A DNA stretch of 64,000 bases, taken from sequence record MZ574431.2. One strand, 5' to 3'. The position numbers and the translations under genes were made by a program. The notes beneath the pieces were generated by a model. That model ran no database searches, had not been told where the DNA came from, and saw nothing but the letters and a program-made list of their open reading frames with translations. The stretch's first letter is position 1; the number at the start of each line of letters is the position of its first letter. This document shows positions 1 to 64,000 of this stretch, one piece after another.

Positions 1-19
1 GAGAGCAGGACGACTTCTG

Positions 20-364
20 ATGCAAGTTCAGCACATCTCCCTCAAGGGCGGCCTGGGCGACGCCCGCAACGAGCAGTTCCAGCGGCTGAGCCCGATGGTC
101 CCCGCCGGCGTCCCCAGTCCCAACCTCCAGGCGATCATCACCAACCTGGAGTCGGGTAAACTCGGCACGCTGCGCGTCCTGGCCGACAAGATCGAGAACG
201 GCGCCGCCACCGAGGACGAAGCCGAACTCGACGCCCTCTACGATGGTCTGCCGCTGCTGGTGGCCTATGTCGAGGACCTGATCGGCATGTGCCTGCGCCG
301 CGAGGAAGCCCTGGCCGAGTGCGACGTGCGCGTCGGTCGCCCGATCACCGATGACGAGGTCTAG
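20..364 (+). CDS. hypothetical phage protein
   Basis: + strand chain, GC3-rich codons; no motif recognised. Confidence 0.75.
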   Translation: MQVQHISLKGGLGDARNEQFQRLSPMVPAGVPSPNLQAIITNLESGKLGTLRVLADKIENGAATEDEAELDALYDGLPLLVAYVEDLIGMCLRREEALAECDVRVGRPITDDEV

Positions 365-367
365 TCT

Positions 368-691
368 GTGAACGAGGACGTTGCCGAGCAGCGCCTGAGC
401 GAGTGGGGCGCTTACGATGCGCGGCGAGGGCGTAGCCCCTCGCAGGATCATCCCGCGTATCGCGAGGCTTATGAGCGCGCCGCGCATCAAGCCTTCGCCA
501 ATCTCGACCCGTGCCCTTTCTGCCGTAAGCCGCTGCACATCATCGGCACGGAAAGCCAGGACCTCACGGTCATTCAGTGCATGACCAAGACCTGTCCCGG
601 TGACGTTCGGATCGCCCTGACTGACCCTGACAAGCACAAGCGCTGGGTGCTTCTGGCCCACGGCTGGAACAACCAGGACACGGTGGCATGA
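368..691 (+). CDS. Zn-finger protein, Lar (restriction alleviation)-like
   Basis: LDPCPFCRKP...IQCMTKTC resembles LxPCPFCG Lar-type zinc ribbon. Confidence 0.45.
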   Translation: MNEDVAEQRLSEWGAYDARRGRSPSQDHPAYREAYERAAHQAFANLDPCPFCRKPLHIIGTESQDLTVIQCMTKTCPGDVRIALTDPDKHKRWVLLAHGWNNQDTVA

Positions 692-987
692 TCGACGAGA
701 CCGACATCGTCTACCGCCTGCGCAAGCGGGCCGAAATCCGCCGCCAGATACCGGGACGCAAGTCGGTCCAGGAGGGCAAGCCCGATCGCATGGCCGACCT
801 CCTCGACGAGGCGGCCGACGAGATCATGCGCTTCCGGCGTCTGGACTTTGAGGAACGGTGTCGCCAGTGGCTCGCCAATGGGGGCGCAGAAGAGTTGGCC
901 AAGGCGCTGGCCCGCGCCAAGCAGACGAGCGACGAGTTCGCCCGTTCGACCGCTGTGAGGCCCGAGACGCTGCACGAACGCTACTAG
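688..987 (+). CDS. hypothetical phage protein
   Basis: ATGA overlap, GC3-rich codons. Confidence 0.8.
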   Translation: MIDETDIVYRLRKRAEIRRQIPGRKSVQEGKPDRMADLLDEAADEIMRFRRLDFEERCRQWLANGGAEELAKALARAKQTSDEFARSTAVRPETLHERY

Positions 988-999
988 GGGAGGCACGAC

Positions 1000-1329
1000 A
1001 TGAGCACTGAGGACCTGGGTGGCCCGGCCGTCTACATCGACCAGATGGACCCCAACAATCGCTGGTACGATCCCAAGCTGGCGAAGGACGTCTCGGCTGT
1101 GGACCTGGGGCGATGGCCTGTCGACCTGACGCAGTGGCGGGAATGGAACCGCAACAGCGCCTTTGAGCCGGGGCGCTATGGCTATCAGCGCAAGGCGGCC
1201 GACGAGCGCAGCGAGACGGGGCGGCGCCGCGTCGATGAAACGCTGTTCAACAAGGCCTGCTACTATGCCGCCATGGCCACCTATATCGTGGCGATCACCG
1301 CCGTCCTGATGCTGGTGTTCCGCGCGTAA
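1000..1329 (+). CDS. hypothetical protein, C-terminal TM helix
   Basis: RBS GGAGG; hydrophobic C-terminus YIVAITAVLMLVF. Confidence 0.75.
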   Translation: MSTEDLGGPAVYIDQMDPNNRWYDPKLAKDVSAVDLGRWPVDLTQWREWNRNSAFEPGRYGYQRKAADERSETGRRRVDETLFNKACYYAAMATYIVAITAVLMLVFRA

Positions 1330-1366
1330 GAAAGCTGTTGACAGGCCATGTAGGCTCCTCTATCAC
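1328..1366 (+). promoter_or_regulatory. sigma70-type promoter, left-arm class
   Basis: AAGAAAGCTG-TTGACA(1338)-N17-TATCAC. Confidence 0.75.
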
Positions 1367-1398
1367 CGTGACAACGCAAGCGACACGAGGAGCCCGAG

Positions 1399-2094
1399 GT
1401 GAAGCAAGGACCGCAGGAACGAGACTATCACGAGGCGATCGTCGAACTGAGCGACGTCAGTATCGTGGAAGGTCTGGAGACCCTGCTGGAGCGGCTGCGC
1501 GCCAAAGGCCAGTTCGAGGTCGCCGCCTGGGTCAACGCCGCTGCTTGGCGCATGCGCTGCCTGCGCACCACCGACCCCACGCCCGAGGACGACGACGACC
1601 AGCCTGATCTGGCGGCCCTGGAGCACATCAAGGGTCGCGGCGGCCTGCTGGATGACAGCGAGCCCCTGCCGATCCTGGACAGCTATGTCCACACCCGTCG
1701 CAAGACGATGCCCGACACCTTGCGCCCCTGGTACATCGTCATGGTCTACACGACCGACGGCCGCGTGATCGGCCCGATCGAGGCCAAGGATGTCGACTGG
1801 GCCGATAATGTCGGAGGCTACCGCCTGGGCTGGGCGCGCAAGGCCATCCAGTTCGACGCGGCCGATCAGGCCCACATCGCCGCCGCCGCCATTGGCCGTG
1901 TCGAGGTCGACGTCGACTACTATCTCGACCAGATGATCGACGCGCCGCTCTGGCTGTGGAAGGCCCACGCCCTCGACTACGGCATGGACCCCTGGCAGTT
2001 CTTCATGGACCTGCCGGTCGAGCCCGAGGACGTCAAGGAGCGCGGGCTGCGCATCTTCGTCCAAATCAAGAACATGCCGCACAAGGACAAGTAG
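1399..2094 (+). CDS. hypothetical phage protein
   Basis: RBS GAGGAG, downstream of promoter, GC3-rich codons. Confidence 0.8.
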   Translation: MKQGPQERDYHEAIVELSDVSIVEGLETLLERLRAKGQFEVAAWVNAAAWRMRCLRTTDPTPEDDDDQPDLAALEHIKGRGGLLDDSEPLPILDSYVHTRRKTMPDTLRPWYIVMVYTTDGRVIGPIEAKDVDWADNVGGYRLGWARKAIQFDAADQAHIAAAAIGRVEVDVDYYLDQMIDAPLWLWKAHALDYGMDPWQFFMDLPVEPEDVKERGLRIFVQIKNMPHKDK

Positions 2095-2095
2095 G

Positions 2096-2512
2096 ATGCA
2101 AGACACGCTCTCTGGTCTCGTCGGCGCCATCCTGGCCCTCACCCTCGCCGCCGGCGTCTGGTGGATGACCCGCCGCGCCACCGCCAAGGAAGAGGCCAAG
2201 TTCGCGCTGGACATCGACAGTGACGGACAGGTCAACGTCTATTCCCTGGCCATCTTCATCGGCAACGTGCGGGCCAAGTTCCTGGTCGATCCGATCCAGC
2301 CGGCCAATAGCTGGATCGTCACCGGCTATGAGCCGGAGTACAAGCGCCGCCTGACGGCTGTCGCCTCGACGCTGCGCGTGTCGGTCCCGACCGTGAACGC
2401 GTACATCCGCAGCGAGGACGGCGACCTGATGGCCGCCACCTTGCTCCTGGTCGAAAGCCTCAAGGCCCAGGAAGAGATCGACCAGCAGATGGCGGAGACG
2501 GTTCATGCCTGA
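2096..2512 (+). CDS. membrane-anchored hypothetical protein
   Basis: N-terminal TM LVGAILALTLAAGVWW. Confidence 0.8.
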   Translation: MQDTLSGLVGAILALTLAAGVWWMTRRATAKEEAKFALDIDSDGQVNVYSLAIFIGNVRAKFLVDPIQPANSWIVTGYEPEYKRRLTAVASTLRVSVPTVNAYIRSEDGDLMAATLLLVESLKAQEEIDQQMAETVHA

Positions 2513-2927
2513 GCAGATCGCCCTCTGGGCGCCTTGGGATCGTCCCCGCTTCCACAAGAAGGACCTGGACGCGGCCGTCTATGTCGGCGCTGGCGGTGAT
2601 GCCTGGAAGGGCCATCGCTTCGCCAAGGAGCCCAAGCTTGCTACGTGCAAGCCCTACGGCGGTGACTGCCTGGGCGATGGCTGCCGCGCCTGGATGCCGC
2701 TGCCCTCGCCGGCCAAGTGCCAGGAGGGCACCTGTGGCCTCTCGCGCCGGGAGCAGCCCATCCACCTGCGCGAGGCCAAGCGCCGCGTGTCCCAGAACAT
2801 TCACGTCGGCAACGAAGCCGCCAGCCTGGGTTGGGCGCGCTCGGCGCAGATCGCCTATCAGCGGGCCTGGGCCTATGCCCTGCTCGTGGAGACCATGATC
2901 GAGGAACAGGAGAAGCAGGCCGCATGA
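2505..2927 (+). CDS. Cys-rich hypothetical protein
   Basis: overlapping start, several Cys, GC3-rich codons. Confidence 0.7.
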   Translation: MPEQIALWAPWDRPRFHKKDLDAAVYVGAGGDAWKGHRFAKEPKLATCKPYGGDCLGDGCRAWMPLPSPAKCQEGTCGLSRREQPIHLREAKRRVSQNIHVGNEAASLGWARSAQIAYQRAWAYALLVETMIEEQEKQAA

Positions 2928-3130
2928 CGCCCGAACAGCAGATCGCCGAGGCCGGCAAGCGCTACCTCTACTTCAAGAACTGGAAGACCCAGGAGATCGC
3001 GCCCCACCCCATCGACGTCACCCATCGCTCCGATCGCGAGATCGAGCAGATCAAGGGCGGCATGGGCATCAACATCGGCATGGACTGGTTCATCGGTGAC
3101 ACCTTCTACGACCGCGAGGGCAGGTCGTGA
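2924..3130 (+). CDS. hypothetical protein (MTPEQQ...)
   Basis: ATGA overlap; internal start of ORF-track 2717..3130. Confidence 0.75.
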   Translation: MTPEQQIAEAGKRYLYFKNWKTQEIAPHPIDVTHRSDREIEQIKGGMGINIGMDWFIGDTFYDREGRS

Positions 3131-3441
3131 CGCGGCTGACGCAGGCGCAGCGCCGCATCGTCTCCCAGGCCCTGGATCATCCGCTGAACCTCGCTGAGCC
3201 CCACCATTCGTGGAATGGGCTACGCCGCGCCAATTGGCATACGACGATGAGCCGGCTCGTCGCCGAGGACGTGTTCAGGCCCTACGCCCACGGCGGCTAC
3301 GAACTGACCGAAAAGGGCAAGGCTTTCGGTCGTCCGCCGATCATCCCGGTGGATCAGGCGCAGGTCGAGCGCACGGGTAAGGCCATTCAAAAATCCTTGG
3401 CCGAACCCTTCGTCATCCCGAGAAAGTCCTATCTGCGGTGA
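3127..3441 (+). CDS. hypothetical protein, possible winged helix
   Basis: GTGA overlap; GGYELTEKG wing-like motif. Confidence 0.7.
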   Translation: MTRLTQAQRRIVSQALDHPLNLAEPHHSWNGLRRANWHTTMSRLVAEDVFRPYAHGGYELTEKGKAFGRPPIIPVDQAQVERTGKAIQKSLAEPFVIPRKSYLR

Positions 3442-3623
3442 CCACCGACCAACGCCGTCTTCTCAAATACCGGCGCAAGAAAGCGGTTGCCTTTCGCTCT
3501 GGCAACGCTAAGCTGAGCAAATACCTGACCCTCTACTGGCGCTACCACTGGAAGGTCTACGGTCCACCCATTCACCTCTGGGGCACGCCCGTGGCGGCGC
3601 CGCAGAAAGGAGCCAAGCGATGA
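3438..3623 (+). CDS. small basic hypothetical protein
   Basis: GTGA/ATGA overlaps on both sides. Confidence 0.6.
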   Translation: MTTDQRRLLKYRRKKAVAFRSGNAKLSKYLTLYWRYHWKVYGPPIHLWGTPVAAPQKGAKR

Positions 3624-3874
3624 CACCGGCGATGGCCGCCCTGCTTAAGCGCCTGATCGAGGCTGATCGCGCGTACCATAGCCGGATCAAGTCCGGCGAG
3701 ATGGCGACCTGGGCTGAGCGCGGCGTCGAGGTCGGCTGGATCAACGGCGTCAACCCGCGCACCGCCCAAGCCTTGGCTGACCTCGACCTGTGTGAACTGG
3801 TCGTGGTCAACGTCCAGGGCCACTGCCACGCCTTCCTGGGCAAGCACTGCCCTTATGACGAGTATCAAGTCTGA
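3620..3874 (+). CDS. hypothetical phage protein
   Basis: coupled chain. Confidence 0.75.
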   Translation: MTPAMAALLKRLIEADRAYHSRIKSGEMATWAERGVEVGWINGVNPRTAQALADLDLCELVVVNVQGHCHAFLGKHCPYDEYQV

Positions 3875-4164
3875 TGCAGGAAACACCCCGCCAGAAGCAC
3901 GTCCGCGAGACCCAGGAACTGGTCGCCCAGGTCATGGCTCTGCGCCAGCTATGCGAGGACCCGCAGGTCAGCATCGTGGACCTGCGCGACGACATCAAGT
4001 TCCTCTGCCACAAGGTCACCTTCGCCCTACTGAAGGCGCCACTGCCGGCCTTCACCCTGGAGGACAGCGGCGACATCTTCGGCATCCTCAACAAGATGCT
4101 CGACGACGAAAACAACGTCGCGCTCAATCGCTCGCCGATCGTGCGCATGGCGCGCGGCTCCTGA
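3874..4164 (+). CDS. hypothetical phage protein
   Basis: TGATG overlap. Confidence 0.8.
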   Translation: MQETPRQKHVRETQELVAQVMALRQLCEDPQVSIVDLRDDIKFLCHKVTFALLKAPLPAFTLEDSGDIFGILNKMLDDENNVALNRSPIVRMARGS

Positions 4165-4556
4165 TGGCCGGCCCGCATCTCTATCGGCTGGCGATCGCCA
4201 CGGCCCTGCACGAGAAGTTCGGCGAGGCTCCCGAGGAGGTCATGGACCTCATCATGGAGACGATCACGCCGATGCTGGCCAAGGACGACGAGGCCATCGC
4301 CGGCATGATCGAGCAGGCGAAGGAGTTGGCGCGAGGGCGCGAGCACCTGCATAGCTACGAGGCCAGGGCCTTCAAGGTCCTGCTCGATCTCTATCACGAC
4401 AAGCCGGGTAGTCGGGAGGCGGTCGAAGCGTTCCTGGAATACGAATACCCGGCCGACTGGCGCAAGGTCGCCCACACCCGCAACTGGAAGCAGCCCGAGT
4501 GCCTGACCGAAGGGGTCCTCGGTCGCTGGCGCCGACACTGGCCCGTAGAGCCGTAA
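4164..4556 (+). CDS. hypothetical protein (MAGPHLY...)
   Basis: TGATG overlap; internal start of ORF-track 3792..4556. Confidence 0.8.
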   Translation: MAGPHLYRLAIATALHEKFGEAPEEVMDLIMETITPMLAKDDEAIAGMIEQAKELARGREHLHSYEARAFKVLLDLYHDKPGSREAVEAFLEYEYPADWRKVAHTRNWKQPECLTEGVLGRWRRHWPVEP

Positions 4557-4564
4557 GGATTTTC

Positions 4565-4849
4565 ATGAACGTCTTCAAGACCGGCAGCGCCTATGAGCGC
4601 AACACCCGCTACGCCCTGACGATCCTGTCGATCGTCGTCTTTGGCATCATCGTCGCCATGATGATGGCGACCTCGCGTCCTCGGATGCCGGCCGGGCCTG
4701 AGACCCCGCGCCTGCGCTCCTCCAGTGTCGACGGCGATGGGCGCAAGCAACTGATCCAGGACCCGCGTTCGGGCTGTGTCTGGCTCTCGACCAGCGAGAA
4801 CGTCTACAAGCTGCGCGGCGGCGTCGAGTGCGAGATTCGTCGCCCATGA
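4565..4849 (+). CDS. membrane-anchored hypothetical protein
   Basis: TM ALTILSIVVFGIIVAMMMA; two Cys in C-terminal part. Confidence 0.75.
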   Translation: MNVFKTGSAYERNTRYALTILSIVVFGIIVAMMMATSRPRMPAGPETPRLRSSSVDGDGRKQLIQDPRSGCVWLSTSENVYKLRGGVECEIRRP

Positions 4850-5649
4850 GCAAGGTCCCTGTCTCCTGGCTGCTGCAAACGCACGCCTTCAACGCCCATG
4901 ACATGGGTCGCATGCTGGTCCACGCCGCCCATCGTGGCTGGCAGGTCCATACCCTCCAGGTGCTCCCCTTCGTTCATCAGCCGATCGGCGAGGTTCCGCG
5001 CATCGACGGGCCGGTGGCGATCTATGGCCTGGGCGCGGCCAAGGCCTCGCGCTTCTATGGCTGGGGACCCGGCGTCTGGGACGACTATGACGCCTTCAGC
5101 TACAAGACCTTCCTCAAGGTGATCCCGGACCTGCTGCTCAACTATGACGCCCTGGTCGTGAAGCTCTCGGAGGTCGCCGACGTCGTCCACAATCTCGATG
5201 AGCCGTTCTTCCTCAAGCCGGCCGGCGAGAACAAGGAGTTCCCCGCCGGCCTGACGACCAGGGACAAGTTCAAGACCTGGATGGAGAAGCTCGCCGAGAT
5301 CGACTATCTGATCGAGGACGGCGCCCGGAACGACATCGACGTCATCGTCGCCATGCCTAAGGACATCGTCAAGGAATGGCGCGTGACCGTGGTCGACGGC
5401 CAGATCGTTTCCTCGACCCTCTACGTGCCCAAGGCGCAGCGGGACCTGCCCGAGGCGGTCGAGGACGTGGTGCGCGAGGCCATCGCGCGCTATGAGCCCG
5501 CGCCGGTCTATGTCATCGACGTGGCTCGCACGATCGAGGGCGATCACCTGATCGTCGAGTACAATAGCTGGAACTCCGCCGGCTTCTATGACGGTGACAT
5601 CGAGGCCATGATGGACGCCATCACCGCCTATATCGAAAGGACTGCCTGA
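4846..5649 (+). CDS. ATP-grasp domain protein (R2K/DUF4343-like)
   Basis: FFLKPAGENKEF, EWRVTVVDGQIVSSTLY, VIDVA...IVEYNSWNSAGFY. Confidence 0.8.
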   Translation: MSKVPVSWLLQTHAFNAHDMGRMLVHAAHRGWQVHTLQVLPFVHQPIGEVPRIDGPVAIYGLGAAKASRFYGWGPGVWDDYDAFSYKTFLKVIPDLLLNYDALVVKLSEVADVVHNLDEPFFLKPAGENKEFPAGLTTRDKFKTWMEKLAEIDYLIEDGARNDIDVIVAMPKDIVKEWRVTVVDGQIVSSTLYVPKAQRDLPEAVEDVVREAIARYEPAPVYVIDVARTIEGDHLIVEYNSWNSAGFYDGDIEAMMDAITAYIERTA

Positions 5650-6266
5650 TGGCGCGCTACGCCTCGCGGCCCTGGCAGAAGGGCGACCCCGTGCCCGAGG
5701 CCGGCGACGTCGTTCTCATCTCGGGCGTCCATGGCGACATCACCAGCGACCAGGATCGCGGCTACCGCGAGCGCAAGGTGCTGACCGTCACCGATGACCA
5801 GGAGTTCATCGTCCTGCAAACTCCCGGCTGCTGGCCTACCGTCGAGCGCCTGGAGAACTGCTGGTTCGCCGATCGGCGCTGGCCGGCGGTTGAGCGCCTG
5901 TGCGATCTTTTCGACGCGGCGCCCTGCGGATCGCCAGCGCTGGACGTCGAGGTCTGGGGCCTGTGCTGCGCCAAGCCGATGTCGCCAGCGCCGCACAAGG
6001 CCGGCGTCAAACCGCCCGCCTTCACCACCGACATCAATGCCGCCTTCTGGCTCCTCTGCTACCTCTTCCCCGGCCATGACGCCGGCAGCGTCCGTAGCGA
6101 GATCACCCGCGAGGCGCTGGATGAGGCCGAGAACGCCTTCTACACCTCCAAGGAGGACGTCGAGCCATTCGCTGAGCCCTTCACCCGGCGCTTCGCCATG
6201 GAGATCGCCCACGCCTGCGTGCGCAGCCTGATCGAGCGCGCCGACTACCTGCGAGACCGCCCGTGA
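5649..6266 (+). CDS. hypothetical phage protein
   Basis: TGATG overlap, GC3-rich codons. Confidence 0.8.
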   Translation: MARYASRPWQKGDPVPEAGDVVLISGVHGDITSDQDRGYRERKVLTVTDDQEFIVLQTPGCWPTVERLENCWFADRRWPAVERLCDLFDAAPCGSPALDVEVWGLCCAKPMSPAPHKAGVKPPAFTTDINAAFWLLCYLFPGHDAGSVRSEITREALDEAENAFYTSKEDVEPFAEPFTRRFAMEIAHACVRSLIERADYLRDRP

Positions 6267-6718
6267 CCGACCAAGAGCTTCTGGACCTGATCTTCGACCT
6301 GGAGAACGAGCTTGGTAACGATGGACGCCTCAACGCCCTCTTCACCGTCATGCTGTCGGGCTTTGGCCACCGCGCCACGTGGTGCGCGGACATCCGCGTC
6401 TCTTCGACCAATCCGGGCAAGATCGTCTCGACCTACCATAACGAGGGCCGCAAGACGACCTACGGCACCTCCTGGCCGCCGGAATGGACCCGCCGCCCCG
6501 ACTACACCATGGAGGCGTTCAAGGCCCTCTATCCGGGCGCGGTGATGACCGTCACCTTCGACCCGAGCGGTCACGATCCTGACTTCCCCTTGGGGGTCTA
6601 CAGCGCCACGGCCCATGTCGGCGAGACCTACACCTCCTTGGCCAAGACCATGGGCAAGGCCATCTGCGCCGTGCTGGCCGAGACGTTGCGGGGGCACGGT
6701 CCGTGGACGAAGTCGTGA
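6263..6718 (+). CDS. hypothetical phage protein
   Basis: GTGA overlap. Confidence 0.8.
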   Translation: MTDQELLDLIFDLENELGNDGRLNALFTVMLSGFGHRATWCADIRVSSTNPGKIVSTYHNEGRKTTYGTSWPPEWTRRPDYTMEAFKALYPGAVMTVTFDPSGHDPDFPLGVYSATAHVGETYTSLAKTMGKAICAVLAETLRGHGPWTKS

Positions 6719-7095
6719 CCCAAGGCCCCTGGCGCTGCTTCCACTGCGACTTCCTGGCCACGACCACCCAGGAGGCAATCGACCACTTCGGCTACGACGA
6801 GTCTGAAAAGCCCGCCTGCCTCCAGGTGTTGACCGAAACCGAGAAGGCCATCGTCGAGGACCGGCGGATGTGGCGCGGGCGCGCCTTGGAGCTTGAGGAT
6901 CATCTGGAGCAGGCCCACCACGAACTGGCGATGGCCCGCTATGACATCCACCACCACTTCAAGGTCCACACCCTGTCGGAGGCTGGCCACGTCTACGACA
7001 ACCTCAAGGGCGAGGTCCTGGCGCTCAAGGAGCGCGTCAACTGGGTCCCCAAATGGGTCCGCCGTATCTTCACGCCCAAGGGGTACTATCCGTGA
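6715..7095 (+). CDS. Zn-finger/coiled-coil hypothetical protein
   Basis: WRCFHC...PAC followed by heptad-like helix; GTGA overlap. Confidence 0.75.
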   Translation: MTQGPWRCFHCDFLATTTQEAIDHFGYDESEKPACLQVLTETEKAIVEDRRMWRGRALELEDHLEQAHHELAMARYDIHHHFKVHTLSEAGHVYDNLKGEVLALKERVNWVPKWVRRIFTPKGYYP

Positions 7096-7766
7096 CCGAA
7101 CTCGTCTTCGACAACCAGCACCCCACCGACGAGTTCTTCTTCGCTACCGCTGTCGATGAAGGGATCGGCAAGTGGCAGGTCAGCGACGACATGTTCTACG
7201 GCTACGAGGTTGGCTTCCAGCGTCTGCCCGAGGACAAGGAGAAGGCCGAGGCCGACTACGCGGCCTACTATGAGGCGCACGTCAAGGGCAACGACAAGCG
7301 CCCCAAGGCGGTGACCGCCCACTGGTTCGAGCTTGCCTCCTGGGTGCGCAGCCAGTCGTTCCTGCGCGCCAATGCCGACTTCACCTTCGAGTTGATCGAC
7401 TTCCTGCGCAGCCTCGACCTGGAAGGCGACTGCGCCGAGACCCTCTCCACACGCATGAAGGCGCAAAAGCCGTCGATCTGGCCCGGCGCGCCGGAGGGCT
7501 GGGCGCAGTTCACCCAGGAGTTCAAGTACACCGCGCCCGGTAAGCGCCACCTGTCGGTGATCCTCAACGATGGCCTGATCCGGGTCTACTATACCGAGCC
7601 CTTCAAACATCAGCGCCAGATCATGCGCCTCCAGACCGAGTCCGACGCCTTCCGCACTCACTTCCATCCGCGCATGAACGTCAGGCTCGCGGCCTGCCGA
7701 TTCATCGTCAAGATGATCATCCCGGCCATGGACAACGGTCACGTCTTCAGCAAACCCAAGCTCTAG
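7092..7766 (+). CDS. hypothetical phage protein
   Basis: GTGA overlap, GC3-rich codons. Confidence 0.8.
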   Translation: MTELVFDNQHPTDEFFFATAVDEGIGKWQVSDDMFYGYEVGFQRLPEDKEKAEADYAAYYEAHVKGNDKRPKAVTAHWFELASWVRSQSFLRANADFTFELIDFLRSLDLEGDCAETLSTRMKAQKPSIWPGAPEGWAQFTQEFKYTAPGKRHLSVILNDGLIRVYYTEPFKHQRQIMRLQTESDAFRTHFHPRMNVRLAACRFIVKMIIPAMDNGHVFSKPKL

Positions 7767-7834
7767 CTTCATGACGCGGTTGACGGCGCCGTGTCATCCT
7801 GCGATGAATGGCGTCAACTTCCACGAGGGACCCT

Positions 7835-8578
7835 ATGAGCGACACGTTCAAGAAGTATGACGGCGTCGTCGATCGCCTGAGCAAGAAGATCGGCTACTCC
7901 CAGTCCCGTGTGCCAGGGTTCATCATCGGCCTGTCGGGCACCGACTCGATCGTGGCGTTCGACGCCCTCTATAGCGCCATGCAGAACCACTGGCGCGAGG
8001 AACGCATGCTGGGCATCCACTATGTGGATCGCGTCGACAAGTCCAACGGCAGCTTCGACACCATCGCCATTCCCTGGATGCGCGAGAAGTACCCCAAGGC
8101 CACGTTCCTGGTCGCCGAACCGCTTGGCGGCAACCATGACCAGCAGCGCTGGGCTGACCTTCACTCCCGCGCCCTGCACACCTTCCATGCTGACGGCGGT
8201 CGTTCGCCGCTGCCGCCCGAGGAGACCTACTGGATCGCCGGCGCCATGAACGCCACCGAGGCGGCCCTGGGCAAGTACACCATCCTGGCCAACGCCGTCT
8301 CGATCCAGCCGATCCGCTCGCTGTGGAAGGCCGAGGTCCTGGAGATCAGCGAAAAGCTGGGCGTGCCAGCCAAGATCATCGCCAACTCCCGTATCCCCGA
8401 CTGCCTCTGCGGCCGGGACGATCTGGCCGCCGAGAACATCGAGTTGATCGACGACATCCTGCGCGCCCGGTACGATCCGACCCAGCACGACGTGGTCCTG
8501 CTCAAGAAGCTGCTGGAGTACGTGCGCATCAACCAGGAAGACAACGGCTTCCGCACCCGCATCCCGTACCGAGTCTGA
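7835..8578 (+). CDS. NadE-like PP-loop ATP pyrophosphatase (divergent NAD synthetase fold)
   Basis: GFIIGLSGTDS (SGGxDS-like), NATEAALGKY, PIRSLWKAEV..SEKLGVP. Confidence 0.7.
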   Translation: MSDTFKKYDGVVDRLSKKIGYSQSRVPGFIIGLSGTDSIVAFDALYSAMQNHWREERMLGIHYVDRVDKSNGSFDTIAIPWMREKYPKATFLVAEPLGGNHDQQRWADLHSRALHTFHADGGRSPLPPEETYWIAGAMNATEAALGKYTILANAVSIQPIRSLWKAEVLEISEKLGVPAKIIANSRIPDCLCGRDDLAAENIELIDDILRARYDPTQHDVVLLKKLLEYVRINQEDNGFRTRIPYRV

Positions 8579-8579
8579 C

Positions 8580-8912
8580 ATGAACGCCTTCGACTTCGAG
8601 GCCGCCGGCCTTTCCTACGAAGCCAAGTCCGCCAACAAGGTCTGGCAGGCGCCAGCCTTCGTTGGCGGAAAGACCTCCATGCGTCCGACGACCATCCAAC
8701 TCAGCGGCAACAAGCTCGCCGCCCTGGACCGGCTGGTTGCCTGGGTGAAGGCCGACCAAGAGCGCTCGCGCAAGCAGTTCGCCGCCCGGCGCCAGCGTGC
8801 TTACGAAACCAGGGGCCATCGCGACATCGGCGATCGCGGTCCGCTACGCCGCGTGGCGCGCCTGAGCCGGCAGGCTCATCAACTGCGCCGCAGGTTCCTG
8901 ACCGGTGCCTGA
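8580..8912 (+). CDS. hypothetical phage protein
   Basis: coupled chain. Confidence 0.7.
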   Translation: MNAFDFEAAGLSYEAKSANKVWQAPAFVGGKTSMRPTTIQLSGNKLAALDRLVAWVKADQERSRKQFAARRQRAYETRGHRDIGDRGPLRRVARLSRQAHQLRRRFLTGA

Positions 8913-9168
8913 CCATCGCTTCATCGTCCTGACGCCGCTTGTTAAAAAGGTCCGCGAGAAGTCAGACCTCAAGTCCGTGCGCAAGGCTGACTGGTTCCGC
9001 GTCTTCGAAGGCATCGAGCGCCTCAAGGACGCCGAGACCATCGATTACGAGGCCGCCGGGCTTGCGATCAAGGCCCTGCTCTTGCACCTGCCGGTGTCGG
9101 ACGTGGGCGGCAAACAACTCCGCGCCGACGCCTATCGTCGTCTCGTCTACCTGGAGAGTGTGCTTTGA
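8905..9168 (+). CDS. hypothetical phage protein
   Basis: coupled chain. Confidence 0.75.
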   Translation: MPDHRFIVLTPLVKKVREKSDLKSVRKADWFRVFEGIERLKDAETIDYEAAGLAIKALLLHLPVSDVGGKQLRADAYRRLVYLESVL

Positions 9169-9596
9169 GCATCACCGCCATCATCAACAAGACCGCCATC
9201 CGCTCGGCGATCACCAGCATCGAGATCGTCGCCAAGCGCGCCACCAACGTCGACGACATCGTCGACAAGATCATGGCCGAGATCAGGGTCGCCGAGGAGG
9301 CCGCCGCCACCGCTGCTGACTTTGGCCTGCCCGTCCAGGTCATGGCGGCGTTCGCCGACGCCGGCCTGCCGATCACCGAGGTCGAGAAAAACACGACCTA
9401 CGAGGGCCGCTGGGAGGTCAACGTCCGCGCCGGCAAGAGCGAGCCGCTGGTCTATCTGGCCCGGTCGGTCGACGGCCGCTGGTTCATCAACGAGCACGGC
9501 AGCATTGGCGCCACGGCGCTGCACTATCTGATCGAGCGACTCAATGCCGTGTCGCCCGACATCGAACTTCCATCCAATCGGAGTAAGCGATTTTGA
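9165..9596 (+). CDS. hypothetical protein, paralogue of 9593..9997
   Basis: AFADAGLPITEVE vs AFDELGWPVSDVE. Confidence 0.75.
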   Translation: MSITAIINKTAIRSAITSIEIVAKRATNVDDIVDKIMAEIRVAEEAAATAADFGLPVQVMAAFADAGLPITEVEKNTTYEGRWEVNVRAGKSEPLVYLARSVDGRWFINEHGSIGATALHYLIERLNAVSPDIELPSNRSKRF

Positions 9597-9997
9597 GCGC
9601 CACCGATCATCTGGAACTCATGAAGGTCTCGACCCTTCTGGAGGAGTTCCGTCACTCCAAACCGCCAGTTTCGGCGAGAAGCTGCGCCGCCCAGGTCATC
9701 AAGCTCGTGCTTGAGGCTGAGCAAAAGGCCAAGCGCTGCGAGGAGTGGCGCATCCCGCCCAAGGTCTTGAAGGCCTTCGACGAGTTGGGCTGGCCCGTCT
9801 CCGACGTCGAGGTTCCTGAAGGTCATCCCTATCTGCGCCGGGTCGAGATCGACGACGGCGCCGGCAATCCCGTCGTGACGCTGGCGACCGACCCGATGCA
9901 GTTCGTCTGGATCGTCGTCCACGTCACCAAGATGTCGACCCACCAGATCGGGCACATCATGAAAGCGTTCGAGAAGCTCTCCAGGGGCCAGGAATGA
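9593..9997 (+). CDS. hypothetical protein, paralogue of 9165..9596
   Basis: shared motif as above; overlap-coupled. Confidence 0.75.
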   Translation: MSATDHLELMKVSTLLEEFRHSKPPVSARSCAAQVIKLVLEAEQKAKRCEEWRIPPKVLKAFDELGWPVSDVEVPEGHPYLRRVEIDDGAGNPVVTLATDPMQFVWIVVHVTKMSTHQIGHIMKAFEKLSRGQE

Positions 9998-10326
9998 ACC
10001 GGACCATCAAGAACATCCTCCAGGCCAGCGCCATGATCGCTGCGATCCTGGTCCCCTTCGTCGGGGGAGCCTACGCCCTGGGCGCCCAGGCCCACAAGGC
10101 CCCGCGCTTGGAGGCCGGTGGCTTCCGCTGGCGGGGGCAGGCCTCGCCGCCTGTGCTGACCAAGGTGCTGACCATGCCGCGCAACAACTGCACGCTCTAC
10201 CGCGTCGACACCGAGGGCACGCGCCTCTACCTCGTCACCTCCGAGGACATCAGCGGCGAGCCCTATGGCGACCTGCAATGCCAAATCACCTCGGTGGCCA
10301 AGCCCGCACCCGAAGAGGATGACTGA
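9994..10326 (+). CDS. exported/membrane-anchored hypothetical protein
   Basis: signal-like N-terminus, two Cys. Confidence 0.75.
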   Translation: MNRTIKNILQASAMIAAILVPFVGGAYALGAQAHKAPRLEAGGFRWRGQASPPVLTKVLTMPRNNCTLYRVDTEGTRLYLVTSEDISGEPYGDLQCQITSVAKPAPEEDD

Positions 10327-10329
10327 TCC

Positions 10330-10698
10330 ATGACCCGCGAAGAGATCAATGGGCTGCTGGCCCTGTCGGGCATCAAGCCGGTCCTGGGCGCCGGCGGCGA
10401 GGGCGTCTGGGAAATTCCCGACGGCTATATGCGTGACCGCTCCGTTCCCTGGTGGCTGGTGCGCACCGACTGGGGCATGCTCAAGATCGGCTGGCGCAAG
10501 CGGGTCATCAACATCGACTGGGAAGACACGCCCATTCGTGAGAAGATCATCGACGAGGTCAACATCACCAGCGAGGAGACCTACGTCCACGCCTGGAGCA
10601 CGGCCGAGGCGGTGCGCTATCTGACCGAGTGGCGCAAGGTGGCGCAGACCTATGCCGCGCGCATGGAAGCCTATAGGATTGAGCAGGCCTACGGCTGA
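10330..10698 (+). CDS. hypothetical phage protein
   Basis: PWWLVRTDWGMLKIGWRKRVINIDW, GC3-rich codons. Confidence 0.8.
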   Translation: MTREEINGLLALSGIKPVLGAGGEGVWEIPDGYMRDRSVPWWLVRTDWGMLKIGWRKRVINIDWEDTPIREKIIDEVNITSEETYVHAWSTAEAVRYLTEWRKVAQTYAARMEAYRIEQAYG

Positions 10699-10706
10699 CG
10701 GCGTAC

Positions 10707-10745
10707 AATAAAACGGTTGACAGGCTCCGCTGCCCCGACTTAGAT
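10707..10745 (+). promoter_or_regulatory. sigma70-type promoter, left-arm class
   Basis: AATAAAACGG-TTGACA(10717)-N17-TTAGAT. Confidence 0.7.
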
Positions 10746-10778
10746 GGAGCCAACATCCATTCGAGCGGAGATCATGGC

Positions 10779-11174
10779 TTGTCACTGAACCCCTACTACC
10801 CGTTCGTCGTCATCGGCAACGACGTGGCCGCCTACGGCGACGCGGTCCTGAACCCGTCGGAGACGATCCTGATCATCCAACTGAAGGGCTCCTTGGAGGA
10901 GCTTGAGGATGAACTGGAGGAGGTCGGCAAGCGCTACCGCGCCGAGATGGAGAGCAAGATCGCCGACCTGAAGGCCGACATCGCCGACCTCCAGCAGCAG
11001 CGCGTCAAAGCCTTCCTAGCCGACCCCGACGGCGTCGTTCGGCCTCTGCGCGAGTTCCTGGCCGACCGCAAGCAGGTGCTGGCCGAGACCGTCGATCCCA
11101 ACGCCCGTGAGCACCTCACGATCGTGATCACCGAGATCGAGGCCGCCTTCGCCGAGTTGGGCGTGGCGGCATGA
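10779..11174 (+). CDS. coiled-coil hypothetical protein
   Basis: TTG start after promoter; heptad repeats. Confidence 0.75.
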   Translation: MSLNPYYPFVVIGNDVAAYGDAVLNPSETILIIQLKGSLEELEDELEEVGKRYRAEMESKIADLKADIADLQQQRVKAFLADPDGVVRPLREFLADRKQVLAETVDPNAREHLTIVITEIEAAFAELGVAA

Positions 11175-11557
11175 TCGACCCGCGCGAAGTCAAGGCTCTC
11201 TACTTTGACGTCGTCGCGACCGATGGCGATTTCATCGAGGGTATCACGGGCGCCTTCTGCCTGAACCTGGAGGCCCTGGCGCGGCATCGCGAAGCGGTGC
11301 GCGACTGGGTCGATCAGATCGCCGACGAGTTCCAGCGCGGCAAGGGCGAGGGCATGTCGTTCCTGCGCCTGTGCATCGACGCCGACGGCGTCCAGTGGAC
11401 CGGCGAGCAGCAGGTCTGCGAACTGCTCTACGTGCTGGCCGCCGGTCTCAACATGGCGCGCTTCTGCATGCCGCGAGACATCTGGCCGCACATGCCCGGC
11501 GGCGTGCCCTACGTCGTCTTCGACCGCGAGGGCAGCCTGACGCCGATCGCGACCTGA
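11171..11557 (+). CDS. hypothetical phage protein
   Basis: ATGA overlap; SFLRLCIDADGVQWTGEQ. Confidence 0.8.
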   Translation: MIDPREVKALYFDVVATDGDFIEGITGAFCLNLEALARHREAVRDWVDQIADEFQRGKGEGMSFLRLCIDADGVQWTGEQQVCELLYVLAAGLNMARFCMPRDIWPHMPGGVPYVVFDREGSLTPIAT

Positions 11558-11558
11558 G

Positions 11559-11603
11559 TTACGCATAGGCGTAAGTTCGGCCCGAAAATACGCCTATCCG
11601 TAA
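11559..11603. terminator. long hairpin (terminator or processing stem)
   Basis: TTACGCATAGGCGTA / TACGCCTATCCGTAA 14/15 inverted repeat with inner TTCG-GCC-CGAA stem. Confidence 0.6.
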
Positions 11604-11607
11604 ACGC

Positions 11608-11647
11608 AAGAAAGCTGTTGACATCCTCCAGGCTGTGCGGCTAGATC
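11608..11647 (+). promoter_or_regulatory. sigma70-type promoter, left-arm class
   Basis: AAGAAAGCTG-TTGACA(11618)-N16-GCTAGATC, matching Caulobacter -10 GCTANAWC. Confidence 0.8.
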
Positions 11648-11672
11648 GGCTCAACGTTCACTGGAGGCGGCC

Positions 11673-11930
11673 TTGAAGTTCCTGCGCAAGCTCTTTGGTC
11701 TCTGCGACCACGTCTGGGAGAAGATGCAAGACCCCAAGGTCGAGCGCCGGTTGGTGCGCGGTGACTACGAGGATCGCTTCGACACCGCCGACAAGGAAGA
11801 CATGGTCCACGTGCGGACCTACCACTTCCAGGCCTGCCTGCGCTGTGGCGTGATCGCCACCTACCACATCGAACACGAGAGGTTCCGGGCCGCCACCTAC
11901 AAAGGCGACCTGTCCTCGATCAGCCTGTAG
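11673..11930 (+). CDS. Zn-ribbon hypothetical protein
   Basis: RBS GGAGG; CDH...CLRC. Confidence 0.75.
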   Translation: MKFLRKLFGLCDHVWEKMQDPKVERRLVRGDYEDRFDTADKEDMVHVRTYHFQACLRCGVIATYHIEHERFRAATYKGDLSSISL

Positions 11931-11938
11931 GAGAGCCC

Positions 11939-12613
11939 GTGCGCTTTGTTGCCCCTGCCCTGGCCCGCAAGGTCCTGGAGGAGTCCCGCTTCTTCACCGA
12001 GGACGCGCCCTTCACCGGCCGGCTCTATGACGGCGACCCGCGCCTGACGCTGATCGTCGGCGAGAACGCGGCGGGCAAGAGCCTGTTCTTCCGGGTGATG
12101 AACGCGCACGCCAAGCTCGATCACGGCATCACCGGCATCACCATCTCGATCCGCGAGCGCACCGACAGCAGCGTGCCGTTCCGCCGCATGTTCATGTTCG
12201 GCGACGAGGCCGAACAGTCGACCGGCGCCACGTCCTTCAAGACCATCCTGTCGGGCTTCAACACCGCCAATGGCGACCAGCAGGGCAAGACCATGCTGAT
12301 GATCGACGAGCCCGAGATGGGCCTGTCCGATGGCTACGCCCGCGCGCTGGGCGAGTACCTGGGGCAGCAGGCCCACAAGCTCGAAGACAACTGCCACGGC
12401 CTTGTGGTGGTGACCCACAACCGTCCCCTGGCCGCCGGCTTGCAGGTGGGCCTGGGCGCGGCGCCGACCTTCGTGTGCCTGGGCTCCGATCCCGTCGATC
12501 TGGCCTCCTGGCAGACGCGCCAGGAGGTTCGTACGGTTGACGACCTCTTTGCGTTGAAAGACCTTGCCCTGGAGCGCTGGCGCAAGACCAACACCCTGAT
12601 GAAGGAGAAGTGA
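11939..12613 (+). CDS. stand-alone ABC/AAA_21-type ATPase
   Basis: Walker A GENAAGKS, Walker B LMIDEPEMGL, H-loop VVTHN. Confidence 0.85.
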   Translation: MRFVAPALARKVLEESRFFTEDAPFTGRLYDGDPRLTLIVGENAAGKSLFFRVMNAHAKLDHGITGITISIRERTDSSVPFRRMFMFGDEAEQSTGATSFKTILSGFNTANGDQQGKTMLMIDEPEMGLSDGYARALGEYLGQQAHKLEDNCHGLVVVTHNRPLAAGLQVGLGAAPTFVCLGSDPVDLASWQTRQEVRTVDDLFALKDLALERWRKTNTLMKEK

Positions 12614-12885
12614 TGGACGACTTCATGTCCCGTCGCCTGGACCAGATGGAGCCGATCGGCGCGCGCATGGGCGTGCGACTGGGTCTGCACTTCATGGTCT
12701 ACGTCTCGCTCGTCACCCTGGCCGGCCAGACCTATACCCGCATCGAACGCGAGGACGACAGCGATCGCCTGCACCTGCTGGGCGAGATCGGCAATGTCGA
12801 TGCGGCCACCGCCTGGGCCAAGCAGAAAGCCGGTCCCGAGGACCAGAAGCTGATGTGGGAAGCCTACCTGATGGAACTGGCCTGA
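12610..12885 (+). CDS. hypothetical phage protein
   Basis: coupled chain. Confidence 0.75.
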   Translation: MMDDFMSRRLDQMEPIGARMGVRLGLHFMVYVSLVTLAGQTYTRIEREDDSDRLHLLGEIGNVDAATAWAKQKAGPEDQKLMWEAYLMELA

Positions 12886-13142
12886 TGTCGAGCGCCTACC
12901 AGACGGAGATGGGAGACATCCACCGCGCCGAGATCGAGGGCGACCTGAAGGTCCTTCTCACCCCGCACATGCAGGTCTCCGACGCGCTTCGCCGCGAGAT
13001 CGCCAAGGTCGCCAACGCCGTCGACTATGCCGACTGCTGGCCCGGCGCGCCGCTGAACGTCGAGGAGATCATCCACGCCTACGCCATCGTCGAAGCCGTG
13101 CGCGCCAACGGGTTCGTGGCCCCGCCGGAGCTTGACGTCTGA
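12885..13142 (+). CDS. hypothetical protein (paralogue family with 13711 and 16626)
   Basis: LNVEEIIHAYAIVEAVRANG motif. Confidence 0.75.
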   Translation: MSSAYQTEMGDIHRAEIEGDLKVLLTPHMQVSDALRREIAKVANAVDYADCWPGAPLNVEEIIHAYAIVEAVRANGFVAPPELDV

Positions 13143-13161
13143 TGGGAATTCTCCTGGCGGC

Positions 13162-13191
13162 TTGACGCCCTTCATGGCGCCGTGCTACGCC
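13162..13191 (+). promoter_or_regulatory. sigma70-type promoter
   Basis: TTGACG-N16-GCTACGC upstream of 13199. Confidence 0.55.
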
Positions 13192-13198
13192 TGACGAC

Positions 13199-13714
13199 AT
13201 GAAGGAGCTTCACCATCAGGACCTATGGGTCGTCCAGGCGCCGGGCAAGGCGCGTCTCGTCCACGGGACCGAGCAGGACGCCGAGGCGCGCACGAGCGAC
13301 GTGGCAAGCTGGACTAATGGTCCGGCGGAATACTGGCCGCTGACCGACGCCTACCGCATCCTTCACCAGGACGCCATCTCGGCGCTGGAGCGCCGGCGCA
13401 TGGTCAACCTGATTACCATCCTGGGGCAGGTGGCCAAGGGCTCGACCCTGCTCGTCACCGGCAAGGCCGGCGATGCTCGCCCCGAACTGGTCTCCAAGGA
13501 TGACGTCGACGCCTCCAGCGCCATGATCCTGGCCGGCGCGGCGATCCATCGTCTGAAGAAGGCCGCCGAGGCTGGCGAGCCGGTGATGCTGGGCCTGGGC
13601 GATGTCGAGAAGATCATCGAAGGCTGGGCCGTGGCGATCGCCCGCTCCAGCCGCCTGGGCTATCTGGAACAAATGCTGAGCGGCGTGGTGCCGTGGGAGG
13701 GCGTTGAGCCATGA
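13199..13714 (+). CDS. hypothetical phage protein
   Basis: GC3-rich codons. Confidence 0.8.
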   Translation: MKELHHQDLWVVQAPGKARLVHGTEQDAEARTSDVASWTNGPAEYWPLTDAYRILHQDAISALERRRMVNLITILGQVAKGSTLLVTGKAGDARPELVSKDDVDASSAMILAGAAIHRLKKAAEAGEPVMLGLGDVEKIIEGWAVAIARSSRLGYLEQMLSGVVPWEGVEP

Positions 13715-13971
13715 GCGAAGAGTACGACACCGACGATCACCGCAAGGACATGTTGGACTTCATCGCCCCGGTCGAGGCCGAGTTCGATGACGACTTCGAC
13801 AATCCCACGTTCAAGCGCTCGCTCAACGAGGCCGGCTACACCATGAGCGAACTGAACCTCTGGCACGACCTGGAAGGCGGCCTGACGTCGGAGGCCATCA
13901 TCCAGGCCTGGGCGCTGATCGAGACCCTGCGGCGCAACGGTGGCAAGTTCCCGCCCAAACTGAGGATGTGA
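13711..13971 (+). CDS. hypothetical protein (paralogue family)
   Basis: LTSEAIIQAWALIETLRRNG motif. Confidence 0.75.
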   Translation: MSEEYDTDDHRKDMLDFIAPVEAEFDDDFDNPTFKRSLNEAGYTMSELNLWHDLEGGLTSEAIIQAWALIETLRRNGGKFPPKLRM

Positions 13972-14360
13972 GCATGGACCAGCAAGACATCGCCACCTCC
14001 AACCATCCCTGGTTCCTGGCCGCGCTCGTCAAGTACGCCAAGCTCGGTCCACAGGCGTGGATCGTCTGCGAGCGCACCAACGACCAAGACCATCTGCCGG
14101 GTCTGCTGAAGGGAACCTGGACGGTCGACGGTCACGTCAACTACGCCTCGTTCGACGAGAGCCACGTCTATGGCCACTTCGCCACCGAGGCCGAAGCGCA
14201 CAAGGCCCTGGAATACGCCCACGTCAACTGGAGCACCAACATCACCGCCGTGCTGCAAGCCGAGGCCGTCTTGAAGCAGGCCGTCAAGAACTGCCAGCAA
14301 GGCGCCATCGACATGGCCCGCGCACTCGCCCAGGTGCTGGATGAGGGTCGCGCCTCGTGA
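13968..14360 (+). CDS. hypothetical phage protein
   Basis: GTGA overlap. Confidence 0.8.
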   Translation: MSMDQQDIATSNHPWFLAALVKYAKLGPQAWIVCERTNDQDHLPGLLKGTWTVDGHVNYASFDESHVYGHFATEAEAHKALEYAHVNWSTNITAVLQAEAVLKQAVKNCQQGAIDMARALAQVLDEGRAS

Positions 14361-14788
14361 TCCAGGCTTGGCCGCAGGGCTATAGCTTCGAGCGCGACGA
14401 ACTCCTGGCCCTGGTCAAGACCCTGGACCAGTACGATGCGGCCACGCGCTCCAACTTCCTGGGTCTCGTCGCCGAGGAGGCCAGGGGCGGGTCCGTCGCG
14501 CTCCTCTCCAAGGTCTGGCCGCCGCAGCACCGGCAGTTCTGGCTGAGCATGACCGGCGTTCAAGAGCGCCTGTTCATCCGCTGCTTCGAGCACATTCGCT
14601 ATGGCGAGGCGCCGCTGAAGATCACCGACGAAGGCGTCAAGCTGCTGCACCTCTTCGCCGAATTCTATCCTGACGAGATCGCCGATCACATTGGCCCTCA
14701 CGCCGCCAAATGGACCCACCTGCGGCCTCCGCCCAAGGAGAAGCCCGCCAAGAAGCCCAAGAAAGACGCCTCATGTTCGGCTGGTTGA
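14357..14788 (+). CDS. hypothetical phage protein
   Basis: GTGA overlap. Confidence 0.8.
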   Translation: MIQAWPQGYSFERDELLALVKTLDQYDAATRSNFLGLVAEEARGGSVALLSKVWPPQHRQFWLSMTGVQERLFIRCFEHIRYGEAPLKITDEGVKLLHLFAEFYPDEIADHIGPHAAKWTHLRPPPKEKPAKKPKKDASCSAG

Positions 14789-15213
14789 AGACCCTGTTTG
14801 GCAAGGCCGACAAGGTGATGAGCACCGAGATCGTCAACCTCGCTGAACTGGCCGCCGCCAAGCGCTTTGGCGAGCACCGCATCATGCAGACCGACAAGGA
14901 CGTCTTCCAGGTCCAGATTTGCGACCGAGAAGGCGATTGGCGGCCCGTGGGCTGGCGCGTTTCGCGCACCTATTACGAGTATGAGTATCGCGGCGATTTC
15001 TACAAGAAGACTCGGGAAGAAGCGATCGCCTTTGGCAAGGCGGTCGAGGAAAAGGTCAGAGGAGATGTCTTGCAGGAAGTTCTACGCCTGCGAGAGCATA
15101 ACAATATACTCTACCCGACTGAGTATGGCGTCCAGCCTATCCATGCCAGGGTCTCCGATGATGGTCTGCTGATCCAGGCCGTGCGCGAGATTAATCAGAA
15201 GCTGCGCCGCTGA
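14773..15213 (+). CDS. hypothetical protein (MFGWLK...)
   Basis: internal start of 14710..15213; lower-GC3 3' half. Confidence 0.7.
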   Translation: MFGWLKTLFGKADKVMSTEIVNLAELAAAKRFGEHRIMQTDKDVFQVQICDREGDWRPVGWRVSRTYYEYEYRGDFYKKTREEAIAFGKAVEEKVRGDVLQEVLRLREHNNILYPTEYGVQPIHARVSDDGLLIQAVREINQKLRR

Positions 15214-15527
15214 TGCGCCGGCGCGCTCACGAAGTCCTGGCCATGCTGATCGCCGCGCCGCCGGACGAGAACGACATCCTCTGTGATCGCGGCACGTGCT
15301 ACGCCGGCAACGTGCGGATCGCGCGCGCCACGGTCGATGAGCTTCTCTGCCATCTAGCGATCACCCGCGACGGCGAGGAGATCGGCGACCGGTACGTGGT
15401 CAACAGCACCGGGCGCGCCATCCACCGCCGGCCGGCCCTGGCGCCTGAGATCATGAAGGTGATGGGCCAGCAACTGCCCTTCCGCATCGACGCAGACGAC
15501 CAGATCAAAATCCTGGAGGACCTGTGA
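15213..15527 (+). CDS. hypothetical phage protein
   Basis: TGATG overlap. Confidence 0.8.
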   Translation: MRRRAHEVLAMLIAAPPDENDILCDRGTCYAGNVRIARATVDELLCHLAITRDGEEIGDRYVVNSTGRAIHRRPALAPEIMKVMGQQLPFRIDADDQIKILEDL

Positions 15528-15976
15528 CCCTCGACGACGCTGTCCAGCGCCTGCCGACCTTGATGCTCCTGGCCTCCGGGGGCGGGCGCTGGACGCGCCT
15601 GCGTGACACCTCGATCGACGTGCCGCTGCTCAATGCCTTGTTGGCCAACGACATCGTCATCCTGGAGCACTACAAGAAGCCGCAGATCGTCCGGGGTAAG
15701 CAGCGCTTTTTCTACATGCTGGGGCTCACCCAGGCTGGAGACCGGCTGGCCGCCGCGATCAGCGACGCGTTTCGCCACGGCAATCTGGCCTGGGCGGCGG
15801 AAGGGCACGATGGTGTGGGGCGTCACGCCATGCGCCAGGAATGGGGTCTGCCGTCGACGAGCTATGTCAGCGGCCTCTATCATCGCCGCAAGGTGCTCAC
15901 GCCCAGCCCTTGCAAACGACGAGACGAAATGAAGGCCGCCGCCCTGAAAGGTCTGGCCGCCTGGAGAGCTTCCTGA
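15524..15976 (+). CDS. hypothetical protein, possible winged helix
   Basis: LGLTQAG wing-like motif; coupled. Confidence 0.7.
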   Translation: MTLDDAVQRLPTLMLLASGGGRWTRLRDTSIDVPLLNALLANDIVILEHYKKPQIVRGKQRFFYMLGLTQAGDRLAAAISDAFRHGNLAWAAEGHDGVGRHAMRQEWGLPSTSYVSGLYHRRKVLTPSPCKRRDEMKAAALKGLAAWRAS

Positions 15977-16629
15977 TGCGCACCGGCGTCTTCGATCGCA
16001 CCTACAACAAGGACAAGAGCTACTGGGTGGTGCGCGGGTTCTCCGAGCGCTCGCAGACCTACGTCTATCCTCATCACGGCTGGTCGTGGACCAGTTGGGT
16101 GGAGGACATCCGCGAGACCTACGAGACGCTGGACCGGGCCAAGGGCGCGATCGCCAGCGGCTACATCAAGGACATGATCAAGACCCAGAAGGTGGTCGAC
16201 ATCGTGTTCATCCATGTCGAGCGCACGCGCAAGATCATCGAGCACGAGGTGATCACCGCTTATGGCGCGGATGGGAAGCCCTCGACCCTGGCCGAGCCCG
16301 AGATCGTCACCGAGAACTGGGACCTCCAGATCGACAACTATCTGGGCGTGAGCCTTGCGGATGATACCCGCAACCCGCCGGCCCTCTATTGTCGGGCCAC
16401 GTCGATCCGCAATGGCAAGGCCTATCTTCGGGTCATCAATGGCGCTTGGACTCTCGTCGTGCGCCTGGGCGCCGACGGCGTCCTGACCGTCGATGAAGAG
16501 ACGCAAGGCGGCGAGGTGGGCACCCCCGTGGTCGTTCACTTTGTCGGCGTTCCCGATCCCCATGTCAGCGCCAGCGACTACGATCATCAGATCGAATTCT
16601 ACCGCGAAAAACAGGGCATTTCGGCATGA
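15976..16629 (+). CDS. two-domain hypothetical protein
   Basis: TGATG overlap; N-half similar to 17590 and 17903. Confidence 0.8.
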   Translation: MRTGVFDRTYNKDKSYWVVRGFSERSQTYVYPHHGWSWTSWVEDIRETYETLDRAKGAIASGYIKDMIKTQKVVDIVFIHVERTRKIIEHEVITAYGADGKPSTLAEPEIVTENWDLQIDNYLGVSLADDTRNPPALYCRATSIRNGKAYLRVINGAWTLVVRLGADGVLTVDEETQGGEVGTPVVVHFVGVPDPHVSASDYDHQIEFYREKQGISA

Positions 16630-16937
16630 GCATCGAAGACCTCGAAGAAGACCTCGCCAAGCGCTTCGATGGCGGTGGCTATGCGGTGCGCAAGTACGCT
16701 CGCGAGCAGTTTGGGCGCATGACCCTGGACATGCCAGCCCTGCCTGATCTTCCCGACACCGACGAGGTTGATACCGCCATTGCCTTCGCCAACCACTTTG
16801 GCTGGTTCGAGACCAAGCTGGACGTCGACGCCGTGATCGCCGCCTGGAGCTTGGTTGAGACCTTCCGCCAAGCTCCGGCCGGCGCAATGGACGCCCTGCT
16901 GGCCCGCATCAACGATCACATGGAGAGTCTGAAATGA
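16626..16937 (+). CDS. hypothetical protein (paralogue family)
   Basis: LDVDAVIAAWSLVETFRQ motif. Confidence 0.75.
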   Translation: MSIEDLEEDLAKRFDGGGYAVRKYAREQFGRMTLDMPALPDLPDTDEVDTAIAFANHFGWFETKLDVDAVIAAWSLVETFRQAPAGAMDALLARINDHMESLK

Positions 16938-17593
16938 CCCCGACCCGCCGCCACCTCCTCGCCGCGATCGCTGCCACCCCGCTCCTGGGTTCGACCGCCC
17001 TGGCCGCGCCGGCCTTCAGCAACATTCGGCCCTCGACGATCGAGGCCCTGCTGATCGATCGCGTCTCATCCGGCGACCTGACCTTCGTCGCCCGTAACCC
17101 GACCATGCTGGCCCTGGCGCGCGCCATGGCTGACGGCATGTACCTGACCCGCCAGAGCGTCACCACGCCGGGCGCGCCGCCGGTCTTCGACGTCACCAAG
17201 CTGGGCGTGCGCCACGGTCACTACCTCCTGGCCGAGCGCCTCTATGACGGCGCCGGCGGCAAGCGCGCGGTCCAACTGATGCGCGACTGTTACGCGCTGG
17301 CCAAAGCGCGTCAGAGCCTTCCCGTCGCCGAGCAGGTGACGCTCGTGCCGCAGGCGCAGCGTAATCTCATCCAGCAGGTCCGCGACGGCGGTCGAACGAT
17401 CCTGACCCTGGACCACGCCCGCGAGAACGACTGGCGAATGGCCCTCCTGCGCGCGGGCAAGCTTCGTCCCTACGGCTACCTGATGACCACCAACTACTTC
17501 ATCGTCGAGGCCACACCGGCCTTCCTGACGGAGAAGGGCAAGGCCCAGGCCAAGCGCATGGCCGAACTGCGAGCCGAACTGGGTCTGGCATGA
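16934..17593 (+). CDS. Tat-signal protein, paralogue 1
   Basis: TRRHLL + hydrophobic core + ALA; DWRMALLRAGKLRPYGY. Confidence 0.75.
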   Translation: MTPTRRHLLAAIAATPLLGSTALAAPAFSNIRPSTIEALLIDRVSSGDLTFVARNPTMLALARAMADGMYLTRQSVTTPGAPPVFDVTKLGVRHGHYLLAERLYDGAGGKRAVQLMRDCYALAKARQSLPVAEQVTLVPQAQRNLIQQVRDGGRTILTLDHARENDWRMALLRAGKLRPYGYLMTTNYFIVEATPAFLTEKGKAQAKRMAELRAELGLA

Positions 17594-17901
17594 GCCACGC
17601 CACCCACACCCTGGGCGCGCGGTACTACTACACCGTCGAGGCGACGGCGCGGCGCAAGAGCCCGACGGGCGGGGCCGACACCACGTGGCCGATCTTCCTG
17701 GCCGGCAGCCGCCATGTGCTGCACGGCTGGGCGCAGTCGCCGGGGCACCTGACCAGTTCGTTCCCCTTCCAGTTCCAGCGGCTGGAGGAGGCCAAGGCCG
17801 CCGCCTATGCGCCGGTCACCGGCTTCACCGTCGAGAACGTGGTCATCTCCCTGACCATCATCGAAACCAAGTCCACCACCAAGATCGTCGAGCACGTCTG
17901 A
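17590..17901 (+). CDS. hypothetical phage protein
   Basis: FQRLEEAK motif; coupled. Confidence 0.8.
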   Translation: MSHATHTLGARYYYTVEATARRKSPTGGADTTWPIFLAGSRHVLHGWAQSPGHLTSSFPFQFQRLEEAKAAAYAPVTGFTVENVVISLTIIETKSTTKIVEHV

Positions 17902-17902
17902 T

Positions 17903-18241
17903 ATGACGACCCTTAATCCCCGCAAGACCGTCTCCGAGACGAGCGAACACTATATCACCGTCAGGGCGCTCGCCCTCTTCGACAAGCCACGCGGCGAAGT
18001 CGGCTCCGCGCCGGTCGAGTACAAGGGCCGCGATGGACGCATGGCCGGCTGGCGGCTGGACGAGCAGCCTTTCCTCGCCTTACGTGGTGAGCTTGAACCC
18101 TATCGCTTCAAGACCCTGGAGGAGGCCCAGCAGGTCGTCGCCCAAATGCAGGTCTCGGGCTTCAAGGTCATCGATGTCGTCTATCGTGAGCATCGGGTAA
18201 CGACCGTCCGCTCCGTCGAGATCACCGAGCACCACGAATGA
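17903..18241 (+). CDS. hypothetical phage protein
   Basis: FKTLEEAQ motif; coupled. Confidence 0.8.
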   Translation: MTTLNPRKTVSETSEHYITVRALALFDKPRGEVGSAPVEYKGRDGRMAGWRLDEQPFLALRGELEPYRFKTLEEAQQVVAQMQVSGFKVIDVVYREHRVTTVRSVEITEHHE

Positions 18242-18543
18242 ACCTCACTCCCTACAAGGTCGTGATCCGCCGCTACCAGCACGAGGGCTTGAACGGCGAC
18301 CGCTCCACCCGCAAGGTTCCCTACTTCAACTACGAGGTGGTGGCGATCCGCGAGGACGGCATGGAGATGACCGGCAAGAAGCTCGACGGCTATGACGGCT
18401 TCCACTGCGCGCCGGCCTCCGACCGCCTCAAGGAGGCCGAGGACTTCGCCCTGGACCTGTCCGACTTCCTCCAGGCCGAATTGCTGCCAATGGAAACCTA
18501 CCAGCCCTTCGTCACCACCTCCTGGAAAAAGGTCGAGTCATGA
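18238..18543 (+). CDS. hypothetical phage protein
   Basis: ATGA overlap. Confidence 0.8.
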   Translation: MNLTPYKVVIRRYQHEGLNGDRSTRKVPYFNYEVVAIREDGMEMTGKKLDGYDGFHCAPASDRLKEAEDFALDLSDFLQAELLPMETYQPFVTTSWKKVES

Positions 18544-19235
18544 TCTCCCGCCGTACTCTTCTGCGCGCCGCCGGCGCCACCGCCGCGATCATCGCCCTGC
18601 CCGCCCACGCCGCCCTGCCGACCCTGGACGAGCGCATCGACGCGATCCTGGCCAAGCACATCCACAACGGCGACCTGGAGATCAGCGGCAAGGCCATCGA
18701 TGGCGAGGTGATCGCCGCCATGGTCGAGGATTGGCTGATCGACCGGACCATCCTCTTCCACCGCGTCTGGGTGACGAGCGAGGGTAAGACGATCGCCGAT
18801 CAGGTCTACAAGATCAACAGGCGCGGTATTGAGCGCGGGCAGATCGCCCTGGCCCATCGCCTGAGTCCACACGCCGGCATGCTGATGCGCACCGCGTTCG
18901 AACTGAACCAGAGCCCGCTTCGTCGGCAGGACTATCCCGAGGTGGCCCAGCGCGCCCGCAAGCGCGTCTTCACCGACCCGCCGATCGGCGGCGCCCTTCC
19001 CGTCGTCGTCCTGACGCCTGAGCAGGCCGAGGCCGGCGACTGGCGCATGCACGCGCTGCGCAACGCCTATCTGCGCCCGGTGCGCTATGGCAAGACCCTG
19101 CTGGCCCTGGAGCGCACGCCGCTGGGCGTGGAATGGTTCGAGAGCCACGAAGCCTTCCTGAACCAAGTTCAGTCGGTCACCGCCCGCGTCTCCCATCAAC
19201 ACCCCAACCTTAGCTATGGCATCGGCAAGGCATGA
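18540..19235 (+). CDS. Tat-signal protein, paralogue 2
   Basis: SRRTLL + AHA cleavage; DWRMHALRNAYLRPVRY..ERTP. Confidence 0.75.
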   Translation: MISRRTLLRAAGATAAIIALPAHAALPTLDERIDAILAKHIHNGDLEISGKAIDGEVIAAMVEDWLIDRTILFHRVWVTSEGKTIADQVYKINRRGIERGQIALAHRLSPHAGMLMRTAFELNQSPLRRQDYPEVAQRARKRVFTDPPIGGALPVVVLTPEQAEAGDWRMHALRNAYLRPVRYGKTLLALERTPLGVEWFESHEAFLNQVQSVTARVSHQHPNLSYGIGKA

Positions 19236-19522
19236 GCGAGCGCGAACTGGTCATCGTCGACAAGGAGCGCGAGGTCGTCGAGCTTCTGGAAGGCGGCTAT
19301 CTCTGGACGGTGCTGTCCTGGCGCGTCGATGACTATGCGCCGACCCTGATCGAGAAGTTCCAGAGCGCGGACTGGGCGATCGTCTGCGCCGAGCAGCGGG
19401 TCGCCGAAGGCTACCACCGGGTCGAGGCCTATCACGCCATCGCCTTCTCGTTCTGGACCGACGCGGTCGAACAGGAGCGGCTCTATCTGATGGAAGAACA
19501 GCGCCAAGAGGTATCTGGCTGA
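19232..19522 (+). CDS. hypothetical phage protein
   Basis: ATGA overlap. Confidence 0.8.
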   Translation: MSERELVIVDKEREVVELLEGGYLWTVLSWRVDDYAPTLIEKFQSADWAIVCAEQRVAEGYHRVEAYHAIAFSFWTDAVEQERLYLMEEQRQEVSG

Positions 19523-19884
19523 TGCGACCCCTGCGCCGCAACGACATCGTCCATGTCCCCAGCCTGCACGACGGCGTGCCGGGCGAGCGCTGCTTCTTCG
19601 GCCGCGTCTGGCGCCGGGTCTCGCCGACCGAAGTGGAGGTCATCTGCACCGGCCGCTACGTCCAGGTCTTCAAGGACGAATGGCTGGAGCGATCCGACTA
19701 CAAGGGCACCTGGGTCACCTATGGCGCGGTGCGCGAGAAGCACCCCTTCTGGCTGCCCATGTCCTCCCTGCGCAAGCTCAAGCAGCGCGCGGCCTATTAC
19801 GACGACCGCGTCTGGCGCAAGAAGAAGGACCGCCGGCGCGAGCGCTTTCACGCCTACATCCGCGCCGAGGAGGCGCAAGCCTGA
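19522..19884 (+). CDS. basic hypothetical protein
   Basis: TGATG overlap. Confidence 0.8.
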   Translation: MRPLRRNDIVHVPSLHDGVPGERCFFGRVWRRVSPTEVEVICTGRYVQVFKDEWLERSDYKGTWVTYGAVREKHPFWLPMSSLRKLKQRAAYYDDRVWRKKKDRRRERFHAYIRAEEAQA

Positions 19885-20072
19885 TGGGACTCTTCGCCCT
19901 GCCCTATGATGTCAAGACGCGCCAGGAAGCCATCGACTGCCTGAAGGCCAACATCGCCATCTGGGACGACTACGCCGCCAAAGGCCAGGACCTGGACTAT
20001 CTCCTGGGCTTCATGCAGGTCTCTCTCAACAAGGCCAAGGAGCTACCCTTCGTCGTGGAGCCCGCGTCGTGA
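19884..20072 (+). CDS. hypothetical protein (MGLFALPY...)
   Basis: TGATG overlap. Confidence 0.75.
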   Translation: MGLFALPYDVKTRQEAIDCLKANIAIWDDYAAKGQDLDYLLGFMQVSLNKAKELPFVVEPAS

Positions 20073-20085
20073 GGGCGCCGCCCCG

Positions 20086-20262
20086 GTGGGCTATGTCGTC
20101 ACGGTCCACAAGTGCCAGGGCGGGACCTACGAAGACGTCGTCACCATCATGCCCGACGGCAAGACCCCGGTCGAACTCAGGATGGGTGAAGGCCTCATCT
20201 TGCGTGGCTGCGACTGGCTCCATCTCCACAACCCGCGAGACCTCCCATGCCCCTCGTCCTGA
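20086..20262 (+). CDS. small hypothetical protein missed by ORF track (VGYVVTVHKCQGG...)
   Basis: GC3-rich frame; may start at 20069 if one C is missing at 20081-84. Confidence 0.55.
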   Translation: MGYVVTVHKCQGGTYEDVVTIMPDGKTPVELRMGEGLILRGCDWLHLHNPRDLPCPSS

Positions 20263-20657
20263 CCGATGAAGAACTGCGCCGCGCCTCCTCGTGGTTTGGC
20301 GCCTGCCAGGACCTGGGCATCAGCTTCGAGAGCCCCGACGCCGAATTGGTGATCAAGCTCTACGAGCACCTGGGCATCCACGTGCCGTTCTCGGTCCGCG
20401 CCATGGTTCGCCCGCCCGAGCCGTTCGTCGTCTATTTCGAGGACTGCGACGCGTCCGTCGAGGAGGTCTACAGCCAGACCGACACCTTGGACTTGATCAT
20501 CGCCCTGGGTGAGATCGCCCGCTTCAATCGTGTCGTGTCCCTGGGTCCCTACGCCTACCGGCTGGAGTGCGACATCGTCGCCCTGGAGGAGGTCCTGAAC
20601 CATCACCCCGACTGGTCGCTGACGACGCCCGACGCCTACAAGGCCATGACCGGATGA
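20247..20657 (+). CDS. hypothetical phage protein
   Basis: GC3-rich codons. Confidence 0.8.
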   Translation: MPLVLTDEELRRASSWFGACQDLGISFESPDAELVIKLYEHLGIHVPFSVRAMVRPPEPFVVYFEDCDASVEEVYSQTDTLDLIIALGEIARFNRVVSLGPYAYRLECDIVALEEVLNHHPDWSLTTPDAYKAMTG

Positions 20658-21055
20658 GCACGGTCGACTGGTCCTTTGAGGACGGCCGGCGCGAGCAGGC
20701 TCAGCGCCGCGAGAAGTGGTTCCAGAACGTCCTGATCAACGCCAGCTACAACGACCTCGTGGGCATCACCGATGCGCGCGAAGGCTTGCGAGGCCTCTGG
20801 CGCGATGGGCGGCTCTACTGGTGGAACCCGTGGCTGGCCACCCATGCCCAGGCCGGCCGCTGGCTTGGCAACGAGGGACGCCTTCTCGACGATGAGGTGG
20901 AGATGCACGTCGATGAAGACGGCATGCTGCACCTGTCGGCCTGGACCTGGGAGACCTTGCACAAGGCCGAGGCCCATCCTTCCTTGGCCGAGCCACAGAC
21001 GCGCCGGTTTGTCAGGCCCGCGCCACCGCCAGAATGGGAGGTTGACGCGGCCTAG
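20654..21055 (+). CDS. hypothetical protein (MSTVDW...)
   Basis: ATGA overlap. Confidence 0.8.
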   Translation: MSTVDWSFEDGRREQAQRREKWFQNVLINASYNDLVGITDAREGLRGLWRDGRLYWWNPWLATHAQAGRWLGNEGRLLDDEVEMHVDEDGMLHLSAWTWETLHKAEAHPSLAEPQTRRFVRPAPPPEWEVDAA

Positions 21056-21080
21056 GTCATCGTGCGAGAAACCCGTTGCC

Positions 21081-22160
21081 ATGACCCTACCCGTCGACAC
21101 CAAAGCCAAGCTCCTCTCCCGCGACCAGTTTCGCGAGGCCGTGTTCGCGCGCGACGGTCATGCTTGCGTTTTCTGCAAGCGCCGAGCCGAGGACACGCCC
21201 GAGGGCAAGCTGGATGCGCATCACATTCTCGAACGACGCCTCTTCCAGGCGCCCCACGAGAAGGGCGGCTACTTCCTGGGCAATGGCGCGACGGTCTGCG
21301 AGGACCATCACCGCCAGTGCGAGTCGACCCAAATTTCGGTCGACGAGGTCTATGCCGCCTGCGGCATCACCCGCCGGGTTCTGCCCGATCATCTCTATTC
21401 GGACCTCGACTACGACAAGTGGGGCAACATCGTCACGCCCAGCGGAGAGCGCCTGAAGGGCGAACTCTATGGCGACGAGAGCGTCCAGAAGATTATGGCC
21501 CAGTGCGCGCCGCCCCCGGTCTTCAAGCCCTACGTCAAATATCCGCGCACCAATCACCTGCCCTGGTCGCCGGGGCTCAACGATGACGACCGGGTCTTGA
21601 AGGACCTCTCGGCCTTCATCGGCGAGCGCGTGATCGTCACCACCAAGATGGATGGCGAGCAGACCAACATGTACCGCGACCACTACCATGCCCGGTCGGT
21701 GGAGAGCGCTCACCACGAGAGCCAGGGCTGGGCCAAGAACTTCTGGTCGCAGATTTGCGGCGACATCCCCGAGGGCTGGCGCGTCTGCGGCGAGAACCTC
21801 TACGCTAAGCACTCGATCGCCTATGACGCCCTGCCTACCTACTTCATGGGCTTTGGCGTCTGGAACGATCTCAACCAGTGCCTGTCCTGGGACGACACGC
21901 TCGAATGGTTCGAGCTTCTGGGCGTCACGCCGGTGCCGGTGATCTATGACGGCGTCTTCGACGAGGCCGCCATCAAGGCCCTCTATGACGCCAAGACCTG
22001 GGACACCTGCGAGGGCTATGTGCTGCGCGTGGCGCGTTCGTTCTCCTACGGCGAGTTCCGCGCCTGCGTCGGTAAGTTCGTCCGCGCCGGCCACGTCCAG
22101 ACAACCAAGCACTGGAAACACGGCCAGCGGGTCGAGAAGAACGGGCTAGTCAGCGCATGA
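21081..22160 (+). CDS. HNH domain-RNA ligase (Rnl2-like) fusion
   Basis: CVFC..DAHH...NGATVCEDHH HNH; ligase motifs TKMDG, GENL, EGYVLR, KFVR. Confidence 0.85.
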   Translation: MTLPVDTKAKLLSRDQFREAVFARDGHACVFCKRRAEDTPEGKLDAHHILERRLFQAPHEKGGYFLGNGATVCEDHHRQCESTQISVDEVYAACGITRRVLPDHLYSDLDYDKWGNIVTPSGERLKGELYGDESVQKIMAQCAPPPVFKPYVKYPRTNHLPWSPGLNDDDRVLKDLSAFIGERVIVTTKMDGEQTNMYRDHYHARSVESAHHESQGWAKNFWSQICGDIPEGWRVCGENLYAKHSIAYDALPTYFMGFGVWNDLNQCLSWDDTLEWFELLGVTPVPVIYDGVFDEAAIKALYDAKTWDTCEGYVLRVARSFSYGEFRACVGKFVRAGHVQTTKHWKHGQRVEKNGLVSA

Positions 22161-22915
22161 GCAAGGGACCGCCCAGGCGCTTCGACCACGACGAGATGAT
22201 CGATCTCTGGCGGGCCGGCCACAATTCCATCGCCCTGGCCGCTCGCTATGGCGTCACGCCTAGCGCGATCAGTCGCGCCATCAGCCATGCCCGCAGCAAG
22301 GACCCGACCATCCCGCGCCGCAAGCGCGTCGACCGCGAGGCCGTGGTCACTGCCTATCAGGCCGGCGCCAGCGAAGTGGCCATCGCCAAGGACCTGGGCC
22401 ATTCTCTGGCCGTGGTCTACCGCGCCCTGGCCCAGGCCGGCGTGCCGCTGCGTCCGCGCCCCGGCTCGGTTGATGTCCAGGCCGCCGCCGACCTACGCAA
22501 GCAAGGCCTGACGATCGACCAGATCGCCGAGGCCTTGAGCGCCTCGCGTCATGGCGTGCGCCGCGCTCTGACCCGCGCGGGCCTCTCCGCACGCCCCTCC
22601 CACACCCACGCCGGACCTGCGCCTCGCTTCGATCACGTCGAAGCCCATCGGCTCTATGCGGCCGGCGGGGAGAGCTTCTCGTCCCTGGCCCGCAGGTTTG
22701 GCGTCTCGCGCCAAGCCATGCAGGACATGCTGGTGCGCAACTATGGCGTCACGGCCAAGCGGCGCACCTATCGTCCCGTGGTCGACAAAGTCCGCAAGAT
22801 CGATCCGTTCGAAGCCCGCGCGCTCTATGCCACCGGCGACTGGACCTATCGCGCCTTGGCCGCCAAGTACGGCGCCACCTGCCGGGCAGTGGAGCGCGCG
22901 ATCAAGGGCGTTTGA
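22157..22915 (+). CDS. protein with five tandem HTH repeats
   Basis: repeated D..A..L(Y/W)..G.S...A...GVS...V...L units. Confidence 0.8.
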   Translation: MSKGPPRRFDHDEMIDLWRAGHNSIALAARYGVTPSAISRAISHARSKDPTIPRRKRVDREAVVTAYQAGASEVAIAKDLGHSLAVVYRALAQAGVPLRPRPGSVDVQAAADLRKQGLTIDQIAEALSASRHGVRRALTRAGLSARPSHTHAGPAPRFDHVEAHRLYAAGGESFSSLARRFGVSRQAMQDMLVRNYGVTAKRRTYRPVVDKVRKIDPFEARALYATGDWTYRALAAKYGATCRAVERAIKGV

Positions 22916-22921
22916 TCCTGC

Positions 22922-22960
22922 AAGAAAGCTGTTGACAGCCCTGTTGCCGGCGTGCTTTAT
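22922..22960 (+). promoter_or_regulatory. sigma70-type promoter, left-arm class
   Basis: AAGAAAGCTG-TTGACA(22932)-N17-CTTTAT. Confidence 0.7.
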
Positions 22961-22995
22961 GGCTCCAACGCAACAACGCAGAAGGAGCCGCCGTC

Positions 22996-23172
22996 TTGAA
23001 AACCGCTGACCTGGGCCAGGGCTGGTACGCCAACGCCAACGACGACGGCAGCTTCACGGTGCGCAACCCCGACAAGGGCCAGCGCATCAACCTGACGGCC
23101 GACGAGGCCAAGCGCTTTGTCGAACTCTACCGCGAGGCCGAGGCGCAAGTCGCACAAGGCGTCCAGTCGTGA
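22996..23172 (+). CDS. 58-aa hypothetical protein missed by ORF track (MKTADLGQGW...)
   Basis: RBS AAGGAG, TTG start, GTGA overlap with next gene. Confidence 0.7.
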   Translation: MKTADLGQGWYANANDDGSFTVRNPDKGQRINLTADEAKRFVELYREAEAQVAQGVQS

Positions 23173-23606
23173 AGATCGGCGCCAACGATCAGTTCGTGCT
23201 CGAAGCCGTCCACGGCGGCTGGTCGGTGCTGTTCCGCGCCGAGGTCGGCAACCAGAGCAACAGCCTGGAGATCGCCCGCTTCCTGGTGGCCTACTACCCC
23301 GACGAGGTCATCACCCTGGGCTCGGCTCAGGCCTTCGTCGAGAAGATGAACGCCACGCTGCAAGCCGAGCGCCGGCATAACCAGGGCCTGATGGCGCCCG
23401 AGTGGGATATGCGCGGCAGCTACGCGGCCGGCGATCGGGTGACCTTCGAGGGCGAGGTCTACGAGTACGTCTCGCGCACGCCCCGCGACTTCAGCGACGA
23501 CGACAAGGTCGCCATGACCCCGAAGTATTCGGGCCTGTGGCAGGACGTCAAGAACGAGCGCGCGCTGGCCTATGCCCGCAGCCTCGTGGCGGACAACGCC
23601 CTCTGA
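23169..23606 (+). CDS. hypothetical protein, C-terminal carbohydrate-binding-like motif
   Basis: WDMRGSYAAGDRVTFEGEVYE resembles ChiC-type W..Y..GD.V...G..Y module. Confidence 0.6.
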   Translation: MKIGANDQFVLEAVHGGWSVLFRAEVGNQSNSLEIARFLVAYYPDEVITLGSAQAFVEKMNATLQAERRHNQGLMAPEWDMRGSYAAGDRVTFEGEVYEYVSRTPRDFSDDDKVAMTPKYSGLWQDVKNERALAYARSLVADNAL

Positions 23607-23863
23607 TGCCCAAGGCCTACAACCTCACGGGCGGCCTGAAGCTGGTGGTCGAGATGCGTGGTCAGTACACGATCACGCGCGCCGGCAAGACCCTGGGCAG
23701 CGGCTCGTTCTGGCGCGGCAAGAACGCGGCCGGCGACATCGCCACCTACTGCCGGGTCTGGGACCACAACAACGTCGATCTGGGCATCAACGCTGTCTAC
23801 TTCAGCGACTTCAAGCGCGAGGTCGACTGGTACTGGACCCACGGCGAAGGCAAGGACCTCTAG
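23606..23863 (+). CDS. hypothetical protein (MPKAYN...)
   Basis: TGATG overlap. Confidence 0.8.
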   Translation: MPKAYNLTGGLKLVVEMRGQYTITRAGKTLGSGSFWRGKNAAGDIATYCRVWDHNNVDLGINAVYFSDFKREVDWYWTHGEGKDL

Positions 23864-23865
23864 CC

Positions 23866-24093
23866 ATGGGAACCTACGGCCTCAACGAACTCATGCGCCG
23901 GCGCCGCGAGCAACTGACGGCCGAAGCCCTGGAGCGTAAGGACGATCCCTATTTCCAGGCCCTGGAGCGCGAGCGCATCGCCGACGAGATCGCCATGGGC
24001 CTGCGCAACGCCGACGGTGAATGGCTGTGGGCCGACACCCCTGCTTCCGACGAGGCGGAAGACGAAATCCTTCAGGACGAGGACGAAGAATGA
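23866..24093 (+). CDS. hypothetical protein, acidic tail
   Basis: RBS-like spacing; coupled to next gene. Confidence 0.75.
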   Translation: MGTYGLNELMRRRREQLTAEALERKDDPYFQALERERIADEIAMGLRNADGEWLWADTPASDEAEDEILQDEDEE

Positions 24094-24407
24094 TCCGCGA
24101 GAACCCCCGCTTCGAGAAGACCTTCACCGTCGGCGACATGATCGACCTGCTCCAGGCCCACGATCGCAAGCTGCCGCTGGGCATCTTCAGTCCGTCCATG
24201 GGCGTGATGTTCCCGCCCCAGGTCAAGGCCGAGACGATCAACACGATCGGCTTCAAGTCCGAGGACGCGCGCGGCCGGATCGGCTTCAACCTGCATGATC
24301 CCTCCGAACTGAAGAACCCCATGCTCTGCGCCAAGACCGTCCGCAAGCTCAACGGCCCGCCCGTCAAGATCGTGCTGATCCACGCGCCCAAGGAATATGT
24401 GGGCTGA
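24090..24407 (+). CDS. hypothetical protein (MIRENP...)
   Basis: ATGA overlap. Confidence 0.8.
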   Translation: MIRENPRFEKTFTVGDMIDLLQAHDRKLPLGIFSPSMGVMFPPQVKAETINTIGFKSEDARGRIGFNLHDPSELKNPMLCAKTVRKLNGPPVKIVLIHAPKEYVG

Positions 24408-24413
24408 TCTTGC

Positions 24414-25460
24414 ATGGGCGACTGGAAGCAACAGCTTGTGGCCCAGGCCAAGGGCATGCCCTTGGACATCGAGCCGCTGGTGGCTTCGCCACCCAGACCG
24501 CCCGCGCCGCAACCCTTGCGCCGGCGCCGCCCGATCCTGACCGACGCCGAGCGCCAGATGCTTGGGATCGGCGTGGGTCCGACCCCAAAACAACCCGGCG
24601 GCAAGCGTAAGTTCAAGACGCCCCGCACCCGTCCATTCAAAGGTCCGCGCGCCTGCGTGCTGTTGGTCAGGGAGGCCAAGGTCCTGAATAAGAAACCGCG
24701 CATGGCCCGCCTGCGAGGCCGGAAGGTTCCGATGCTGGCGACCCGCACGCCGTTCAACTACGACAAGGCCATGGACCTGCGCGAAGCGGGAATCTCGGTG
24801 CAGAACATCGCCACGGCGCTGGATGTGTCGCCGCTGGCGATCCGGGCCTTCGTCAACACCTACGCCAGCCACGTCAAGGCCACGCGAGGGTCCAACCTCT
24901 CCGAAGAGGTTCAAGACCAGATCGTCAAGACCTATGCGCAAGGCGGCGTCACCCAGGCCCAGGTGGCCAAGCAGTTTGGCGTCAGCGGTCCGACAGTCTG
25001 CAACATTATCCGGCGGCGTGCGCCAGGGCTAGGCAAGTCCATGCGGCGCTATGCCTTCCACCCCAACCGCAGACTGGACATCGAAGAGGCGGCGGCTGCC
25101 TACGAGGCGGGTCAGACCTTGCGCGAGATCGCCAAGGCCCAAGGGGTGTCACAGAACGCCGTCTACCTGAACCTGAAGACCTATGCGCCACAGGTGATGG
25201 AGGCCAAGCGTCTGGAGCGCCTCGCCGCTAAGGCTGCCAAGGAAGCCCAGCGGCTCACCAAGCTGAAGGCCAAGGAACCGACCCTCGGTTATAGCTTCAA
25301 CGCGACCCTGGCGATCCGCACCCTGCGCGCCGGCGGCTCGCGCCAAAACGTGCTCGACTACTTCAAGATCAGTCGAAGCACGCTGGCTCGGATGCTGAGC
25401 AAGGAAGCGCCCGATCTCCTGCGCCCCAGAGCGGGACGCCCCCACAAGGAGACGACGTGA
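24414..25460 (+). CDS. basic protein with four tandem HTH repeats
   Basis: GISVQNIATALDVS, GVTQAQVAKQFGVS, GQTLREIAKAQGVS, GGSRQNVLDYFKIS. Confidence 0.75.
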   Translation: MGDWKQQLVAQAKGMPLDIEPLVASPPRPPAPQPLRRRRPILTDAERQMLGIGVGPTPKQPGGKRKFKTPRTRPFKGPRACVLLVREAKVLNKKPRMARLRGRKVPMLATRTPFNYDKAMDLREAGISVQNIATALDVSPLAIRAFVNTYASHVKATRGSNLSEEVQDQIVKTYAQGGVTQAQVAKQFGVSGPTVCNIIRRRAPGLGKSMRRYAFHPNRRLDIEEAAAAYEAGQTLREIAKAQGVSQNAVYLNLKTYAPQVMEAKRLERLAAKAAKEAQRLTKLKAKEPTLGYSFNATLAIRTLRAGGSRQNVLDYFKISRSTLARMLSKEAPDLLRPRAGRPHKETT

Positions 25461-25500
25461 CGCCCTGAAAAGGTGACGCCGTGAGGATGTGACGACCTGA
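25457..25500 (+). repeat. 3 x 12-bp direct repeat, 16-bp period
   Basis: GTGACGCCCTGA(25457), GTGACGCCGTGA(25473), GTGACGACCTGA(25489). Confidence 0.7.
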
Positions 25501-25605
25501 CAGGCGCCGGCCGATTGAAAGTGAGGCCGCGTCTGATTGAAGACTTGAAATCGCGAGCGGGTCGCCGAAGGCGGCGCGTGATGCGGCCATGAACAAGGAA
25601 CCTGG

Positions 25606-26438
25606 ATGACCCAAACTGCTGAAGCTCTCGCCCGCGCCAATTATGACCGCCTTGCGGCCATGGACATGTTCAAGTCCAATCCGATGCCGGCCTGGGACGC
25701 CATGCCTGATAGCCAGCGCGCGGCCTGGGTGCAGCAGGCGGCCGAACAGATCGAGCGCGAGCGCCCCAGGGTCCTGTCCCCGCTCGATCGCGACATCATC
25801 GACCTACTTCAGGAAGAAAGCGCCGAGGTCCTGGAGGAACTGGCGCCGCACATGGCCGCCGCCATCGCCCGGATCGTCAAGCTGGCCAACAAGGCCAAGC
25901 GCTTTGGCAACGTCAAGAACCCGTTCGCGGGCGAGGACACCAAGCCCAACTACGAAAAGCTCGAAGACGAGATCGGCGACTTCGGCGCCCTGGTGGCGAT
26001 CCTCGGCGCGCGCGGCGTGCTCTCCAAGGAGCGCATCAACCAGCGCATCGAGTGGAAGGTGGGCATGCTCACCACCCATGGCTCGATCGACTGGTCCAAG
26101 GATGATCAGCCGACCGCCGCCCCGAAGACCCCGCCACCGTCCAGGCCCGCTACGAGGACAAGGCCGCCTACCAGGAGATGATCCTGCGCAAGGCCCTGAC
26201 CGGCCAGTCCGCGCCGCACGAGGGCGTCTGGGTCGAAGCCCTGCGTCGGCTCAACGACTTCCTGGCCGAGGATACCCCGCCGCTGTCGACGGCCCTGGAC
26301 CTGATCGGCCTGCGCAACAACTTCCTGGCGAACCGCGACTACAGCGAGATCGACCTGTTCGAGCAGGCCGTCGTCATGCTGCTGGCCAAGCTGAAGGACA
26401 CCCATCCGGGCAACATCCTCGATCCGGCCGGCGCGTAA
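25606..26438 (+). CDS. MazG-like NTP pyrophosphohydrolase with C-terminal extension (apparent frameshift at 26120-23)
   Basis: LLQEESAEVLEEL...LEDEIGD EEXXE motifs; one extra C joins 25606 to the 26178..26438 frame. Confidence 0.7.
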
Positions 26439-26476
26439 GAAAACTGTTGACAACTTCTTGGGGCGGACGTAGAAGG
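26437..26476 (+). promoter_or_regulatory. sigma70-type promoter, left-arm class
   Basis: AAGAAAACTG-TTGACA(26447)-N17-TAGAAG. Confidence 0.7.
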
Positions 26477-26502
26477 GACGCAACAGCAGCCCAGGAGACC
26501 TC

Positions 26503-26922
26503 ATGACCTACGCCCTGCCCGACCTCGCGAAGATCACCTTCCACGACAAGAAGGTCGAGCGGTTCGCCGAGTTCCTGATCGGCTGCATCAACATCGGCTC
26601 CGCCAGCATCCAGGGCTTCAAGACGGCTCTGGACAGCGACCCGTTCGCCGCCTGCGAGGACATCGCCAAGCTGAAGTTGGCCGCCGCCCGCCTACGCACC
26701 GCCAAGTGCTATCTGGAGCATGTCCTGGACCTCGCCGCAAACGGCCCGGACAAGACCTGGGCCTACATCGGCGCGATGATCCGCAAGGACCTGGACACCC
26801 GCGTCGTCTACGCCGCCAGTCGCCCGCCGCGCTCGTCCAACCCCGAGTCCGATGACATGGCGGCGGTGGAACTGCGCGCCCTGGCTGAACTGCTCAAGCG
26901 CTTCCAGGACGGTGAGTTCTGA
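26503..26922 (+). CDS. hypothetical phage protein
   Basis: RBS AGGAG. Confidence 0.85.
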   Translation: MTYALPDLAKITFHDKKVERFAEFLIGCINIGSASIQGFKTALDSDPFAACEDIAKLKLAAARLRTAKCYLEHVLDLAANGPDKTWAYIGAMIRKDLDTRVVYAASRPPRSSNPESDDMAAVELRALAELLKRFQDGEF

Positions 26923-27293
26923 TGAACCTCGACCCGCGCATCGGCATGCTCCAGACCGAACGGGGTCTGGCCTTCTACGCCTATCCCCACGGCTATGACG
27001 CGCCGGCCGTGCGCGGCAGCCGCGAGAAGGTCGAGTTCGCCCTGGGCCTTCGCCATCGACGCTTCGCGCGGATGGCCGACGTCCCACTCGGCCCGTACCT
27101 GAGCGTCTATGACGTCGAGATCACCGTGCGCAGCTACAGCCACGGCTATCACCGCTACACGCGCGGCCCCTATCACTACGAGGGCATCCGTGCCCCGTCC
27201 AAATCCGCCGCCAACGACGAGGCCCGCCGACTGCATGGTCACAAGGGCCATGGCCTACCGTCGGCCAAAGCCACCCTGCGCCTGGACGCCTGA
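26922..27293 (+). CDS. hypothetical phage protein
   Basis: TGATG overlap. Confidence 0.8.
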   Translation: MNLDPRIGMLQTERGLAFYAYPHGYDAPAVRGSREKVEFALGLRHRRFARMADVPLGPYLSVYDVEITVRSYSHGYHRYTRGPYHYEGIRAPSKSAANDEARRLHGHKGHGLPSAKATLRLDA

Positions 27294-27296
27294 TCC

Positions 27297-27677
27297 ATGA
27301 AGAAGACCCACAAGATCACGGCCGACGAGGCCGCCATCATCCGCAAGGCCGCCACCAAGCTGGTCGGCAACGCCCGCGTGCGCCTCGAACTCAACCTCCA
27401 CGCCAACGACGCCGACCAGGAGGGCTACAACACCCTGGCCCTGGGCGAGGAGCACAGCACCGTTGACACCTGCGACTGGGGCCAGTTCCGCAACCGCGTC
27501 TTCCCACTGGTCGACGGCGCCGCGCGCCTGGACATCTCGATCTACACCGTGCGCTCCAAGGACGGCGACTTCGAAGTCCTCAACTACATCTACCCGATCT
27601 GGGAAGGCGGCAAGCTCGTGCGCATCGAGGGCCTGTCGCGCATCGGGGCTGGCTACGCGCCGATCTGGGGCCTCTAG
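27297..27677 (+). CDS. hypothetical phage protein
   Basis: GC3-rich codons. Confidence 0.85.
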   Translation: MKKTHKITADEAAIIRKAATKLVGNARVRLELNLHANDADQEGYNTLALGEEHSTVDTCDWGQFRNRVFPLVDGAARLDISIYTVRSKDGDFEVLNYIYPIWEGGKLVRIEGLSRIGAGYAPIWGL

Positions 27678-27679
27678 CC

Positions 27680-27934
27680 TTGGCGACCAAGCCTAGGCCC
27701 GTCGGCGTCCGAGGCCACACCGAGATCATCGAGGCGGGTGGCACGCGCGTGCGCTTCTTCTGCCCGCACGGCCATACCCAGATCGAGGACCTGGGACGCA
27801 AGTCCCTGCCGATTTCCAAGCGCCTGTCACCGGGCGCTGTGAAGCTACTTGCGCGCGTCTGGGGCAAAGGGCATGCTGGTGTGACCTTCACCTGTAAGGC
27901 CTGCACCAAGGAAAACCATGCCCTCTCGTCGTGA
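27680..27934 (+). CDS. Zn-ribbon hypothetical protein
   Basis: CPHGH...CKAC. Confidence 0.7.
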   Translation: MATKPRPVGVRGHTEIIEAGGTRVRFFCPHGHTQIEDLGRKSLPISKRLSPGAVKLLARVWGKGHAGVTFTCKACTKENHALSS

Positions 27935-28571
27935 CCTGATCACCGGCGCCCTGGCGCTAGCCGCCGCCTCGGCCCTGCCGGCGCTCTCCCTGGCCTCCAC
28001 GCCCATCGAGCACCGCGCCGAGAAGGTCCTGGCCAAGGCCGCCCATGCCGGCGGCGTCCTGCCGTTCGATGAGCCAATGGACGCCGACGTGCGTCTGTGG
28101 CTCCAGCAACAGGACCTGATGCGCGAGCGCTATCGCGGCTCCGATGGTCGCCAGGACCTGGGACTGACCCCAGCGGGGCTGGTGGTCGGGCAGCTATCCC
28201 TGGCGCGTGCCCTGCACCCGGAGGCTGGTGAACTCCTGGCCCGGCTGCTGGCCGTCGCGCCCAACCCCTACAGCATCTCGATCCTGCGCGGCGATGACGT
28301 CTATCATCGCAACGATATGCTGGCGCCGCCGGCGGCCGACGGCACCTTGCCCCACCACTTCATCCACGCCCAGACCGATCCCGCCAACTGGGCGATCAGC
28401 AGCCTGATGCTGGGCCACCTGCGCCCGGTCGGCTACGTGGCCAATCTGCGTGATCGAGAGGCCAGCGGTCACCTGCTGCTGGAGCGCACGCCGCTGATGC
28501 TCCAGCACTGGACCCACAACCCCGACCTGGGCAAGCCTTACCGCTACCAGCCCGTGATCATCTGGGACTAG
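27918..28571 (+). CDS. Tat-signal protein, paralogue 3
   Basis: SRRDLI + SLA; NWAISSLMLGHLRPVGY..LLERTP. Confidence 0.75.
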   Translation: MPSRRDLITGALALAAASALPALSLASTPIEHRAEKVLAKAAHAGGVLPFDEPMDADVRLWLQQQDLMRERYRGSDGRQDLGLTPAGLVVGQLSLARALHPEAGELLARLLAVAPNPYSISILRGDDVYHRNDMLAPPAADGTLPHHFIHAQTDPANWAISSLMLGHLRPVGYVANLRDREASGHLLLERTPLMLQHWTHNPDLGKPYRYQPVIIWD

Positions 28572-28575
28572 GCCG

Positions 28576-28764
28576 ATGCAATCGCCCTTCGAGCCCATGC
28601 ACTGGACCATCTCGCCGAAGGCCCTGGAAGCCGACCACGCCGAATTCGCCGCCCTGCCGCCAGCCATCCGCGCCCGCTTCGACCGGTTTCAGCGCGCCAT
28701 GGGCTGGCCCACCAGCGCCGAGATCGAGGCGTCCCTGGCCGATCCGCCTCCCCTTTCTCTTTAA
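28576..28764 (+). CDS. small hypothetical protein
   Basis: last gene before terminator. Confidence 0.65.
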   Translation: MQSPFEPMHWTISPKALEADHAEFAALPPAIRARFDRFQRAMGWPTSAEIEASLADPPPLSL

Positions 28765-28776
28765 TTCCACCCGCCG

Positions 28777-28808
28777 AAGGCGCATCCTTGTGGTGCGCCT
28801 TTTTCTTT
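28777..28808 (+). terminator. rho-independent terminator
   Basis: AAGGCGCA-loop-TGCGCCTT + TTTTCTTT. Confidence 0.85.
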
Positions 28809-28825
28809 CACCATGTCATTTCCGC

Positions 28826-28855
28826 TTGCACATTCCTTAAAATTCATCATAAATC
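28826..28855 (+). promoter_or_regulatory. AT-rich promoter for 28862 operon
   Basis: TTGCAC-N17-ATAAAT. Confidence 0.5.
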
Positions 28856-28861
28856 TCACCC

Positions 28862-29206
28862 ATGAAGAATTTGCTCACCCCTGAGGCCGTGGCTGACCTG
28901 GATTGGATGTATCCCACCCAGCAAGACCGCAAAGCTTTGATTTCATTCATCAATGAGTCTTTCGAAGGGACAAGCTTCGCCGACCGCATGGCGCGCGACA
29001 GTCACATCGCCGCCTTGGCGCCGAACCGCAAGACCCGCGAACACCTGCGCGCCCTCCTGCTGCGCTCCCGCCTTGGCGCGGGCCTGGGACTGAAGAAGAC
29101 GCCCACGCGGACGGCCATCCTCTGGCTCTTGAACCATCACGCGCCCCTGGCCGCAAGCCTGCACCCAGAAGCGATCGCGCTGGCGCGGGTTTCGCCCCCT
29201 CAGTAG
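28862..29206 (+). CDS. hypothetical phage protein
   Basis: follows promoter. Confidence 0.7.
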   Translation: MKNLLTPEAVADLDWMYPTQQDRKALISFINESFEGTSFADRMARDSHIAALAPNRKTREHLRALLLRSRLGAGLGLKKTPTRTAILWLLNHHAPLAASLHPEAIALARVSPPQ

Positions 29207-29286
29207 CGGAGTGTGCCGCGCGAAGCGCTCGCGTTATGGTTTTTCAAAGTTGCCTGACGGTTGTCGTATCAACAGGTTTTTCTCGC

Positions 29287-29598
29287 ATGACGAGTCCCAG
29301 GTCCCGCCGTTCAGGCACGCCCCCGCGAGGCGATCTCTCACGCCCTAAGTCCTCCAGCCATCGCTATGTGATCGACCAGCGCTGGTACTCCACCGAGGAG
29401 GTCCATGGCCTCATCGTCCAGACCCTGCCCAAGCTGAAACCCAACGCCCGCACCTGCGACCAGTTGGTCCTGCATCTGGGCTCGGCCGATCTCTCCCAGG
29501 GCACGCTCAGCCGCATGCTCAAAACCCTGGCCAAGAAGGGCGTGCTCGATCAAGTCGCCCACGGCCGCTACACCCTGCCCGCCAAGGACCCCCGATGA
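29287..29598 (+). CDS. winged-helix DNA-binding protein
   Basis: LSQGTLSRMLKTLAKKGVLDQVAHGRYTL. Confidence 0.7.
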   Translation: MTSPRSRRSGTPPRGDLSRPKSSSHRYVIDQRWYSTEEVHGLIVQTLPKLKPNARTCDQLVLHLGSADLSQGTLSRMLKTLAKKGVLDQVAHGRYTLPAKDPR

Positions 29599-30791
29599 CC
29601 GAGCCCAAGAAGAGAGGCCGCCGCGCCGGCGAGAGCAACAAGACCCGCTACATCAACGGCGTGGCCTTCGAGACCCGCGAGTTCGTCAACAAGCTGATCG
29701 AGACCATCAACGCCCTGCGCGATCTGCCTGTCCCCACCGTCCAGGGCATCGTCGACCTGTGGGCCGATCCCTACTGGACCAGCACCGAGGGCGACCTTGA
29801 TCTGCGCCGCTGCCTGCATCGCATGCACCAGCAGGGCAACCTGATCCGCGAGACGCGCGGCGTCTACCGGGTGTCGGACGTCCTGCACCTGCGCGCCTCC
29901 CATGATCTGCAACTGATCGCCGAGCGCACCTTGCGCGACCTGGGGGGGTTCGCCTCGGCCAAGACCCTGCGTAGGGCCATGGGCTATTCGGCCGAGGAAG
30001 CCGTCAACGCCAACCTCTGGCACGCCCTGCGCCTGGAAGGCTCGCGCATCCGCCGCGACTTCCGCGAGCGCTACCTTTACAACCTCCCCGCCGAGGACCT
30101 GCGCAACCTCGTCCTGGCCGGCAAGTGGGCGCTGCCCTACTATCGCGGGGTCTATCTGGGCATGGCCAGCGCCGAACCGGGCGAGCGTCCCTGGCGCGCG
30201 CTCGTTGATCTGCACATCACCGCCGTCGGGTCGGCCTTCCAGACCGCGCGGCTGATCTGCGGCCTGGAGATCGAGGACCTGATCGCCCTCAAGCCGAACC
30301 GCGTCGACGGCGAGAGCCCCCACGTCTATCCCGATCTGGTCAAGGCCATCGACGCGGCGCGCTACGCCAATCCAGCCCGGCGATCGGTCAGCGAGTATCG
30401 CCGCGAGATCAAGAACAAGGTCGTCGTCGGACAGCGCGAGAACCGCAATGGCCGCCTCGTCGACGAGGTCGCCGAAATCCCGATCGAGGATCACGAGGAA
30501 AAAGCCGTCTTCGCCGACGACCTGCGCCGCGCCTTCCTGCGCTCTATCGAGAGCCCCGGCGCCGATCCTGATCCGCGCTATCTCGACGACAGCGACTATC
30601 GCTTCCTGCCGGCCGAGTTCTTCACCGCCGCCGCCGCGATCTTCAAATGCGATCCCGTCGACCTGTCCTGGGGACGGGTGGGGCCGCGCGCCGACCTCGG
30701 CTGGCATACACGACGCGACAGCCGCAACCACGCTCAGCCCGAGTTCGAGGATGAAGACCTCACCGAAGAGGGCGATCGCCAGGAGACCTGA
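29595..30791 (+). CDS. multi-winged-helix protein (possible replication initiator or regulator)
   Basis: DLRRCLHRMHQQGNLIRETRGVYRV and second wHTH-like unit; abuts AT-rich repeat region. Confidence 0.6.
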   Translation: MTEPKKRGRRAGESNKTRYINGVAFETREFVNKLIETINALRDLPVPTVQGIVDLWADPYWTSTEGDLDLRRCLHRMHQQGNLIRETRGVYRVSDVLHLRASHDLQLIAERTLRDLGGFASAKTLRRAMGYSAEEAVNANLWHALRLEGSRIRRDFRERYLYNLPAEDLRNLVLAGKWALPYYRGVYLGMASAEPGERPWRALVDLHITAVGSAFQTARLICGLEIEDLIALKPNRVDGESPHVYPDLVKAIDAARYANPARRSVSEYRREIKNKVVVGQRENRNGRLVDEVAEIPIEDHEEKAVFADDLRRAFLRSIESPGADPDPRYLDDSDYRFLPAEFFTAAAAIFKCDPVDLSWGRVGPRADLGWHTRRDSRNHAQPEFEDEDLTEEGDRQET

Positions 30792-30931
30792 AACCCTTGG
30801 CGTGCTTGGCCCGAAGGGCCTTTTAGGGGCTGCCCGGTCATGAAAAATAGACAGGTAAGACTCTTGGTGTACTGAAAGACAACAAAAAGACTAGACCTGA
30901 ACAGGGGGTGGGCGGTGCAGACACGGCCTGC

Positions 30932-31130
30932 CCCTATAAGCTTATACACATACATGGTGTATTAAACGACAAGGGAACGACATACTCAGGAGCGGCGGAA
31001 AAGGTCCCTTCCCTATAAGCTTATACACATACATGGTGTATTAAACGACATATAAAAGGTATGAGCCACAGGCTCTCACAGACATGCCGCCCTTATAAGC
31101 TACACCACATACATGGTGTATTAAATGACA
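30932..31130. repeat. 3 x 40-bp direct repeat with 39/40-bp unique spacers (CRISPR-like or iteron array)
   Basis: CCCTATAAGCTTATACACATACATGGTGTATTAAACGACA at 30932 and 31011; variant at 31091. Confidence 0.85.
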
Positions 31131-31189
31131 TGTTAAAGGCATCACTCCCCCACTCCACACAGGAGACAGGGCGAAGCTTTCTCACAACC

Positions 31190-31446
31190 ACACTCCCTAT
31201 CATTCTTTTTATTTATTATTAAATACACCAATTTATCCCTCTTATAGAATAGGAAAAGAAGGAATCTTCTACTTTGGTGTAAAAAGAGTAGAGACAACCT
31301 TTGAGAGAGTGATCCCCAGCCTGCATGGTCCAGACGAAGAGACGATGAGAGGACGGCGAAGGGAGGGCGACACGATTTGCGACACCTCCCGGTAGGACGA
31401 CACCGAGGGGACGATCCTGACCAGCCGACGTCACGACACCCGACAC
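31190..31446. other. AT-rich tract plus CGACAC x5; candidate replication origin
   Basis: A/T-rich 31200-31290 in a GC-rich genome; TGGTGTA in both orientations; CGACAC at 31368, 31380, 31398, 31434, 31441. Confidence 0.45.
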
Positions 31447-31733
31447 CGCGATGATGAGTGCGCGACCGGCGAACGGAGGGCGCAGCCCGAGTGAGGTGGG
31501 AGGCGTAGCTGACCTGGACTCCTGGTGATCGAACCGTCCTGGCTCCAGCCGCTCGATGCCGAGGTCTTCGAGGATTCTGGGGAAACTGATCCCGACCGGC
31601 GACGAGGGCGAAGCCCGAGGCGGTGGGATGGGGCGTCGATCATGACCCATGTCGTGTTTGTTGACATGTGTCACGTGACGTGGCATGAAGGATTCAAGAT
31701 GGTTAACGGACACCATCTTCAGGACCTCCCGAA

Positions 31734-32462
31734 ATGTTCACGCCCATCCGCGCCGCCAGCCTCGACGACCCCCGCCCCCAACTGGGCGATGGGGCTGTTC
31801 TGACCGCCGCCGTCAAGCTGGTGCTGCCCAGCTTCGTCGAGTGGACCAAGGCGCGCGGTCTGGACCTGACCGACGAGCAGATCACCTTCGCGGTGGAACT
31901 CGCGCTCAAGCAGTCCAAGACCGCCGGCGCGGATTGGGCCTGGACTTCGGCCAAGGTCCTGGAGACCGCCTTTGGCCTGCCCGGCGATGGCAAGCTGATC
32001 GCCCGCCTCGAAGCGGTGATCGCCAACCAGAAGCTGGCCTGGGAGCGCGAGACGCGCGCCTGGGTCCTGCGCACCGGCTATCGCATCCCGGCCGACGAGC
32101 AGGAGAAGGTCGAGGCCCTGGTCGAGGGCGTGCCCGTCGTTGGCAAGATCGTCGGCGTCTCGCGCGGCCTGGGCGTGGCCTATCTCCAGACCGAGGACGG
32201 GACCCAGACCTTCCGCATCGACGGCGAGGACATCATCGCCAACCACACCCAGGGCCGCTTTGCCCCCGAGACCCCGATCCTGGGCTCGCGCTATGAGGAT
32301 GCGCCGGCCCTGGCGCTGGCCGCCGAGGCGCAGCGTCGCAAGAAGCCGGCCGGCAAGTTCGCCCAGCCGGCGAGCGATGCACGCACCCGCCAGCAACAGA
32401 TCGCCGACGCCTACAAGGCCGGCACGTTCGGCGCGGACGCCGATGGTCCTGGAGTCGCCTGA
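31734..32462 (+). CDS. hypothetical phage protein
   Basis: 242 aa, GC3-rich codons. Confidence 0.85.
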   Translation: MFTPIRAASLDDPRPQLGDGAVLTAAVKLVLPSFVEWTKARGLDLTDEQITFAVELALKQSKTAGADWAWTSAKVLETAFGLPGDGKLIARLEAVIANQKLAWERETRAWVLRTGYRIPADEQEKVEALVEGVPVVGKIVGVSRGLGVAYLQTEDGTQTFRIDGEDIIANHTQGRFAPETPILGSRYEDAPALALAAEAQRRKKPAGKFAQPASDARTRQQQIADAYKAGTFGADADGPGVA

Positions 32463-32572
32463 TGTTGACCAGCATCCCCATTTTCGTCGGCGGCCTCGTG
32501 CTGGTGATCGTCCTGCTCACCGCCCTGATCCGTGTCGCCGACGACCGTTACGACCGGAGCAGCTTCAAGTGA
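32462..32572 (+). CDS. micro membrane protein 1 (36 aa)
   Basis: TGATG overlap; MLTSIPIFVGGLVLVIVLLTALIRV. Confidence 0.7.
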   Translation: MLTSIPIFVGGLVLVIVLLTALIRVADDRYDRSSFK

Positions 32573-32712
32573 GCCTCTTTCTGACCATCCTCGCCATCCT
32601 GACGCTCATCGTCGTGTTGGTGATCGCCGCCTTCTACTTCGGCGTCTTCGTCCTGCTCTACGCCCTGGCTGGCATGTTCGAGACCAACGGCTCCAAGTGG
32701 GGCAAGGCATGA
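32569..32712 (+). CDS. micro membrane protein 2 (47 aa)
   Basis: GTGA overlap; long hydrophobic run. Confidence 0.75.
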   Translation: MSLFLTILAILTLIVVLVIAAFYFGVFVLLYALAGMFETNGSKWGKA

Positions 32713-32852
32713 CCCTGCTGCTCACCGCCATCATGGTCCTGGGACCCTATCTGGTCATGTTCGGCATGCTGGGCGTGGCCGCCCTCGCCGTCTGGATGTG
32801 GTCGGGCCTGATCGCCAAGGCCCTCGCCGGCCAGACCAAGGACGACCAATGA
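32709..32852 (+). CDS. micro membrane protein 3 (47 aa)
   Basis: ATGA overlap; hydrophobic. Confidence 0.75.
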   Translation: MTLLLTAIMVLGPYLVMFGMLGVAALAVWMWSGLIAKALAGQTKDDQ

Positions 32853-33130
32853 CCTTCGCCCTCACCCTCCTGGGCTGGCTGCTCAAGTCGATCCTGGTCC
32901 TGCTGATCACGGTCGCTGCCGGCACGATCCTGGTCGTGGTCCTCTATTTCGGCCTGATCCTGCTGGGCGTGATGACGGGCGTCGTCCTCATCGCCGCCGA
33001 GATGCGCAAGGAGGCCGCGCGCGTCGACCACAAGGTCAGCGTCTCGACGGCCGGCGACCTGCGCCTGGAAGAAGCGGTCATCCCGCTCAGCCGCACCCGG
33101 TCGGTCAAGATCGAGCGCGCCACGGCCTGA
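32849..33130 (+). CDS. small membrane protein 4 (93 aa)
   Basis: ATGA overlap; two TM helices. Confidence 0.75.
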   Translation: MTFALTLLGWLLKSILVLLITVAAGTILVVVLYFGLILLGVMTGVVLIAAEMRKEAARVDHKVSVSTAGDLRLEEAVIPLSRTRSVKIERATA

Positions 33131-33132
33131 CC

Positions 33133-33216
33133 TTGAACGACCTCCTCACCCTGGGGCTGGTGGCGATCCTCGCCTTCGCCCTGTTCTTCAACTCCGACCC
33201 GGACAACACACGATGA
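33133..33216 (+). CDS. micro membrane protein 5 (27 aa)
   Basis: TTG start; LLTLGLVAILAFALFF. Confidence 0.55.
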   Translation: MNDLLTLGLVAILAFALFFNSDPDNTR

Positions 33217-33365
33217 GCATGCTGCTGCAAGTGACCCTGGTGCTGGTCGGCGTCGCCCTGGTGGCGGGCCTTGCCTGGGCCATGGAGCACGTCGAGGACG
33301 CCATCCACCAGACGATCGACTATTCGGACCGCTTCACCGAGAAGACCGCCGAGGCCCCCGAATGA
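33213..33365 (+). CDS. micro membrane protein 6 (50 aa)
   Basis: ATGA overlap; one TM then acidic tail. Confidence 0.7.
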   Translation: MSMLLQVTLVLVGVALVAGLAWAMEHVEDAIHQTIDYSDRFTEKTAEAPE

Positions 33366-33448
33366 TCGAGATTGTCTTTGCCGCCGCCGTCGCCCTGGTC
33401 CTGGTCATCGCCATCTTCCGGGTGGTCGACCACTACGACGGCCAATAG
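33362..33448 (+). CDS. micro membrane protein 7 (28 aa)
   Basis: ATGA overlap; IVFAAAVALVLVIAIF. Confidence 0.65.
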   Translation: MIEIVFAAAVALVLVIAIFRVVDHYDGQ

Positions 33449-33450
33449 CC

Positions 33451-33624
33451 ATGGCGCTGCTCGTCCTGCTGCTGACCCTCGCCGCCTTCGTCTTCGGCGC
33501 CAGCGTCTCGGAGAAAATCTACGACGTGGGCGAGGCCGATGACGGCGATCTCTGGCGCGCGGGCGTCATGACCCTGATCTTCGCCGCCGCCCTGATCGCC
33601 ATCGCCTTTCGCGAGCACCTCTGA
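33451..33624 (+). CDS. micro membrane protein 8 (57 aa)
   Basis: two TM helices. Confidence 0.7.
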   Translation: MALLVLLLTLAAFVFGASVSEKIYDVGEADDGDLWRAGVMTLIFAAALIAIAFREHL

Positions 33625-33695
33625 TGTCCCTGCTGCTGATCGGCGCCTTCATCGTCTGGCTGGCCTACGCCACCGCCCGAAATCTACGCGTGTAG
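33624..33695 (+). CDS. micro membrane protein 9 (23 aa)
   Basis: TGATG overlap; LLLIGAFIVWLAYA. Confidence 0.55.
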   Translation: MSLLLIGAFIVWLAYATARNLRV

Positions 33696-33696
33696 C

Positions 33697-33783
33697 ATGA
33701 TCTGGACCATCCTCGGCTGGGCCTTTGGCGTGGGCTTCGTCGTGCTGCTGTTTGCCTCCTCCAATTCGAAGACCTGCTCATGA
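33697..33783 (+). CDS. micro membrane protein 10 (28 aa)
   Basis: IWTILGWAFGVGFVVLLFA. Confidence 0.6.
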   Translation: MIWTILGWAFGVGFVVLLFASSNSKTCS

Positions 33784-33944
33784 CCTTCATCGCCTTCGCC
33801 CTGGCCGTCAGCTTCGGCGCCGCCTGCGCCGACTTCAAGCGCTATGCCGACGACGACAATGGCGGCGGCGCTCTGTACGCGGCCGGGGTTGGCGTCATCC
33901 AACTGATCGCCATCGGGATGCTGTTCCAAAAGGTCGCGGGATGA
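33780..33944 (+). CDS. micro membrane protein 11 (54 aa)
   Basis: ATGA overlap; two hydrophobic segments. Confidence 0.65.
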   Translation: MTFIAFALAVSFGAACADFKRYADDDNGGGALYAAGVGVIQLIAIGMLFQKVAG

Positions 33945-34111
33945 TCGCCGCCGCTGGCGCGGTAGGGGCGCTCGCCGCCCAGCGCATCCGTGAGCGCGGC
34001 GACCCGCCGCTCGCGCCGATGACCCGCGCCGAGATGATGATCCTGCTGACCGAGGCGGGCGTGATGGTCCTGGCCGTGGCGATCGTCATCGCCGTCTGCT
34101 TGGCGGCCTGA
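33941..34111 (+). CDS. micro membrane protein 12 (56 aa)
   Basis: ATGA overlap; C-terminal TM. Confidence 0.7.
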   Translation: MIAAAGAVGALAAQRIRERGDPPLAPMTRAEMMILLTEAGVMVLAVAIVIAVCLAA

Positions 34112-34113
34112 CC

Positions 34114-34632
34114 ATGCGAATTCTCGGGGTCGACCCCGGCACCAAGGGCGCGCTGGCCATCCTCGACACCGTCAAGTGGACGGTGGCCATCATCGACATG
34201 CCCCTGGAGATCGGCACCAAGGGCAAGGAGAAGGTCTCGGCCCAGGGCGTGCTCGAAGTCGTCCGCGCCGCCGCCCCCGACGCGGCCTTCCTCGAAGAGG
34301 TCCATGCCAGCCCGCAAATGGGCGTGACCTCGGCCTTCTCGTTCGGCGACGGCTATGGCTGCACCCGCACGGCGATCCTGGCCTATGGCTGCGCGCTGTG
34401 GCCGATCCGCCCCCAGGTCTGGAAGCCGGCCATGAAGGCGCCCAAGGACAAAAAGCAGGCCACCACCCGCGCCAGCCAACTGGTCCCCGCCGCCCACAGC
34501 ATCCTCTTTGGTCCGCGCGGCGGCGCCTATGACGGACGGGCCGAGGCCCTGTTGCTCAGCCTCTATGGCTGTTTCCACCTCAAGGACGTGCCCAAGAAGG
34601 CCCTCACCCTCGTGCCGTTCCCGACCCTCTAA
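34114..34632 (+). CDS. ruvC: RuvC-like Holliday junction resolvase
   Basis: MRILGVDPG, FLEEV, SAFSFG..YG, DGRAEALL. Confidence 0.85.
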   Translation: MRILGVDPGTKGALAILDTVKWTVAIIDMPLEIGTKGKEKVSAQGVLEVVRAAAPDAAFLEEVHASPQMGVTSAFSFGDGYGCTRTAILAYGCALWPIRPQVWKPAMKAPKDKKQATTRASQLVPAAHSILFGPRGGAYDGRAEALLLSLYGCFHLKDVPKKALTLVPFPTL

Positions 34633-34654
34633 GCTTACCCGAGTAGCACCCAGT

Positions 34655-35209
34655 ATGACCGGCTATACCGTCCAGCCCTACCAGTACCGGCCCAAGAAGG
34701 CCCGCCTGCGCGACAACACCGCCCTGGCTCTGCTGGACCTGCGTCCGCGCCGGCCCGCCCCCACCGTCGCCGCCTACCAACCGCGCAAGAAGCGCGCCCG
34801 CCTGACCGGGCCATACCTACCGCTCGATGCGCTGAAGGCGGGCCATACCCGGCCATACCAGCCCACCAGCCGTCCCCAACCGGCCACCCGCGCGGGCGTC
34901 CACCCCGTCTACGACGAGTGCTTCGCCACCGCCGATCACGTCTATGAGGAGCCGCGCGGCCCCGAGATCGTGCCGATCGGCATCCTTGACGAGCGCGGGG
35001 TCATGCTCTGCCGCGTGACCATGCCGATCAAGCAGCAGATGGGCATCAACACCGGCGGGAACGCCTGGACCGGCGATTTCGACGAGGAGGTCGAGGCGCT
35101 CGTCCCGGCCGACATGCTGCGCATCTCCACTGGCGGCGGCGGGGTCAGCGAGATCGACGCCTCGGAGTTCGACGAGGATTTCGACGATGAGGACGAGGAC
35201 CTCTTCTAG
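34655..35209 (+). CDS. hypothetical protein, basic N-terminal repeats and acidic tail
   Basis: YQYRPKKARL / YQPRKKRARL; ends EFDEDFDDEDEDLF. Confidence 0.75.
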   Translation: MTGYTVQPYQYRPKKARLRDNTALALLDLRPRRPAPTVAAYQPRKKRARLTGPYLPLDALKAGHTRPYQPTSRPQPATRAGVHPVYDECFATADHVYEEPRGPEIVPIGILDERGVMLCRVTMPIKQQMGINTGGNAWTGDFDEEVEALVPADMLRISTGGGGVSEIDASEFDEDFDDEDEDLF

Positions 35210-35212
35210 GCC

Positions 35213-35425
35213 ATGAACATCGACTTCACCCCCATCTTCGTCATGGCCTTCATCGGCCTTGTCGCCTGCGGCGCGGGCGCCGGCGCGCTCCTGGCCCTGC
35301 TGATCGCCTTGCCGGCCATGCTCTGGAGCCACAGTTTCGTCGCCGCCGGCGACTACGCCCTGATCGGCGCGGGCGCCGGCGTGGCCCTCACCAGCCTGTG
35401 GGTCTATCGGGGGATGCGCCCATGA
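35213..35425 (+). CDS. small membrane protein
   Basis: 70 aa, hydrophobic. Confidence 0.75.
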   Translation: MNIDFTPIFVMAFIGLVACGAGAGALLALLIALPAMLWSHSFVAAGDYALIGAGAGVALTSLWVYRGMRP

Positions 35426-35748
35426 CCCGCGCCATCGAAGCCGAAATCGTCAAGCTCCTGGCCGAGATCAAGGACGCCGAGGCCCGTCAGTCGGCCCAGA
35501 CCGATTTCTGGGCGGAAAAGCAGCGCGCCTATCTCGACGCCTGCGAGACCACCGGCGATCCCAAGGTCTTGTCGGCCGCCCAGATCGCCGCCCAGGTGGC
35601 CTATGACCTGACCCTCGACGCGGTCGCCTTCAAGGGGGCCATGATCGTCAAGCTCAAGGACCTCAAGGCCCAGCGCCAGGACGCCATCGCCAAGAAGACC
35701 GCCGCCCGCAAGGGCCGGCAGGGCGATGATGGACGCGAGGCTGCCTGA
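35422..35748 (+). CDS. coiled-coil hypothetical protein
   Basis: ATGA overlap, coupled to TerS. Confidence 0.8.
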   Translation: MTRAIEAEIVKLLAEIKDAEARQSAQTDFWAEKQRAYLDACETTGDPKVLSAAQIAAQVAYDLTLDAVAFKGAMIVKLKDLKAQRQDAIAKKTAARKGRQGDDGREAA

Positions 35749-36460
35749 TGCCGGTTCTCGCCAACGCCCGCCAGGAGCTTTACGCCAAGCACCGCGCCAA
35801 CGGTTTTGTCGCCAAGAAGGCCGCCCAGGCCGCCGGCTACGCCACCGGCTCGGCCATCTATCAGGGGCTGGAGGAAGACCCCGAGATCATCGCCCGCATC
35901 CAGGAACTGATGGATGAGCGCGCCGAGGCCAAGGCCGCGCGCATGGCCGCCGCCCAGGCCAAGGCCCTGGCCGAAGGTCACACCGTCGGCACCATCACCG
36001 GCGTCTCCCATGCCTGGGTCATCGAGCAGTTGAAGATGAACGCCGAGGACGCCCGCGAGGCCGGCGACTTCAAGGAAAGCAACGCCTCCTTGAAGCTGAT
36101 CGGCGAGGCCATGGGCATGTGGAGCGGCGCGGGCAATGACGGCGGGCCGGGCGGCAGCTTCAATCCGCAAGGCGGCAATGACGCCATGCAACTGATCGAC
36201 CTGGACGCCATCGGCCAGCTTGTCCAGGTCACCGACCAGTTCCACGCCAAGCTCGAAGGCCCACCGAAGTCAGCGTCGACGAGCGCGACACCGCCATGAT
36301 GCTGATCGCCGGCCAAGGGACCAAGAACCTTGCGCCCCAGCGCGAGATGTCCACCGGCAGCGAGACCGACGCCGCCCTCCAGATGCTCGACGCTCTGGAC
36401 GAGGACCTGATCGAACTGGCCCGCGAGGTTCCCCCGCCGGCCCCTGAAATTCTCGACTAA
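35748..36460 (+). CDS. terS: terminase small subunit (apparent frameshift near 36260)
   Basis: N-terminal RQELYAK...AAQAAGY HTH typical of TerS; upstream of TerL; GC3-rich -1 frame continues to TAA at 36458-60. Confidence 0.65.
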
Positions 36461-36477
36461 GGACAAGACCTAAGACC

Positions 36478-36633
36478 ATGACTCAAGCCGCTCCCCGCAC
36501 CACCTTCAAGGCCTTTTTGCTGAATGGCACCGCCATCCACAACCAGACCGCCCTGATGCACGAGGTGCGCATCCCCAGCGCCTATGGCCCGATGCGCGCG
36601 TGGCAACTGATCGCCGATCGGTACGACCAGTGA
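36478..36633 (+). CDS. 51-aa hypothetical protein
   Basis: GC3-rich codons, GTGA overlap with next gene. Confidence 0.6.
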   Translation: MTQAAPRTTFKAFLLNGTAIHNQTALMHEVRIPSAYGPMRAWQLIADRYDQ

Positions 36634-36770
36634 GGCCCTCGACGCTCGCCCTGGGGCTGGCCGCCGTGGTGGCGGCCCTGGCCCTGCGCCTGACCGCCCC
36701 GGTCAGCGCCCGCACCAAGCTCATGTCGCTGGCCACCAGACCCCCGTGGGTCGGCCGCAAGCTTCCCTGA
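36630..36770 (+). CDS. 46-aa membrane peptide
   Basis: LALGLAAVVAALAL. Confidence 0.5.
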   Translation: MRPSTLALGLAAVVAALALRLTAPVSARTKLMSLATRPPWVGRKLP

Positions 36771-36851
36771 AAACCTCAAGAGCCCGCCCGATCAACGAGG
36801 CGGGCCTTGCCATATCGATGACGAGCCGCCCACCAACCTGGACGACTCAAA

Positions 36852-39677
36852 GTGACCTCCGCTTCTGCTCTTGGCCTGGATTTCTCCAAGCCGCCGATTT
36901 CTCCCTATCCGCACGAGGAGCGCTCCAAGCGCCGTGAGGGTGTGCGCCGCATGCGCAAGCTCTCCGAGGACGTGCGCTATTTCGTCGATCGCGGCCTGGA
37001 GCCGGACCCGACCATCGCCCAGGTCGCCAACGCCATCACCGGCGTGGCCGATCCGCGCATGCAGGTCAATCTGCTCGATCAGATCGCCGACAAAATCCAG
37101 CACGAGCACCTGGAGAAGCTCTCGGCCCTGGCCAAGAACGATTTCTCGGCCTTCTGCGAGGTGATCAGCCCCGAGGAGCCGCCCGAGAGCCCCTGGCACA
37201 TCTGGCTGACCAACTTCCTGCAAGAGGTCGAGATGAGCCCCGACCTCAACAAGGTCGTGCTCAACGTGCCGCCCGGCCACGCCAAGCCCCTGGCCGACAC
37301 CACCCCGGTGCTGATGGGCGACGGCGCCTACAAGCTCTTGCGCGACATCAAGGTCGGCGATCAGGTCTGGACCCACGCCCAGCGCGCGCGCCCGGTGACG
37401 GCGATCCACGACCAGGGCAAGCTCGCCACCGTCTGGGTCGAGACCACCGCCGGCCGCCGCGTCCAGGCCGCGCTCGACCACCCGTTCCTGGTCAAGCTCG
37501 GCGAGCGCGAGGATGGCAGCCCCATCGCCGAGTGGATCAACGCCGGCGACCTGCGTCCGGGCATGGACCTCGTCGTGGCCGCCCACACCCCGCCCCGCCT
37601 TGTCCATCACCGCTATGACGGCGACCACACCGACTACGACGCCTTCCTGCACCGCGCCCGCATGCTCGGCTACATGGCCATCGGCGGGGCGCTGCACTGG
37701 CAGAAGTCCAAGACCCAGGTCACCCCGTCGCCGGACTTCCGCCTGTCGACCCACAAGCGGCCCTTGATGAAGGCCATCCTGGCCCTGGTCAAGAAGGACC
37801 TTGGCCACCACATGAGCGTCTGCAAGGTCTCCTCGCAGAACACCTTCGTCGCGCGCCTGGGCGTCAAGGCCTTTCGCGATCTCAACGCCGGCGACTGGTT
37901 CACCTACGAGCCCGAAAAGCGCCGCGCCCCGCCGGCCATCTTCACCGCCTCCAAGGAAGAGATCGCCGCCTTCGTCGGCGCGGCCTTCACCCTGCGCGGC
38001 GAGGTCATCCGCCGCCTGAAGGGCAAGAACCTGCGCCTCTACCATCGCTCGCAAGACCTGCTGAGCGACATCCAGAAGCTGTGCGCCTCGCTAGGGGCGT
38101 TTTCCAGCCTCGACAGGGGCGATCCCGACTTTGGCGGCCGACCCTGCTTGAACCTCGATTTCGGGGCTGTGGAGGCCCTCCAGGCGGCTGGAGTGACCTT
38201 CGATGCGGAGACCGACGCCGACCTCGCCGCTCAGCCGCCCAAGGTCCTAGGGGCTGCCTTCGATCCGGGCCTGGACGCGGTGGTCTCGGTCATGCCCGGC
38301 AAGAAGGCTGCGTGCCTGTGCCTGACGGTCGAGGAGGACCACAGCTTCACCGCCGAGACCCTGGTGGTCAAGAACTCCACCTACGCCTCGCGCCTGTTCG
38401 TGGCGTGGCGCCTGGGGCGCGATCCCAACCAGCGCATCATCGGCGGCGGCCACAGCCAGAACTTCGTCGAAAACGAGTTCTCCTCGAAAATCCGCGACAT
38501 CGTCGAGAGCCCCGAATACCAGAAGGTGTTCCCGGCCGTGGTCATCGACCACAAGACCAACGCCAAGCAGCAATGGAAGCTGGCCGGCTACAAGGGCCAG
38601 TATGTCGCGCGGGGCGTGGGCCAGGGCATCCACGGTTTCCGCGCCACCTTCATCTGCGTCGATGACCCCTACTCCAAGATCGAGGACGCCAACAGCCCCG
38701 TTCACCGCCGCAAGGTCGAGCAGTGGTTCGACGCCGACATCGGCTCTCGCGCCCTGCCCGGCTGCAAGACTTTCCTGATCATGACCCGCTTCCATGGTGA
38801 AGACCTCACCAATCACCTGGAAGAGATGAACAAGGTCTTGCCGGCGGATGCACAGTGGAAGATCGTCACTGTACCTGCGATTTGTTTTGACGAAGACACC
38901 GATTTGCTAGGCCGCAAGGTCGGTGAACTTTTGTGGGATTACTATCCCTTGAGCTACTTCGTTGATAAGAAAGTACAATTTGGATTTCTGGGTTTCGCCC
39001 TCACCTACCAACAAGTCTCTTCGGCGGCCAATCCCGACAATATCGCCAGCAAGTTCAATTTCTACGATTATTTGCCTCACGAGTCGCCTGAGGCCCTGGC
39101 CCGCGCCCCCAAGGATCAGTTCGGAAGGCCCCAGCCGGACCTGTCGGATTTTTACCGGCGCACGATCGTCTCGGTCGACACCGCCGCCAAGACCACCGAA
39201 CGGGCCGACTACACCGTGGTCCAGGTCTGGCGCGAGGATTTCAAGGGCAACCACTATCTGGTCCACCAGGACCGCCGGAAGGTGGAATTCAACGACCTGA
39301 TCGCCATGATCGAGGGGCCGGCGCTGAAGTACCGGGCCGATCAAATCCTCGTCGAGGACAAGGGCTCAGGCACCCAGTACCTGCAAAATCGCGGCGCCAC
39401 CGACAGCCAGAAGCGTCAGGCCCCCGCCCCGCTGGTGGCGGTCAATCCAGGCGTGGCCGGCAAGGAGTTCCGCTTCGACGGCGTCACCCCGATGATCACC
39501 GCCGGCGAGGTCTGGCTGCCCAAGAACGCGCCCTGGATCGAGCAGCTTCTGGTCGAGGTGGGCCAGTTCCCCGACAGCGCCCACGATGACCAAGTCGACG
39601 CCCTGTCGCAGTACCTCAACCACGCCAAGAAGAACCGCACCCGCTACGGCAGCCGCAAGATCACCAAGCATACCTGA
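36852..39677 (+). CDS. terL: terminase large subunit, intein-containing
   Basis: Walker A PPGHAK|ST split by intein; ICVDDP Walker B; IMTRFH; nuclease VSVDTA...HDDQVDALSQ. Confidence 0.95.
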   Translation: MTSASALGLDFSKPPISPYPHEERSKRREGVRRMRKLSEDVRYFVDRGLEPDPTIAQVANAITGVADPRMQVNLLDQIADKIQHEHLEKLSALAKNDFSAFCEVISPEEPPESPWHIWLTNFLQEVEMSPDLNKVVLNVPPGHAKPLADTTPVLMGDGAYKLLRDIKVGDQVWTHAQRARPVTAIHDQGKLATVWVETTAGRRVQAALDHPFLVKLGEREDGSPIAEWINAGDLRPGMDLVVAAHTPPRLVHHRYDGDHTDYDAFLHRARMLGYMAIGGALHWQKSKTQVTPSPDFRLSTHKRPLMKAILALVKKDLGHHMSVCKVSSQNTFVARLGVKAFRDLNAGDWFTYEPEKRRAPPAIFTASKEEIAAFVGAAFTLRGEVIRRLKGKNLRLYHRSQDLLSDIQKLCASLGAFSSLDRGDPDFGGRPCLNLDFGAVEALQAAGVTFDAETDADLAAQPPKVLGAAFDPGLDAVVSVMPGKKAACLCLTVEEDHSFTAETLVVKNSTYASRLFVAWRLGRDPNQRIIGGGHSQNFVENEFSSKIRDIVESPEYQKVFPAVVIDHKTNAKQQWKLAGYKGQYVARGVGQGIHGFRATFICVDDPYSKIEDANSPVHRRKVEQWFDADIGSRALPGCKTFLIMTRFHGEDLTNHLEEMNKVLPADAQWKIVTVPAICFDEDTDLLGRKVGELLWDYYPLSYFVDKKVQFGFLGFALTYQQVSSAANPDNIASKFNFYDYLPHESPEALARAPKDQFGRPQPDLSDFYRRTIVSVDTAAKTTERADYTVVQVWREDFKGNHYLVHQDRRKVEFNDLIAMIEGPALKYRADQILVEDKGSGTQYLQNRGATDSQKRQAPAPLVAVNPGVAGKEFRFDGVTPMITAGEVWLPKNAPWIEQLLVEVGQFPDSAHDDQVDALSQYLNHAKKNRTRYGSRKITKHT
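37287..38375 (+). mobile_element. 363-aa intein with degenerate LAGLIDADG domain in TerL Walker A
   Basis: starts PLADTTPVLMGDG, block B AALDHPF, block F CLTVEEDHSF, ends VVKN/S. Confidence 0.9.
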
Positions 39678-40117
39678 TGAGCACCCTGGCCTACAAAGAC
39701 GGCGTCCTGGCCGCAGACACTCGCGTCACCGACGGAGGTGTCATTGTCGGCTCGGTGTCCAAAATCCGCCGTGTCGGACCGGTCCTGATCGCTGGCTGCG
39801 GGGACCTGCTGGACTTGGAACGTTTCCACGTCTGGGTGAAGGCGGGCCTGGAGGATGGCTTTGCAGTGGAAGACAGTGAGTGCTGGTTGATCGCACCGGG
39901 TCACCCGTTTCTGGTCTTCGAGGCCACGGGCTTTCTGAGCCTGGAGGCGCCGTTTCATGCGGCGGGCTCGGGCGGCAAGTTCGCGCGCGGCGCCCTGTCG
40001 ATGGGCGCAGATGCGGTTGAGGCGATCCGATGCGCTCAGCAGCACGACACCCTAAGCGGTGGCCCCATCGACGTCCTCTACCTCGACGGCCGCCCCAGTC
40101 AACGGCTGGCCAGCTGA
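39677..40117 (+). CDS. HslV/proteasome-beta-like Ntn hydrolase
   Basis: MSTLAYKDGVLAADTRVT...SKI...AAGSGGKFARGAL. Confidence 0.8.
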   Translation: MSTLAYKDGVLAADTRVTDGGVIVGSVSKIRRVGPVLIAGCGDLLDLERFHVWVKAGLEDGFAVEDSECWLIAPGHPFLVFEATGFLSLEAPFHAAGSGGKFARGALSMGADAVEAIRCAQQHDTLSGGPIDVLYLDGRPSQRLAS

Positions 40118-40236
40118 CTTTGCGGCCTGTGGGCTGCGTTAACCATGTTTGTTTACCCTCTTCGCCGCGTTAACCTTAACAAAATCCCAGGTAGTACCCG
40201 GTATGGCCGGTACTACCGGCGGTATTACCGGAGAAA

Positions 40237-40773
40237 ATGCCCGTGTTTCGCTATCTGAGCGCCCTTTTCGACCACATCGTCCACTACAAGCTCGCCCCCG
40301 CCCACCTGAAGGTGGAGAACCAGTACGCCCTGGAGCGCCTCAAGGCCGTCGACCGCGAAATCGCCGCTGGCCGCTATGAGGGCGCCGACCTCTATGGCTC
40401 GCGCTCCTGGACCTTCTGGCGCCTGAGCCCCACCGAGCGGCTCAAGCGCGCCAACAAGGCCATCGAAGGCCGCTATGGCCGCTTCCACGCCGGCGTCAAT
40501 CTGGCCGCCCCGATCACCCCGGCCCGTCCTGGCGCGCGCGATCGCCGCGTCCTAGGGCACAACGCCGCCTATGACGCTGATCTGGTCCTGGGCTTTCACG
40601 ATGCGCGCGAGGCCGTCGATGTCGCCCCTGCTCGCATCGAGCGCTATCCGCGCTACAGCGAACTGCCCGCGACCCTGCCGGCCCACCTCGACAAGGACAG
40701 CTTCCTGGACTCCCACCCGGCCGACACCGGCGGGGACCCCTTCGCCACGGCCTCAGGGACCCTGGCCAAATAG
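40237..40773 (+). CDS. hypothetical phage protein
   Basis: RBS GGAG, GC3-rich codons. Confidence 0.8.
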   Translation: MPVFRYLSALFDHIVHYKLAPAHLKVENQYALERLKAVDREIAAGRYEGADLYGSRSWTFWRLSPTERLKRANKAIEGRYGRFHAGVNLAAPITPARPGARDRRVLGHNAAYDADLVLGFHDAREAVDVAPARIERYPRYSELPATLPAHLDKDSFLDSHPADTGGDPFATASGTLAK

Positions 40774-40810
40774 CGTCAGGGACCCTGGCCCAAACCGGTC
40801 AGGGACCCTG
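40753..40810. repeat. 3 x TCAGGGACCCTG, 23-bp period
   Basis: copies at 40753, 40776, 40799; near-palindromic core CAGGG-A-CCCTG. Confidence 0.8.
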
Positions 40811-40834
40811 CGACTTTTCGTTTCCAAGGCCGCC

Positions 40835-40972
40835 ATGAATTTGCTTCCCATCCTTGCCTTCTGCGCCACCCTGATCGTCCTGACCCTGGTCTGCGCCTCC
40901 TTGCGCCTGTTCCGCGCCCAGGGCGATCTGCACACGCTCGCCCACGATCTGGCCGGCCTACCCCGGTCATAG
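40835..40972 (+). CDS. 45-aa membrane peptide
   Basis: LLPILAFCATLIVLTLVCASL. Confidence 0.6.
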   Translation: MNLLPILAFCATLIVLTLVCASLRLFRAQGDLHTLAHDLAGLPRS

Positions 40973-41520
40973 TTCAGGGCAATCATGACAGGGTTTGATT
41001 TCATTGAGGAATTTCGGCCGCTGTCATCTTTCAGAGTGTTTCACGCATGCCCCGCGCCCTCGAAATCCACCCATTTTGGGCGAAATCGCTCGATCTCCTG
41101 ATCTGGACCATCGCCTGGATCATGCTGGCCAAGGACGAGGTGCTCGGACCACCCACCAAGAGGCCGTGGTTGTCAAGACCCGCCTGAAATCGTGTCATAG
41201 ATGGGCGGATTCGTGACAGAGTGGGCGAAAATAAACCCAAAAAGCCTACCAAGGCCCTGAAATCACAGCGAGAATCCTATTCTCCGCCGTTTCTGCGGCG
41301 ATTGGGCCGCCTATTCGCCGCATGTCGCCCCCGATGGCGCCGTACCGCAGCGCTTGACACGCCATTCGCCGCCGATTAGACGAAAGGCTCGGGACCGGCG
41401 AGGGGATGTCCACCCTCTCGCGCAGGACCTGCCCTGGAGCTAGGCTTAAGCCGCCTTCTAGCCTCGCGCTCCAGGGGACCTCGTCGAGCGGCAGGCCCCC
41501 ATGCAGAGCCGCTCGACCCT

Positions 41521-41570
41521 GACGCCCGCCCTGGCCGCCCCCCGCGCGCCTCGGCGGGCGTCTTGCATTT
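41521..41570 (+). terminator. hairpin before repeat arrays
   Basis: GACGCCCGCC / GGCGGGCGTC perfect 10-bp inverted repeat + TTGCATTT. Confidence 0.5.
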
Positions 41571-41581
41571 GGGACCTTAAC

Positions 41582-41814
41582 TTGACGTCGGATCATTTCC
41601 CCCAGGCGCCGGGCCGGCCGATGTCGACGATCCTCGACATTGACAGGTGTCACCGATCGTCGACTTGACGTCGGATCATTTCGCCCAGACTTGACGCAAG
41701 CGCATTTTGCCGGGCGACTTGACGCGAGCGCATTTTTCAAATTTGACGCGAACGCATTTCGAATTTGACGCGCAAGCATTTCGTTTCCAAACTTGACTTG
41801 ACGTCATTTCATTT
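41582..41814 (+). repeat. 7 x TTGACG-N6-CATTT
   Basis: copies at 41582, 41665, 41691, 41719, 41743, 41765, 41798. Confidence 0.85.
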
Positions 41815-41843
41815 CTTGACCTGACCGCGTTCCGATTCCCCTG

Positions 41844-42118
41844 GTTAACGAAGAAGGTTAACGGCCGGTTAACCATTGGGCCGTTAGGGTTAATTTTTAG
41901 GGTTAACACCCATGGTAAACAAACATGGTTAACGCGCCTTAAGGTTAACCGTTAGGGTTAATGCGCGTTAAGGTTAACGCCCTTAGGGTAAAGGGGCCGT
42001 TAGGGTTAACGCCCAGGCCCGCAGCGTTAAGGTTAACCCCGCCAGGGCGCGCGTTAGGGTTAATCCCGAGGCCCTGAGGCGTTAAGGTTAACGAAAAGGG
42101 CCAAAAATTAGGGTTAAG
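41844..42118. repeat. dense array of about 11 TTA(A/G)GGTTAA units plus CtrA-type boxes
   Basis: direct copies 41882-42118; TTAA-N7-TTAA at 41858; TTAACCAT at 41869. Confidence 0.85.
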
Positions 42119-42124
42119 ACGCGG

Positions 42125-42240
42125 AAAATCGCCCAAAATCGTGGATTTTGGGGTCAAAATGGCCATTTTTAGCGGTTTTTCGGCCGATTTTGGGCCTTCT
42201 AGCCCGTTTTTGGGTTAATTTCGGCGAGTCGCCCGGTTTT
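42125..42240. other. helically phased A/T tracts (curved DNA)
   Basis: A4/T4-5 tracts at 42125, 42135, 42146, 42156, 42166, 42176, 42188, 42207, 42217, 42237. Confidence 0.6.
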
Positions 42241-42443
42241 GGGTGTGCCCTGAGCGGCGGCGCGCGACCTGTCGTGATCCCAGGTCGCGCGCGGGTCAAT
42301 GCAGGAGCCAGAGCAGGAACGCCAGCGTCAGCAGTGACCATCCGTTCAAAAGCTTCAGGCGCTCGCCTCCTTGGTTGCCGTGGCCGCTCGCCACGTTCAG
42401 ACCCTAGCGCATAAGAAAAGTGTTGCCAAGCCCAACAATGCAG

Positions 42444-42471
42444 TTGACAGCATAATTCTGCTATGCGACAA
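42444..42471 (+). promoter_or_regulatory. cassette promoter a
   Basis: TTGACA-GCAT-N9-ATGCGACAA. Confidence 0.8.
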
Positions 42472-42499
42472 AGGCTCATCGAAACGAGGAGCCGCCCAC

Positions 42500-42640
42500 A
42501 TGTGGGAAGTCAAGACCTTCAAGACCCGCCTCGCCAAGGAGGCCTGGATCGCCCGCAATGAGGCGCGTTACCAGATCGTCGAGATCGTGGTCGCCAACGC
42601 CTACGGCGTCGAATTCAAGCCCCTGCGACGCATCGGCTAG
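42500..42640 (+). CDS. 46-aa hypothetical protein
   Basis: RBS GAGGAG. Confidence 0.75.
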   Translation: MWEVKTFKTRLAKEAWIARNEARYQIVEIVVANAYGVEFKPLRRIG

Positions 42641-42659
42641 ACACGAAAGGAAAGCCCCC

Positions 42660-42851
42660 ATGATTCCGCCCGAGGTCCTCAACCCGCGCGACTACTGGAC
42701 CCCCATCGCCACGCGTCAGAAAGCCGAGGCCCTCGCCGAACGCTACGCGGTGGACGACTACGAGGCGCCCGGAACCTACACCGTCGAAGAAAAGGGCGCG
42801 GCCTTCGCCATCGCCTATTACGAAGACGGCGAATTCATCGCCTACGTCTAG
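42660..42851 (+). CDS. hypothetical protein
   Basis: RBS AAGGA. Confidence 0.75.
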   Translation: MIPPEVLNPRDYWTPIATRQKAEALAERYAVDDYEAPGTYTVEEKGAAFAIAYYEDGEFIAYV

Positions 42852-42856
42852 GCCAG

Positions 42857-42890
42857 ACCCGGCGCCCCCTCCCCAGGGCGCCGGGTTTTT
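42857..42890 (+). terminator. rho-independent terminator
   Basis: ACCCGGCGCCC/GGGCGCCGGGT + TTTT. Confidence 0.85.
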
Positions 42891-42904
42891 CCTGGCGCCC
42901 AGCC

Positions 42905-42978
42905 GTTAAGGTTAACCCGGCGTTAAGGTTAACGCCCCATTAGGGTTAACGCCGCGTTAGGGTTAATCGGCCATTAAC
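42905..42978. promoter_or_regulatory. tandem CtrA-type boxes, 17-bp period
   Basis: TTAA-gg-TTAA-N7-TTAA-gg-TTAA-N7-TTAG-gg-TTAA-N7-TTAG-gg-TTAA-N7-TTAA. Confidence 0.75.
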
Positions 42979-43008
42979 CCTCCAGGCGAAAATAGTGCAA
43001 GAAAGCGG

Positions 43009-43036
43009 TTGACTGCATATCAGGCCTATGCGACAA
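43009..43036 (+). promoter_or_regulatory. cassette promoter b
   Basis: TTGACT-GCAT-N9-ATGCGACAA. Confidence 0.8.
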
Positions 43037-43064
43037 GAGGGCGTCCCCAACGAGGAGGCCTCTC

Positions 43065-43700
43065 ATGGCTCTGCCGGAACACCTTTTCATCGCCGATCAC
43101 GGCGACCTCTACGATACCAGCGTCGAAGGCTGGAGCGCCAAGGCGCCCCTGCGCCGCGCCTATCGCGTCGCCCTGCCCAAAATCGAGAGCATGGGCCACG
43201 TCAAGGCCGCGCTGCGCTATGGCGACACGACTGACCTGGGCGGCTATCCGCTCTACTTCGTCACGCGCGATGGCGCGGCGCTGTCGTTCGAGAGCGCCCG
43301 CAAGATGCTCTATCAGATCGCGCTCGACTTCCAAGCCGACGCCTCGACCGGCTGGCGCATCGCCGCCGTCCAGATCAACTATGAGGACGGCGACTTGCGT
43401 TGCGATCATAGTGGCGAGCGCATCCCCTGCGCCTACAATGACCCCGAAGTCATGGCCTGGGCGAGCGGCTCCAACGTGTCGGGCTTCATGCCGGACAACG
43501 AGCCTTCCCATCATGCGACCTGGGAAGAGGCCCGCGACGCGCTCAAGCAAGACATCGAATTCGCGCGCGAGGCCTGCGAGGAGGGGAGCGAGGAGGACGG
43601 CCAATTCGCCCACGTCCTCGACGTCCTGGCCACGCTCCAAGAGGGCGCGGAATTCAACTACGGCGCCAACGGTTACCGTTGGTGGGTCGAAAAGCTCTAG
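43065..43700 (+). CDS. two-domain hypothetical phage protein
   Basis: GGYPLYFVTRDG...LRCDHSGERIPCAY; second domain GFMPDNEP. Confidence 0.85.
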   Translation: MALPEHLFIADHGDLYDTSVEGWSAKAPLRRAYRVALPKIESMGHVKAALRYGDTTDLGGYPLYFVTRDGAALSFESARKMLYQIALDFQADASTGWRIAAVQINYEDGDLRCDHSGERIPCAYNDPEVMAWASGSNVSGFMPDNEPSHHATWEEARDALKQDIEFAREACEEGSEEDGQFAHVLDVLATLQEGAEFNYGANGYRWWVEKL

Positions 43701-43714
43701 CGAAAGGAACGCCC

Positions 43715-43861
43715 ATGTTCATCCTGATTGTCGGCAATCCCGTCGATGGCTACGCCTATTATGGTCCCTTCCATGACCATGACGATGCGACCAACTATGC
43801 CGAGAACACCGGCACGGAAGGAAACCCTTGGTGGGTCGCGCCGCTTGAAGAGGCCGAGTAA
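43715..43861 (+). CDS. 48-aa hypothetical protein
   Basis: RBS AAGGA; GNPVDGYAYYGPF. Confidence 0.75.
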   Translation: MFILIVGNPVDGYAYYGPFHDHDDATNYAENTGTEGNPWWVAPLEEAE

Positions 43862-43898
43862 CCCCGCGATCTAAACCCCCTTTAAGAGGAGACCGCCC

Positions 43899-44201
43899 AT
43901 GGGCGCCGACTGTTTTGTGACCACCGCCAAGGGCAAGAACGCCAAGGAAGCGTTTCGCGACGCCGTGGACGAAGCCCAGTATAAATATGGCCATGGTGGC
44001 TATACCGGAACCATCGCCGAAAAGCACGAATTCGCCATGGACAAGGGTTTCAAGCCCGACCCCGCGAGCGAAAAGACGGTGATCGAGCAAGCCCAAGACT
44101 ACGCCTGGACCAAGGTCGAGGACGAAGACAAATATGGGCCTGCCGTGTGCCTGGACCTGGGCGAAGGTCAATTCCTGTTCTACGGCGTCGCCAAATGCTA
44201 G
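43899..44201 (+). CDS. hypothetical phage protein
   Basis: RBS GAGGAG; GHGGYTGTIAEK. Confidence 0.85.
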   Translation: MGADCFVTTAKGKNAKEAFRDAVDEAQYKYGHGGYTGTIAEKHEFAMDKGFKPDPASEKTVIEQAQDYAWTKVEDEDKYGPAVCLDLGEGQFLFYGVAKC

Positions 44202-44325
44202 GCGAGTCCAGGCCTTCGCGGCCTGGGCTTTGCCCTCCCGCCGGCGTTAACCTTAACGCGGCATTAGGGTTAACGCCGGCCGCCCAGGCTGTTAACCACC
44301 TTGCGAAAATAGTGCAAGAAAGCTG

Positions 44326-44353
44326 TTGACTGCATCAAAGCCCCATGCGACAA
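44326..44353 (+). promoter_or_regulatory. cassette promoter c
   Basis: TTGACT-GCAT-N9-ATGCGACAA. Confidence 0.8.
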
Positions 44354-44379
44354 GAGGTCATCGAAACGGGAGACACCCC

Positions 44380-44931
44380 ATGACCGACAAGACCACCGAC
44401 CTGCTCTATCCGCAAACCCTGCTGGCCCAGAACCTGCCGGGTCGCCCCGGCATGCTGCCGGCCTGGATCGTGCTGCGCGACATGGGGCCGAAATCCCATC
44501 ACCGCTACGTCACCCATATGCGGCTCGAATATCCGGCCATTGACGAGGCCGGCCCGAAATACGGCTTTGACCATGGCCATTATTTCGCCGACCTGCGCGA
44601 GGCGATCGAAGACTATAGCCAGCGCTGCGCCGATAAGGTCATGAGCGCCATGCGCCAAGCCTACGACGTACCGCGCGCGCCGGACAAGCCGCGCACCGTG
44701 ACCCTGCCGCTGGGCGTGGTCCAGGCCGCCTATGGCCTGATCGACGGCAACACCTTCGACCTCAACGCCGCCACCGAGGACAAGGACTTGGTGAACGCCA
44801 CCGAGGAGGCGCTTCGCGAGGCCCTGGGCTCCGATCGCTTTTTCCGCGATGTCGAAGCCGCCTCCAAGGCGCTCGCCGACGCCTACCGCGCCGCCAATCA
44901 ACCGCCGGCCGAGGAGACCGCCCATGGCTGA
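44380..44931 (+). CDS. hypothetical protein (MTDKTT...)
   Basis: leader ACGGGAGACACCCC-ATG. Confidence 0.85.
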   Translation: MTDKTTDLLYPQTLLAQNLPGRPGMLPAWIVLRDMGPKSHHRYVTHMRLEYPAIDEAGPKYGFDHGHYFADLREAIEDYSQRCADKVMSAMRQAYDVPRAPDKPRTVTLPLGVVQAAYGLIDGNTFDLNAATEDKDLVNATEEALREALGSDRFFRDVEAASKALADAYRAANQPPAEETAHG

Positions 44932-45439
44932 TTATGAGGCCTATGTGGTCTTGGACAAGCGCCGTCGCCATGTGGCGACGGTGACGTTCAAATTCACCGA
45001 AAGCCAAGTGACGGCCACCGTCGTCACGCCGTGGTCGGCGCCGGAGTCCCTGGCGCGCATCGCCAAGGTCAAGGGCTGGGTGATCGATCAAAACCGGCTC
45101 ATCGATCCTGCGACCGGCAAGGCCGTGGCCTATGTCTCCAAGGTCCAGGAGCAGACCGGCAAGGCCGGCGGCTACGGCTACGACAAGCGCGCCGCCTCGC
45201 TCGCCGGCCTCTATGTCGATGGCCACGAGATGGGCGACCATTCGTCCAGCCTCGGCGCCCCGAAAAAGCCCAAAGGCGCCGACCTCTACCCGGCCGACTT
45301 CACCCCGCCCAAGGGCTACCGGCTGGCCAACTACCAGAGCGCCACCGAGACCAAGGAAGCCGGCTATATGTCGTGTTTCCGCGAGCAAGGGCTGAACTAC
45401 CTGACCGCCCTGGGCTACGACGTTATCCAGGCGCTCTAA
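44924..45439 (+). CDS. hypothetical protein (MADYEA...)
   Basis: RBS GAGGAG; GKAGGYGYDK motif. Confidence 0.85.
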   Translation: MADYEAYVVLDKRRRHVATVTFKFTESQVTATVVTPWSAPESLARIAKVKGWVIDQNRLIDPATGKAVAYVSKVQEQTGKAGGYGYDKRAASLAGLYVDGHEMGDHSSSLGAPKKPKGADLYPADFTPPKGYRLANYQSATETKEAGYMSCFREQGLNYLTALGYDVIQAL

Positions 45440-45443
45440 GGCG

Positions 45444-45470
45444 AAGGCCCGCCACACCGGCGGGCTTTCT
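45444..45470 (+). terminator. rho-independent terminator
   Basis: GCCCGCC-ACACC-GGCGGGC-TTTCT. Confidence 0.75.
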
Positions 45471-45578
45471 GCTGGCCCTAGGCGTTAACCTTAACCGGGC
45501 GTTAGGGTTAACGGGGCGTAAACAAACATGGTTAACGCGGCCCATGGTCAGCCCAGGCGAAAAGGTGCAAGAAAGCTG

Positions 45579-45606
45579 TTGACAGCATTTCGACCCCATG
45601 CGACAA
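45579..45606 (+). promoter_or_regulatory. cassette promoter d
   Basis: TTGACA-GCAT-N9-ATGCGACAA. Confidence 0.8.
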
Positions 45607-45654
45607 GGGGGCTCCAAACAACGCCAACGCCCCAAGCGGGCAGGGAGACACCCC

Positions 45655-46236
45655 ATGGCCCTGGTCACCGAATCCTTCGCCGTCGACATCGACTGCACCC
45701 GCGCCCTGACCCCTGCCGAGCGGCGCGGTCTGGCCGCCGCCATCGCCCATCTGCTGGCCATCAACATCGATAAGGTCGAGCCCGAGCCGGGCGGCTACCT
45801 GACCGCCAATATCGGCCGCGTTCGCCCGGCCGGCATGACCGGCGAGGCCGGCCGCGAGGCGCGGATCAGGACCGAGGCCCTGACCAGCCTCGACCATGAC
45901 GCCCCGGTCGCCCTGACCCTGGAGTGTGGCGGCAGCGTCGATGTCATCGCCCGCTTCTACACCATGGCCGACGCCGAAACCTACCTCAACGAAAACCCGG
46001 AAATCGACCCGGTGTCGCTGAACCTGGGCTGCTACGGCATCGACGCCCCCTATGGCGTGGCCAGCGATGCCGACGCTGATAAGCTGCTCTACGACCTGGG
46101 CTATCGCCTGCACGCCACGGCCGGCGGCTCCTGGACCTTCACCGACCCGAAGGGCTATCTCTGGGACGGCGGCGCCAAGCGTGAGGCCGTGGTCATGATC
46201 GCCCTGGCGCAAGCCGCCCAAATCGAGGAGGCGTAA
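45655..46236 (+). CDS. hypothetical protein (MALVTES...)
   Basis: leader GGGAGACACCCC-ATG. Confidence 0.85.
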   Translation: MALVTESFAVDIDCTRALTPAERRGLAAAIAHLLAINIDKVEPEPGGYLTANIGRVRPAGMTGEAGREARIRTEALTSLDHDAPVALTLECGGSVDVIARFYTMADAETYLNENPEIDPVSLNLGCYGIDAPYGVASDADADKLLYDLGYRLHATAGGSWTFTDPKGYLWDGGAKREAVVMIALAQAAQIEEA

Positions 46237-46241
46237 ACGCC

Positions 46242-46667
46242 ATGACCCGCTATTCGATCATGGTCGAGGTCCAGACCCTCGCCGACAGCGAAACCCAGGC
46301 CCGCAAGGACGTTGAATTCGCCATCATTGAGGGCCGGTTCCCCGAGCACATGAATTGGATGGTTCGCCAGAGCGCCCCTTGCGCCGGCGAGACCGTCCAG
46401 GCCGATGACACCCCCACCCGCTGGGCGACCTTTGTCGGTCAAGCCTGGGTCCAGGGCCACAGCATGGAGGTGGACGACGCGCGCGTGCGCTACGGGATCA
46501 CCGACGCCGAATTCAACGCCAATGGCGGCGATGAGCCCGCCGACTTCGACGCCCTGGCCCAAGCCGCCCGCGCCCCGCAATGGGTCAAGGACTGGTCAGG
46601 CCCGTTCGACGTCTATATTTCCGACATCGAGGACGGGGAAGACCCCGAGGAAGTGCGCCAGCTATGA
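46242..46667 (+). CDS. acidic hypothetical protein
   Basis: RBS GGAGG; WSGPF motif. Confidence 0.85.
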   Translation: MTRYSIMVEVQTLADSETQARKDVEFAIIEGRFPEHMNWMVRQSAPCAGETVQADDTPTRWATFVGQAWVQGHSMEVDDARVRYGITDAEFNANGGDEPADFDALAQAARAPQWVKDWSGPFDVYISDIEDGEDPEEVRQL

Positions 46668-47215
46668 AACGCCGCCACAGCCTTTATTTGCTGGTGATCA
46701 ACACCGGCCCCCTGGTGATCCTCCAGGCGCCGGCCGATTTCCTGCGCTGGGACATCCACCGCGCCGCCATCCTGCGCATGATGCGCCGTGACCATGGCGT
46801 CAAGGCCAAGGACGTTCACGCCATCGAAGGCCTCGCCGGCTCGCCCTACGGCGCCGACGATGACCGCGAGGCCCTGGGCAAGCTCAAGGAAACCTTCGCG
46901 GGCCTGCGCCACGGCTTCGCCGCCTTCCACCTCTACACCTGGGACGGCAAGGACTATCAGCCCTTGCGCGAGCCCCTGACGCGCCCGCAAGGCCTTGTTC
47001 GCCTCCTAGGCCCCTATCCGCCGCCGAGCGGCGTCTATGGGCCGCACGCGCGCAAGACCGCCTCCCACGTCTATCAGGTCTTCAACGCCGATGGCGTCAA
47101 GCTGGTGGGCGGCTCGTTCGGCCCCGATCCTGACGCGGCCCTGGCCTATGCCCGCGCCCAAGCCGCCGCCAAGGGCTACCCTGACCCGGCGGTCGAGATC
47201 GTCACCCCGAATTAA
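46664..47215 (+). CDS. hypothetical protein (MKRRHS...)
   Basis: ATGA overlap. Confidence 0.75.
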   Translation: MKRRHSLYLLVINTGPLVILQAPADFLRWDIHRAAILRMMRRDHGVKAKDVHAIEGLAGSPYGADDDREALGKLKETFAGLRHGFAAFHLYTWDGKDYQPLREPLTRPQGLVRLLGPYPPPSGVYGPHARKTASHVYQVFNADGVKLVGGSFGPDPDAALAYARAQAAAKGYPDPAVEIVTPN

Positions 47216-47229
47216 ATGCAAGAAAACTG

Positions 47230-47257
47230 TTGACAGCCTTTCGGGGCCATGCGAGAA
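47230..47257 (+). promoter_or_regulatory. cassette promoter e (left arm GCCT)
   Basis: TTGACA-GCCT-N9-ATGCGAGAA. Confidence 0.7.
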
Positions 47258-47330
47258 CAAGGCTCAAGACGAGACAAGAGACAGCCAAGAGGAGGACATC
47301 ATGAAGTAGCGACAATCTGGAGCACACCTC

Positions 47331-47789
47331 ATGAATGTATTCGTCCGCGACGATCTTTTTCAAACCGATCTCGACGAGTGTGGTGACCCGCTTCTGGGTC
47401 GCGTCTTCTACGTCGTTGTCGAGGATCAGAACGGCGCCCGCATCGCCCACGATCGTTGTTTCTACGATCACCGGCGCGTCACCGATGAGGATGGCTTCGC
47501 CTTCTGGCAAGCCCTCTCTTACGAAGACGTCGCCGCCGAGGAAGCCAAGGCGAAAGCCCTGGCCGCCAAGATCGAGAGCCATCTGGCGCGGGGCGGCGCC
47601 CTGGACCCCGAGCACTGGCGAGACATCGACCCGTGCTATGGCTCCAAGGCCTATGCCGATCTCGACCGGTTCGGCTACTTCCTGGCCAAGGAACGGGCCG
47701 CCGACCGCGATCGAGGCGAGAACGTCCCTGACAGCCCTTGGGACGGCATCGCCGCCATGGTCGATGGCCCCAACTGGTTCGACCGCTGA
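47331..47789 (+). CDS. hypothetical phage protein
   Basis: RBS GGAG; preceded by in-frame ATG-AAG-TAG minigene. Confidence 0.85.
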   Translation: MNVFVRDDLFQTDLDECGDPLLGRVFYVVVEDQNGARIAHDRCFYDHRRVTDEDGFAFWQALSYEDVAAEEAKAKALAAKIESHLARGGALDPEHWRDIDPCYGSKAYADLDRFGYFLAKERAADRDRGENVPDSPWDGIAAMVDGPNWFDR

Positions 47790-47793
47790 TCTT

Positions 47794-47821
47794 AAGGCCT
47801 CGCCACCCGGCGGGGCCTTTT
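47794..47821 (+). terminator. rho-independent terminator
   Basis: AAGGCCTCGCC/GGCGGGGCCTT + TT. Confidence 0.75.
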
Positions 47822-47906
47822 GACCACCGCCTGGGCGTTAACCTTAACCGCCCGTTAGGGTTAACCCCGTCGCGCCCGGCGTTAACCCTGTGGCGCAAGA
47901 AAGCTG

Positions 47907-47934
47907 TTGACAGCATATCAGCCCCATGCGACAA
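47907..47934 (+). promoter_or_regulatory. cassette promoter f
   Basis: TTGACA-GCAT-N9-ATGCGACAA. Confidence 0.8.
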
Positions 47935-47962
47935 GAGCCCATCACAACGAAGGAGGTCGCCC

Positions 47963-48640
47963 ATGGGCGCCGGCATTTCAAAGACCGCACTGAACGCCCG
48001 CGTTCGGCGCCGCCTGCAAAACTTCGCCCACGCCAACGGTGGGACCTACGCCAAATATCAGGCCCAAGGCGTCAAGGACGGCCTGCCCTGGACCAAGGGC
48101 GTCAACGTACTTCGCGCCTCCAATGGCGAGACCTTTGGCCTTGACTGCATCGTCATCGGTCAGGGCGAGGCCGCCCGCCCCTACGGCTTTTCCGACCTCG
48201 ATAGCGCGATCCTGGCCTATCGCCTGGACGAGGCCGAAACCGGCGCGGCGATCTTCGCGGGCCAGCGCGGCGATTACAAGCGCTTGATCGGCCGGCGTAG
48301 CCCGTTCATCCAGACCTGGGGCTTTGACTATTGCCTCGCCCTGGAGTTGGACGACGGCGGGTTTACGCTCTTTCGCCCGAACGGGACCATGCTTCCCTTC
48401 CGGGGCGAGGCCGCCGACAGTTGGGCGCGTGAGCTTTGGGTTCTGTTGCCCAAGGTCTACCGCCGCCACGACGAGCGCAAGCCGCTCTATCGCAGCGAGG
48501 CGATCGCCCAAGCCCAGGCCCTGGACCTGTGGGCCAGCCAGTTCGCCGACGAGGATTGGACCACCGCCGGGGATGACTGGCGCGGCAAGCCCGACCACTA
48601 CAAAGGCCCCCGCAACCTGCCCCACGGCGACCCGCTCTAG
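47963..48640 (+). CDS. hypothetical protein (MGAGISK...)
   Basis: RBS AAGGAGG. Confidence 0.85.
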   Translation: MGAGISKTALNARVRRRLQNFAHANGGTYAKYQAQGVKDGLPWTKGVNVLRASNGETFGLDCIVIGQGEAARPYGFSDLDSAILAYRLDEAETGAAIFAGQRGDYKRLIGRRSPFIQTWGFDYCLALELDDGGFTLFRPNGTMLPFRGEAADSWARELWVLLPKVYRRHDERKPLYRSEAIAQAQALDLWASQFADEDWTTAGDDWRGKPDHYKGPRNLPHGDPL

Positions 48641-48740
48641 CCAGAGGATCACCCAGGCCCCGCGCCTGGGTTCGATCCTTGCCGCGTCCGTTAACCCTAA
48701 CACGGCGTTAAGGTTGACAAAAATAAATGCAAGAAAGCTG

Positions 48741-48768
48741 TTGACAGCATCGAAGCCACATGCGACAA
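48741..48768 (+). promoter_or_regulatory. cassette promoter g
   Basis: TTGACA-GCAT-N9-ATGCGACAA; leader nearly identical to c. Confidence 0.8.
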
Positions 48769-48794
48769 GAGGTCATCGAAACGGGAGACACCCC

Positions 48795-49295
48795 ATGAAC
48801 GACCAATATCCGCCCCTGACCGATGGCCAGCAAGCGGCCCTGGTCGCCTTCGCCGACCAGCATGGCGGCCTGGGCGAGGCCTGGAAGGAAGCCCTCGGCG
48901 ACGCCTGGAGGACGTGCAGCGAGCCCGAGGCCCTCAAGGCCGACCTGCGAACCATCCGCAACACCTATGGCCCCTCCTGGCTCTATGATGAATATGCCTG
49001 GGGCTGGCGCCCGACCCTGCCGGAGTGGGAGCGCGCCGGGCGCTGGACCGACACCCCGCCGCAGCCGACGCCGGGCAAGGCCCGCTGGAGCGCGTCGTTC
49101 GACCCGCCGGCCATCGGCGAGCGCGTCCGGGTGACCACCAACGGCCTGGGCTGGGCGAGGGTCACCGGCTACTTCGTCGAAGGCGACTGGCTGGGCGTGA
49201 TCGTCAAGCTTGAAGCCCCGGCCGACTGGTATGTCAAGCAGAACGGCGGCAACGTCCCCGGCCACAGCTTCGGAACCGAAATCGCCCTGGATTAA
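48795..49295 (+). CDS. hypothetical protein (MNDQYP...)
   Basis: leader ACGGGAGACACCCC-ATG; LRTIRNTYGPSWL. Confidence 0.85.
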   Translation: MNDQYPPLTDGQQAALVAFADQHGGLGEAWKEALGDAWRTCSEPEALKADLRTIRNTYGPSWLYDEYAWGWRPTLPEWERAGRWTDTPPQPTPGKARWSASFDPPAIGERVRVTTNGLGWARVTGYFVEGDWLGVIVKLEAPADWYVKQNGGNVPGHSFGTEIALD

Positions 49296-49451
49296 CCATC
49301 TGGGACTAGCCTGGGCGGCCCTGGCTGGGAAACCAGCCGGGGCGCAAGGCCGCCGGCCGGCGTTAAGGTTAACCTCTCTCGCCCGGCAGTTAAGGTTAAA
49401 CCCGCCGCCCAGGCCGTTAACCAAGGCGCCCAAGAAAGTGCAAGAAAGCTG

Positions 49452-49480
49452 TTGACAAGCATCTAGGCCACATGCGACAA
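49452..49480 (+). promoter_or_regulatory. cassette promoter h
   Basis: TTGACA-A-GCAT-N9-ATGCGACAA. Confidence 0.8.
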
Positions 49481-49507
49481 GAGGGCATCACAACGGGAGA
49501 CACCCCC

Positions 49508-50361
49508 ATGACCACCGCCCCGCGCCTGTTCGCCGATCTCGACGACCTCGCCAAGACCACCTATGTCGTCCGCATCGTCGACAACGGCGGCGAGAGCGCC
49601 GACCGTTACACGATCGTCACCGCCGACGGCGACTATTACGCCTACAGCGCCAACCCCGGCCATCCCCAAGGCGTGGGCCTGTCGGGCGAAGGCATCGACC
49701 CCAAGTGCTGGCCACCTGGGTTGAGCGCGGCGAGGCCGTGGACCTCACCCTAGGCGAGCTTCCCGAGGCCGCCGCAAGGTGCCTGCTGGGCTCGCTGAAC
49801 CAGTCTTTCGAGGACTTCCTGAAAGCCGTCGAGGACGGCGCCCGCGACGCCGTGGCCCCGACTCGCGAAAAGGCCTCGATCCATGACGGCTCTTACGACT
49901 CGTTCGGCAAGGGCCTCTATCGGGTCGGTGAGGCCCTGGCCATCCGCCGCGACGGCGACGACGCGGGCGACGATCTAGGCCCCTACATGACCGCCGTCGA
50001 GGCGGTCAAGAACACCCTCCCCGATGAATACGCCTTCGCCGGCGAGGAATATCTGTCGCCCCGCGACATGACCTTGACCGAGCCGGTCGCCAAGCCGCTG
50101 GCCCTGGTCCACGCCCTGGAGGCCATTCGTGACTATGAATATCAGCGCGACAACCCCGGCTCGTTCTTCGACGGCCTCAACGAGGACGACACTGACGCGG
50201 GCCTGGGGACCGATCGCCGTATCGCCTACCTCAACGCCGTGACCAGTGATGCGCGCATCGTGTCGCGGATCGGCGAGGCCGACGCCCTGGCCCTGGCCCA
50301 TGAGTGCCTCGCCGAACTGTGGACCCTCGCCCAAGAGCGTTGGGAAGAGGCCAAGGCCTAA
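49508..50361 (+). CDS. hypothetical protein (apparent frameshift at 49699-702)
   Basis: MTTAPRLF...DNGGESADRYTIV; one extra C joins it to the 49705..50361 frame. Confidence 0.75.
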
Positions 50362-50373
50362 GACTCCTGCATC

Positions 50374-50403
50374 GCCCCGGCCTCATCGCCGGGGCGTCTT
50401 TTT
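50374..50403 (+). terminator. rho-independent terminator
   Basis: GCCCCGGC/GCCGGGGC + GTCTTTTT. Confidence 0.75.
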
Positions 50404-50490
50404 GACCACCGCCTGGGGTTAACCCTAACGCGACGTTAAGGTTAACCCCGGCGGCCCAGGCCTTAACCATCTTTTCCCGCAAGAAAGCTG

Positions 50491-50518
50491 TTGACGGCAT
50501 GGCATGGACATGCGATGT
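50491..50518 (+). promoter_or_regulatory. cassette promoter i
   Basis: TTGACG-GCAT-N9-ATGCGA. Confidence 0.75.
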
Positions 50519-50549
50519 CACAGAAACACCGAACGGGAGACACCCCCTC

Positions 50550-51515
50550 ATGACCACCTATCGGACGACCACCCGCCCCGACCGCCTGACGCAGATGGCG
50601 TTTTTCTCGTTCGACGCCCTGCGCTCGGACTCGCCCTTCGCCGTCAAGCCCGCCTGTGGCAAGGCGCCGCGCGAGCGCGCCCTGGAGGACTTCGACCCGG
50701 CCGTGATGTTCACCATCAAGCCGCGCGATCGCGGCGACGGCTACACCGCCCATGCCAATTTCGGCGGCTCTGAGGTGTCGTGGATCAGCATCGCCGGCTA
50801 TGGCCTCACCGAGGAGGCCGCCCGCGCTGATCTCCTCGCCCGGTTCATCGCCGATCGCAACGGCGAGGGCAAATATGGCCCTCATGAGCCGCTGCATGGC
50901 TATGCCTGGACCAGCCAACTGGCGCCGTACTGGGATTTGCTGGAGCGTGAGGCGGCCATTCGCCAGCCCTTCGCCCGCACTCTCTATCTGGGCAAGCTCA
51001 AGTCGGGCCGCCCCAATCCCAAGGGCTTTGACGTGTTCGTCGATGTCACATGGACCGGCGAGCGCCTGACGCTGTCGGGCGTCATTGGCCCCAAGGCTAA
51101 CGGCAATTCCTGGGGCGGCTGTGGCCAGATCATCGACAGTCTGGAGCGCAAGGCCTTCCTCGAATTCGCCCCGTCCTGGCATTATGACAGCGCCCTGACG
51201 GGCCTTGTGCAGGCCTGGACGCGCTGGCATTTGAACGACCTTCGCGCCGGCTCGCCGGCTCAGGAAAAGCACCTGCGCCACTATCAGGCCAAGCTCAACA
51301 TTGAGCAGGCCATGACCGCCGGCGCCCATCATCTGGACGCCACCCGCGCCGAACTGGCGCGCGTGGGCCTGGAGCCTGACCCCTACCACCGCCACGGCGT
51401 CGGCTCCAAGGCCTACAGCTACGGCAGCGGCTGGCTGAAAGAGGAGGTTCCAACCCACGTTCTGGACTTCCTGCGCAACCTACCCGCCCCCATCAAACAA
51501 AGCCCCTGGAGGTAA
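50550..51515 (+). CDS. hypothetical phage protein
   Basis: GGCGQI, RWHLNDLRAG, YSYGSGWLKEEVP motifs. Confidence 0.85.
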   Translation: MTTYRTTTRPDRLTQMAFFSFDALRSDSPFAVKPACGKAPRERALEDFDPAVMFTIKPRDRGDGYTAHANFGGSEVSWISIAGYGLTEEAARADLLARFIADRNGEGKYGPHEPLHGYAWTSQLAPYWDLLEREAAIRQPFARTLYLGKLKSGRPNPKGFDVFVDVTWTGERLTLSGVIGPKANGNSWGGCGQIIDSLERKAFLEFAPSWHYDSALTGLVQAWTRWHLNDLRAGSPAQEKHLRHYQAKLNIEQAMTAGAHHLDATRAELARVGLEPDPYHRHGVGSKAYSYGSGWLKEEVPTHVLDFLRNLPAPIKQSPWR

Positions 51516-51519
51516 TCGC

Positions 51520-51908
51520 ATGGCCCTAAACACCGCCGGCCTCGTCGCCCGTCTGCGCGAGGTTCTCGCCGCCGCCCGTCCCTGACCGAATGGGCCAAGG
51601 GGCGCGGTCTACAGCATCAAAACGTGTCCGCCGTGGCGCGTGGCGACACCGTGCCGCAAACCTCGATCGCCACGGCCCTGGGCTTGCGCCGGGTGACCAT
51701 CCAAGCCTATCTGGCGCCCAGTGAAGCCCTGCCCCTGCTTCCGCCGGGCTGGGAAGAGGTGCAGCCCGGATCGGCGACCCCGGTCGGCTGGACCCCTCGC
51801 GACAAGGCCGCCCAACCCATCCCGCAAAGCGGTTCGGCCGATCGCGCCGCCCGCGCCATCCGCCTGGAGCGGCTGCGAAACGAAAAAGAAATGCGAGAAA
51901 GCCGTTGA
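51520..51908 (+). CDS. Cro/XRE-like HTH protein (apparent frameshift at 51575-77)
   Basis: corrected reading APSLTEWAKGRGLQHQNVSAVARGDTVPQTSIATALGL. Confidence 0.6.
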
Positions 51909-51932
51909 CAGCATAACAAGGCCATGCGACAA
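51905..51932 (+). promoter_or_regulatory. cassette promoter j
   Basis: TTGACA-GCAT-N9-ATGCGACAA; -35 overlaps the HTH gene stop. Confidence 0.8.
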
Positions 51933-51958
51933 AGCCTCATCAACTGAGGAGCGCCGCC

Positions 51959-52177
51959 ATGGCCTATGCTCAAGCCTTCGTCGTCAACGCCTACATCAAC
52001 GCTCATGTCGAGGAAATCGCCTATAGCGCCATGATGGAAGACCGCGCCGCCGAGGAACTCGACGGCCTGGACTTTGGCGACCGCTGTTACTACGGCGACC
52101 GCGCTTATACGGAACAAAGGATGCTGGAGCGCTACGCCCTGGCCGCCGCTGATCTTCACCCCATCCTCTACGCCTGA
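51959..52177 (+). CDS. hypothetical protein
   Basis: RBS GAGGAG. Confidence 0.8.
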   Translation: MAYAQAFVVNAYINAHVEEIAYSAMMEDRAAEELDGLDFGDRCYYGDRAYTEQRMLERYALAAADLHPILYA

Positions 52178-52191
52178 AAGGAGGGCGTTCC

Positions 52192-52584
52192 ATGGCTAAG
52201 AAAAAGCTTCCGACGCCAAACCCGTATCGCCGCTACAGCGTCGAGGGCCTGGACGCGGCGACGAAGGCCGCCCGCCGTCCTTCGCGCGCCTGCATCCGCC
52301 ATCACGTGGAAGAGGCCGCCAAGCGCCGCGCCGACGCCCTGGCCGCCCTGGCCAGCAAGACCCGCGTTTCGCGCGCCTCGACGATGAGCCTCCAGATGTG
52401 GCAAGAGGCCGCCACCGTCTCGCTCCACATCCTGGCGCGCAAGGCCCTGGAATACCATCGCATGAGAGCGTTCGCCGTCTCCAGCGGCGGCGGCTCCTAC
52501 GCCCCGAGCGGCTGGCCTCTCGACCGCCACGCCCGCGACCAATGGGCCGCCCTCAACCCTCAAGCTTTCAGCGAGGCCGCATGA
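52192..52584 (+). CDS. basic hypothetical protein
   Basis: RBS GGAGG. Confidence 0.8.
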   Translation: MAKKKLPTPNPYRRYSVEGLDAATKAARRPSRACIRHHVEEAAKRRADALAALASKTRVSRASTMSLQMWQEAATVSLHILARKALEYHRMRAFAVSSGGGSYAPSGWPLDRHARDQWAALNPQAFSEAA

Positions 52585-52793
52585 CCCTGACCTATCGCAC
52601 CGACTACACGCCCGACGACGGCAAGACCATCGAGGTCAGCGACCCGATGACGCGTGAGCAGGCCATGCGGCAAGCCGCCTACCTGTCGCGCACCTACGGG
52701 ACCGCCTACGCCATCGCCAGCGACGGCAAACGCGACACCGGCCAAAGGGTCTATCAAGACGGCCGGTTCGCCTACCAAGACGACAAGTTCTAA
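52581..52793 (+). CDS. hypothetical protein (MTLTYRT...)
   Basis: ATGA overlap. Confidence 0.8.
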   Translation: MTLTYRTDYTPDDGKTIEVSDPMTREQAMRQAAYLSRTYGTAYAIASDGKRDTGQRVYQDGRFAYQDDKF

Positions 52794-52796
52794 GGA

Positions 52797-52823
52797 AGGG
52801 CCTGGAGCGATCCGGGCCTTTTC
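52797..52823 (+). terminator. rho-independent terminator, same sequence as at 55538
   Basis: AGGGCCTGGAGCGATCCGGGCCTTTT. Confidence 0.75.
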
Positions 52824-52908
52824 ATCGCCGGCCGGCGTTAACCCTAACGCGGCGTTAAGGTTAACCCTGGGACGCGGGGCGTAAACCAAGGAAAATGCAA
52901 GAAAGCTG

Positions 52909-52937
52909 TTGACACGCATCGAAGGACCATGCGACAA
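52909..52937 (+). promoter_or_regulatory. cassette promoter k
   Basis: TTGACA-CGCAT-N9-ATGCGACAA. Confidence 0.8.
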
Positions 52938-52963
52938 AGGCTCACCAACAACGGAGAGCCCCG

Positions 52964-53521
52964 ATGCTCGACCACCCGCTGATCGTCACCGCCCTGGCCA
53001 ATCTTCGCGAAGGCCCCGGCATGACCAATTCCGCCGATCGTCAGACCAAGGTCACGAGTCATCAACTGACCACGGCGATCATGCTCAAGGCCGCCGACCA
53101 GATCGCCCAAGCCCTGGGCGACCTCACCCCGCCGCCCTGCCTGGGCTATTTCCTCGCCAACGAGTTTGATCGCCTGGGAGACACCTGGGGCGACTTCATG
53201 ACCGCCTTCGACGAAGGTCAGGCCCTTGCGGATGCTGACGAGGTGCTGGCGTGGTATCGCCGCACCGTCCGCGACGATCCCGAGGGCTACGCCGAGCGCA
53301 TGGACGGCGCCTTGCCCAACGCCGCCACCCGAGCCCAGATCGAATCCGACTACGCCGCCGCCAAGGCCGGCGGCCGGTTCATCGTGGTTCACGGCAAGAC
53401 CGGCTCGCAGTACGGCGACCGCCTGTCGCAACGCTTCGCCACCTACGAGGCGGCCGAAGAAGCCTGCGCCCCCTACCGCAAGCCCGGAACCTGGGCTTAT
53501 GTCGATGAGGCCGCCTCGTGA
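52964..53521 (+). CDS. hypothetical phage protein
   Basis: RBS GGAG. Confidence 0.85.
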
Positions 53522-53919
53522 CCAAGTTCGAGCGCCTGGACGGCTTCACGCAAGCCTTCATTTCGTCGATGGTGACGGGCAAGCCCTACGGCTTCGCCGA
53601 CCTGTCGCCCGACGCCCTGGCCCGCATCATCGCCGATTGCGAGGCCTTCCAATGCGGGCGCCTGGACAAGCCCGCCCGCATGGTCTTTGGCCGCACGCCG
53701 CCGGCCACCACCGCCGTCATGGCCGTGGTCCGGGGCTCCCTGTGCTGGCACGCCGGCCGGCACTTCTGGTTGTCGCGCCAAGGCCTGCCCGACGGCTTCG
53801 ACCAGAGCGAGGCCTTCGCCGGGACCTGGGCGCCGCTGCTGCACAAGCTGGCCCTGACCTTCCCGCCCCTCACCGTTCACCAAGACGCCCAAGGCGTCGT
53901 CACCGTCTCGGAGGCCTGA
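53518..53919 (+). CDS. hypothetical protein, paralogue of 61499..62155 C-domain
   Basis: DGFTQAFI...IIADCEAFQ...[12 protein letters not shown]. Confidence 0.8.
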
Positions 53920-53921
53920 CC

Positions 53922-54557
53922 GTGGACCGCATCGAATCCGCCACCCGCGCCGTGGACACCTTCGTAGGCGCCACGTGCGCCCCCGCCTCCATGTTCGGGC
54001 ATCTGCGAGACGACGACGCCCGCGACGGCGCGCTCTGCGAACTGCTGCGCAATCTGCGCCACTTCGCCGACACCTACGGCCTGGACTTCGCCGCCCTGGA
54101 CGCCCGCGCCGGCCGGCTCTACGAGGGCGACACCGCCCAACTCGGGACCCTCGTTCTCGACGAGTCGGCCTGGAGCGCCTACGGCGACACCCTGGACACG
54201 CGCCGCGCGGCGATCGCCGCCGCCCTGCTGGCCAAGGACCACGCCGAACCGTCCGCCAGCCGCGAGGAGGCCGAAACCGAGGCCATGACCGATCACGCCG
54301 CCGTCGTCGGAACCGTGATCCGGGTAAACGACATCACCGGCTATTACGGCGAGACCGGGCAAGAGGACTTGCGCCCCCATGACGGCGCCCCGCCCTTCGC
54401 CGTCGTCGTCATGCCCTCGCCGCGCGATGATGTCATCTACTGGAATGACGAGCATCTGGACGCGCGATGGAACGTCGAGCCCGCGCCGGGCGAAACCCGC
54501 CTCTATGGCCTGCGCTCGCTCTGGGTCTTTGGCCGCTCTTTCGTCGTGGAGGGCTGA
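53922..54557 (+). CDS. hypothetical protein (VDRIESA...)
   Basis: GTG start; CELLRNLRHFAD motif. Confidence 0.8.
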   Translation: MDRIESATRAVDTFVGATCAPASMFGHLRDDDARDGALCELLRNLRHFADTYGLDFAALDARAGRLYEGDTAQLGTLVLDESAWSAYGDTLDTRRAAIAAALLAKDHAEPSASREEAETEAMTDHAAVVGTVIRVNDITGYYGETGQEDLRPHDGAPPFAVVVMPSPRDDVIYWNDEHLDARWNVEPAPGETRLYGLRSLWVFGRSFVVEG

Positions 54558-54559
54558 TC

Positions 54560-54703
54560 ATGACCAGCCTGCAACGCGCCGGCTACGAGGCCCAGCGCGC
54601 TGGCGTCAAGTGGTGGCACAACCCGCACCCGTCGGGCTCCCCCGCCGCCTATCAATGGGACGAGGGCCACACCTTCGCCCGCCGTTCGATCACCCCCGTC
54701 TAG
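54560..54703 (+). CDS. 47-aa hypothetical protein
   Basis: AGYEA...NPHPSGSPAAYQWDEG. Confidence 0.7.
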   Translation: MTSLQRAGYEAQRAGVKWWHNPHPSGSPAAYQWDEGHTFARRSITPV

Positions 54704-54715
54704 GAAAGGCCACCC

Positions 54716-55012
54716 ATGACCGAAGAACCGATTCGCCTGCGCTCCGAGCCCGCCAACATGACCACCGTCGCCGTGGGCGGGGTGCTGCTGTACTTCTCAT
54801 ATCTGACCCTGGTGGGCTTCCGCTGCCCGCGCCTGGGAACCGTCGTCAATCCCGAGGGCCGGGCCAAGTCCAAGACCACCGCCGCCCACATGACCCACTT
54901 TGGCCTCAACGCGCTGGGAACGGGTCAATGCAGCACTGAAGAAGACTTTCAGACCCTGGCCATGGGTGCGGTCATGGGTTCGAGCGGCCCTGATCACCTG
55001 TTGCTCAACTAA
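54716..55012 (+). CDS. hypothetical phage protein
   Basis: RBS AAAGG; SKTTAAHM motif. Confidence 0.8.
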   Translation: MTEEPIRLRSEPANMTTVAVGGVLLYFSYLTLVGFRCPRLGTVVNPEGRAKSKTTAAHMTHFGLNALGTGQCSTEEDFQTLAMGAVMGSSGPDHLLLN

Positions 55013-55127
55013 AGACCTCTCCAAGGTCTTGGGCTGTCATCTTCCCGTTAGACTATGACAGCCCAGCCCCCGCGAACACTTCCCAACACTCGAAAACACA
55101 ACCCTGTGTAGAAAGCGATTCCAAGTA

Positions 55128-55190
55128 ATGCGTTTGATCGAAGGCGGCGGCTTCCTGGCTTTGTGCTTCCTGCTGTGGCTGCTGCACTGA
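55128..55190 (+). CDS. possible 20-aa hydrophobic peptide
   Basis: MRLIEGGGFLALCFLLWLLH; weak RBS. Confidence 0.3.
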   Translation: MRLIEGGGFLALCFLLWLLH

Positions 55191-55209
55191 GAAAACTGCA
55201 AGAAGGCTG

Positions 55210-55237
55210 TTGACAGCATCGAGAGCCCATGCGACAA
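55210..55237 (+). promoter_or_regulatory. cassette promoter l
   Basis: TTGACA-GCAT-N9-ATGCGACAA. Confidence 0.8.
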
Positions 55238-55265
55238 AGGCCCATCGCAACCGGAGACCGCCGCG

Positions 55266-55532
55266 ATGGCCACCGACTACGACGATTACGGGCAAGACGC
55301 CTACGACAATTACGAAGGCTCTGTCATTGACGAGGCTTTCGAGCGCAACGCCGAAGACGCCTATGAGGACGACCTGGGCGCCGAAGACCCCGACCTCGAA
55401 TTCCCCGACGAGGAGGACGACGAGGCCGACCTTCGCCGGGCCGAAGGGCTCATGCCCTGGGCCACCCCCGAGGGCGTGGAGCCGGGGCAGTTCCCCCGCC
55501 GCGCCTACGACGACGACGAAATCCCGTTCTAG
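55266..55532 (+). CDS. 88-aa hyper-acidic protein ending in SSB-type tail DDDEIPF
   Basis: 32/88 D+E; C-terminus YDDDEIPF; too short and acidic for an OB fold. Confidence 0.85.
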   Translation: MATDYDDYGQDAYDNYEGSVIDEAFERNAEDAYEDDLGAEDPDLEFPDEEDDEADLRRAEGLMPWATPEGVEPGQFPRRAYDDDEIPF

Positions 55533-55537
55533 CGGGG

Positions 55538-55565
55538 AGGGCCTGGAGCGATCCGGGCCTTTTTC
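55538..55565 (+). terminator. rho-independent terminator
   Basis: GGCCTGGA-GCGA-TCCGGGCC-TTTTT. Confidence 0.75.
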
Positions 55566-55677
55566 GCGCCGGCCAGCGTTAACCTTAACGCGCGCTTAAG
55601 GTTAACCCCGCCCGGACCGTTTTTCGTTTTGGCTGTCGGGCGGGATTTCGTTTTGTCTGTCGAGTGCAAGAAAGCTG

Positions 55678-55706
55678 TTGACACGCATCGCAGCCCCATG
55701 CGACAA
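55678..55706 (+). promoter_or_regulatory. cassette promoter m
   Basis: TTGACA-CGCAT-N9-ATGCGACAA; 36 bp identical to q. Confidence 0.8.
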
Positions 55707-55734
55707 AGGCTCATCACCAACGGAGGCCTTTTTC

Positions 55735-56034
55735 ATGGCCAGCTACGAGATCACCATTTCGGTTGACGTGTCGGTCGAGGACATCGAACTCCTTTACGCC
55801 GCCGCCCTGGCCCGCGCCAAGCAAGAGGGTCAACCCGACGACAACGCCGTCGCCCTGCTGACCAATAGCGACCCGCTGGGCCGCCCTGACGTGCCGTCCT
55901 GCCTCATGATGCTGTTCGATCCGGGCGTGAGCCCTGACGGCACCTCGATCAACAACACCGCCGCCAAGCGCGCGGAGTACGACGAGGACGAGGACATGGA
56001 CGCCTACGAGGAATCCCTGGAGGACGACAAGTGA
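55735..56034 (+). CDS. acidic hypothetical protein
   Basis: RBS GGAGG; tail EYDEDEDMDAYEESLEDDK. Confidence 0.85.
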   Translation: MASYEITISVDVSVEDIELLYAAALARAKQEGQPDDNAVALLTNSDPLGRPDVPSCLMMLFDPGVSPDGTSINNTAAKRAEYDEDEDMDAYEESLEDDK

Positions 56035-56486
56035 GCTATTCCGGCCCCATCACCATCAGCCAAGGTCTGCGCTGGCGCCTCGATAGCTACGGCAACGGCG
56101 CGGCCTATGCCTTCTACGACCTTTCGGCCGGCGCCAGCGTCTGGCTTGAGGGCGACGACGCCAGCGCCTTCCGCGAGGCCCTCGATACGGTCGAGACCCT
56201 GCGTCCGCAAGACGAGCCTGACGAAATCCTGGGTCATCTCTGGGACGAGCACGACTATGGCGCCGCCGCCACGGTGCAGGTTGTCGTCGTGCGCCGGGTG
56301 ATCCGTGAAGACACCGTCATCGCCTTGCGCCCTGGCGAGACCGAAGCGCAAGCCAAGGAACGGGCGATTTTCAATCAATCCTCCCTCAAGTGGGATACCT
56401 ACGACTGCGAATATAGCGCCGACCCCGTCACCACCGAGCCGGCCGCCGAATACGACTATCTGCGCCAACTGCCCGGCGCCATCTAA
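56031..56486 (+). CDS. hypothetical phage protein
   Basis: GTGA overlap. Confidence 0.8.
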   Translation: MSYSGPITISQGLRWRLDSYGNGAAYAFYDLSAGASVWLEGDDASAFREALDTVETLRPQDEPDEILGHLWDEHDYGAAATVQVVVVRRVIREDTVIALRPGETEAQAKERAIFNQSSLKWDTYDCEYSADPVTTEPAAEYDYLRQLPGAI

Positions 56487-56493
56487 GGCCCTG

Positions 56494-56522
56494 GCCCGCC
56501 CTGACCCGGCGGGCCTTTCTTT
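56494..56522 (+). terminator. rho-independent terminator
   Basis: GGCCCGCC/GGCGGGCC + TTTCTTT. Confidence 0.8.
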
Positions 56523-56586
56523 CGCCGATCGCCGTTAACCCTAACCGCCCGTTAGGGTTAACGCCAAAGAAACTACAAGAAAGCTG

Positions 56587-56615
56587 TTGACACGCATAGC
56601 GGCCCTATGCGAGAA
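56587..56615 (+). promoter_or_regulatory. cassette promoter n
   Basis: TTGACA-CGCAT-N9-ATGCGAGAA. Confidence 0.8.
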
Positions 56616-56651
56616 CGTCCCTGCCGCATTGGCGGCCTGGAGACCTATGCC

Positions 56652-57230
56652 ATGACCCGCGATTTCGTTCCGCACGTCATCACCGCCCGCACCATCGACG
56701 GCGCCTGCTATTTCATCGGCGGCCAGACCTATGGCGATCACCTGGGCCACGCCCGCGTCATGACCAAGGACGACGCCGAACGCCGCGTCGGCGCCCTCCA
56801 GCGCCTGGAGCGCGCCAGCGCCGAGACCCGCCGCGCCAACGACCCCCATGAGGACGACTTTTCGGGCGTCTATGGGCTCGCCGTCGTGGCCACGACCTGG
56901 GAAGCCCTGGACAAGGCCGCCGAGGCGGTCAAGACCTGGGAAGAGGCCGACCTTGCCGCCGAGGAGGCTCACGACGCCCTTTATGACGACTATGACCCGA
57001 ACGAGGGCATGAGCGCCGAGGAGATCGCCGCCGAAAGCGCGTGGTGGCGCGAGCAGATGGCCAAGGACCAGCCTTTCGCCCCTGGCCAGTCGGTGACCAT
57101 CACCGATGAGCTTCACCCCGACCACGGCGCCAGCGCCCGCGTCGTCGAAGCCGAGCAATCGGGCTATCTGGTGCTTGCCCTGGGCGAGCGCCTGACCTGG
57201 GGCTTGGCCAAGGGCGTGGCCGCCGCCTAA
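56652..57230 (+). CDS. acidic hypothetical protein (MTRDFV...)
   Basis: RBS GGAG. Confidence 0.8.
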   Translation: MTRDFVPHVITARTIDGACYFIGGQTYGDHLGHARVMTKDDAERRVGALQRLERASAETRRANDPHEDDFSGVYGLAVVATTWEALDKAAEAVKTWEEADLAAEEAHDALYDDYDPNEGMSAEEIAAESAWWREQMAKDQPFAPGQSVTITDELHPDHGASARVVEAEQSGYLVLALGERLTWGLAKGVAAA

Positions 57231-57233
57231 AGA

Positions 57234-57263
57234 AAAAGGCCCTGGCGAGCGCCGGGGCCTTTC
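57234..57263. terminator. bidirectional terminator
   Basis: AAAAAGGCCCTGGC-GAGC-GCCGGGGCCTTT. Confidence 0.75.
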
Positions 57264-57301
57264 GATCGTAAGCTGTGATTAACCCTAACGCCGCCTTAAG
57301 G

Positions 57302-57538
57302 TTAATCCTTGGCCGAGCGCCGATGCGGGTTCGAGCGAAGCCATGTGTCGGCTTCGGTGCGGGTCGAGAACGGCGCCCCGCCAATGCCCGTGGTTCCGTC
57401 ATCCCATTGGATCGTCCAGCCGACCTGAATGACTTCCCAGTCCTGGGAGACGCCGAACGGGATCGTAGCATGGATAGGGATACGGTTATGGGGCGGGCGC
57501 TTGAGTTGGCGCACCCGCGCCGGGATCACTTGCGGCAT
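57302..57538 (-). CDS. 78-aa hypothetical protein, only convincing minus-strand gene
   Basis: own promoter TTGACA-N16-TACTTT (57608-57581), RBS AGGA; GWTIQWDDGTTGIG..PFSTRTEA. Confidence 0.6.
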   Translation of the reverse strand: MPQVIPARVRQLKRPPHNRIPIHATIPFGVSQDWEVIQVGWTIQWDDGTTGIGGAPFSTRTEADTWLRSNPHRRSAKD

Positions 57539-57656
57539 TGGGATTTCCTGTAGGTCAAGCGGAGGCTTGGGCCATCGAGGAAAGTACCACGCCGCCGGCC
57601 CATGTCAAGAACGGCGCCACGGGTCAAGAATCGCGACTCAAGGCGCAAGAAAACTG

Positions 57657-57685
57657 TTGACACGCATCGCGCCGCCATGCGACAA
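57657..57685 (+). promoter_or_regulatory. cassette promoter o
   Basis: TTGACA-CGCAT-N9-ATGCGACAA. Confidence 0.8.
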
Positions 57686-57712
57686 AGGCTCAGCACAACA
57701 GGGACACCCGCC

Positions 57713-58156
57713 ATGAACCTCGAAGACTGGTTTTACCCTTCCTCCGACATCTCCAACTCTGACCAGACCATCGACTCCCGCGACGTCATCAAGCGGGTCG
57801 ATGAACTGCAAGCCGCTTTCGATGACGCCGAGATCGATCCTGATCAGGTGCTCGCCGACGACGAGCTAGACCTGGGCAAGGACGCCGAGGAAATCCGCGA
57901 CGCCGCCCAAGAGCTTAAGGCGCTCAAGGACTTCGCCGAGGAGGGCGAGAACTACGCCGCCGACTGGACGAGCGGCGAAACCCTGATCCGAGAAAGCTAT
58001 TTCGTCGAGTATGCCGAGCAGCTTTGCAAGGACATCGGCGACCTGCCCGACAACATCCCCGGCTATCTGGCCATTGACTGGGAAAAGACCGCCAACAACA
58101 TCAAGGCCGATTACTCCGAAATCGAGTTTGACGGCGTCACCTATCTGGTCCGCTAA
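57713..58156 (+). CDS. acidic ArdA-like antirestriction / DNA-mimic candidate
   Basis: about 40/147 D+E; C-terminal YLAIDWEKTANNIKADYSEIEFDGVTY resembles ArdA C-domain. Confidence 0.55.
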   Translation: MNLEDWFYPSSDISNSDQTIDSRDVIKRVDELQAAFDDAEIDPDQVLADDELDLGKDAEEIRDAAQELKALKDFAEEGENYAADWTSGETLIRESYFVEYAEQLCKDIGDLPDNIPGYLAIDWEKTANNIKADYSEIEFDGVTYLVR

Positions 58157-58163
58157 GGCGAGC

Positions 58164-58191
58164 GGCCGGCGTCCCCTGGGCGCCGGCCTTT
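58164..58191 (+). terminator. rho-independent terminator
   Basis: GGCCGGCG/CGCCGGCC + TTT. Confidence 0.65.
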
Positions 58192-58259
58192 CCCTGGCCA
58201 CGATCGGTTAACCTTAACGCCTGGGGCCAGACGGTTAAGGTTAACGCAAGGCCCTGGCG

Positions 58260-58356
58260 AGGGAACGTCAAGGCCGCGAGCTAGGATTACTCGCGAATGG
58301 CTTAGCCGGCGTCCAGCCGGCGGCGCCTTCGACCACCGCGAGGCGGCCTTGACCCT
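58260..58356 (-). ncRNA. candidate ~95-nt structured ncRNA (four-way junction)
   Basis: perfect 11-bp closing stem 58267-77/58343-53, three inner hairpins, minus-strand TTGACA at 58383-88. Confidence 0.4.
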
Positions 58357-58414
58357 GACAGTCTCGCCCAAGCGCCGCGCCATGTCAACCGATTTCTTAT
58401 GTGCAAGAAACCTG

Positions 58415-58442
58415 TTGACAGCATGTCCGCCCCATGCGAGAA
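58415..58442 (+). promoter_or_regulatory. cassette promoter p
   Basis: TTGACA-GCAT-N9-ATGCGAGAA. Confidence 0.8.
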
Positions 58443-58470
58443 AGCCTCATCATTCACTGGGAACGACCCC

Positions 58471-59130
58471 ATGCCCCGCACCGTCACCAAACAGGTCTAC
58501 AAGTTCACCGAACTGAGCGACAAGGCCAAAGCCAAGGCCGTCGAGTGGTATCGCGAGCTTGAGATGCAAGAAACCGGCTGGTGGGATTACGTCTATGAAG
58601 AGGCCGACCGCATCGCCGACGCCTTCGGGATCACGCTCAATCGCAGCGAAGCCGGCAAGCCCATGTCCGGCCCCGACATCCTGTTCAGCGGCTTCTACAG
58701 CCAAGGCGACGGCGCCTGTTTCCAAGGCCGCTACGCCAGCCCCCAAATCCCGGCCGTGGAGGGCTTCGCCGCCCTCGGGATCGAAGACGACAACCTCAAG
58801 GCCCTCGCCGTGCGCCTGGACGCTCTGAGCGCCAAGACCGGCGGACGCCTGACGACCGTGGTTCGCCACAGCGGTTACTATTATCACGAGTATTGCACCG
58901 CCTTCGAAACCGAACTGACCGACCCTGAAGACGGTTCGGACTTCGACCCCTACGCCTATGACGTGGAGGATGAAAAGGAACTGGTCGACATCCTGCGCCG
59001 GTTCATGAAGTGGATTTATCGTCAGCTTGAAGAGGCCGATGAGGCCCGCCTGTCTGACGAGACGATCACCGAAGCCCTCGCCGACTCCGACTACGAGTTT
59101 GAGGCCAGCGGGGCGCCGACCAGAGACTAG
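58471..59130 (+). CDS. acidic protein of a plasmid/ICE leading-region family (often labelled antitoxin-like)
   Basis: YKFTELSDKAKAKA, FSGFYSQGDGACF, IYRQLEE...SDETITEAL. Confidence 0.65.
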   Translation: MPRTVTKQVYKFTELSDKAKAKAVEWYRELEMQETGWWDYVYEEADRIADAFGITLNRSEAGKPMSGPDILFSGFYSQGDGACFQGRYASPQIPAVEGFAALGIEDDNLKALAVRLDALSAKTGGRLTTVVRHSGYYYHEYCTAFETELTDPEDGSDFDPYAYDVEDEKELVDILRRFMKWIYRQLEEADEARLSDETITEALADSDYEFEASGAPTRD

Positions 59131-59265
59131 GCCAAGACGGCGCCCGGCCCTCCCGCCGGGCGCCGATCGTGGTTAACGCCGTGTCGGGTTTTTGTAACCT
59201 TAACCCTCTGTTAAGGTTAATGAAAAAGGCCCTTTCCGTTAACCACGAATAATGCGAGAAAGCTG

Positions 59266-59294
59266 TTGACACGCATCGCAGCCCCATGCGACAA
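59266..59294 (+). promoter_or_regulatory. cassette promoter q
   Basis: TTGACA-CGCAT-N9-ATGCGACAA. Confidence 0.8.
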
Positions 59295-59320
59295 AGGGCC
59301 ATCGCAACGGGAGACACCCC

Positions 59321-59608
59321 ATGACGAAACAAGCCCCAAAGCGCCGCAAGCGCTACCCGCCCAAGAGCGACGCGGCCAAGGCCCGCGCCGCCGCCAAGAG
59401 CAAGGCGTTTTTCGCCCGCCACGCCCTCAAGGCCACCGAGGCGGCTATCGCCGCCATGGCGGCGGGCGATCAAAAGGCCGTCCAACGCCACGCCAAGGAC
59501 GCCCGGCGCCTCAATCGCTGGATGTGCCACAAGCGCGACATCGCCGCCGCCTTCAAGGCCGTGTTCGACATCCGCGCCGCCGCTCAAGCCCTGCGAACCG
59601 CCGCATGA
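59321..59608 (+). CDS. basic Ala-rich hypothetical protein
   Basis: leader ACGGGAGACACCCC-ATG. Confidence 0.8.
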   Translation: MTKQAPKRRKRYPPKSDAAKARAAAKSKAFFARHALKATEAAIAAMAAGDQKAVQRHAKDARRLNRWMCHKRDIAAAFKAVFDIRAAAQALRTAA

Positions 59609-59820
59609 TCCGCCGCCCCGCCCTCATGACCTGCATCGCCGGCGCCGCCCTCATCCTGTCGGGCGTGGCCGTTTCGGCCGCCAGCGCCCCGGAAAAGCGG
59701 GTTCTCGTCGGTCAATACTGCGACGGCGACCCCGTGCGCCTCTATGGCCTGGAGGACGGCGAGGAAGCCGCCCAAGCCTGCGCCATCGTCGAGGTCCACG
59801 CCCTGCCGAAAGGACTCTGA
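59605..59820 (+). CDS. small exported protein
   Basis: ATGA overlap; signal peptide ending AASA; Cys pair. Confidence 0.7.
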   Translation: MIRRPALMTCIAGAALILSGVAVSAASAPEKRVLVGQYCDGDPVRLYGLEDGEEAAQACAIVEVHALPKGL

Positions 59821-59822
59821 CC

Positions 59823-60281
59823 ATGCCCGGACATCCCGCCTTCGATCTTGATGAGCGCGAAGCCGCCGCCGTCATTGCCGGCCTGCGCCTGCTGCAACGC
59901 ATCGGCGTGCCGGTCGAGCTAGAAGACGTCGCCACCAACGGCGGCGCCTTCGACGTGCTCGATGACACCGCCATCGACGCGCTCTGCGAGCGCATCAATC
60001 TGGACCTGACCACCACGCCGCCGCCCGTGCTGATCGAGAGCCGCGAGGAGCCGGTTCGCGTCGAGGACCTCAAGGGCGGCATGATGTGCGACCTTGAGGG
60101 CGACATGTTCGCCGACAACGCCGGCCGTTACCCCGAATTCGAGTTCGCCTATGCCGTCGTTGTCGAGGTGCAGGTCAACCCGAAGGGCGAGCCGCCTGGA
60201 ACCGTGATCGTCGAGTTCGACAAGATCACCGTGGCCTTTCCCATCGGCCACACCCTGCCGACCATCAAGGACCCGCAATAA
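59823..60281 (+). CDS. hypothetical phage protein
   Basis: EAAAVIAGLRLLQ motif; RBS AAGGA. Confidence 0.8.
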   Translation: MPGHPAFDLDEREAAAVIAGLRLLQRIGVPVELEDVATNGGAFDVLDDTAIDALCERINLDLTTTPPPVLIESREEPVRVEDLKGGMMCDLEGDMFADNAGRYPEFEFAYAVVVEVQVNPKGEPPGTVIVEFDKITVAFPIGHTLPTIKDPQ

Positions 60282-60296
60282 AACGCAAGAAAGCTG

Positions 60297-60324
60297 TTGA
60301 CAGCATAATCAGCCTATGCGAGAA
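60297..60324 (+). promoter_or_regulatory. cassette promoter r
   Basis: TTGACA-GCAT-N9-ATGCGAGAA. Confidence 0.8.
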
Positions 60325-60362
60325 AGGATCGTCAAAGGCGATCCCGCCTCGTGGAGACACCC

Positions 60363-60707
60363 ATGAAACTGGTCAAGTCCAACATCATCGACAACCACCG
60401 CATGACGGCGCTGCGCAACTGCATCACCGTCGCCATCGAGCGCTTTCAAGAGCACGTCGATGAGATGAAGCCGGCCGCCGAGCAATACGAGGCCGCCGAC
60501 GACGCGGGCAAGAAGGCCCTGGAAGCGGCCACGCCCATGGTTCACCCTCGCGTCTATCGCCAGCTTTCCGACCAGTTCGAGGGCCAGATCGAAGAAGCCC
60601 GCAAGCTGCTGGACTGGCTGGACGGCGACGCCTACCAAGACGCCTCGGGCGAGTTCCCCGAAGGCACCGATTTCGTCGTCGTCGCCGGCCTCGTCCGCGA
60701 CTACTGA
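60363..60707 (+). CDS. hypothetical protein (MKLVKS...)
   Basis: leader GGAGACACCC-ATG. Confidence 0.85.
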   Translation: MKLVKSNIIDNHRMTALRNCITVAIERFQEHVDEMKPAAEQYEAADDAGKKALEAATPMVHPRVYRQLSDQFEGQIEEARKLLDWLDGDAYQDASGEFPEGTDFVVVAGLVRDY

Positions 60708-60714
60708 CCAAGCC

Positions 60715-60742
60715 AAGGCCCGCCTCACCGGCGGGCCTTTTC
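60715..60742 (+). terminator. rho-independent terminator
   Basis: AAGGCCCGCC-TCACC-GGCGGGCCTT-TT. Confidence 0.8.
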
Positions 60743-60827
60743 CTCGCCAGCCCACGTTAACCTTAACGCCGCGTTAGGGTTAACGGCGGGCCGGTTTTCG
60801 TTAACCAAAGAAAATGCAAGAAACCTG

Positions 60828-60856
60828 TTGACTGACATCTTGGTTCTATGCGACAA
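60828..60856 (+). promoter_or_regulatory. cassette promoter s (left arm ACAT)
   Basis: TTGACT-G-ACAT-N9-ATGCGACAA. Confidence 0.75.
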
Positions 60857-60883
60857 AGGCCCATCACCAACGGGAACGCTCCC

Positions 60884-61282
60884 ATGACCCAAGACCTGAC
60901 CACCGAAGAACGCAACGCCAAGCTCGCCGAAATGGCCGATCACTGGCGCGAGCAACTCAAGGTCGCCCAGGCTCGCCTTGACATGACCGTGCTGGTCGGC
61001 AAGGGCTTTATCTGCGCCCTGGACCGCGATCAATCGATGGCGATCCGCGCCGATGGTCCCGACCGCTATCGCCTGTGGCCGGTGTCGGCGCACCTGACCC
61101 ACCTCCTCCACTTCACCAAGCTTGACGCCATGCGGGTCGCCGCCCATTGGAACGCGCGCCTCCCCGACGACAAGCAAGACCTGCGAGTGAGCGCCATCCA
61201 CTACCGCGACGCGCTCAAAACCTTCGTGGAAGTGGCCAAGTCGCAAATCGCCTGGATCGAAGGCGGCTGCAAGGCGGCCTGA
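60884..61282 (+). CDS. hypothetical protein (MTQDLT...)
   Basis: leader AACGGGAACGCTCCC-ATG. Confidence 0.8.
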   Translation: MTQDLTTEERNAKLAEMADHWREQLKVAQARLDMTVLVGKGFICALDRDQSMAIRADGPDRYRLWPVSAHLTHLLHFTKLDAMRVAAHWNARLPDDKQDLRVSAIHYRDALKTFVEVAKSQIAWIEGGCKAA

Positions 61283-61441
61283 TCTTGACGCCCTCCGGCT
61301 CCGGCCGGAGGGTTAATTTTTGGCCAGCCTGCATTAACCTTAACGCGCAACCGTTCTCAGGTTAACCTTAACGTGAAAACGGTTGCAGGTTAACCTTAAC
61401 CCCGCCCGCCCAGGCCTTAACCAAACCTCGCGAGAAAACTG

Positions 61442-61470
61442 TTGACTCGCATCGAGGCCCCATGCGACAA
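61442..61470 (+). promoter_or_regulatory. cassette promoter t
   Basis: TTGACT-CGCAT-N9-ATGCGACAA. Confidence 0.8.
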
Positions 61471-61498
61471 GGTGACATCGACAACCGGAGGCCCTTCC

Positions 61499-62155
61499 AT
61501 GGCCAGCCCTGAAGACATCGCCACCGTCCAAGCCGCCGCCGTCTCTTTCGACCTGGAAGCGTGGGAAGCGGAAAAAGGCGAGTATGCCGAGGCTCATTGG
61601 CGTTATCTGAACTACGCCTTTGAAATCGAGACCTATTCGCACATGTTCAGCCAAGCCGAACGCGACGCCGCGCGCCGTCTCATCGAAGAATATGAGACCG
61701 CCCAGACCGACCATCAAGGCACCTATGTTGACGAGAGCGCCGCGCTCATCGCCAGCGCCGACGCCTTCACCCGCCAATATATCGCCAGCGCCCTTTGGAC
61801 CGGCGTCGAGTTGCCCTATGGCGACGACCGCGCCGACAGCGGCGGCGCCTATGACCTCGAAGAGGATTCGATCATCCCCGCCACGCTGCGCGACATGATC
61901 GAAGATTGCGCCACCTTCCAACGCGACAACGCCGACACCCTGGCCAAGGCCTATGAGTCGGACGTGTATATTCAAGGCGAGCGCTACAACGCCAGCAACG
62001 CGGGGCACGATTTTTGGCTGACCCGCAACGGCCATGGCGCGGGCTTTTGGGATCGCGGCCTAGAAGAGGTCGGCGAGGCCCTGACCAAGGCCTGCAAGGC
62101 GTTCGGGGAATACTATCTCGCCATGAGCGACAACGGCGAAATCTCCAAGATGTGA
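61499..62155 (+). CDS. acidic hypothetical phage protein
   Basis: NAGHDFWLTRNGHGAGFWDRG motif; RBS GGAGG. Confidence 0.85.
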   Translation: MASPEDIATVQAAAVSFDLEAWEAEKGEYAEAHWRYLNYAFEIETYSHMFSQAERDAARRLIEEYETAQTDHQGTYVDESAALIASADAFTRQYIASALWTGVELPYGDDRADSGGAYDLEEDSIIPATLRDMIEDCATFQRDNADTLAKAYESDVYIQGERYNASNAGHDFWLTRNGHGAGFWDRGLEEVGEALTKACKAFGEYYLAMSDNGEISKM

Positions 62156-62160
62156 CGATC

Positions 62161-62189
62161 AAGGCCCGCGCTTGACGCGGGCCTTTTTC
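62161..62189 (+). terminator. rho-independent terminator
   Basis: AAGGCCCGCG-CTTGA-CGCGGGCCTT-TTT. Confidence 0.85.
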
Positions 62190-62256
62190 TGCCCCGTCCG
62201 GGTTAACCTTAACGCCGGGCGACTTTCCGTTAACCGAAGAAAATGCAAGAAAGCTG

Positions 62257-62285
62257 TTGACTCGCATCTTCGTTATATGCGAACT
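62257..62285 (+). promoter_or_regulatory. cassette promoter u
   Basis: TTGACT-CGCAT-N9-ATGCGA. Confidence 0.75.
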
Positions 62286-62315
62286 TGACGACATCGGAAA
62301 TCAAGGAACGCCGAC

Positions 62316-62690
62316 ATGGCTAAGACCGAAACCGTCGACCTCGCCCTGGTCATGCTCGATGAGAGCAAGGCCGCCAAGGGCGCCCCGCGCGCCTTCACGT
62401 TCGGCGAAGTCCGCGAGGCCTTCACCGACGCGCACGCCTTGACGTTGCTTCAAGCGCGCTTGCGCCAGATCAACGAAAACGAGTGCAACGGCTATCGCGA
62501 CGAAACCGCCGAACGCCTGGACGCGCGCCGCGAGGAGCGCGCTAAGGCCGCCGTCGCCGAGATCGCCAAGCGCTACGGCCTGACCTTCCATTTCAACGGC
62601 GATCCGCGCGGGTCGGCGCTGAAGCTGAAGACGCCTCACACCGGCCGTTATAACGGCTTTGGCGGCCGTGAGGATGGTTGGGCCGTCTAG
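62316..62690 (+). CDS. hypothetical phage protein
   Basis: FNGDPRGSALKL motif; RBS AAGGA. Confidence 0.85.
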   Translation: MAKTETVDLALVMLDESKAAKGAPRAFTFGEVREAFTDAHALTLLQARLRQINENECNGYRDETAERLDARREERAKAAVAEIAKRYGLTFHFNGDPRGSALKLKTPHTGRYNGFGGREDGWAV

Positions 62691-62758
62691 GCCCAACTTG
62701 ACGCCGCTTCACCCCCTGTAACGCGTCCCCTTCCACCCCTAGGCCTTGGAGACACACA

Positions 62759-62968
62759 ATGGCCCGCACTGCCGATCACACCACCGCCGACCGTACCCGC
62801 GCCCCTCGCGACCTCGCGCCGTGGGAACTCGACGCCGAACGCCGCCGCGCGCGCAAGGCTTCCAAGTCCTGGCGCGCCGAACGCAAGGGCGTGCGCTCGA
62901 TGGGCGACTATGCCCAGGGCGACGACATGCGCACCCTCGCCGATGGGGCCGATTTCTACCCGAACTAG
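62759..62968 (+). CDS. small basic hypothetical protein
   Basis: RBS GGAG. Confidence 0.65.
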   Translation: MARTADHTTADRTRAPRDLAPWELDAERRRARKASKSWRAERKGVRSMGDYAQGDDMRTLADGADFYPN

Positions 62969-63016
62969 GGCGCGCCCTGGCCAGCGAAAAAAAGTGCCGT
63001 CAACGCAAGAAAGGCG

Positions 63017-63044
63017 TTGACGGCATAATCGCCATATGCGACAA
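63017..63044 (+). promoter_or_regulatory. cassette promoter v
   Basis: TTGACG-GCAT-N9-ATGCGACAA. Confidence 0.8.
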
Positions 63045-63070
63045 AGGCTCATCGGCAACGGAGACACGCC

Positions 63071-63265
63071 ATGACCTTCCACCACAACCTGATGAGCAAG
63101 CTGGACGCGGCCCAAATGGCGGGCGAAATGACCTACGCCCAACACGCCGACATGCGCGCCACGCTGCGGGCCTCCAACATGCGCGGTCAAGTCTTCACCT
63201 CGATGGATGAACTGCGCAAGGCCTGCAAGGGCGCCGGTCGCGACTTCCAAGGCCGGTTCGCCTAA
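63071..63265 (+). CDS. 64-aa hypothetical protein (MTFHHNLMSKLDAA...)
   Basis: leader ACGGAGACACGCC-ATG; duplicated at 63957. Confidence 0.8.
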   Translation: MTFHHNLMSKLDAAQMAGEMTYAQHADMRATLRASNMRGQVFTSMDELRKACKGAGRDFQGRFA

Positions 63266-63283
63266 GACCCCCTCCCCTGAGAG

Positions 63284-63310
63284 GCCCGCCCTAGAGGCGG
63301 GCTTTTTCTT
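63284..63310 (+). terminator. rho-independent terminator
   Basis: GCCCGCC-CTAGA-GGCGGGC-TTTTTCTT. Confidence 0.85.
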
Positions 63311-63443
63311 GGCCGTTAGCCTACCGTTAAGGTTAACCCCCAGGCCCTCTGGGGTTAACCCTAACGCCGCGTTAAGGTTAACCCCGGCGGCCCAGGCCTT
63401 AACCATGACAAGGAAAAAAGATCGCTTTCCTGCGAGAAAGCTG

Positions 63444-63471
63444 TTGACCGCATAAAGGCGATATGCGACAA
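63444..63471 (+). promoter_or_regulatory. cassette promoter w
   Basis: TTGACC-GCAT-N9-ATGCGACAA. Confidence 0.8.
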
Positions 63472-63495
63472 AGGGTCATCAACGGAGCAAGTCCA

Positions 63496-63666
63496 ATGTC
63501 CTTCCGCCTCGCCCTTACCGAAGACGCCCGCTTCACCGCCGCCCGTGGCGCGGTCCGCACCGTCCGCGAGCAAGCCCGCCCGGCGCCGCACAAGGACATT
63601 GACGGCAAGGCCCTGCTGGCGCCCGCCTCGGCGCTGGACCGCATCCGCGCCGTTCTCGGGAACTGA
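63496..63666 (+). CDS. 56-aa hypothetical protein (MSFRLAL...)
   Basis: RBS GGAG. Confidence 0.7.
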   Translation: MSFRLALTEDARFTAARGAVRTVREQARPAPHKDIDGKALLAPASALDRIRAVLGN

Positions 63667-63669
63667 GTC

Positions 63670-63861
63670 ATGAAGGTCATCGCGCACTATGCCAACGGCC
63701 TGCAACGGGTCATCCCCTGCGAGACCTCGCAAGAGGCTGTGGCCGCGATCAAGGCGGCTCTGACCTATGATCGCGCCGCCAAGTTCACGCTTGACAAGCG
63801 CCTTGCCTCGGCGATCCCGACCCGCGCCGCCTCCGAACGGGTTTGGCTGTTGAGCGCGTGA
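63670..63861 (+). CDS. 63-aa hypothetical protein
   Basis: coupled to the previous gene. Confidence 0.7.
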   Translation: MKVIAHYANGLQRVIPCETSQEAVAAIKAALTYDRAAKFTLDKRLASAIPTRAASERVWLLSA

Positions 63862-63900
63862 GGGCGATCGAAAAAAGATCGCCTCACCGCAAAAAACCTG

Positions 63901-63929
63901 TTGACTCGCATAAGGCCCCTATGCGATAA
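63901..63929 (+). promoter_or_regulatory. cassette promoter x
   Basis: TTGACT-CGCAT-N9-ATGCGATAA. Confidence 0.8.
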
Positions 63930-63956
63930 AAGGTCATCGGCAACGGAGACACGCCA

Positions 63957-64000
63957 TGACCTTCCACCACACCATGATGAGCAAGCTGGACGCGGCGATG
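63957..64000 (+). CDS. partial CDS, paralogue of 63071..63265
   Basis: MTFHHTMMSKLDAAM with identical leader. Confidence 0.8.

Follow-up and report, generated by a model that had tools for sequence, protein, structure and literature searches.

Organisation of the terminal repeat

The window analysed here, the whole 64,000-nt stretch of record MZ574431.2, derives from Caulobacter phage J4, assigned by the record taxonomy to Bertelyvirus (Dolichocephalovirinae). J4 has a direct terminal repeat of 24.7 kb, the right copy of which occupies window positions 39615-64338 and so extends 338 nt beyond the last position of the window. The gene-dense portion of this repeat is made up of 24 transcription units, most of them insulated and all reading in the same direction on the + strand (42432-64000), and the array continues beyond the window to 64338. 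An earlier note on this DNA had proposed about 24 cassettes of 1-5 genes, each a chain of terminator, palindrome and promoter; 24 co-oriented promoter blocks do lie within 42444-63926 and the units do hold one to five genes. Promoter blocks, TTAA palindromes (15) and strict terminator hairpins (14) are each far more numerous than expected by chance. The motifs of the chain are present, but the full set of terminator, palindrome and promoter is complete in only about 12-15 of the 24 units.

The units, all on the + strand, are lettered a to x. Unit a (42432-42885) comprises a promoter with an atypical upstream 12-mer (42432-42472), gp496-gp497 and a terminator (42858-42885), and in unit b (42906-44229) four overlapping TTAA boxes (42906-42977) precede the promoter (42997-43037), gp498-gp500 and a terminator (44205-44229). 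Unit c (44247-45466) has a palindrome (44247-44273), a promoter (44314-44354), gp501-gp502 and a terminator (45446-45466). Unit d (45485-47215; palindrome 45485-45511, promoter 45567-45607, gp503-gp505) has no terminator, and the promoter of unit e (47218-47819) lies right behind the gp505 stop, at 47218-47258, heading a long leader, gp506 and a terminator (47794-47819). Unit f (47838-48682) contains a palindrome (47838-47864), a promoter (47895-47935), gp507, which is limited to the J4 lineage, and a hairpin (48640-48682); unit g (48691-49350) is built likewise (palindrome 48691-48717, promoter 48729-48769, gp508), with a hairpin lacking a T-run (49309-49350). Direct TTAA repeats of 27 nt (49350-49420) open unit h (49350-50397), followed by the promoter (49440-49481), gp509, which is one part of a broken gene, and a terminator (50372-50397). 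The clearest complete module is that of unit i (50419-51908), with a palindrome (50419-50445), a single TTAACCAT (50463-50470), a promoter (50479-50519) and gp510-gp511. Unit j (51893-52818) starts from an internal promoter (51893-51933) that overlaps the end of gp511 and carries gp512-gp514 and a terminator (52799-52818), and unit k (52838-55068; palindrome 52838-52864, promoter 52897-52938) holds five genes, gp515-gp519.

The promoter of unit l (55198-55559), at 55198-55238, is devoid of TTAA sites and precedes gp520 (88 aa, net charge -27) and a terminator (55540-55559). Units m (55579-56516; palindrome 55579-55605, promoter 55666-55707, gp521-gp522, terminator 56492-56516) and n (56535-57305; palindrome 56535-56561, promoter 56575-56616, gp523, terminator 57237-57260) follow, and behind the terminator of the latter an orphan palindrome (57279-57305) lies beside the minus-strand gp524c. 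In unit o (57645-58188) the promoter (57645-57686) falls within the annotated start of gp525, an ArdA-like gene, and a terminator (58164-58188) closes the unit. Unit p (58403-59183) consists of a promoter (58403-58443), gp526 and hairpins (59131-59183), and unit q (59194-60281) of a palindrome (59194-59220), a promoter (59254-59295) and gp527-gp529; four bases past the gp529 stop begins the promoter (60285-60325) of unit r (60285-60739), with gp530 and a terminator (60715-60739). Unit s (60757-61313; palindrome 60757-60783, promoter 60816-60857, gp531, terminator 61290-61313) is succeeded by unit t (61334-62186), where 28-nt direct TTAA repeats (61334-61400) precede the promoter (61430-61471), gp532, which occurs in the repeat of CcrRogue too, and a terminator (62160-62186). 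The array is completed by unit u (62198-62968; TTAA sites, promoter 62245-62286, gp533-gp534), unit v (63005-63304; promoter 63005-63045, gp535, terminator 63282-63304), unit w (63355-63861; palindrome 63355-63381, promoter 63432-63472, gp536-gp537) and unit x (63889-64000; promoter 63889-63930, gp538), which the end of the window truncates.

On the + strand, 14 strict GC hairpins with a T-run were counted where 1.15 are expected. The distance from the hairpin to the following -35 is 71-140 nt for 12 of them, and in all some 14 of the units are closed by an intrinsic terminator. Parts of modules are shared between distant units, much as had been claimed: units m and q have 41 identical nt (36 bp in the earlier account), units c and g have 40 in the promoter-to-ATG stretch, and units i and w have 37 upstream (about 55 bp claimed), while the terminators of k and m are 88% identical over 74 nt. 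The gene said to be the same in v and x is a pair of paralogues (gp535 and gp538, 83% identity), and these units have 38 identical nt in common (63049-63086 and the stretch from 63934). General within-genome homogenisation of the modules was not detected against a fair control.

Promoter class and predicted regulatory sites

Blocks of the form TTGAC-15-16 nt-TGCGA were found 24 times on the + strand (42444 to 63926) and, in the same search, not once on the - strand. With at most two mismatches allowed, the 12-mer GCAAGAAAGCTG upstream of the -35 matches 31 times, where 4.8 matches are expected; every match is on the + strand and 24 fall in the array region. The 12-mer is present in 23 of the 24 blocks, the exception being unit a. 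The promoter motif described previously was confirmed, but its literal pattern, with one extra base, finds nothing because the 12-mer directly abuts TTGAC. The layout is an A-rich tract and the 12-mer (UP-like), TTGACA, a 17-18-nt spacer and TG-n-GACAA(A/G), followed by a leader of about 20 nt with a GGAG ribosome site. The promoter elements of this layout recur in 23-24 of the 24 units, and in 18 of them 52-59 nt separate TTGAC from ATG. A generic sigma-70 scan detected none of the 24 array promoters, because the -10 is without the usual final T. Among the genomes searched, the TTGAC...TGCGA block is confined to Bertelyvirus. The same host-RNA-polymerase promoter would drive each of the 24 units from predicted start sites, and expression may be early.

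A dyad, GCAT-N9-ATGC, which the earlier note had overlooked, lies in the promoter spacers and is exact in 22/24 blocks of J4, 23/23 of CcrSC and 22/23 of CcrBL9; its 9-nt spacer differs nearly always between blocks.

The 27-nt TTAA palindrome has 15 matches in the window (0 expected) and YTAA-N7-TTAR has 18 (0.11 expected), all inside the repeat, although strict TTAA-N7-TTAA occurs just five times; the repeat part (39615-64000) accounts for 101 of the 113 TTAA in the window. A TTAA cluster is found no more than 130 nt upstream of 15 promoters, and at the other nine of the 24 no TTAA site lies within that distance. The sites are all intergenic, with none inside annotated genes, and precede a complete -35 by 25-110 nt, the nearest TTAA being 25-50 nt from an intact TTGAC. 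The classical CtrA-activated layout, in which a TTAA-N7-TTAA box sits at the -35, was rejected for J4, as the box lies upstream of an intact TTGAC. The palindrome and the single TTAACC belong to a class of predicted CtrA sites that has been published for this phage group and its terminal repeats (Mascolo 2022, PMC9437464) and that had gone unrecognised in the earlier note. Since the TTAACC...GGTTAA core is a CtrA-type box, host CtrA probably modulates the 15 units preceded by it, and CtrA would then be expected to bind in Bertelyvirus. The view that every gene inherits identical regulation is too strong, because nine of the 24 promoters are without CtrA-type sites.

It is probable that the spacer dyad binds a dimeric regulator controlling the whole set of units, an operator role suggested by its left arm, which keeps a constant distance to the -10 and not to the -35, by arms that reach 5-6 bp in 9-15 promoters per genome around a free 9-nt spacer, and by the absence of the dyad from four non-repeat promoters having the same 12-mer and -35. 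These features count against the dyad being merely part of host polymerase recognition of the promoter class, a reading that is nevertheless a serious possibility, albeit the less favoured one: the extended -10 TG lies in the right arm, which overlaps the TG-n-hexamer, the left arm abuts the -35, the pattern is not above chance in any bacterial or host genome scanned, and as RNA the dyad folds weakly (-2 to -7.5 kcal/mol, z mostly above -1.5) and therefore forms no stem-loop. For the TTAA palindromes, it appears improbable that they are not CtrA sites and serve instead for phage-protein binding, as a cruciform or insulator after terminators, or as replication or packaging signals. Such functions would suit the one degenerate inner half-site of most copies, their position far upstream of a complete -35, and a dense block of the same motif at 41845-42120, in a 1.3-kb gene-poor gap, adjoining iteron-like repeats. 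However, the same 17-mer cores were predicted as CtrA sites when CcrSC was scanned with a matrix in published work, sites of comparable kind in phiCbK are bound by CtrA, which activates the repeat promoters there (gp005/gp018), and concentration of CtrA sites in repeats is a common signature of pilus- or flagellum-dependent phages of CtrA-bearing hosts (Mascolo 2022, PMC9437464).

Rearrangements between related phages

The gene content of the repeat varies between lineages. The near-identical phage BL47 differs from J4 by three rearrangements, two of which have crossovers inside the promoter/leader module. One, of 1429 bp, is a two-cassette duplication in which the change of partner at the junction is confined to about 25 nt around the -35, with unit s as the left partner and 62198-62282 of unit u as the right one. 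In another, an 884-885-bp unit, from the start of unit v in J4, is amplified five-fold in the order x-type promoter, 38-nt identical leader/start and v-type gene, the crossover zone being the 38-nt stretch common to units x and v; over about 3.5 kb the copies show 100% identity, and such an array could be an assembly error. The remaining event is a 454-bp tandem duplication of gp518-gp519 (54559-55012, unit k) with a microhomology junction of 1-2 nt.

Whole cassettes, each headed by its promoter, occupy transposed positions in J4 relative to CcrSC and CcrBL9, with homology beginning 0-50 nt upstream of the -35; the relocated cassettes are gp496-497 (unit a), that beginning with gp501, and gp506. 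The left ends of homology blocks fall at -60 to +5 of the -35 in 8/23 and 8/21 cases in the two comparisons, as against 7% expected (P about 1e-4), an enrichment that is inflated because such ends are drawn to conserved motifs. Some ten gains or losses of single genes fall within units and have their limits at gene boundaries, and overall gene order is largely collinear between J4 and its relatives. A fixed order with breakpoints unrelated to the modules, against which the earlier note had set its reading, was looked for in the relatives and not found, because whole cassettes are transposed relative to CcrSC and CcrBL9 and BL47 junctions lie in modules.

Repeated in direct orientation, modules of 45-140 nt would also act as portable homology, and unequal crossing-over or exchange between them would duplicate, amplify and transpose whole units with their own promoter retained; shuffling of units may confer a selective advantage. 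The proposed recombination platform holds for the modules as crossover sites (two of three BL47 events) and for whole-cassette transposition, but not for the gene-boundary indels, the microhomology duplication or the largely collinear order, nor was general homogenisation seen. These latter observations are what would be expected if the modules were alike for regulation only, each supplying a shared strong co-regulated promoter, and rearrangement arose by illegitimate recombination and selection, its coincidence with modules being incidental. We consider this explanation improbable, given that the two base-resolved BL47 junctions lie within stretches common to both partner modules and that every transposed cassette starts 0-28 nt upstream of its -35. 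It is less probable still that the large differences in BL47 arose as artefacts of assembling a region rich in repeats, leaving no evidence of recent recombination; assemblers can produce a pattern of identical array copies, yet the junctions are specific chimeras carrying their own substitutions, and CcrSC and CcrBL9 show independent cassette transpositions.

Gene content

Only 5 of 48 repeat proteins have a Pfam or named PHROG match, the other 43 having none. Host-takeover or anti-defence functions, as previously suggested, may be present, the lone hint being one weak ArdA-like protein, the acidic product of gp525 (ATG 57716 to 58156, net charge -28). Its match to Pfam ArdA is weak (22-23.5 bits, below the curated cut-off of 27) and recurs in 23 of 49 relatives. 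A profile search did not recover ArdA among PDB sequences, and Foldseek placed ArdA second to third in the ranking, but with E about 1 and TM 0.26-0.30.

Comparison with known systems

The precedent invoked for such cassettes, the promoter-early stem-loop (PeSL) elements of T4-type phages, is real (Arbiol 2010, PMC2839356; Comeau 2014, PMC4122927). Like the J4 modules, PeSLs are repeated composite promoter/terminator motifs, each roughly 100 nt long and comprising an A/T-rich tract ahead of the -35, a Shine-Dalgarno site and a start codon, and they cluster in a plastic genome region among orphan genes. In both systems, junctions of indels and replacements between close relatives fall within the motifs, in J4 for two of the three BL47 events and for the cassette transpositions but not for the single-gene indels, and J4 units would keep their own promoter when moved, as PeSLs do. 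The two systems are unrelated in phage family, host and motif sequence, J4 lying outside the T4 superfamily. In J4 the terminator hairpin is separate and 70-140 nt upstream, whereas PeSLs carry theirs inside the promoter; the dyad within the J4 promoter folds too weakly to count as a stem-loop, CtrA-type host-regulator sites form part of the module, and all units have one orientation inside a terminal repeat. The J4 array overall is best described as a PeSL-like system combined with CtrA-type sites.

The CtrA-site-rich terminal repeats of phiCbK-like ('LPEG') phages, including CcrSC and CcrBL9 (Mascolo 2022, PMC9437464), belong to the same phage group and have the same site cores, intergenic within the repeat and upstream of genes of unknown function, with site turnover after rearrangements. 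That study scored single 17-mers, and the composite module, common promoter, dyad and module-mediated crossovers are not described there; CtrA binding or regulation was tested for phiCbK, vB_BsubS-Delta and Cp1R7A-A1 only. The CtrA-dependent promoters of phiCbK and CcrRogue (Poindextervirus) likewise form a repeated module heading small repeat genes, but their TTAA box takes the -35 position and their -10 is different, and neither the TTGAC...TGCGA block nor GCAT-N9-ATGC was found in them. As the J4 boxes lie upstream of a full -35, the published activation may not transfer. Integron gene-cassette arrays are also chains of small exchangeable gene units, whereas in J4 there is no integrase or attC-type site, every unit has a promoter, and exchange would occur by general homology. 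In coliphage T5, the pre-early gene region lies within the long terminal repeat. As in J4, where transcription is predicted, this is a long, non-permuted direct repeat full of small genes transcribed by host polymerase; the repeat type has been likened to that of T5 (Gill 2012, PMC3556154), and no sequence relation was found between the T5 pre-early region and the J4 repeat.

Implications

Direct observation covers the anatomy of the array and the statistics on it, together with the junctions of the crossovers and the transposition of cassettes, and the whole reading, of a common promoter, CtrA-type sites, a dyad regulator and modules as crossover homology, is considered likely. A bolder and rather unlikely proposal is that the terminal repeat is a cell-cycle-gated 'gene accordion', whose units are amplified or moved within few generations. 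The shared promoter/leader would let single units amplify, as in the five identical BL47 copies, or move; the GCAT-N9-ATGC operator, unique to the promoter class, would let one regulator switch the whole set; and the CtrA-type palindromes, numbering over 30 per genome with both copies of the repeat counted, would both read and titrate the host master cell-cycle regulator. On the likely reading set out first, promoter-mediated modular shuffling, documented so far in T4-type phages, would extend to an unrelated family of giant siphophages and be tied to a regulator of the host cell cycle. With natural junctions resolved to the base, one cassette recently amplified five-fold, and a clean promoter class whose spacer carries an operator-like dyad, the region opens the control of early genes and the turnover of accessory genes in Caulobacter phages to direct testing by expression and occupancy maps.

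Predicted promoter blocks of the terminal repeat

The genome of Caulobacter phage J4 (MZ574431.2; Bertelyvirus) is 312,338 bp in length, and window position x corresponds to record position x + 248,000. The annotated direct terminal repeat occupies record positions 287,615-312,338 (window 39,615-64,338, running 338 nt past the window end), and this annotation bears out the earlier proposal that the cassette array lies inside the terminal repeat. The repeat begins (window 39615) 62 nt before the stop codon of the large terminase gene, as is likewise reported for phiCbK. The relatives available for comparison comprised six phages almost identical to J4 (99.4-100%), BL47 (99.9% over its aligned parts) and, more distant, CcrSC and CcrBL9 (~80% identical). 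A literature search for J4/BL47 or for Bertelyvirus repeats yielded no paper.

A scan for TTGAC, 12-18 nt and TGCGA identified 24 predicted promoter blocks; all are + strand matches, spanning 42,444-63,926, and the - strand has none. These blocks match one-to-one the promoter-headed cassettes (units a-x) that had been delineated in the earlier note. Generic scans for promoters and terminators were set aside in favour of targeted, controlled scans: the former recovered 0/24 blocks, because the -10 lacks the final T, and the latter performed at chance level, because the T-runs are short. TTGAC(A) is preceded by an A-rich tract and a conserved 12-mer, which appear to resemble an UP-type element. 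The 12-mer adjoining the -35 was matched 31 times against 4.8 expected; a literal 12-mer-N-TTGAC pattern had no true matches, since the 12-mer adjoins the -35 without an extra base. A spacer of 17-18 nt leads to the hexamer GACAA(A/G), with TG-n before the hexamer in the extended -10 form, and a conserved CATC some 7 nt beyond the hexamer is the likely transcription start site. The leader is ~20 nt long and contains GGAG, and the distance from TTGAC to ATG is 52-59 nt in 18/24 units. No citable host promoter consensus was found in the literature. At four promoter-like sites outside the repeat (window positions 1326, 11606, 22920 and 26435), the 12-mer and TTGACA are kept, the -10 is different and the spacer dyad described below is absent, as if the phage had a second class of promoters.

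A dyad within the promoter spacer

The promoter spacer contains a dyad, GCAT-N9-ATGC, which is new relative to the earlier note. The dyad stands at a constant distance from the -10, with the 1-nt length variation of the spacer falling between TTGAC and GCAT. It is exact in 22/24 blocks of J4, 23/23 of CcrSC and 22/23 of CcrBL9, although its 9-nt interior is nearly always different, and its arms reach 5-6 bp in 9-15 promoters per genome. As RNA the dyad would form a poor hairpin, and it looks instead like a candidate protein-binding site.

Bertelyvirus genomes each have 22-34 copies of the promoter block, which is confined to this genus. In an IMG/VR search the promoter with dyad was present only in CcrSC/CcrBL9, with no further genomes. 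In 596 Gb of bacterial genomes there were 34 singleton matches to promoter plus dyad against ~35 by our own estimate, i.e. chance level, with none in the Caulobacter records among the genomes searched.

At window 41560-41830, in a 1.3-kb gene-poor gap within the repeat, there are about six iteron-like direct repeats with a period of 22-28 nt, consisting of TTGACGC, 3-4 nt and GCGCATTT, which are similar to the TTGAC...GCAT half of that dyad. A 23-nt repeat containing GGGACCCTGG is located close to the left end of the J4 terminal repeat (window 40753-40810), and similar GGGGACCC repeats are found at about 870-990 in CcrRogue, 5' of the first gene of the repeat of that phage.

TTAA elements and predicted CtrA sites

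The window contains 113 TTAA tetramers, of which 101 are in the repeat part, with no depletion outside the repeat (12 against 16). Scanning for the TTAA palindrome gave 15 matches (0 expected) and for YTAA-N7-TTAR 18 (0.11 expected). A strict TTAA-N7-TTAA was first assumed as the standard box and then dropped, with only five present; the J4 palindromes usually have one degenerate inner half-site. The constant feature in J4 is a convergent TTAACC...GGTTAA pair together with another TTAACC 25-50 nt 5' of the -35.

The terminal repeats of phiCbK-like phages, CcrSC and CcrBL9 included, are where predicted sites for the host cell-cycle regulator CtrA concentrate, and two phiCbK repeat promoters are bound and activated by CtrA (Mascolo 2022, PMC9437464). 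The table in that study lists, for CcrSC, CTTAAC-N5-GTTAAG 17-mers located 85-135 nt 5' of repeat genes. This 17-mer is the core of the '29-bp palindrome' of the earlier note, and the J4 region, as judged by motif, carries the published signature of predicted CtrA sites. The repeat of CcrRogue has its own repeated promoter, with a TTAA box at the -35, whereas J4 retains a complete -35, so that any CtrA effect in J4 may differ in direction and strength from that in phiCbK.

Two further TTAA-rich places were observed. Window 41845-42120 holds about 20 dense GTTAAC/GGTTAA sites in periodic arrays of 16, 27 and 29 nt, with no adjoining promoter block, and the equivalent place in CcrSC contains the top-scoring predicted CtrA site of the published table (PMC9437464). 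An orphan palindrome at window 57279-57305 comes after terminator n, lacks a nearby promoter block and adjoins gp524c, the sole minus-strand gene of the array.

Module completeness and exchange between units

A strict scan for hairpins followed by a T-run found 14 on the + strand, where 1.15 were expected; 12 are situated 71-140 nt 5' of the next -35. The pairwise similarities between modules of distant units, listed previously as signs of copying, all hold. The module is complete in about half of the units, and nine promoters are 'internal', without a TTAA site and often without a terminator 5'. A T-loop-like string near 48670 had 0 Rfam matches and was ruled out as a tRNA.

Three rearrangements distinguish BL47 from J4; for the BL47 arrays the source is a single assembly. 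A 1429-bp tandem duplication comprises units s and t, and at its junction u-type sequence gives way to s-type over ~25 nt around the -35. BL47 also has five copies of an 884/885-bp unit (v+w), which are 100% identical in that assembly, and the interior junction runs from an x-type promoter through 38 nt common to v and x (leader and first codons) into the v-type gene. The third, a 454-bp tandem duplication (BL47 14973-15879; window 54559-55012), comprises exactly gp518-gp519 and lies outside any module, with 1-2 nt of microhomology and a junction made up of stop codon, one base and start codon.

Against CcrSC/CcrBL9, a gene-family map shows that entire units have been transposed (a; c against b; e against d) and that others are lineage-specific (f, and one in CcrBL9); there are also a replacement (v) and ~10 gains or losses inside units. 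Of the left ends of homology blocks, 8/23 and 8/21 lay between -60 and +5 relative to a -35 vs 7% expected, an enrichment that is an upper bound because conserved motifs attract alignment ends. A count of cases with a paralogue better than the orthologue (15/22) was rejected as biased, and with a fair control, homogenisation of modules within the J4 genome was not significant (p 0.18 and 0.52), which argues that exchange between modules is episodic rather than pervasive.

Genes carried by the repeat

Only five of the 48 repeat proteins have a named match, and half have a pI < 5. The first repeat gene, gp491, located at the left end (within window 39615-40117) and outside the array, encodes an HslV-family peptidase (phrog_1040, 8e-35), and gp498 matches a small PHROG labelled DNA ligase. 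The gp525 protein is weakly ArdA-like and belongs to a family of 314 relatives, with weak ArdA matches in 23/49 of those sampled; with a structure model of pLDDT 92, solved ArdA ranked second and third, not significantly, and searching PDB sequences gave 0 matches. Early timing and anti-defence roles may be proposed for the repeat genes. The annotated start of gp525 (57602-58156) is 5' of promoter block o, and an in-frame ATG at 57716, where the ArdA-like match starts, is 59 nt from the -35 and fits the module. The 88-aa gp520 (55266-55532) has a net charge of -27, an acidity that equals that of known DNA-mimic proteins, with no family match. In unit h (window 49440-50361), gp509, the gene behind promoter h, is disrupted: it differs from the intact 284-aa BL47 gene by one frameshift and no substitutions, and the frameshift may be genuine or may stem from a sequencing error.

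Relation to known cassette systems

The J4 region works in a similar way to the promoter-early stem-loop (PeSL) cassettes of T4-type phages (Arbiol 2010, PMC2839356; Comeau 2014, PMC4122927), although it has no stable stem-loop embedded in the promoter and does not belong to the T4 lineage. What is new in J4 and its relatives is the composite module, the repeat-specific dyad and the contrast with the promoter design of phiCbK, together with crossovers resolved to the base, the five-fold amplification included.

Follow-up and report, generated by a model that had tools for sequence, protein, structure and literature searches.

In Caulobacter phage J4, a jumbo phage of the genus Bertelyvirus, the 24 cassette promoters of the terminal repeat form a distinct promoter class (class A) that differs in its downstream half from 27 further J4 promoters of host type (class B). 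Class A promoters carry an inverted repeat, GCAT-N9-ATGC, between the −35 and −10 elements; strong purifying selection acts on this dyad, and the promoters that it marks are a regulon-like set found in the terminal repeat only. We analysed a window of 64,000 nucleotides from the J4 record MZ574431.2. The right terminal repeat lies at 39615..64000 of the window (+ strand; record positions 287615-312338) and holds every dyad promoter. The repeat is 24.7 kb long and the genome ends 338 bp beyond the end of the window.

Architecture of the terminal-repeat promoters

The window contains 22 matches to GCAT-N9-ATGC, every one of them on the + strand within 42450-63924. The mean over 100 dinucleotide shuffles was 1.23 matches, the maximum was 5, and 0/100 shuffles reached 22. 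The exact dyad follows TTGACN(N) in 22/24 cassette promoters, and the two exceptions concern the left arm, which reads TTGACA-GCCT at 47230..47258 and TTGACTG-ACAT at 60828..60857. ATGCGA is invariant in all 24 promoters, with G at −12 without exception, and GAnAA follows the right arm in 22 of them, the deviating −10 regions being GATGTC at 50491..50519 (−35 TTGACG) and GAACTT at 62257..62286 (−35 TTGACTC). The class A layout is an UP-like A-rich GCAAGAAAgCTG, TTGACA, and then (C)GCAT-N9-ATGCGA(C/G)AA.

The spacer from −35 to −10 is 17 bp in the 14 promoters with TTGACN and 18 bp in the 10 with TTGACNN, and the register of the dyad is held relative to the −10, not relative to the −35. All 24 promoters are on the + strand. 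Those with 17-bp spacers lie at 42444..42472 (TTGACA, GCAT-N9-ATGC and GACAAA, lacking the A-rich GCAAGAAA module), 43009..43037 (TTGACT), 44326..44354, 45579..45607, 47230, 47907..47935, 48741..48769 (the nearest to consensus), 50491, 51905..51933, 55210..55238, 58415..58443, 60297..60325, 63017..63045 (TTGACG) and 63444..63472 (TTGACC + GCAT). Those with 18-bp spacers lie at 49452..49481 (TTGACAA + GCAT, the sole 18-bp case in which the extra base is not C), 52909..52938 (TTGACAC + GCAT), 55678..55707, 56587..56616, 57657..57686, 59266..59295, 60828, 61442..61471 (TTGACTC + GCAT), 62257 and 63901..63930 (TTGACTC; a tandem duplicate of cassette 22). Nine of the 24 dyads extend to five bases per arm, CGCAT...ATGCG (52909, 55678, 56587, 57657, 59266, 61442, 62257, 63444 and 63901), at 63444 by way of the last −35 base. 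The GACTC at 61442 is a GANTC site that overlaps the −35.

A preliminary description of this DNA had reported the 22 exact dyads, both exceptions, the invariant ATGCGA, the nine extensions and a −10 reading GAxAA, and all of its counts were reproduced. It had also called the N9 variable in sequence and fixed in length. The fixed length holds, and real variability is limited to the first 4-5 bases, the 3′ half being biased to GCCC(C/T). The CtrA-like sites that it had placed beneath the dyad are weaker than implied: TTAAC/GTTAA half-site repeats lie upstream of 15/24 promoters and canonical CtrA boxes (TTAA-N7-TTAA) upstream of 3/24 only.

The 27 class B promoters provide an internal control. 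They have the A-rich/TTGACA half and the 17-18-bp spacer of class A; they are without GCAT, TG or dyad, their spacer is otherwise unconstrained and their −10 is a host-like cTAnnn. Five class B promoters in the left arm had been described as lacking the dyad, and all five do so, combining a shared (T/C)AAGAAAgCTG-TTGACA module with a TA-type −10. They lie on the + strand at 1338..1366 (AAGAAAGCTG-TTGACA, 17-bp spacer, −10 TATCAC), 10717..10746 (−10 TAGATG), 11618..11647 (where GCTAGATC matches the host GCtANAWC exactly), 22932..22961 (−10 region CTTTATGG) and 26447..26475 (−10 TAGAAG). Since class B keeps the UP/−35 module without GCAT, GCAT is not required for the retention of that module in J4 promoters.

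Conservation and extent of the dyad

We compared J4 with CcrSC and CcrBL9 (about 80% identical). The GCAT and ATGC arms are kept in 69-71 of 71 promoters over the three phage species, copies that are not independent, since certain N9 variants are common to non-orthologous promoters and promoter conversion therefore occurs. Positions 1-5 of the N9 are nearly random (within a genome they differ at 0.61-0.66 per site), and the 71 promoters carry 61 different N9. Across 36 orthologous comparisons of J4 with CcrSC or CcrBL9, the four GCAT positions differ 3, 1, 0 and 0 times; positions in the arms differ 0-3 times and those in the N9 10-27 times. The J4 exception at 47230 is also degenerate in CcrBL9 and reads GCAT in CcrSC. 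The arm-to-arm distance is always N9, with N8 or N10 never seen. Spacer length changed in 6/20 orthologous families, by ±1 nt and always at the TTGACN|GCAT junction, and the base added in 18-bp spacers is C in 36/37 promoters, by which the dyad becomes CGCAT/ATGCG.

Base −17 is C in 15 and T in 9 J4 promoters and T in 41/47 promoters of CcrSC and CcrBL9, and at the neutral N of the −10, 17/24 J4 promoters have C and 37/47 of the others have G. These lineage-specific bases, arising despite the same host strain, fit co-evolution with a phage-encoded reader. The changes have no mirror counterpart in the other arm.

The dyad element is found in Bertelyvirus only, and there in the terminal repeat only. 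The left GCAT, whose conservation in relatives the preliminary description had named as a check, is kept within the genus; the dyad is absent from phiCbK, Rogue and Colossus, relatives outside the genus that share the host. The unique 263 kb of J4 contain 3 dyads (~5 expected) and 2 ATGCGAnAA (~3 expected), and the left arm and the right module of J4 always co-occur, in the terminal repeat only. A scan of 185,579 bacterial species genomes for the full class A composite returned one chance match only.

The dyad as a proposed operator

The explanation that we favour, with a probability somewhat short of even, is that a dimeric HTH protein, probably encoded by the phage, uses the dyad as its operator to control the terminal-repeat regulon. 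Nearly random N9 bases between nearly invariant arms, the fixed N9 length, the class B control and the co-occurrence of left arm and right module support this reading. CcrSC and CcrBL9 also have in common an orphan CGCAT-N9-ATGCGA without a −35 and without an A-rich −10, a further point in its favour. Several observations count against it. J4 has no orphan dyad away from promoters. The half-site centres are 13-14 bp apart, a non-integral helical turn. Conservation is asymmetric: the right side has ATGCGAnAA and the biased 3′ half of the N9, and the left side has no counterpart to them. The symmetry itself was noticed post hoc, and the chance of a mirror match to a conserved 4-mer is roughly 1-2%.

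Three J4 proteins are candidate binders: gp194, with an HTH that matches those of the 434 and P22 c2 repressors and with an S24-like C-terminal domain; gp211, an HTH protein matched in the phage collection only within Bertelyvirus and, distantly (28-29%), in two Brevundimonas phages; and gp226c, an Xre-type HTH protein. None of the three is assignable to the dyad, and no binder was identified. The palindromes upstream of gp194 differ from the dyad, which also counts against an operator, and no DNA-binding domain was found among the 48 terminal-repeat proteins. The preliminary description had proposed one dimeric factor switching all first-injected genes as a regulon, both the early injection and the single factor being inferences; its observation is confirmed and its interpretation partly supported, in that the regulon-like promoter set stands and a binder for the single factor was not found.

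The right arm as a polymerase element

The dyad had been called hidden. Its right arm is in fact familiar, ATGC being A−16 T−15 G−14 C−13 of an extended −10 (TRTGn): A−16, T−15 and G−14 are each present in 71/71 promoters and T−17 in 50/71. The GC of this arm is also that of the Caulobacter RpoD −10 consensus GCtANAWC, and GC upstream of the Caulobacter −10 raised gyrB promoter activity two-fold. Since the polymerase can explain the right arm, which is conserved even more than the left owing to this second role, a separate factor has to be invoked only for the left arm (4-5 bp) and the fixed N9.

It is conceivable, though rather unlikely, that the host sigma-73 holoenzyme alone reads the whole block, GCAT included, as a strong extended −10 promoter. 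The left arm would then be a spacer element whose position is set by the −10, and it would mirror ATGC by coincidence. The extended −10, the prevalence of T−17 in CcrSC and CcrBL9, the functional importance of the GC, the asymmetric conservation without mirrored bases in the N9 and the lack of a recognisable DNA binder among the terminal-repeat proteins agree with such a composite. The class B promoters, with an equal UP/−35 half and spacer length but without GCAT or TG, argue against it, as do the lineage-specific −17 and −10 N bases, which are not expected if one host polymerase reads all these promoters, and the invariant G−12, where the host consensus and class B prefer T. We know of no base-specific holoenzyme contact at −29 to −26.

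Positive control is less probable still. Here a phage-encoded, possibly virion-delivered specificity factor would read GCAT and ATGCGAnAA and would be needed to open a GAsAAA hexamer without T−12 and T−7, host sigma region 4 and the alpha subunit retaining the −35/UP half. The class A −10 is non-canonical and an E. coli-type promoter scan calls none of these promoters; this fits such a factor, together with the invariant ATGCGA and its G−12, a right module never found without the left arm, the lineage-specific preferences beside the right arm and the composite's absence from bacterial genomes bar the chance match. But analogy with T5 and SPO1 and a weak ArdA-like match lead one to expect that the genes of the terminal repeat are expressed first, so that the factor would need injection. 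Moreover, many known promoters are strongly active with no more than a −35, an UP-like element and TG, and J4 has by annotation no sigma-like or polymerase gene.

A factor reading the dyad would more likely come from the phage than from the host. There is nevertheless a same-host precedent in the RRF motif, which lies between the −35 and −10 of sigma-73 replication-gene promoters, is bound by a cellular activity and acts negatively on transcription (Keiler and Shapiro 2001, as related in PMC1175088). The J4 dyad resembles it in position. A dimeric Caulobacter regulator, possibly the RRF-binding activity, would, together with the CtrA-type sites, make expression of the terminal repeat depend on the state of the host. 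The silencing of RRF promoters in swarmer cells and the CtrA control of phiCbK terminal-repeat promoters are in line with this; the genus-specific dyad, missing from three phages of the same host, and the lineage-specific shifts in flanking bases make it a doubtful proposal to which we give little weight. A nucleic-acid structure, whether an RNA stem or a hairpin or cruciform promoter like those of the N4 virion polymerase, is already disfavoured and highly improbable, and so is the view that concerted evolution of the repeated cassettes left the dyad as a by-product without function: the dyad is an inverted repeat and conversion among cassette promoters does happen, but the stem would have just 4-5 bp and a loop of 9 nt, covariation between mirrored N9 positions does not exceed expectation, the dyad is upstream of the likely transcription start and so outside the cassette's own mRNA, and conversion cannot hold two 4-mers invariant around 5 nearly random bp.

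Comparison with known systems

The Caulobacter crescentus sigma-73 (RpoD) promoter is given as TTGaCgS / GCtANAWC (Malakooti et al. 1995, as quoted in PMC8144410). Class A resembles it in the TTGAC −35, G/C at the seventh position, GC abutting the −10 hexamer, A at both conserved −10 positions and a spacing towards the long end of those reported. Class A differs in G for t at −12, A for C at the last position, the invariant A, T and G before GC and the conserved GCAT block; class B is closer to the consensus. As in extended −10 (TGn/TRTGn) promoters, TG is present and the hexamer is weak. Such promoters usually tolerate a poor −35, whereas class A has a perfect −35, an UP-like element and a mirrored GCAT 9 bp upstream.

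Repressor operators include ACAA-N6-TTGT of 434, the 17-bp sites of lambda and CTGT-N8-ACAG of LexA. The J4 dyad is like CI/Cro- and LexA-type operators in its 17-bp length, conserved 4-5-bp outer arms, variable centre and overlap with the core promoter, and J4 encodes, in gp194, a 434/P22-c2-like HTH with an S24-like domain. It differs in that there is one site at each of 24 promoters (48 per genome) in place of tandem, cooperative sites at one or two promoters, the half-site centres are 13-14 bp apart and one arm is also a polymerase element. The preliminary description had pointed to MerR-type geometry. The dyad is indeed centred in the spacer and spans it, with a half-site separation similar to 7-7-7 CueR-type sites. 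MerR-type regulation needs an overlong spacer of 19-20 bp, whereas that of class A is 17-18 bp, as in dyad-less class B, which rules out MerR-type spacer untwisting; no MerR-family protein was seen.

In terminal-repeat promoters of phiCbK and Colossus (Dolichocephalovirinae), the place of the −35 is taken by a TTAAC-N6/7-TTAA CtrA box, and the −10 reads cTAGGgT (Mascolo et al. 2022, PMC9437464). Bertelyvirus is similar in its many near-identical promoters, small genes without assigned function, long terminal repeat and nearby CtrA-type half-sites, and unlike them has a TTGACA −35, a dyad-filled spacer and full CtrA boxes at few promoters. Small-gene arrays with a strong promoter each in a long terminal repeat also recall SPO1 and T5. 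In those phages the terminal redundancy holds small host-takeover or pre-early genes with their own strong promoters, which are jointly switched off later, a shut-off that works without a spacer dyad.

The dyad most likely marks the 24 promoters as a separately controlled class, with one half doubling as an RNA-polymerase contact. As an operator, it would be bound over 17-19 bp by a sequence-specific homodimer covering the entire spacer of a promoter that would otherwise be strong, given its UP-like element, perfect −35, optimal spacer and extended −10. The dimer would most likely be a repressor that occludes or locks RNA polymerase and leaves class B promoters untouched, and would give J4 one switch for all genes of both terminal-repeat copies, for example in early-gene shut-off.

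An inverted repeat in the spacer of the J4 terminal-repeat promoters

The genome of Caulobacter phage J4 (genus Bertelyvirus) is 312,338 bp long, and the window matches positions 248001-312000 of the record (MZ574431.2) with 100% identity in a Megablast search. In the annotation, record positions 287615-312338 (window 39615 onward) form the right-hand copy of a direct terminal repeat of 24.7 kb, in which every gene is annotated as "hypothetical". The dyad region lies inside this repeat, and the finding therefore concerns the terminal-repeat gene cassettes of a phiCbK-related jumbo phage. To our knowledge, transcription has scarcely been studied in Caulobacter jumbo phages, and almost no terminal-repeat gene has an assigned function. 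By analogy with T5 and SPO1, these genes may be the first to be injected.

A total of 22 exact GCAT-N9-ATGC dyads were found in the window, each of them on the + strand and within 42450-63924 (1.23 in shuffled sequences, maximum 5), which reproduces the count of the preliminary description. Anchoring on ATGCGA identified 24 promoters, which we call class A and name by window coordinate. The two inexact left arms (GCCT at 47230 and ACAT at 60828) and the nine promoters with CGCAT...ATGCG were as reported. Left-arm bases are conserved in 23 (G), 24 (C), 23 (A) and 24 (T) promoters; on the right side ATGCGA is indeed invariant (24/24) and each A of the final pair of GAnAA is present in 22/24. Measured to the hexamer GAnAAA, the spacer is 17 bp in 14 of the 24, with TTGACN abutting GCAT, and 18 bp in ten, with one extra base that is C in nine. 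The dyad spans −29 to −13, so it overlaps the core promoter. N9 had been described as variable in sequence and fixed in length; its length never changes, but the variation is near random only at positions 1-5, positions 6-9 being biased to (G)CCC(C/T). The −10 is non-canonical, as noted earlier: not one of the 24 was picked up by a promoter scan of the E. coli type, since the hexamer does not end in T. Class A promoters are preceded by a conserved GCAAGAAAgCTG and followed by a conserved GG(C)TCATC and a leader with a Shine-Dalgarno sequence. TCATC is conserved 5-6 nt past the hexamer, a location that would be consistent with the transcription start site.

The distal promoters (window 61442, 62257 and 63901, and the distal ones of the relatives CcrSC and CcrBL9) read TTGACTCG, so that a GANTC site, which the CcrM methylase of the host targets, overlaps both the −35 and the first base of the dyad.

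A second promoter class has the same upstream half without the dyad

The five left-arm promoters listed in the preliminary description (1338, 10717, 11618, 22932 and 26447) are real and belong to a group of 27 in the J4 genome (class B), located at record 152-275 kb (sequence loci L246, L247, L248 and L128) on the strand of the genes that they precede. Class B promoters have a (t)GCAAGAAAgCTG-TTGACA module, an unconstrained 17-18-bp spacer and a cTAnnn −10, with no GCAT and no TG; one of them, GCTAGATC, matches the host consensus exactly. GCAT thus does not belong to what accompanies the −35/UP module. Class B promoters stand at the heads of long non-structural gene blocks on both strands, and none is in the structural-gene region.

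The downstream half of class A never occurs outside the terminal repeat in J4. In the unique 263 kb of this genome there are three GCAT-N9-ATGC matches, compared to about five expected, and two ATGCGAnAA matches, compared to about three expected, neither with a −35. Two of the J4 dyad matches, at record 53.8 kb, are part of an unrelated TTTATGC tandem repeat. The tandem repeats there are about 27 bp long (GGTTTATGCTCTTTAGGACATAAATCT; locus L244 29790-29930, outside the window) and lie in an intergenic region after the capsid genes that may be a late regulatory region.

The dyad is absent from phiCbK, Rogue and Colossus. In IMG/VR, a 15-base pattern returned predominantly single chance matches, a 20-base pattern returned only CcrSC and CcrBL9 entries, and the UP/−35 module pattern was flooded with matches. 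One JGI metagenome match (a bacterial infC/rpmI contig) and one match among 185,579 bacterial species genomes (a rumen bacterium) were read as chance. Brevundimonas phage Marchewka has a single GCTG-TTGACA-GCAA-N9-ATGCGAGAAGGG site in a divergent intergenic region (L249 1505-1540, record 139959), whose core TTGACA-GCAA-N9-ATGCGAGAA is nearly class A with one left-arm mismatch; with no sibling sites in the surrounding 50 kb, it was set aside as chance or isolated. The pattern scans and the relatives together indicate that the composite promoter is specific to this genus. A literature search found no description of these promoters.

Conservation of the dyad in CcrSC and CcrBL9

CcrSC and CcrBL9 belong to the same genus and are about 80% identical to J4; phage BL47 adds no independent lineage. 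The terminal repeats of CcrSC and CcrBL9 contain 25 and 26 exact dyads, respectively, compared to about 0.5 expected, and 23 and 24 promoters built like J4 class A. Over the 71 promoters of the three phages, base counts are G69 C70 A69 T71 for the left arm and A71 T71 G71 C71 for the right, followed by G70 A71. Additional dyads at CcrSC 9537 and CcrBL9 8861 are a GCATCC-N5-GGATGC stem-loop beside a promoter, not operators.

We paired orthologous promoters by their downstream coding sequences (reciprocal best match), yielding 18 pairs each for J4 with CcrSC and CcrBL9 and 21 for CcrSC with CcrBL9. The preliminary description had asked whether the left GCAT is conserved in relatives, and within the genus it is: in the 36 J4 pairs its four positions are mismatched 3, 1, 0 and 0 times. 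In the same pairs the N9 positions are mismatched 15, 19, 27, 25, 16, 20, 14, 10 and 23 times and ATGCGA not once. Promoters of the same genome differ at 0.61-0.66 per site over positions 1-5 of N9, and the 71 promoters have 61 distinct N9 sequences. Non-orthologous promoters sometimes have the same N9 variant (e.g., CCAAGCCCT, four times), which indicates that whole-promoter conversion occurs and that the copies are not independent. Conversion cannot, however, keep two 4-mers invariant across five near-random bases, and the left arm is under purifying selection.

The spacer switches between 17 and 18 bp in 6 of 20 orthologous families, always by ±1 nt at the TTGACN|GCAT junction with N9 length constant, so GCAT is placed relative to ATGC and the −10 rather than to the −35. 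The extra base of the 18-bp spacers is C in J4 (9/10), CcrSC (14/14) and CcrBL9 (13/13), and the symmetry thereby grows to CGCAT/ATGCG.

Two positions beside the right arm are lineage specific (in J4, e.g., window 48759 and 48766), although all these phages were isolated on the same host, CB15. At −17, J4 has C in 15 promoters and T in nine, as compared to T in 41/47 in CcrSC and CcrBL9; at the "N" of the −10, J4 has C in 17/24 (preferring GACAAA) and the relatives G in 37/47 (preferring GAGAAA). An orphan CGCAT-N9-ATGCGA with no TTGAC −35 or A-rich −10 occurs in the non-coding start of the repeat of CcrSC (L002 2376-2398) and CcrBL9 (L003 1598-1620), with none in J4, and represents a single event.

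Comparison with known promoters and operators

The Caulobacter RpoD (sigma-73) consensus is TTGaCgS / GCtANAWC (Malakooti et al. 1995, as quoted in PMC8144410). Class A matches its −35, with TTGAC in 24/24 promoters of J4 and 71/71 over the three phages, and the seventh base is G or C except at J4 49452 (A), J4 60828 (G, then ACAT) and CcrBL9 4375. The quoted GCtANAWC and the class A GC-G-A-(C/G)-A-A-A agree at G, C, A, A and W but disagree at t, where class A has an invariant G, and at the last C, where it has A or G. If GA(C/G)AAA is the hexamer, ATGC lies at −16 to −13, and an extended −10 is evident from T−15, G−14 and A−16 (71/71 each) and T−17 (50/71). ATGC is thus a TGn extended −10 (TRTGn in CcrSC and CcrBL9) plus the consensus GC, and this arm needs only polymerase. 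In the gyrB promoter, activity rose two-fold when the GC before the −10 was restored (PMC1175088). The earlier claim of a dyad operator therefore comes to rest on the left arm, which is selected, the fixed N9 and the symmetry, but not on the right arm.

The dyad had also been likened to MerR-type operators. It is centred in the spacer, and its 17 nt are coextensive with a 17-bp spacer, but the overlong 19-20 bp spacer of that type is absent: class A has 17 bp (14) or 18 bp (10), the same as dyad-less class B. A spacer of 17-18 bp is accordingly the norm in J4, which removes the rationale for a MerR-type mechanism, and no MerR-family protein was found by profile among the 48 terminal-repeat proteins or in the J4 annotation. 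With phage CI/Cro- or LexA-type operators, the dyad shares a 14-18 bp inverted repeat with conserved outer arms, a variable centre and fixed spacing, and it overlaps the core promoter that it would control.

The N4-type hairpin promoter has a stable 5-7-bp stem and a 3-nt loop and is used by a virion RNA polymerase. Class A differs in its 4-5 bp arms, 9-nt loop and lack of covariation, and no RNA polymerase gene is present in the J4 annotation. Mirrored N9 positions are complementary only at marginal-frequency expectation; there is no hairpin signal, a hairpin or RNA reading was rejected, and the symmetry is confined to 4-5 bp per arm.

Terminal-repeat promoters of phiCbK, Rogue and Colossus are of a different repeated type, in which cTAGGgT serves as the −10 and a CtrA box (TTAAC-N6/7-TTAA) stands in for the −35. 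This arrangement agrees with the demonstrated dependence of phiCbK gp005 and gp018 on CtrA. Class A differs from this type in having TTGACA as its −35, and full TTAA-N7-TTAA boxes occur within 130 bp upstream of only 3/24 class A promoters. The CtrA-like layer is weaker than the preliminary description implied; half-site-like repeats of the TTA(A/G)GGTTAAC type lie upstream of 15/24 cassette promoters. A dense cluster of about 12 such repeats (TTA(A/G)GGTTAAC / GTTAACC) lies at window 41840-42120, with A/T-rich sequence onward to 42230.

Other features of the terminal repeat

About seven iteron-like direct repeats (TTGACG-N5-6-(G/T)CATTTC, 22-34 bp apart) are located at window 41560-41830 in a 1.3-kb non-coding stretch ahead of the first cassette, and Colossus (L004 1374-1527) and CcrSC have comparable arrays. 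Some hold CGCAT, but their consensus is CATTTC and they were judged unrelated to the dyad; the array may serve as an origin or as a signal for packaging or for stopping injection. A mini-ORF of two codons (ATG AAG TAG, window 47285-47293) sits in a long leader ahead of the true start and is kept in all three phages; its cassette is the only one with a degenerate left arm in both J4 (GCCT) and CcrBL9. The last cassette (a promoter and three small genes, about 885 bp) occurs as a tandem pair in J4 (window 63017-63930) and six times in BL47 (L252 25.7-30.0 kb), whose terminal repeat is 30.2 kb, indicating that the distal end of the repeat is expanding through duplication of cassettes.

Candidate reader proteins

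No DNA-binding domain was found in the 48 terminal-repeat proteins (Pfam, PHROGs). Matches were to ArdA (anti-restriction; weak, Pfam, E = 9.5e-5), an HslV-like peptidase (gp491) and a ligase-like family; the first two are consistent with, but do not prove, an early host-takeover role. Three proteins, gp194, gp211 and gp226c, are candidate dyad binders, none of which can be assigned. The gp194 protein (L246 19106-19828, outside the window) has an HTH_3 domain and a weak Peptidase_S24 match, the structures nearest to its HTH being the 434 and P22 c2 repressors. It is 65-68% identical in CcrSC and CcrBL9 and about 28% in Colossus, CcrPW and Brevundimonas phages; a virulent jumbo phage thus encodes a CI-like protein. 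Autoregulation of gp194 through the dyad was rejected, as its upstream region has GTCATGAC-type palindromes instead. The 122-aa gp211 has a weak HTH_31 match and is found only in Bertelyvirus, apart from 28-29% matches in two Brevundimonas phages, and gp226c has an Xre-type HTH and occurs throughout the subfamily.

How the dyad may be read

Class A is a genus-specific promoter class limited to the terminal repeat; nine bases exactly separate its selected (C)GCAT from the invariant ATGCGA downstream, and it is distinct from class B, which has the same upstream half. Our tentative preference, held at slightly less than even chances, is that the dyad is an operator for a homodimer acting as a spacer repressor. 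Two inverted 4-5-mers at a fixed distance make a homodimer the most economical reader, and with the promoter already strong and the spacer optimal, the dimer would be a repressor. Such a dimer would occupy the spacer of class A promoters and repress them, so that about 48 promoters per genome would be shut off together while class B continued. The lineage-specific shifts beside the right arm have no mirror image on the left, and this speaks against a reader of perfect symmetry.

The main rival, which we consider rather unlikely, is a composite element read by polymerase only, in which the symmetry is accidental. It accommodates the right arm, but one host polymerase does not predict coordinated lineage-specific base choices; these are in keeping either with a phage-encoded protein that co-evolved with the sites or with concerted evolution of short tracts. 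A specificity factor exerting positive control in place of repression is improbable. We give equally little weight to the use of class A through a dimeric, phage-encoded, possibly virion-delivered factor that would read (C)GCAT-N9-ATGCG together with the polymerase's extended −10. Bertelyviruses would then have two host-polymerase promoter classes with a common sigma-region-4/UP half, differing only downstream, and the dimeric factor and RNA polymerase would read identical spacer bases. Co-evolution of this factor with roughly 48 sites per genome would account for the lineage-specific bases beside the right arm. A host regulator as the reader is very doubtful.

The homodimer reading and its rivals concern a sharply defined cis-element, present about 48 times per genome, absent from class B and kept in three species despite drift of the bases that its arms enclose. 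The element offers an experimental handle on the block switching of terminal-repeat genes and on its relation to the CtrA-based "lytic deferment" proposed for phiCbK relatives. Class A and class B together constitute a natural experiment on the contribution of spacer and extended −10 in alphaproteobacterial sigma-70 promoters, and class A could supply a compact orthogonal, co-regulated promoter set for Caulobacter genetics. If polymerase alone reads the element, it would represent a new spacer contact; if a dimer reads it, a new phage regulator.

Follow-up and report, generated by a model that had tools for sequence, protein, structure and literature searches.

An acidic protein of Caulobacter phage J4 with a bacterial SSB-type tail: a putative ligand of SSB-tip pockets

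What use has a phage for a small protein that ends as bacterial SSBs end and has no recognisable SSB domain in front of that end? Replication, repair and recombination in bacteria are organised around SSB as their hub, and the pocket that receives the SSB tail is an antibiotic target. The question is raised by CcrJ4_gp029 (hereafter gp029), a gene in a window of 64,000 nucleotides of record MZ574431.2, the window being the whole stretch of DNA that was analysed. By direct comparison, the window is Caulobacter phage J4 248001-312000, and megablast of window positions 50000-60000 gave 100% identity. J4, a Bertelyvirus of the Dolichocephalovirinae, infects Caulobacter vibrioides CB15 and has a genome of 312,338 bp. 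A preliminary description of the locus, made from the letters of the DNA, took gp029 for an early phage decoy that titrates or redirects SSB-interacting nucleases and replication-restart factors of the host.

The gp029 cassette in the terminal repeat

The last 24.4 kb of the window are the right terminal repeat of J4, cut by the window end, and gp029 lies within it. A second, identical copy of gp029 is present in the left terminal repeat, tblastn finding two places per record. Inspecting the open reading frame, we located its ATG at 55266 and its TAG at 55530-55532, with GAC GAC GAC GAA ATC CCG TTC TAG as the final codons. The coordinates, the 88 residues, the 32 Asp and Glu among them, the last codons and the DDDEIPF end reported earlier for this frame are all borne out. 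The features of the cassette, by window position, are the following:

39615-64000, plus strand: right copy of the 24.7-kb direct terminal repeat (annotated repeat_region, record positions 287615-312338).
55210-55240, plus strand: promoter-like element, TTGACAGC...CCATGCGACAAAGG, of a repeat-specific motif class, conserved in phages CcrBL9 and CcrSC and in contig L125.
55253-55257, plus strand: Shine-Dalgarno-like GGAGA, 8 nt 5' of the ATG, read from the sequence and invariant in DNA alignments.
55266-55532, plus strand: CDS of the 88-residue acidic protein, CcrJ4_gp029 / UTU08780.1, annotated "hypothetical protein"; coding, with dN/dS well below 1.
55532-55567, plus strand: intrinsic-terminator-like hairpin with U-run (-28.5 kcal/mol, z = -4.74; 0 of 200 shuffles fold as well).
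55579-55605, no strand assigned: palindrome TTAACCTTAA-N7-TTAAGGTTAA, containing TTAA-N7-TTAA, at the border with the following cassette, whose promoter (55678) lies 72 bp downstream.

The preliminary description had given the protein a cassette of its own, and this holds, with a promoter-like element from a class of 12 members on one side of gp029 and a strong terminator on the other. The promoter class reads TTGAC-N11-16-CCATGCGA. All 12 copies in the window are on the plus strand and inside the repeat, at 44326-61467 (chance expectation 0.01), and 0 copies occur elsewhere in J4, over ~263 kb. It is this repeated motif that established the promoter, and folding against 200 shuffles that established the terminator; a generic scanner for sigma-70 promoters and terminators called neither at the cassette. 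The TTAA-N7-TTAA palindrome has 13 copies, all in the repeat, where 0 are expected, and none of them stands upstream of the promoter of gp029 itself. In phiCbK-like phages, CcrSC among them, CtrA sites cluster in the terminal repeats (PMC9437464). Like an early gene, gp029 lies inside the annotated repeat and behind a host-type promoter motif, and its early expression is suggested by these two things, position and promoter class.

The protein and its invariant tail module

The composition of gp029 is extreme. It has 18 Asp and 14 Glu, no Lys, 5 Arg, 6 Tyr, 4 Phe and 1 Trp, giving a pI of about 4.05 and a net charge of about -27; the many Tyr and Phe noticed earlier are these six and four residues. 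Three parts can be told apart:

55266-55430, plus strand: residues 1-55, a hyper-acidic body studded with Tyr and Phe and variable between phages (composition, alignment, low-confidence AlphaFold2 helices).
55431-55529, plus strand: residues 56-88, an invariant C-terminal module, LRRAEGLMPW...FPRRAYDDDEIPF (alignment of J4, CcrBL9 and CcrSC).
55509-55529, plus strand: residues 82-88, the SSB-type tip DDDEIPF with the stop codon directly after it (sequence; Caulobacter-type SSBs end DLDDEIPF).

Modelling the window protein together with its CcrSC homologue by AlphaFold2, we obtained a mean pLDDT of 57 and a pTM of 0.19. The model of gp029 has no strands, its last 29 residues are coil, and its helices (5-16, 23-37 and 49-59) are tentative, at pLDDT 50-60. 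Family searches in Pfam, PHROG and NCBIfam returned no match with E up to 10, and a sequence search of the PDB gave none either, the best hit (E 0.81) being unrelated. These results agree with the earlier remark that the protein has no room for an OB fold. Of the two parts that make up a member of the SSB family (PF00436), the N-terminal OB-fold domain for ssDNA binding and oligomerisation is absent, and the disordered linker with D-D-(D/E)-I-P-F at the very C-terminus is present, after a predicted coil of 29 residues. The non-canonical phage SSBs (DUF669, Enc34/T7 gp2.5-type, PHROGs 18154 and 7364) gave no profile match to gp029, although other tip-bearing viral proteins do match DUF669, Enc34 and small-SSB families in the same Pfam and PHROG searches. 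The lack of any profile or PDB match, together with a model that shows neither fold nor strands, indicates that gp029 is not an SSB.

Could gp029 all the same be a divergent miniature phage SSB, a real binder of ssDNA with the usual tail? J4 has no other recognisable SSB, none being annotated and phmmer with the E. coli SSB finding nothing over all J4 open reading frames, and some tip-bearing phage proteins of 77-153 residues match small-SSB PHROGs. Against this stand the pI of 4, the net charge of -27 and the absence of Lys, the strandless model and the lack of any SSB family match in Pfam and PHROGs, and we consider a miniature SSB very improbable.

We then compared the tail with that of host SSBs. 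Scanning bacterial contigs, one genome per species, with a codon-biased DNA pattern for DDEIPF-stop, we found that 101 of the 106 open reading frames with this end were E. coli-type SSBs (95%, among the matches listed). Since the tail is in this way essentially SSB-specific in bacterial genomes, DDEIPF carries SSB-tail information. SSBs of a Caulobacter sp. MAG, a Caulobacteraceae MAG and Phenylobacterium all end ...F-S-A-D-L-D-D-E-I-P-F. When a Caulobacter sp. SSB was used as the query, 118 of its 120 nearest relatives (the best 120) ended DLDDEIPF and the other two DMDDEIPF; the named ones include several Caulobacter sp., isolate Root655 (WP_056719995.1) among them, as well as Caulobacteraceae and Phenylobacterium sp. 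Independently of this, the SSB of Rhodobacter sphaeroides is reported to end LDDEIPF, as is that of 5795 of 18,841 alphaproteobacterial assemblies (PMC13490951). The comparison with the host SSB that the preliminary description had called for comes out in its favour, with a shared terminal DEIPF, on evidence at the level of genus and family.

The likeness reaches somewhat upstream of the tip. The host sequence G-P-R-E-S-F-S-A-D-L-D-D-E-I-P-F and the gp029 sequence F-P-R-R-A-Y-D-D-D-E-I-P-F have in common the pattern P-R-x-x-aromatic followed by an acidic run, and they differ at positions -6 to -8, where gp029 has DDD after Tyr and the host has DLD. We considered whether the tail module had been captured from a host ssb gene and rejected this, as the similarity covers only about 13 residues and includes an indel. 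As in the SSB tails of Caulobacter and Caulobacteraceae (...FSADLDDEIPF), DEIPF stands at the extreme C-terminus after an acidic run, an aromatic residue and P-R, and it ends a Pro/Gly-rich stretch that is predicted to be disordered. Unlike a bacterial SSB, gp029 lacks an OB fold and any domain for ssDNA binding or tetramerisation, homology is not detectable, and its body is acidic where that of SSB is basic.

Searching by tblastn, we found gp029 in Bertelyviruses only. It is identical in J4, C1, C2, RB23, BL47 and two Bertelyvirus sp. records, and the versions of CcrBL9 and CcrSC are 82% and 84% identical to that of J4. In the three-way alignment of J4, CcrBL9 and CcrSC, every substitution falls in residues 1-55, while residues 56-88 (LRRAEGLMPWATPEGVEPGQFPRRAYDDDEIPF) are unchanged. 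Over the module, the three pairs show 7, 5 and 2 synonymous differences and 0 non-synonymous ones; for the N-terminal part, dN/dS is about 0.2-0.5. These comparisons indicate that gp029 is a real, selected gene and that its tail is the selected part.

A more distant relative was found on a single Logan contig (L125), where one frameshift, which may be an assembly error, splits the gene over two frames. We compared the two pieces separately and did not join them. The piece in the second frame keeps MPW and ends ...DDDEIPF-stop, and the linker between them has diverged. Conservation of the terminal IPF among homologues had been named beforehand as a check on the decoy interpretation, and IPF is kept in every homologue, including those of CcrBL9, CcrSC and the L125 contig.

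Beyond the Bertelyviruses, no relatives of gp029 were found among 5.8e9 proteins searched by a word index. In a full HMMER search of 1.84e9 representatives, the sole hit outside the genus was a low-complexity match to a protein of 2108 residues. IMG/VR held no further relatives, and JGI metagenomes gave none, by protein patterns or by the DNA pattern MPW...DDDEIPF. Since the family does not extend beyond one phage genus, its conservation is judged over short evolutionary distances.

An orphan family restricted to one genus is also what a chance open reading frame, or a chance motif without function, might look like. We find this reading scarcely credible. The tail module is under purifying selection, with no non-synonymous change against up to seven synonymous ones, and the promoter, ribosome-binding site and terminator are conserved. 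From residue frequencies, we estimate that an exact C-terminal motif of six or seven residues would arise by chance in about 1e-8 to 1e-9 of proteins (about 1e-8 for the terminal motif), and the motif is 95% SSB-specific in bacteria, among the matches listed. gp029 is, moreover, the sole member of the window's six-frame set of open reading frames that ends in IPF. By these estimates and comparisons, the tail is not a product of chance, and the readings as chance and as miniature SSB are both practically excluded.

A third alternative places the function in the acidic body. According to it, residues 1-55 would imitate DNA or ssDNA and block a DNA-binding protein of the host; this could be a restriction enzyme, a nuclease that processes ends, or SSB itself through its OB fold. 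The tip would only localise the protein. SSB tips can fold back on OB folds. The charge of gp029 would suit such a role: of its 88 residues, 32 are acidic and none is Lys, and the Tyr and Phe stand at regular intervals, flanked by Asp or Glu. The protein is small and comes from a presumptive early region, and small acidic early phage proteins (Ocr, ArdA-like proteins, T7 gp5.9) act in this way. The acidic body, however, evolves fast (dN/dS 0.2-0.5) next to an invariant tail module, shows no sequence relation to solved DNA mimics and has no confident fold, and the exact host-type tip would go unexplained if it were merely auxiliary. The preliminary description had allowed that the body could act as a DNA mimic; the charge agrees with this, while neither homology to a known mimic nor a stable fold was found, disorder as such not excluding charge mimicry. 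On balance, we regard mimicry by the body as decidedly unlikely.

The tip on other proteins of J4 and other phages

Is gp029 the only protein of J4 with such an end? A second carrier of the tip is the HNH endonuclease gp101 (L126:24531-25034, outside the window), which ends ...EEDEIDFDADEIPF, its C-terminus reading ...EIDFDADEIPF. The orthologue in CcrSC shares this tail. Basic tails without the tip are found on the orthologues of phiCbK, CcrBL10 and two Brevundimonas phages. Because the orthologues in other phiCbK-like phages end in basic tails, the tip of the HNH endonuclease is a Bertelyvirus-specific graft, and it occurs in the genus that also has gp029. An RNase H-like protein of J4 has an acidic ...DLF tail. 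Further genes of the phage specify a T7-like DNA polymerase, gp171, and two helicases, one of them RecD-like.

Scanning IMG/VR for DDDEIPF-stop, we retrieved 119 open reading frames of 22-927 residues. Only 22 of the 119 match E. coli-type SSB, and reusing the bacterial DDEIPF pattern on viral contigs gave 27 SSBs in 113, against 95% in bacteria (all among the matches listed); single-sequence phmmer under-counts divergent phage SSBs, so that the true share of non-SSBs lies below the 76-82% that these counts imply. The remaining tip-bearing viral frames were sampled with Pfam and PHROGs. The sample contains DUF669 proteins, Enc34/T7-type SSBs and small SSB-like proteins, and some of the DUF669 and Enc34-type proteins end DDDEIPF. 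The tip is also carried by SF2 helicases (ResIII + Helicase_C + zinc ribbon), about eleven of which share a ...GIPDDEIPF end, two of them tested, and by a DnaB-type helicase and AEP primases with PriCT_1. Despite the under-count by phmmer, the helicases, the primases and the J4 nuclease are unambiguous as non-SSBs. Many viral tip carriers of 64-125 residues have no family match. One small viral tip protein founds a second, unrelated acidic family, with a conserved core and a more variable DEIPF-like end.

That an HNH nuclease of J4 and helicases and primases of other phages carry the tip opens a rival to the decoy interpretation, in which DEIPF is a docking tag or adaptor. It would be an address label for a receptor in phage DNA metabolism, and gp029 would be no inhibitor of host repair. 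Such a receptor might belong to the host, as an SSB-interacting protein exploited by the phage, or to the phage itself, as a replisome or packaging protein that likewise recognises the tail of host SSB. As an adaptor or regulator, gp029 would connect this receptor with a ligand of its own acidic body, or time the access of the HNH nuclease and of host SSB to the receptor. Several observations speak for such a tag. The tail ...EIDFDADEIPF of the J4 endonuclease is an addition specific to Bertelyviruses, and SF2 helicases, a DnaB-like helicase, AEP primases and DUF669/Enc34-type SSBs of uncultivated phages have the same tip. J4, with a T7-like polymerase and no recognisable SSB, presumably works on DNA coated with host SSB. 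In T7, the SSB (gp2.5) and the helicase-primase (gp4) dock on the phage polymerase by acidic, Phe-terminated tails. Against a tag, gp029 has no second recognisable domain to bridge to, it lies among terminal-repeat genes with host-type promoters and not in the replication module (J4 125-150 kb), and the present results identify no phage receptor. We hold the docking tag to be unlikely, though it deserves to be taken seriously.

A possible ligand of SSB-tip pockets and its known counterparts

The best explanation we can offer for gp029, which we put forward tentatively and at somewhat less than an even chance, is that of a putative competitive ligand of host SSB-tip pockets, made from the presumptive early region. 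gp029 would be a host-takeover protein that host RNA polymerase expresses from the terminal repeat at both genome ends. It would be an intrinsically disordered, hyper-acidic polypeptide in which the 33-residue C-terminal module is the only strictly conserved part. Its free ...DDDEIPF-COO- would enter the hydrophobic and basic pockets by which SSB-interacting proteins grasp the SSB tail. As gp029 has no ssDNA-binding domain, such occupancy of the pocket would be unproductive, and by competing with SSB tails the protein would uncouple one or several enzymes of genome maintenance or replication restart from SSB-coated ssDNA. Ahead of the tip, the invariant MPW...FPRRAY stretch probably contributes further contacts, and with them affinity or selectivity towards a particular target. 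That 26 residues preceding the tip are invariant speaks for contacts outside the tip itself, and these in turn for a specific target and not a pan-decoy. The partners first proposed for gp029 (ExoI, RecJ, RecQ, RecG, PriA, Ung, DnaG and Pol III chi) are the E. coli partner list. Early timing, binding in the tip pocket, competition with SSB and the identity of the targets are what we infer.

The decoy interpretation of the preliminary description comes out partly supported, both of its sequence predictions holding. In its favour are the identity of the tip with that of Caulobacteraceae SSBs, the invariance of the last 33 residues across about 18% protein divergence, the lack of a DNA-binding domain, and the terminator and repeat-confined promoter class of its own. 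Counting against it are the tips on the J4 HNH endonuclease and on phage helicases and primases, where a recruiting tag is more natural. The T7-like polymerase and helicases of J4, in a phage with no recognisable SSB, also count against it, since the receptor could then be a phage protein that recognises the host SSB tail as well. A decoy must, besides, out-compete thousands of SSB tails.

Mimicry of the host SSB tip by phage proteins is already known; what sets gp029 apart is that it is reduced to the tail, without a DNA-binding domain. In the literature searched (Creative-Commons PMC papers and bioRxiv), no tail-only phage protein is described. If binding to host tip pockets is shown, gp029 would be the first natural SSB-tail-only ligand, and a tail-only protein of this kind, if true, would show that phages attack or exploit the SSB hub directly. 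Several recently described anti-phage systems detect phage SSBs or SSB-tail-binding enzymes. gp029 would also offer, with its invariant module of 33 residues, an evolution-optimised ligand for the structural study of alphaproteobacterial tip pockets. More broadly, the census of tips, with 95% SSBs in bacteria and most viral tails lacking an E. coli-type SSB match (among the matches listed), points to tail mimicry as a general trait of phage proteins, and one that is under-annotated. The tip could help in annotating "hypothetical" phage genes, and its variants in predicting hosts. Bolder still, and rather doubtful in our view, is the proposition that gp029 is the first natural protein made of an SSB tail only, inhibiting the SSB hub. 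It would then be one case of a wider and largely undescribed phage use of a portable tip, which phages would attach to helicases, primases, nucleases and small accessory proteins so as to gain entry to the host SSB interactome, redirect it or jam it.

Among known systems, gp029 can be compared with small acidic anti-host proteins. Ocr, ArdA, T7 gp5.9 and Arn are likewise small, strongly acidic and presumptive early proteins. Unlike them, gp029 has no stable fold predicted and matches none of them in sequence or structure. To our knowledge, the dsDNA mimics have rigid folds, and we know of none among these four that carries an SSB tip. With the T7 proteins the likeness is that one docking tail is reused on more than one protein, in a phage with a T7-like polymerase; the J4 carriers in this comparison are gp029, the HNH endonuclease and the RNase H-like protein (...DLF). 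The tails of gp2.5 and gp4 differ from that of gp029 in sequence type and sit on DNA-binding enzymes, and no search returned either protein as a relative of gp029.

Other phage proteins bear the host-type tip itself. Among prophage proteins, those with DUF669 mimic the bacterial SSB ending DDDIPF (PMC13687109). Bas52_0087, a phage protein with two OB folds and FDDDIPF, triggers the DRT10 defence, with an interplay with the SSB-tail-binding exonuclease SbcB (bioRxiv 10.64898/2026.04.29.721553), and phage recombinases depend on the host SSB tail (PMC13490951). The DUF669 proteins and Bas52_0087 resemble gp029 in being encoded by phages, in their host-type tip and in their proposed link to the ssDNA metabolism of the host. 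They keep a ssDNA-binding domain and can replace SSB on DNA, whereas gp029 has no such domain and so could only occupy the partners, not recruit them to DNA.

A parallel to the proposed action of gp029 is man-made. Free SSB-Ct peptides are reported to compete with SSB for its partners in vitro, and synthetic tail peptides and mimetics are used to inhibit contacts between SSB and its partners (PMC5872125 and PMC10143822). For gp029 we propose the same activity, competition for the tip pocket by a free tip that lacks a DNA-binding domain. Those peptides are synthetic and short; gp029 would be their natural counterpart, with 80 further residues.

Carriers of the SSB-type tip

The SSB-type tip that ends gp029 is a portable C-terminal module among uncultivated phages. 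In the IMG/VR matches listed (L006-L124 and L261-L370), its carriers include SF2 helicases, one DnaB-like helicase and AEP primases; others are SSBs of the DUF669 and Enc34/T7 types, besides many small proteins belonging to no family. E. coli-type SSBs made up 101 of 106 tip carriers among the matches listed from bacterial genomes (L131-L250) and 27 of 113 among those listed from viral contigs, searched with the identical DNA pattern; all these figures are samples.

Small acidic proteins of a second family, unrelated to gp029, were also found:

L272:3862-4173 and L293:2531-2857, second acidic family (proteins P0145-P0154, alignment A5)

Its members have 68-109 aa, about 25% Asp+Glu and a conserved core (...AWILSPFDSWERNP...HPEDDY...). 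They end in a DEIPF-like tip, which is variable or absent in some of them.

Tails of other J4 proteins

Two further proteins of Caulobacter phage J4 carry acidic tails:

J4 record 47530-48033 (L126:24531-25034, outside the window), HNH endonuclease CcrJ4_gp101, C-terminus ...EEDEIDFDADEIPF
window 34508-35209, + strand, CcrJ4_gp483, annotated as 'DNase H-like domain protein'

The acidic extension of CcrJ4_gp101 bears an SSB-type tip, and the HNH orthologue of CcrSC has the same tail. The orthologues of phiCbK, CcrBL10 and the Brevundimonas phages Gurke and Kabachok have basic C-terminal tails. The annotation of CcrJ4_gp101 (104 aa) begins downstream of the start indicated by its PHROG match and by the 152-aa RefSeq model for CcrSC. 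CcrJ4_gp483 matches a family of unknown function (PHROG 12078). Its C-terminal tail is long and acidic (...EFDEDFDDEDEDLF) and has Phe as the last residue, though not in the IPF form; it is a candidate for another type of docking tail within J4.

Among the genes of the 312-kb phage J4 are those for a T7-like DNA polymerase of its own, two helicases, a ribonucleotide reductase and about 30 tRNAs. Over its whole genome (L126-L130 together with the window), the annotation lists no SSB and an E. coli SSB probe detected none; the hypothetical proteins could conceal a non-canonical one.

The gp029 homologue on L125 and the upstream micro-ORF

L125 is a more distant Bertelyvirus-like contig, where one frameshift divides the gp029 homologue between two reading frames; the micro-ORF lies in the window:

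L125 (Logan contig SRR27946880_1473) 3856-4212 and downstream, gp029 homologue
window 55129-55191, + strand, unannotated 20-codon ORF for a hydrophobic peptide

The frameshift, seen in a single assembly, may be an assembly error. Because of it, the called product P0003 (118 aa) has an unrelated C-terminus, the tip being encoded in the other frame; the two frames were treated separately, not joined.

The 20-codon ORF ends just upstream of the gp029 promoter. J4 and L125 share the peptide MRLIEGGGFLALCFLLWLLH, CcrBL9 and CcrSC the form MKLLEGGGLLALCFLFWLLH. Its conservation in these four lineages, where the changes are conservative, points to a real micro-protein.

Transcription signals of the terminal repeat

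window 44326-61467, 12 sites, all + strand, promoter-like motif TTGAC-N11-16-CCATGCGA(C/A)AA(A/G)GG
window 42906-63381, 13 sites (e.g. 55579-55605), palindromes TTAACCTTAA-N7-TTAAGGTTAA

The promoter-like motif, which precedes many genes of the J4 terminal repeat and has no copy in the remaining ~263 kb of the genome, defines a putative repeat-specific transcription class. The palindromes contain the CtrA-box core TTAA-N7-TTAA, and usually a promoter of this class follows 70-100 bp downstream. The gp029 promoter itself has no such palindrome. All perfect TTAA-N7-TTAA boxes of J4 fall within the repeat, and CtrA sites in the terminal repeats of phiCbK-like phages have already been published (PMC9437464).
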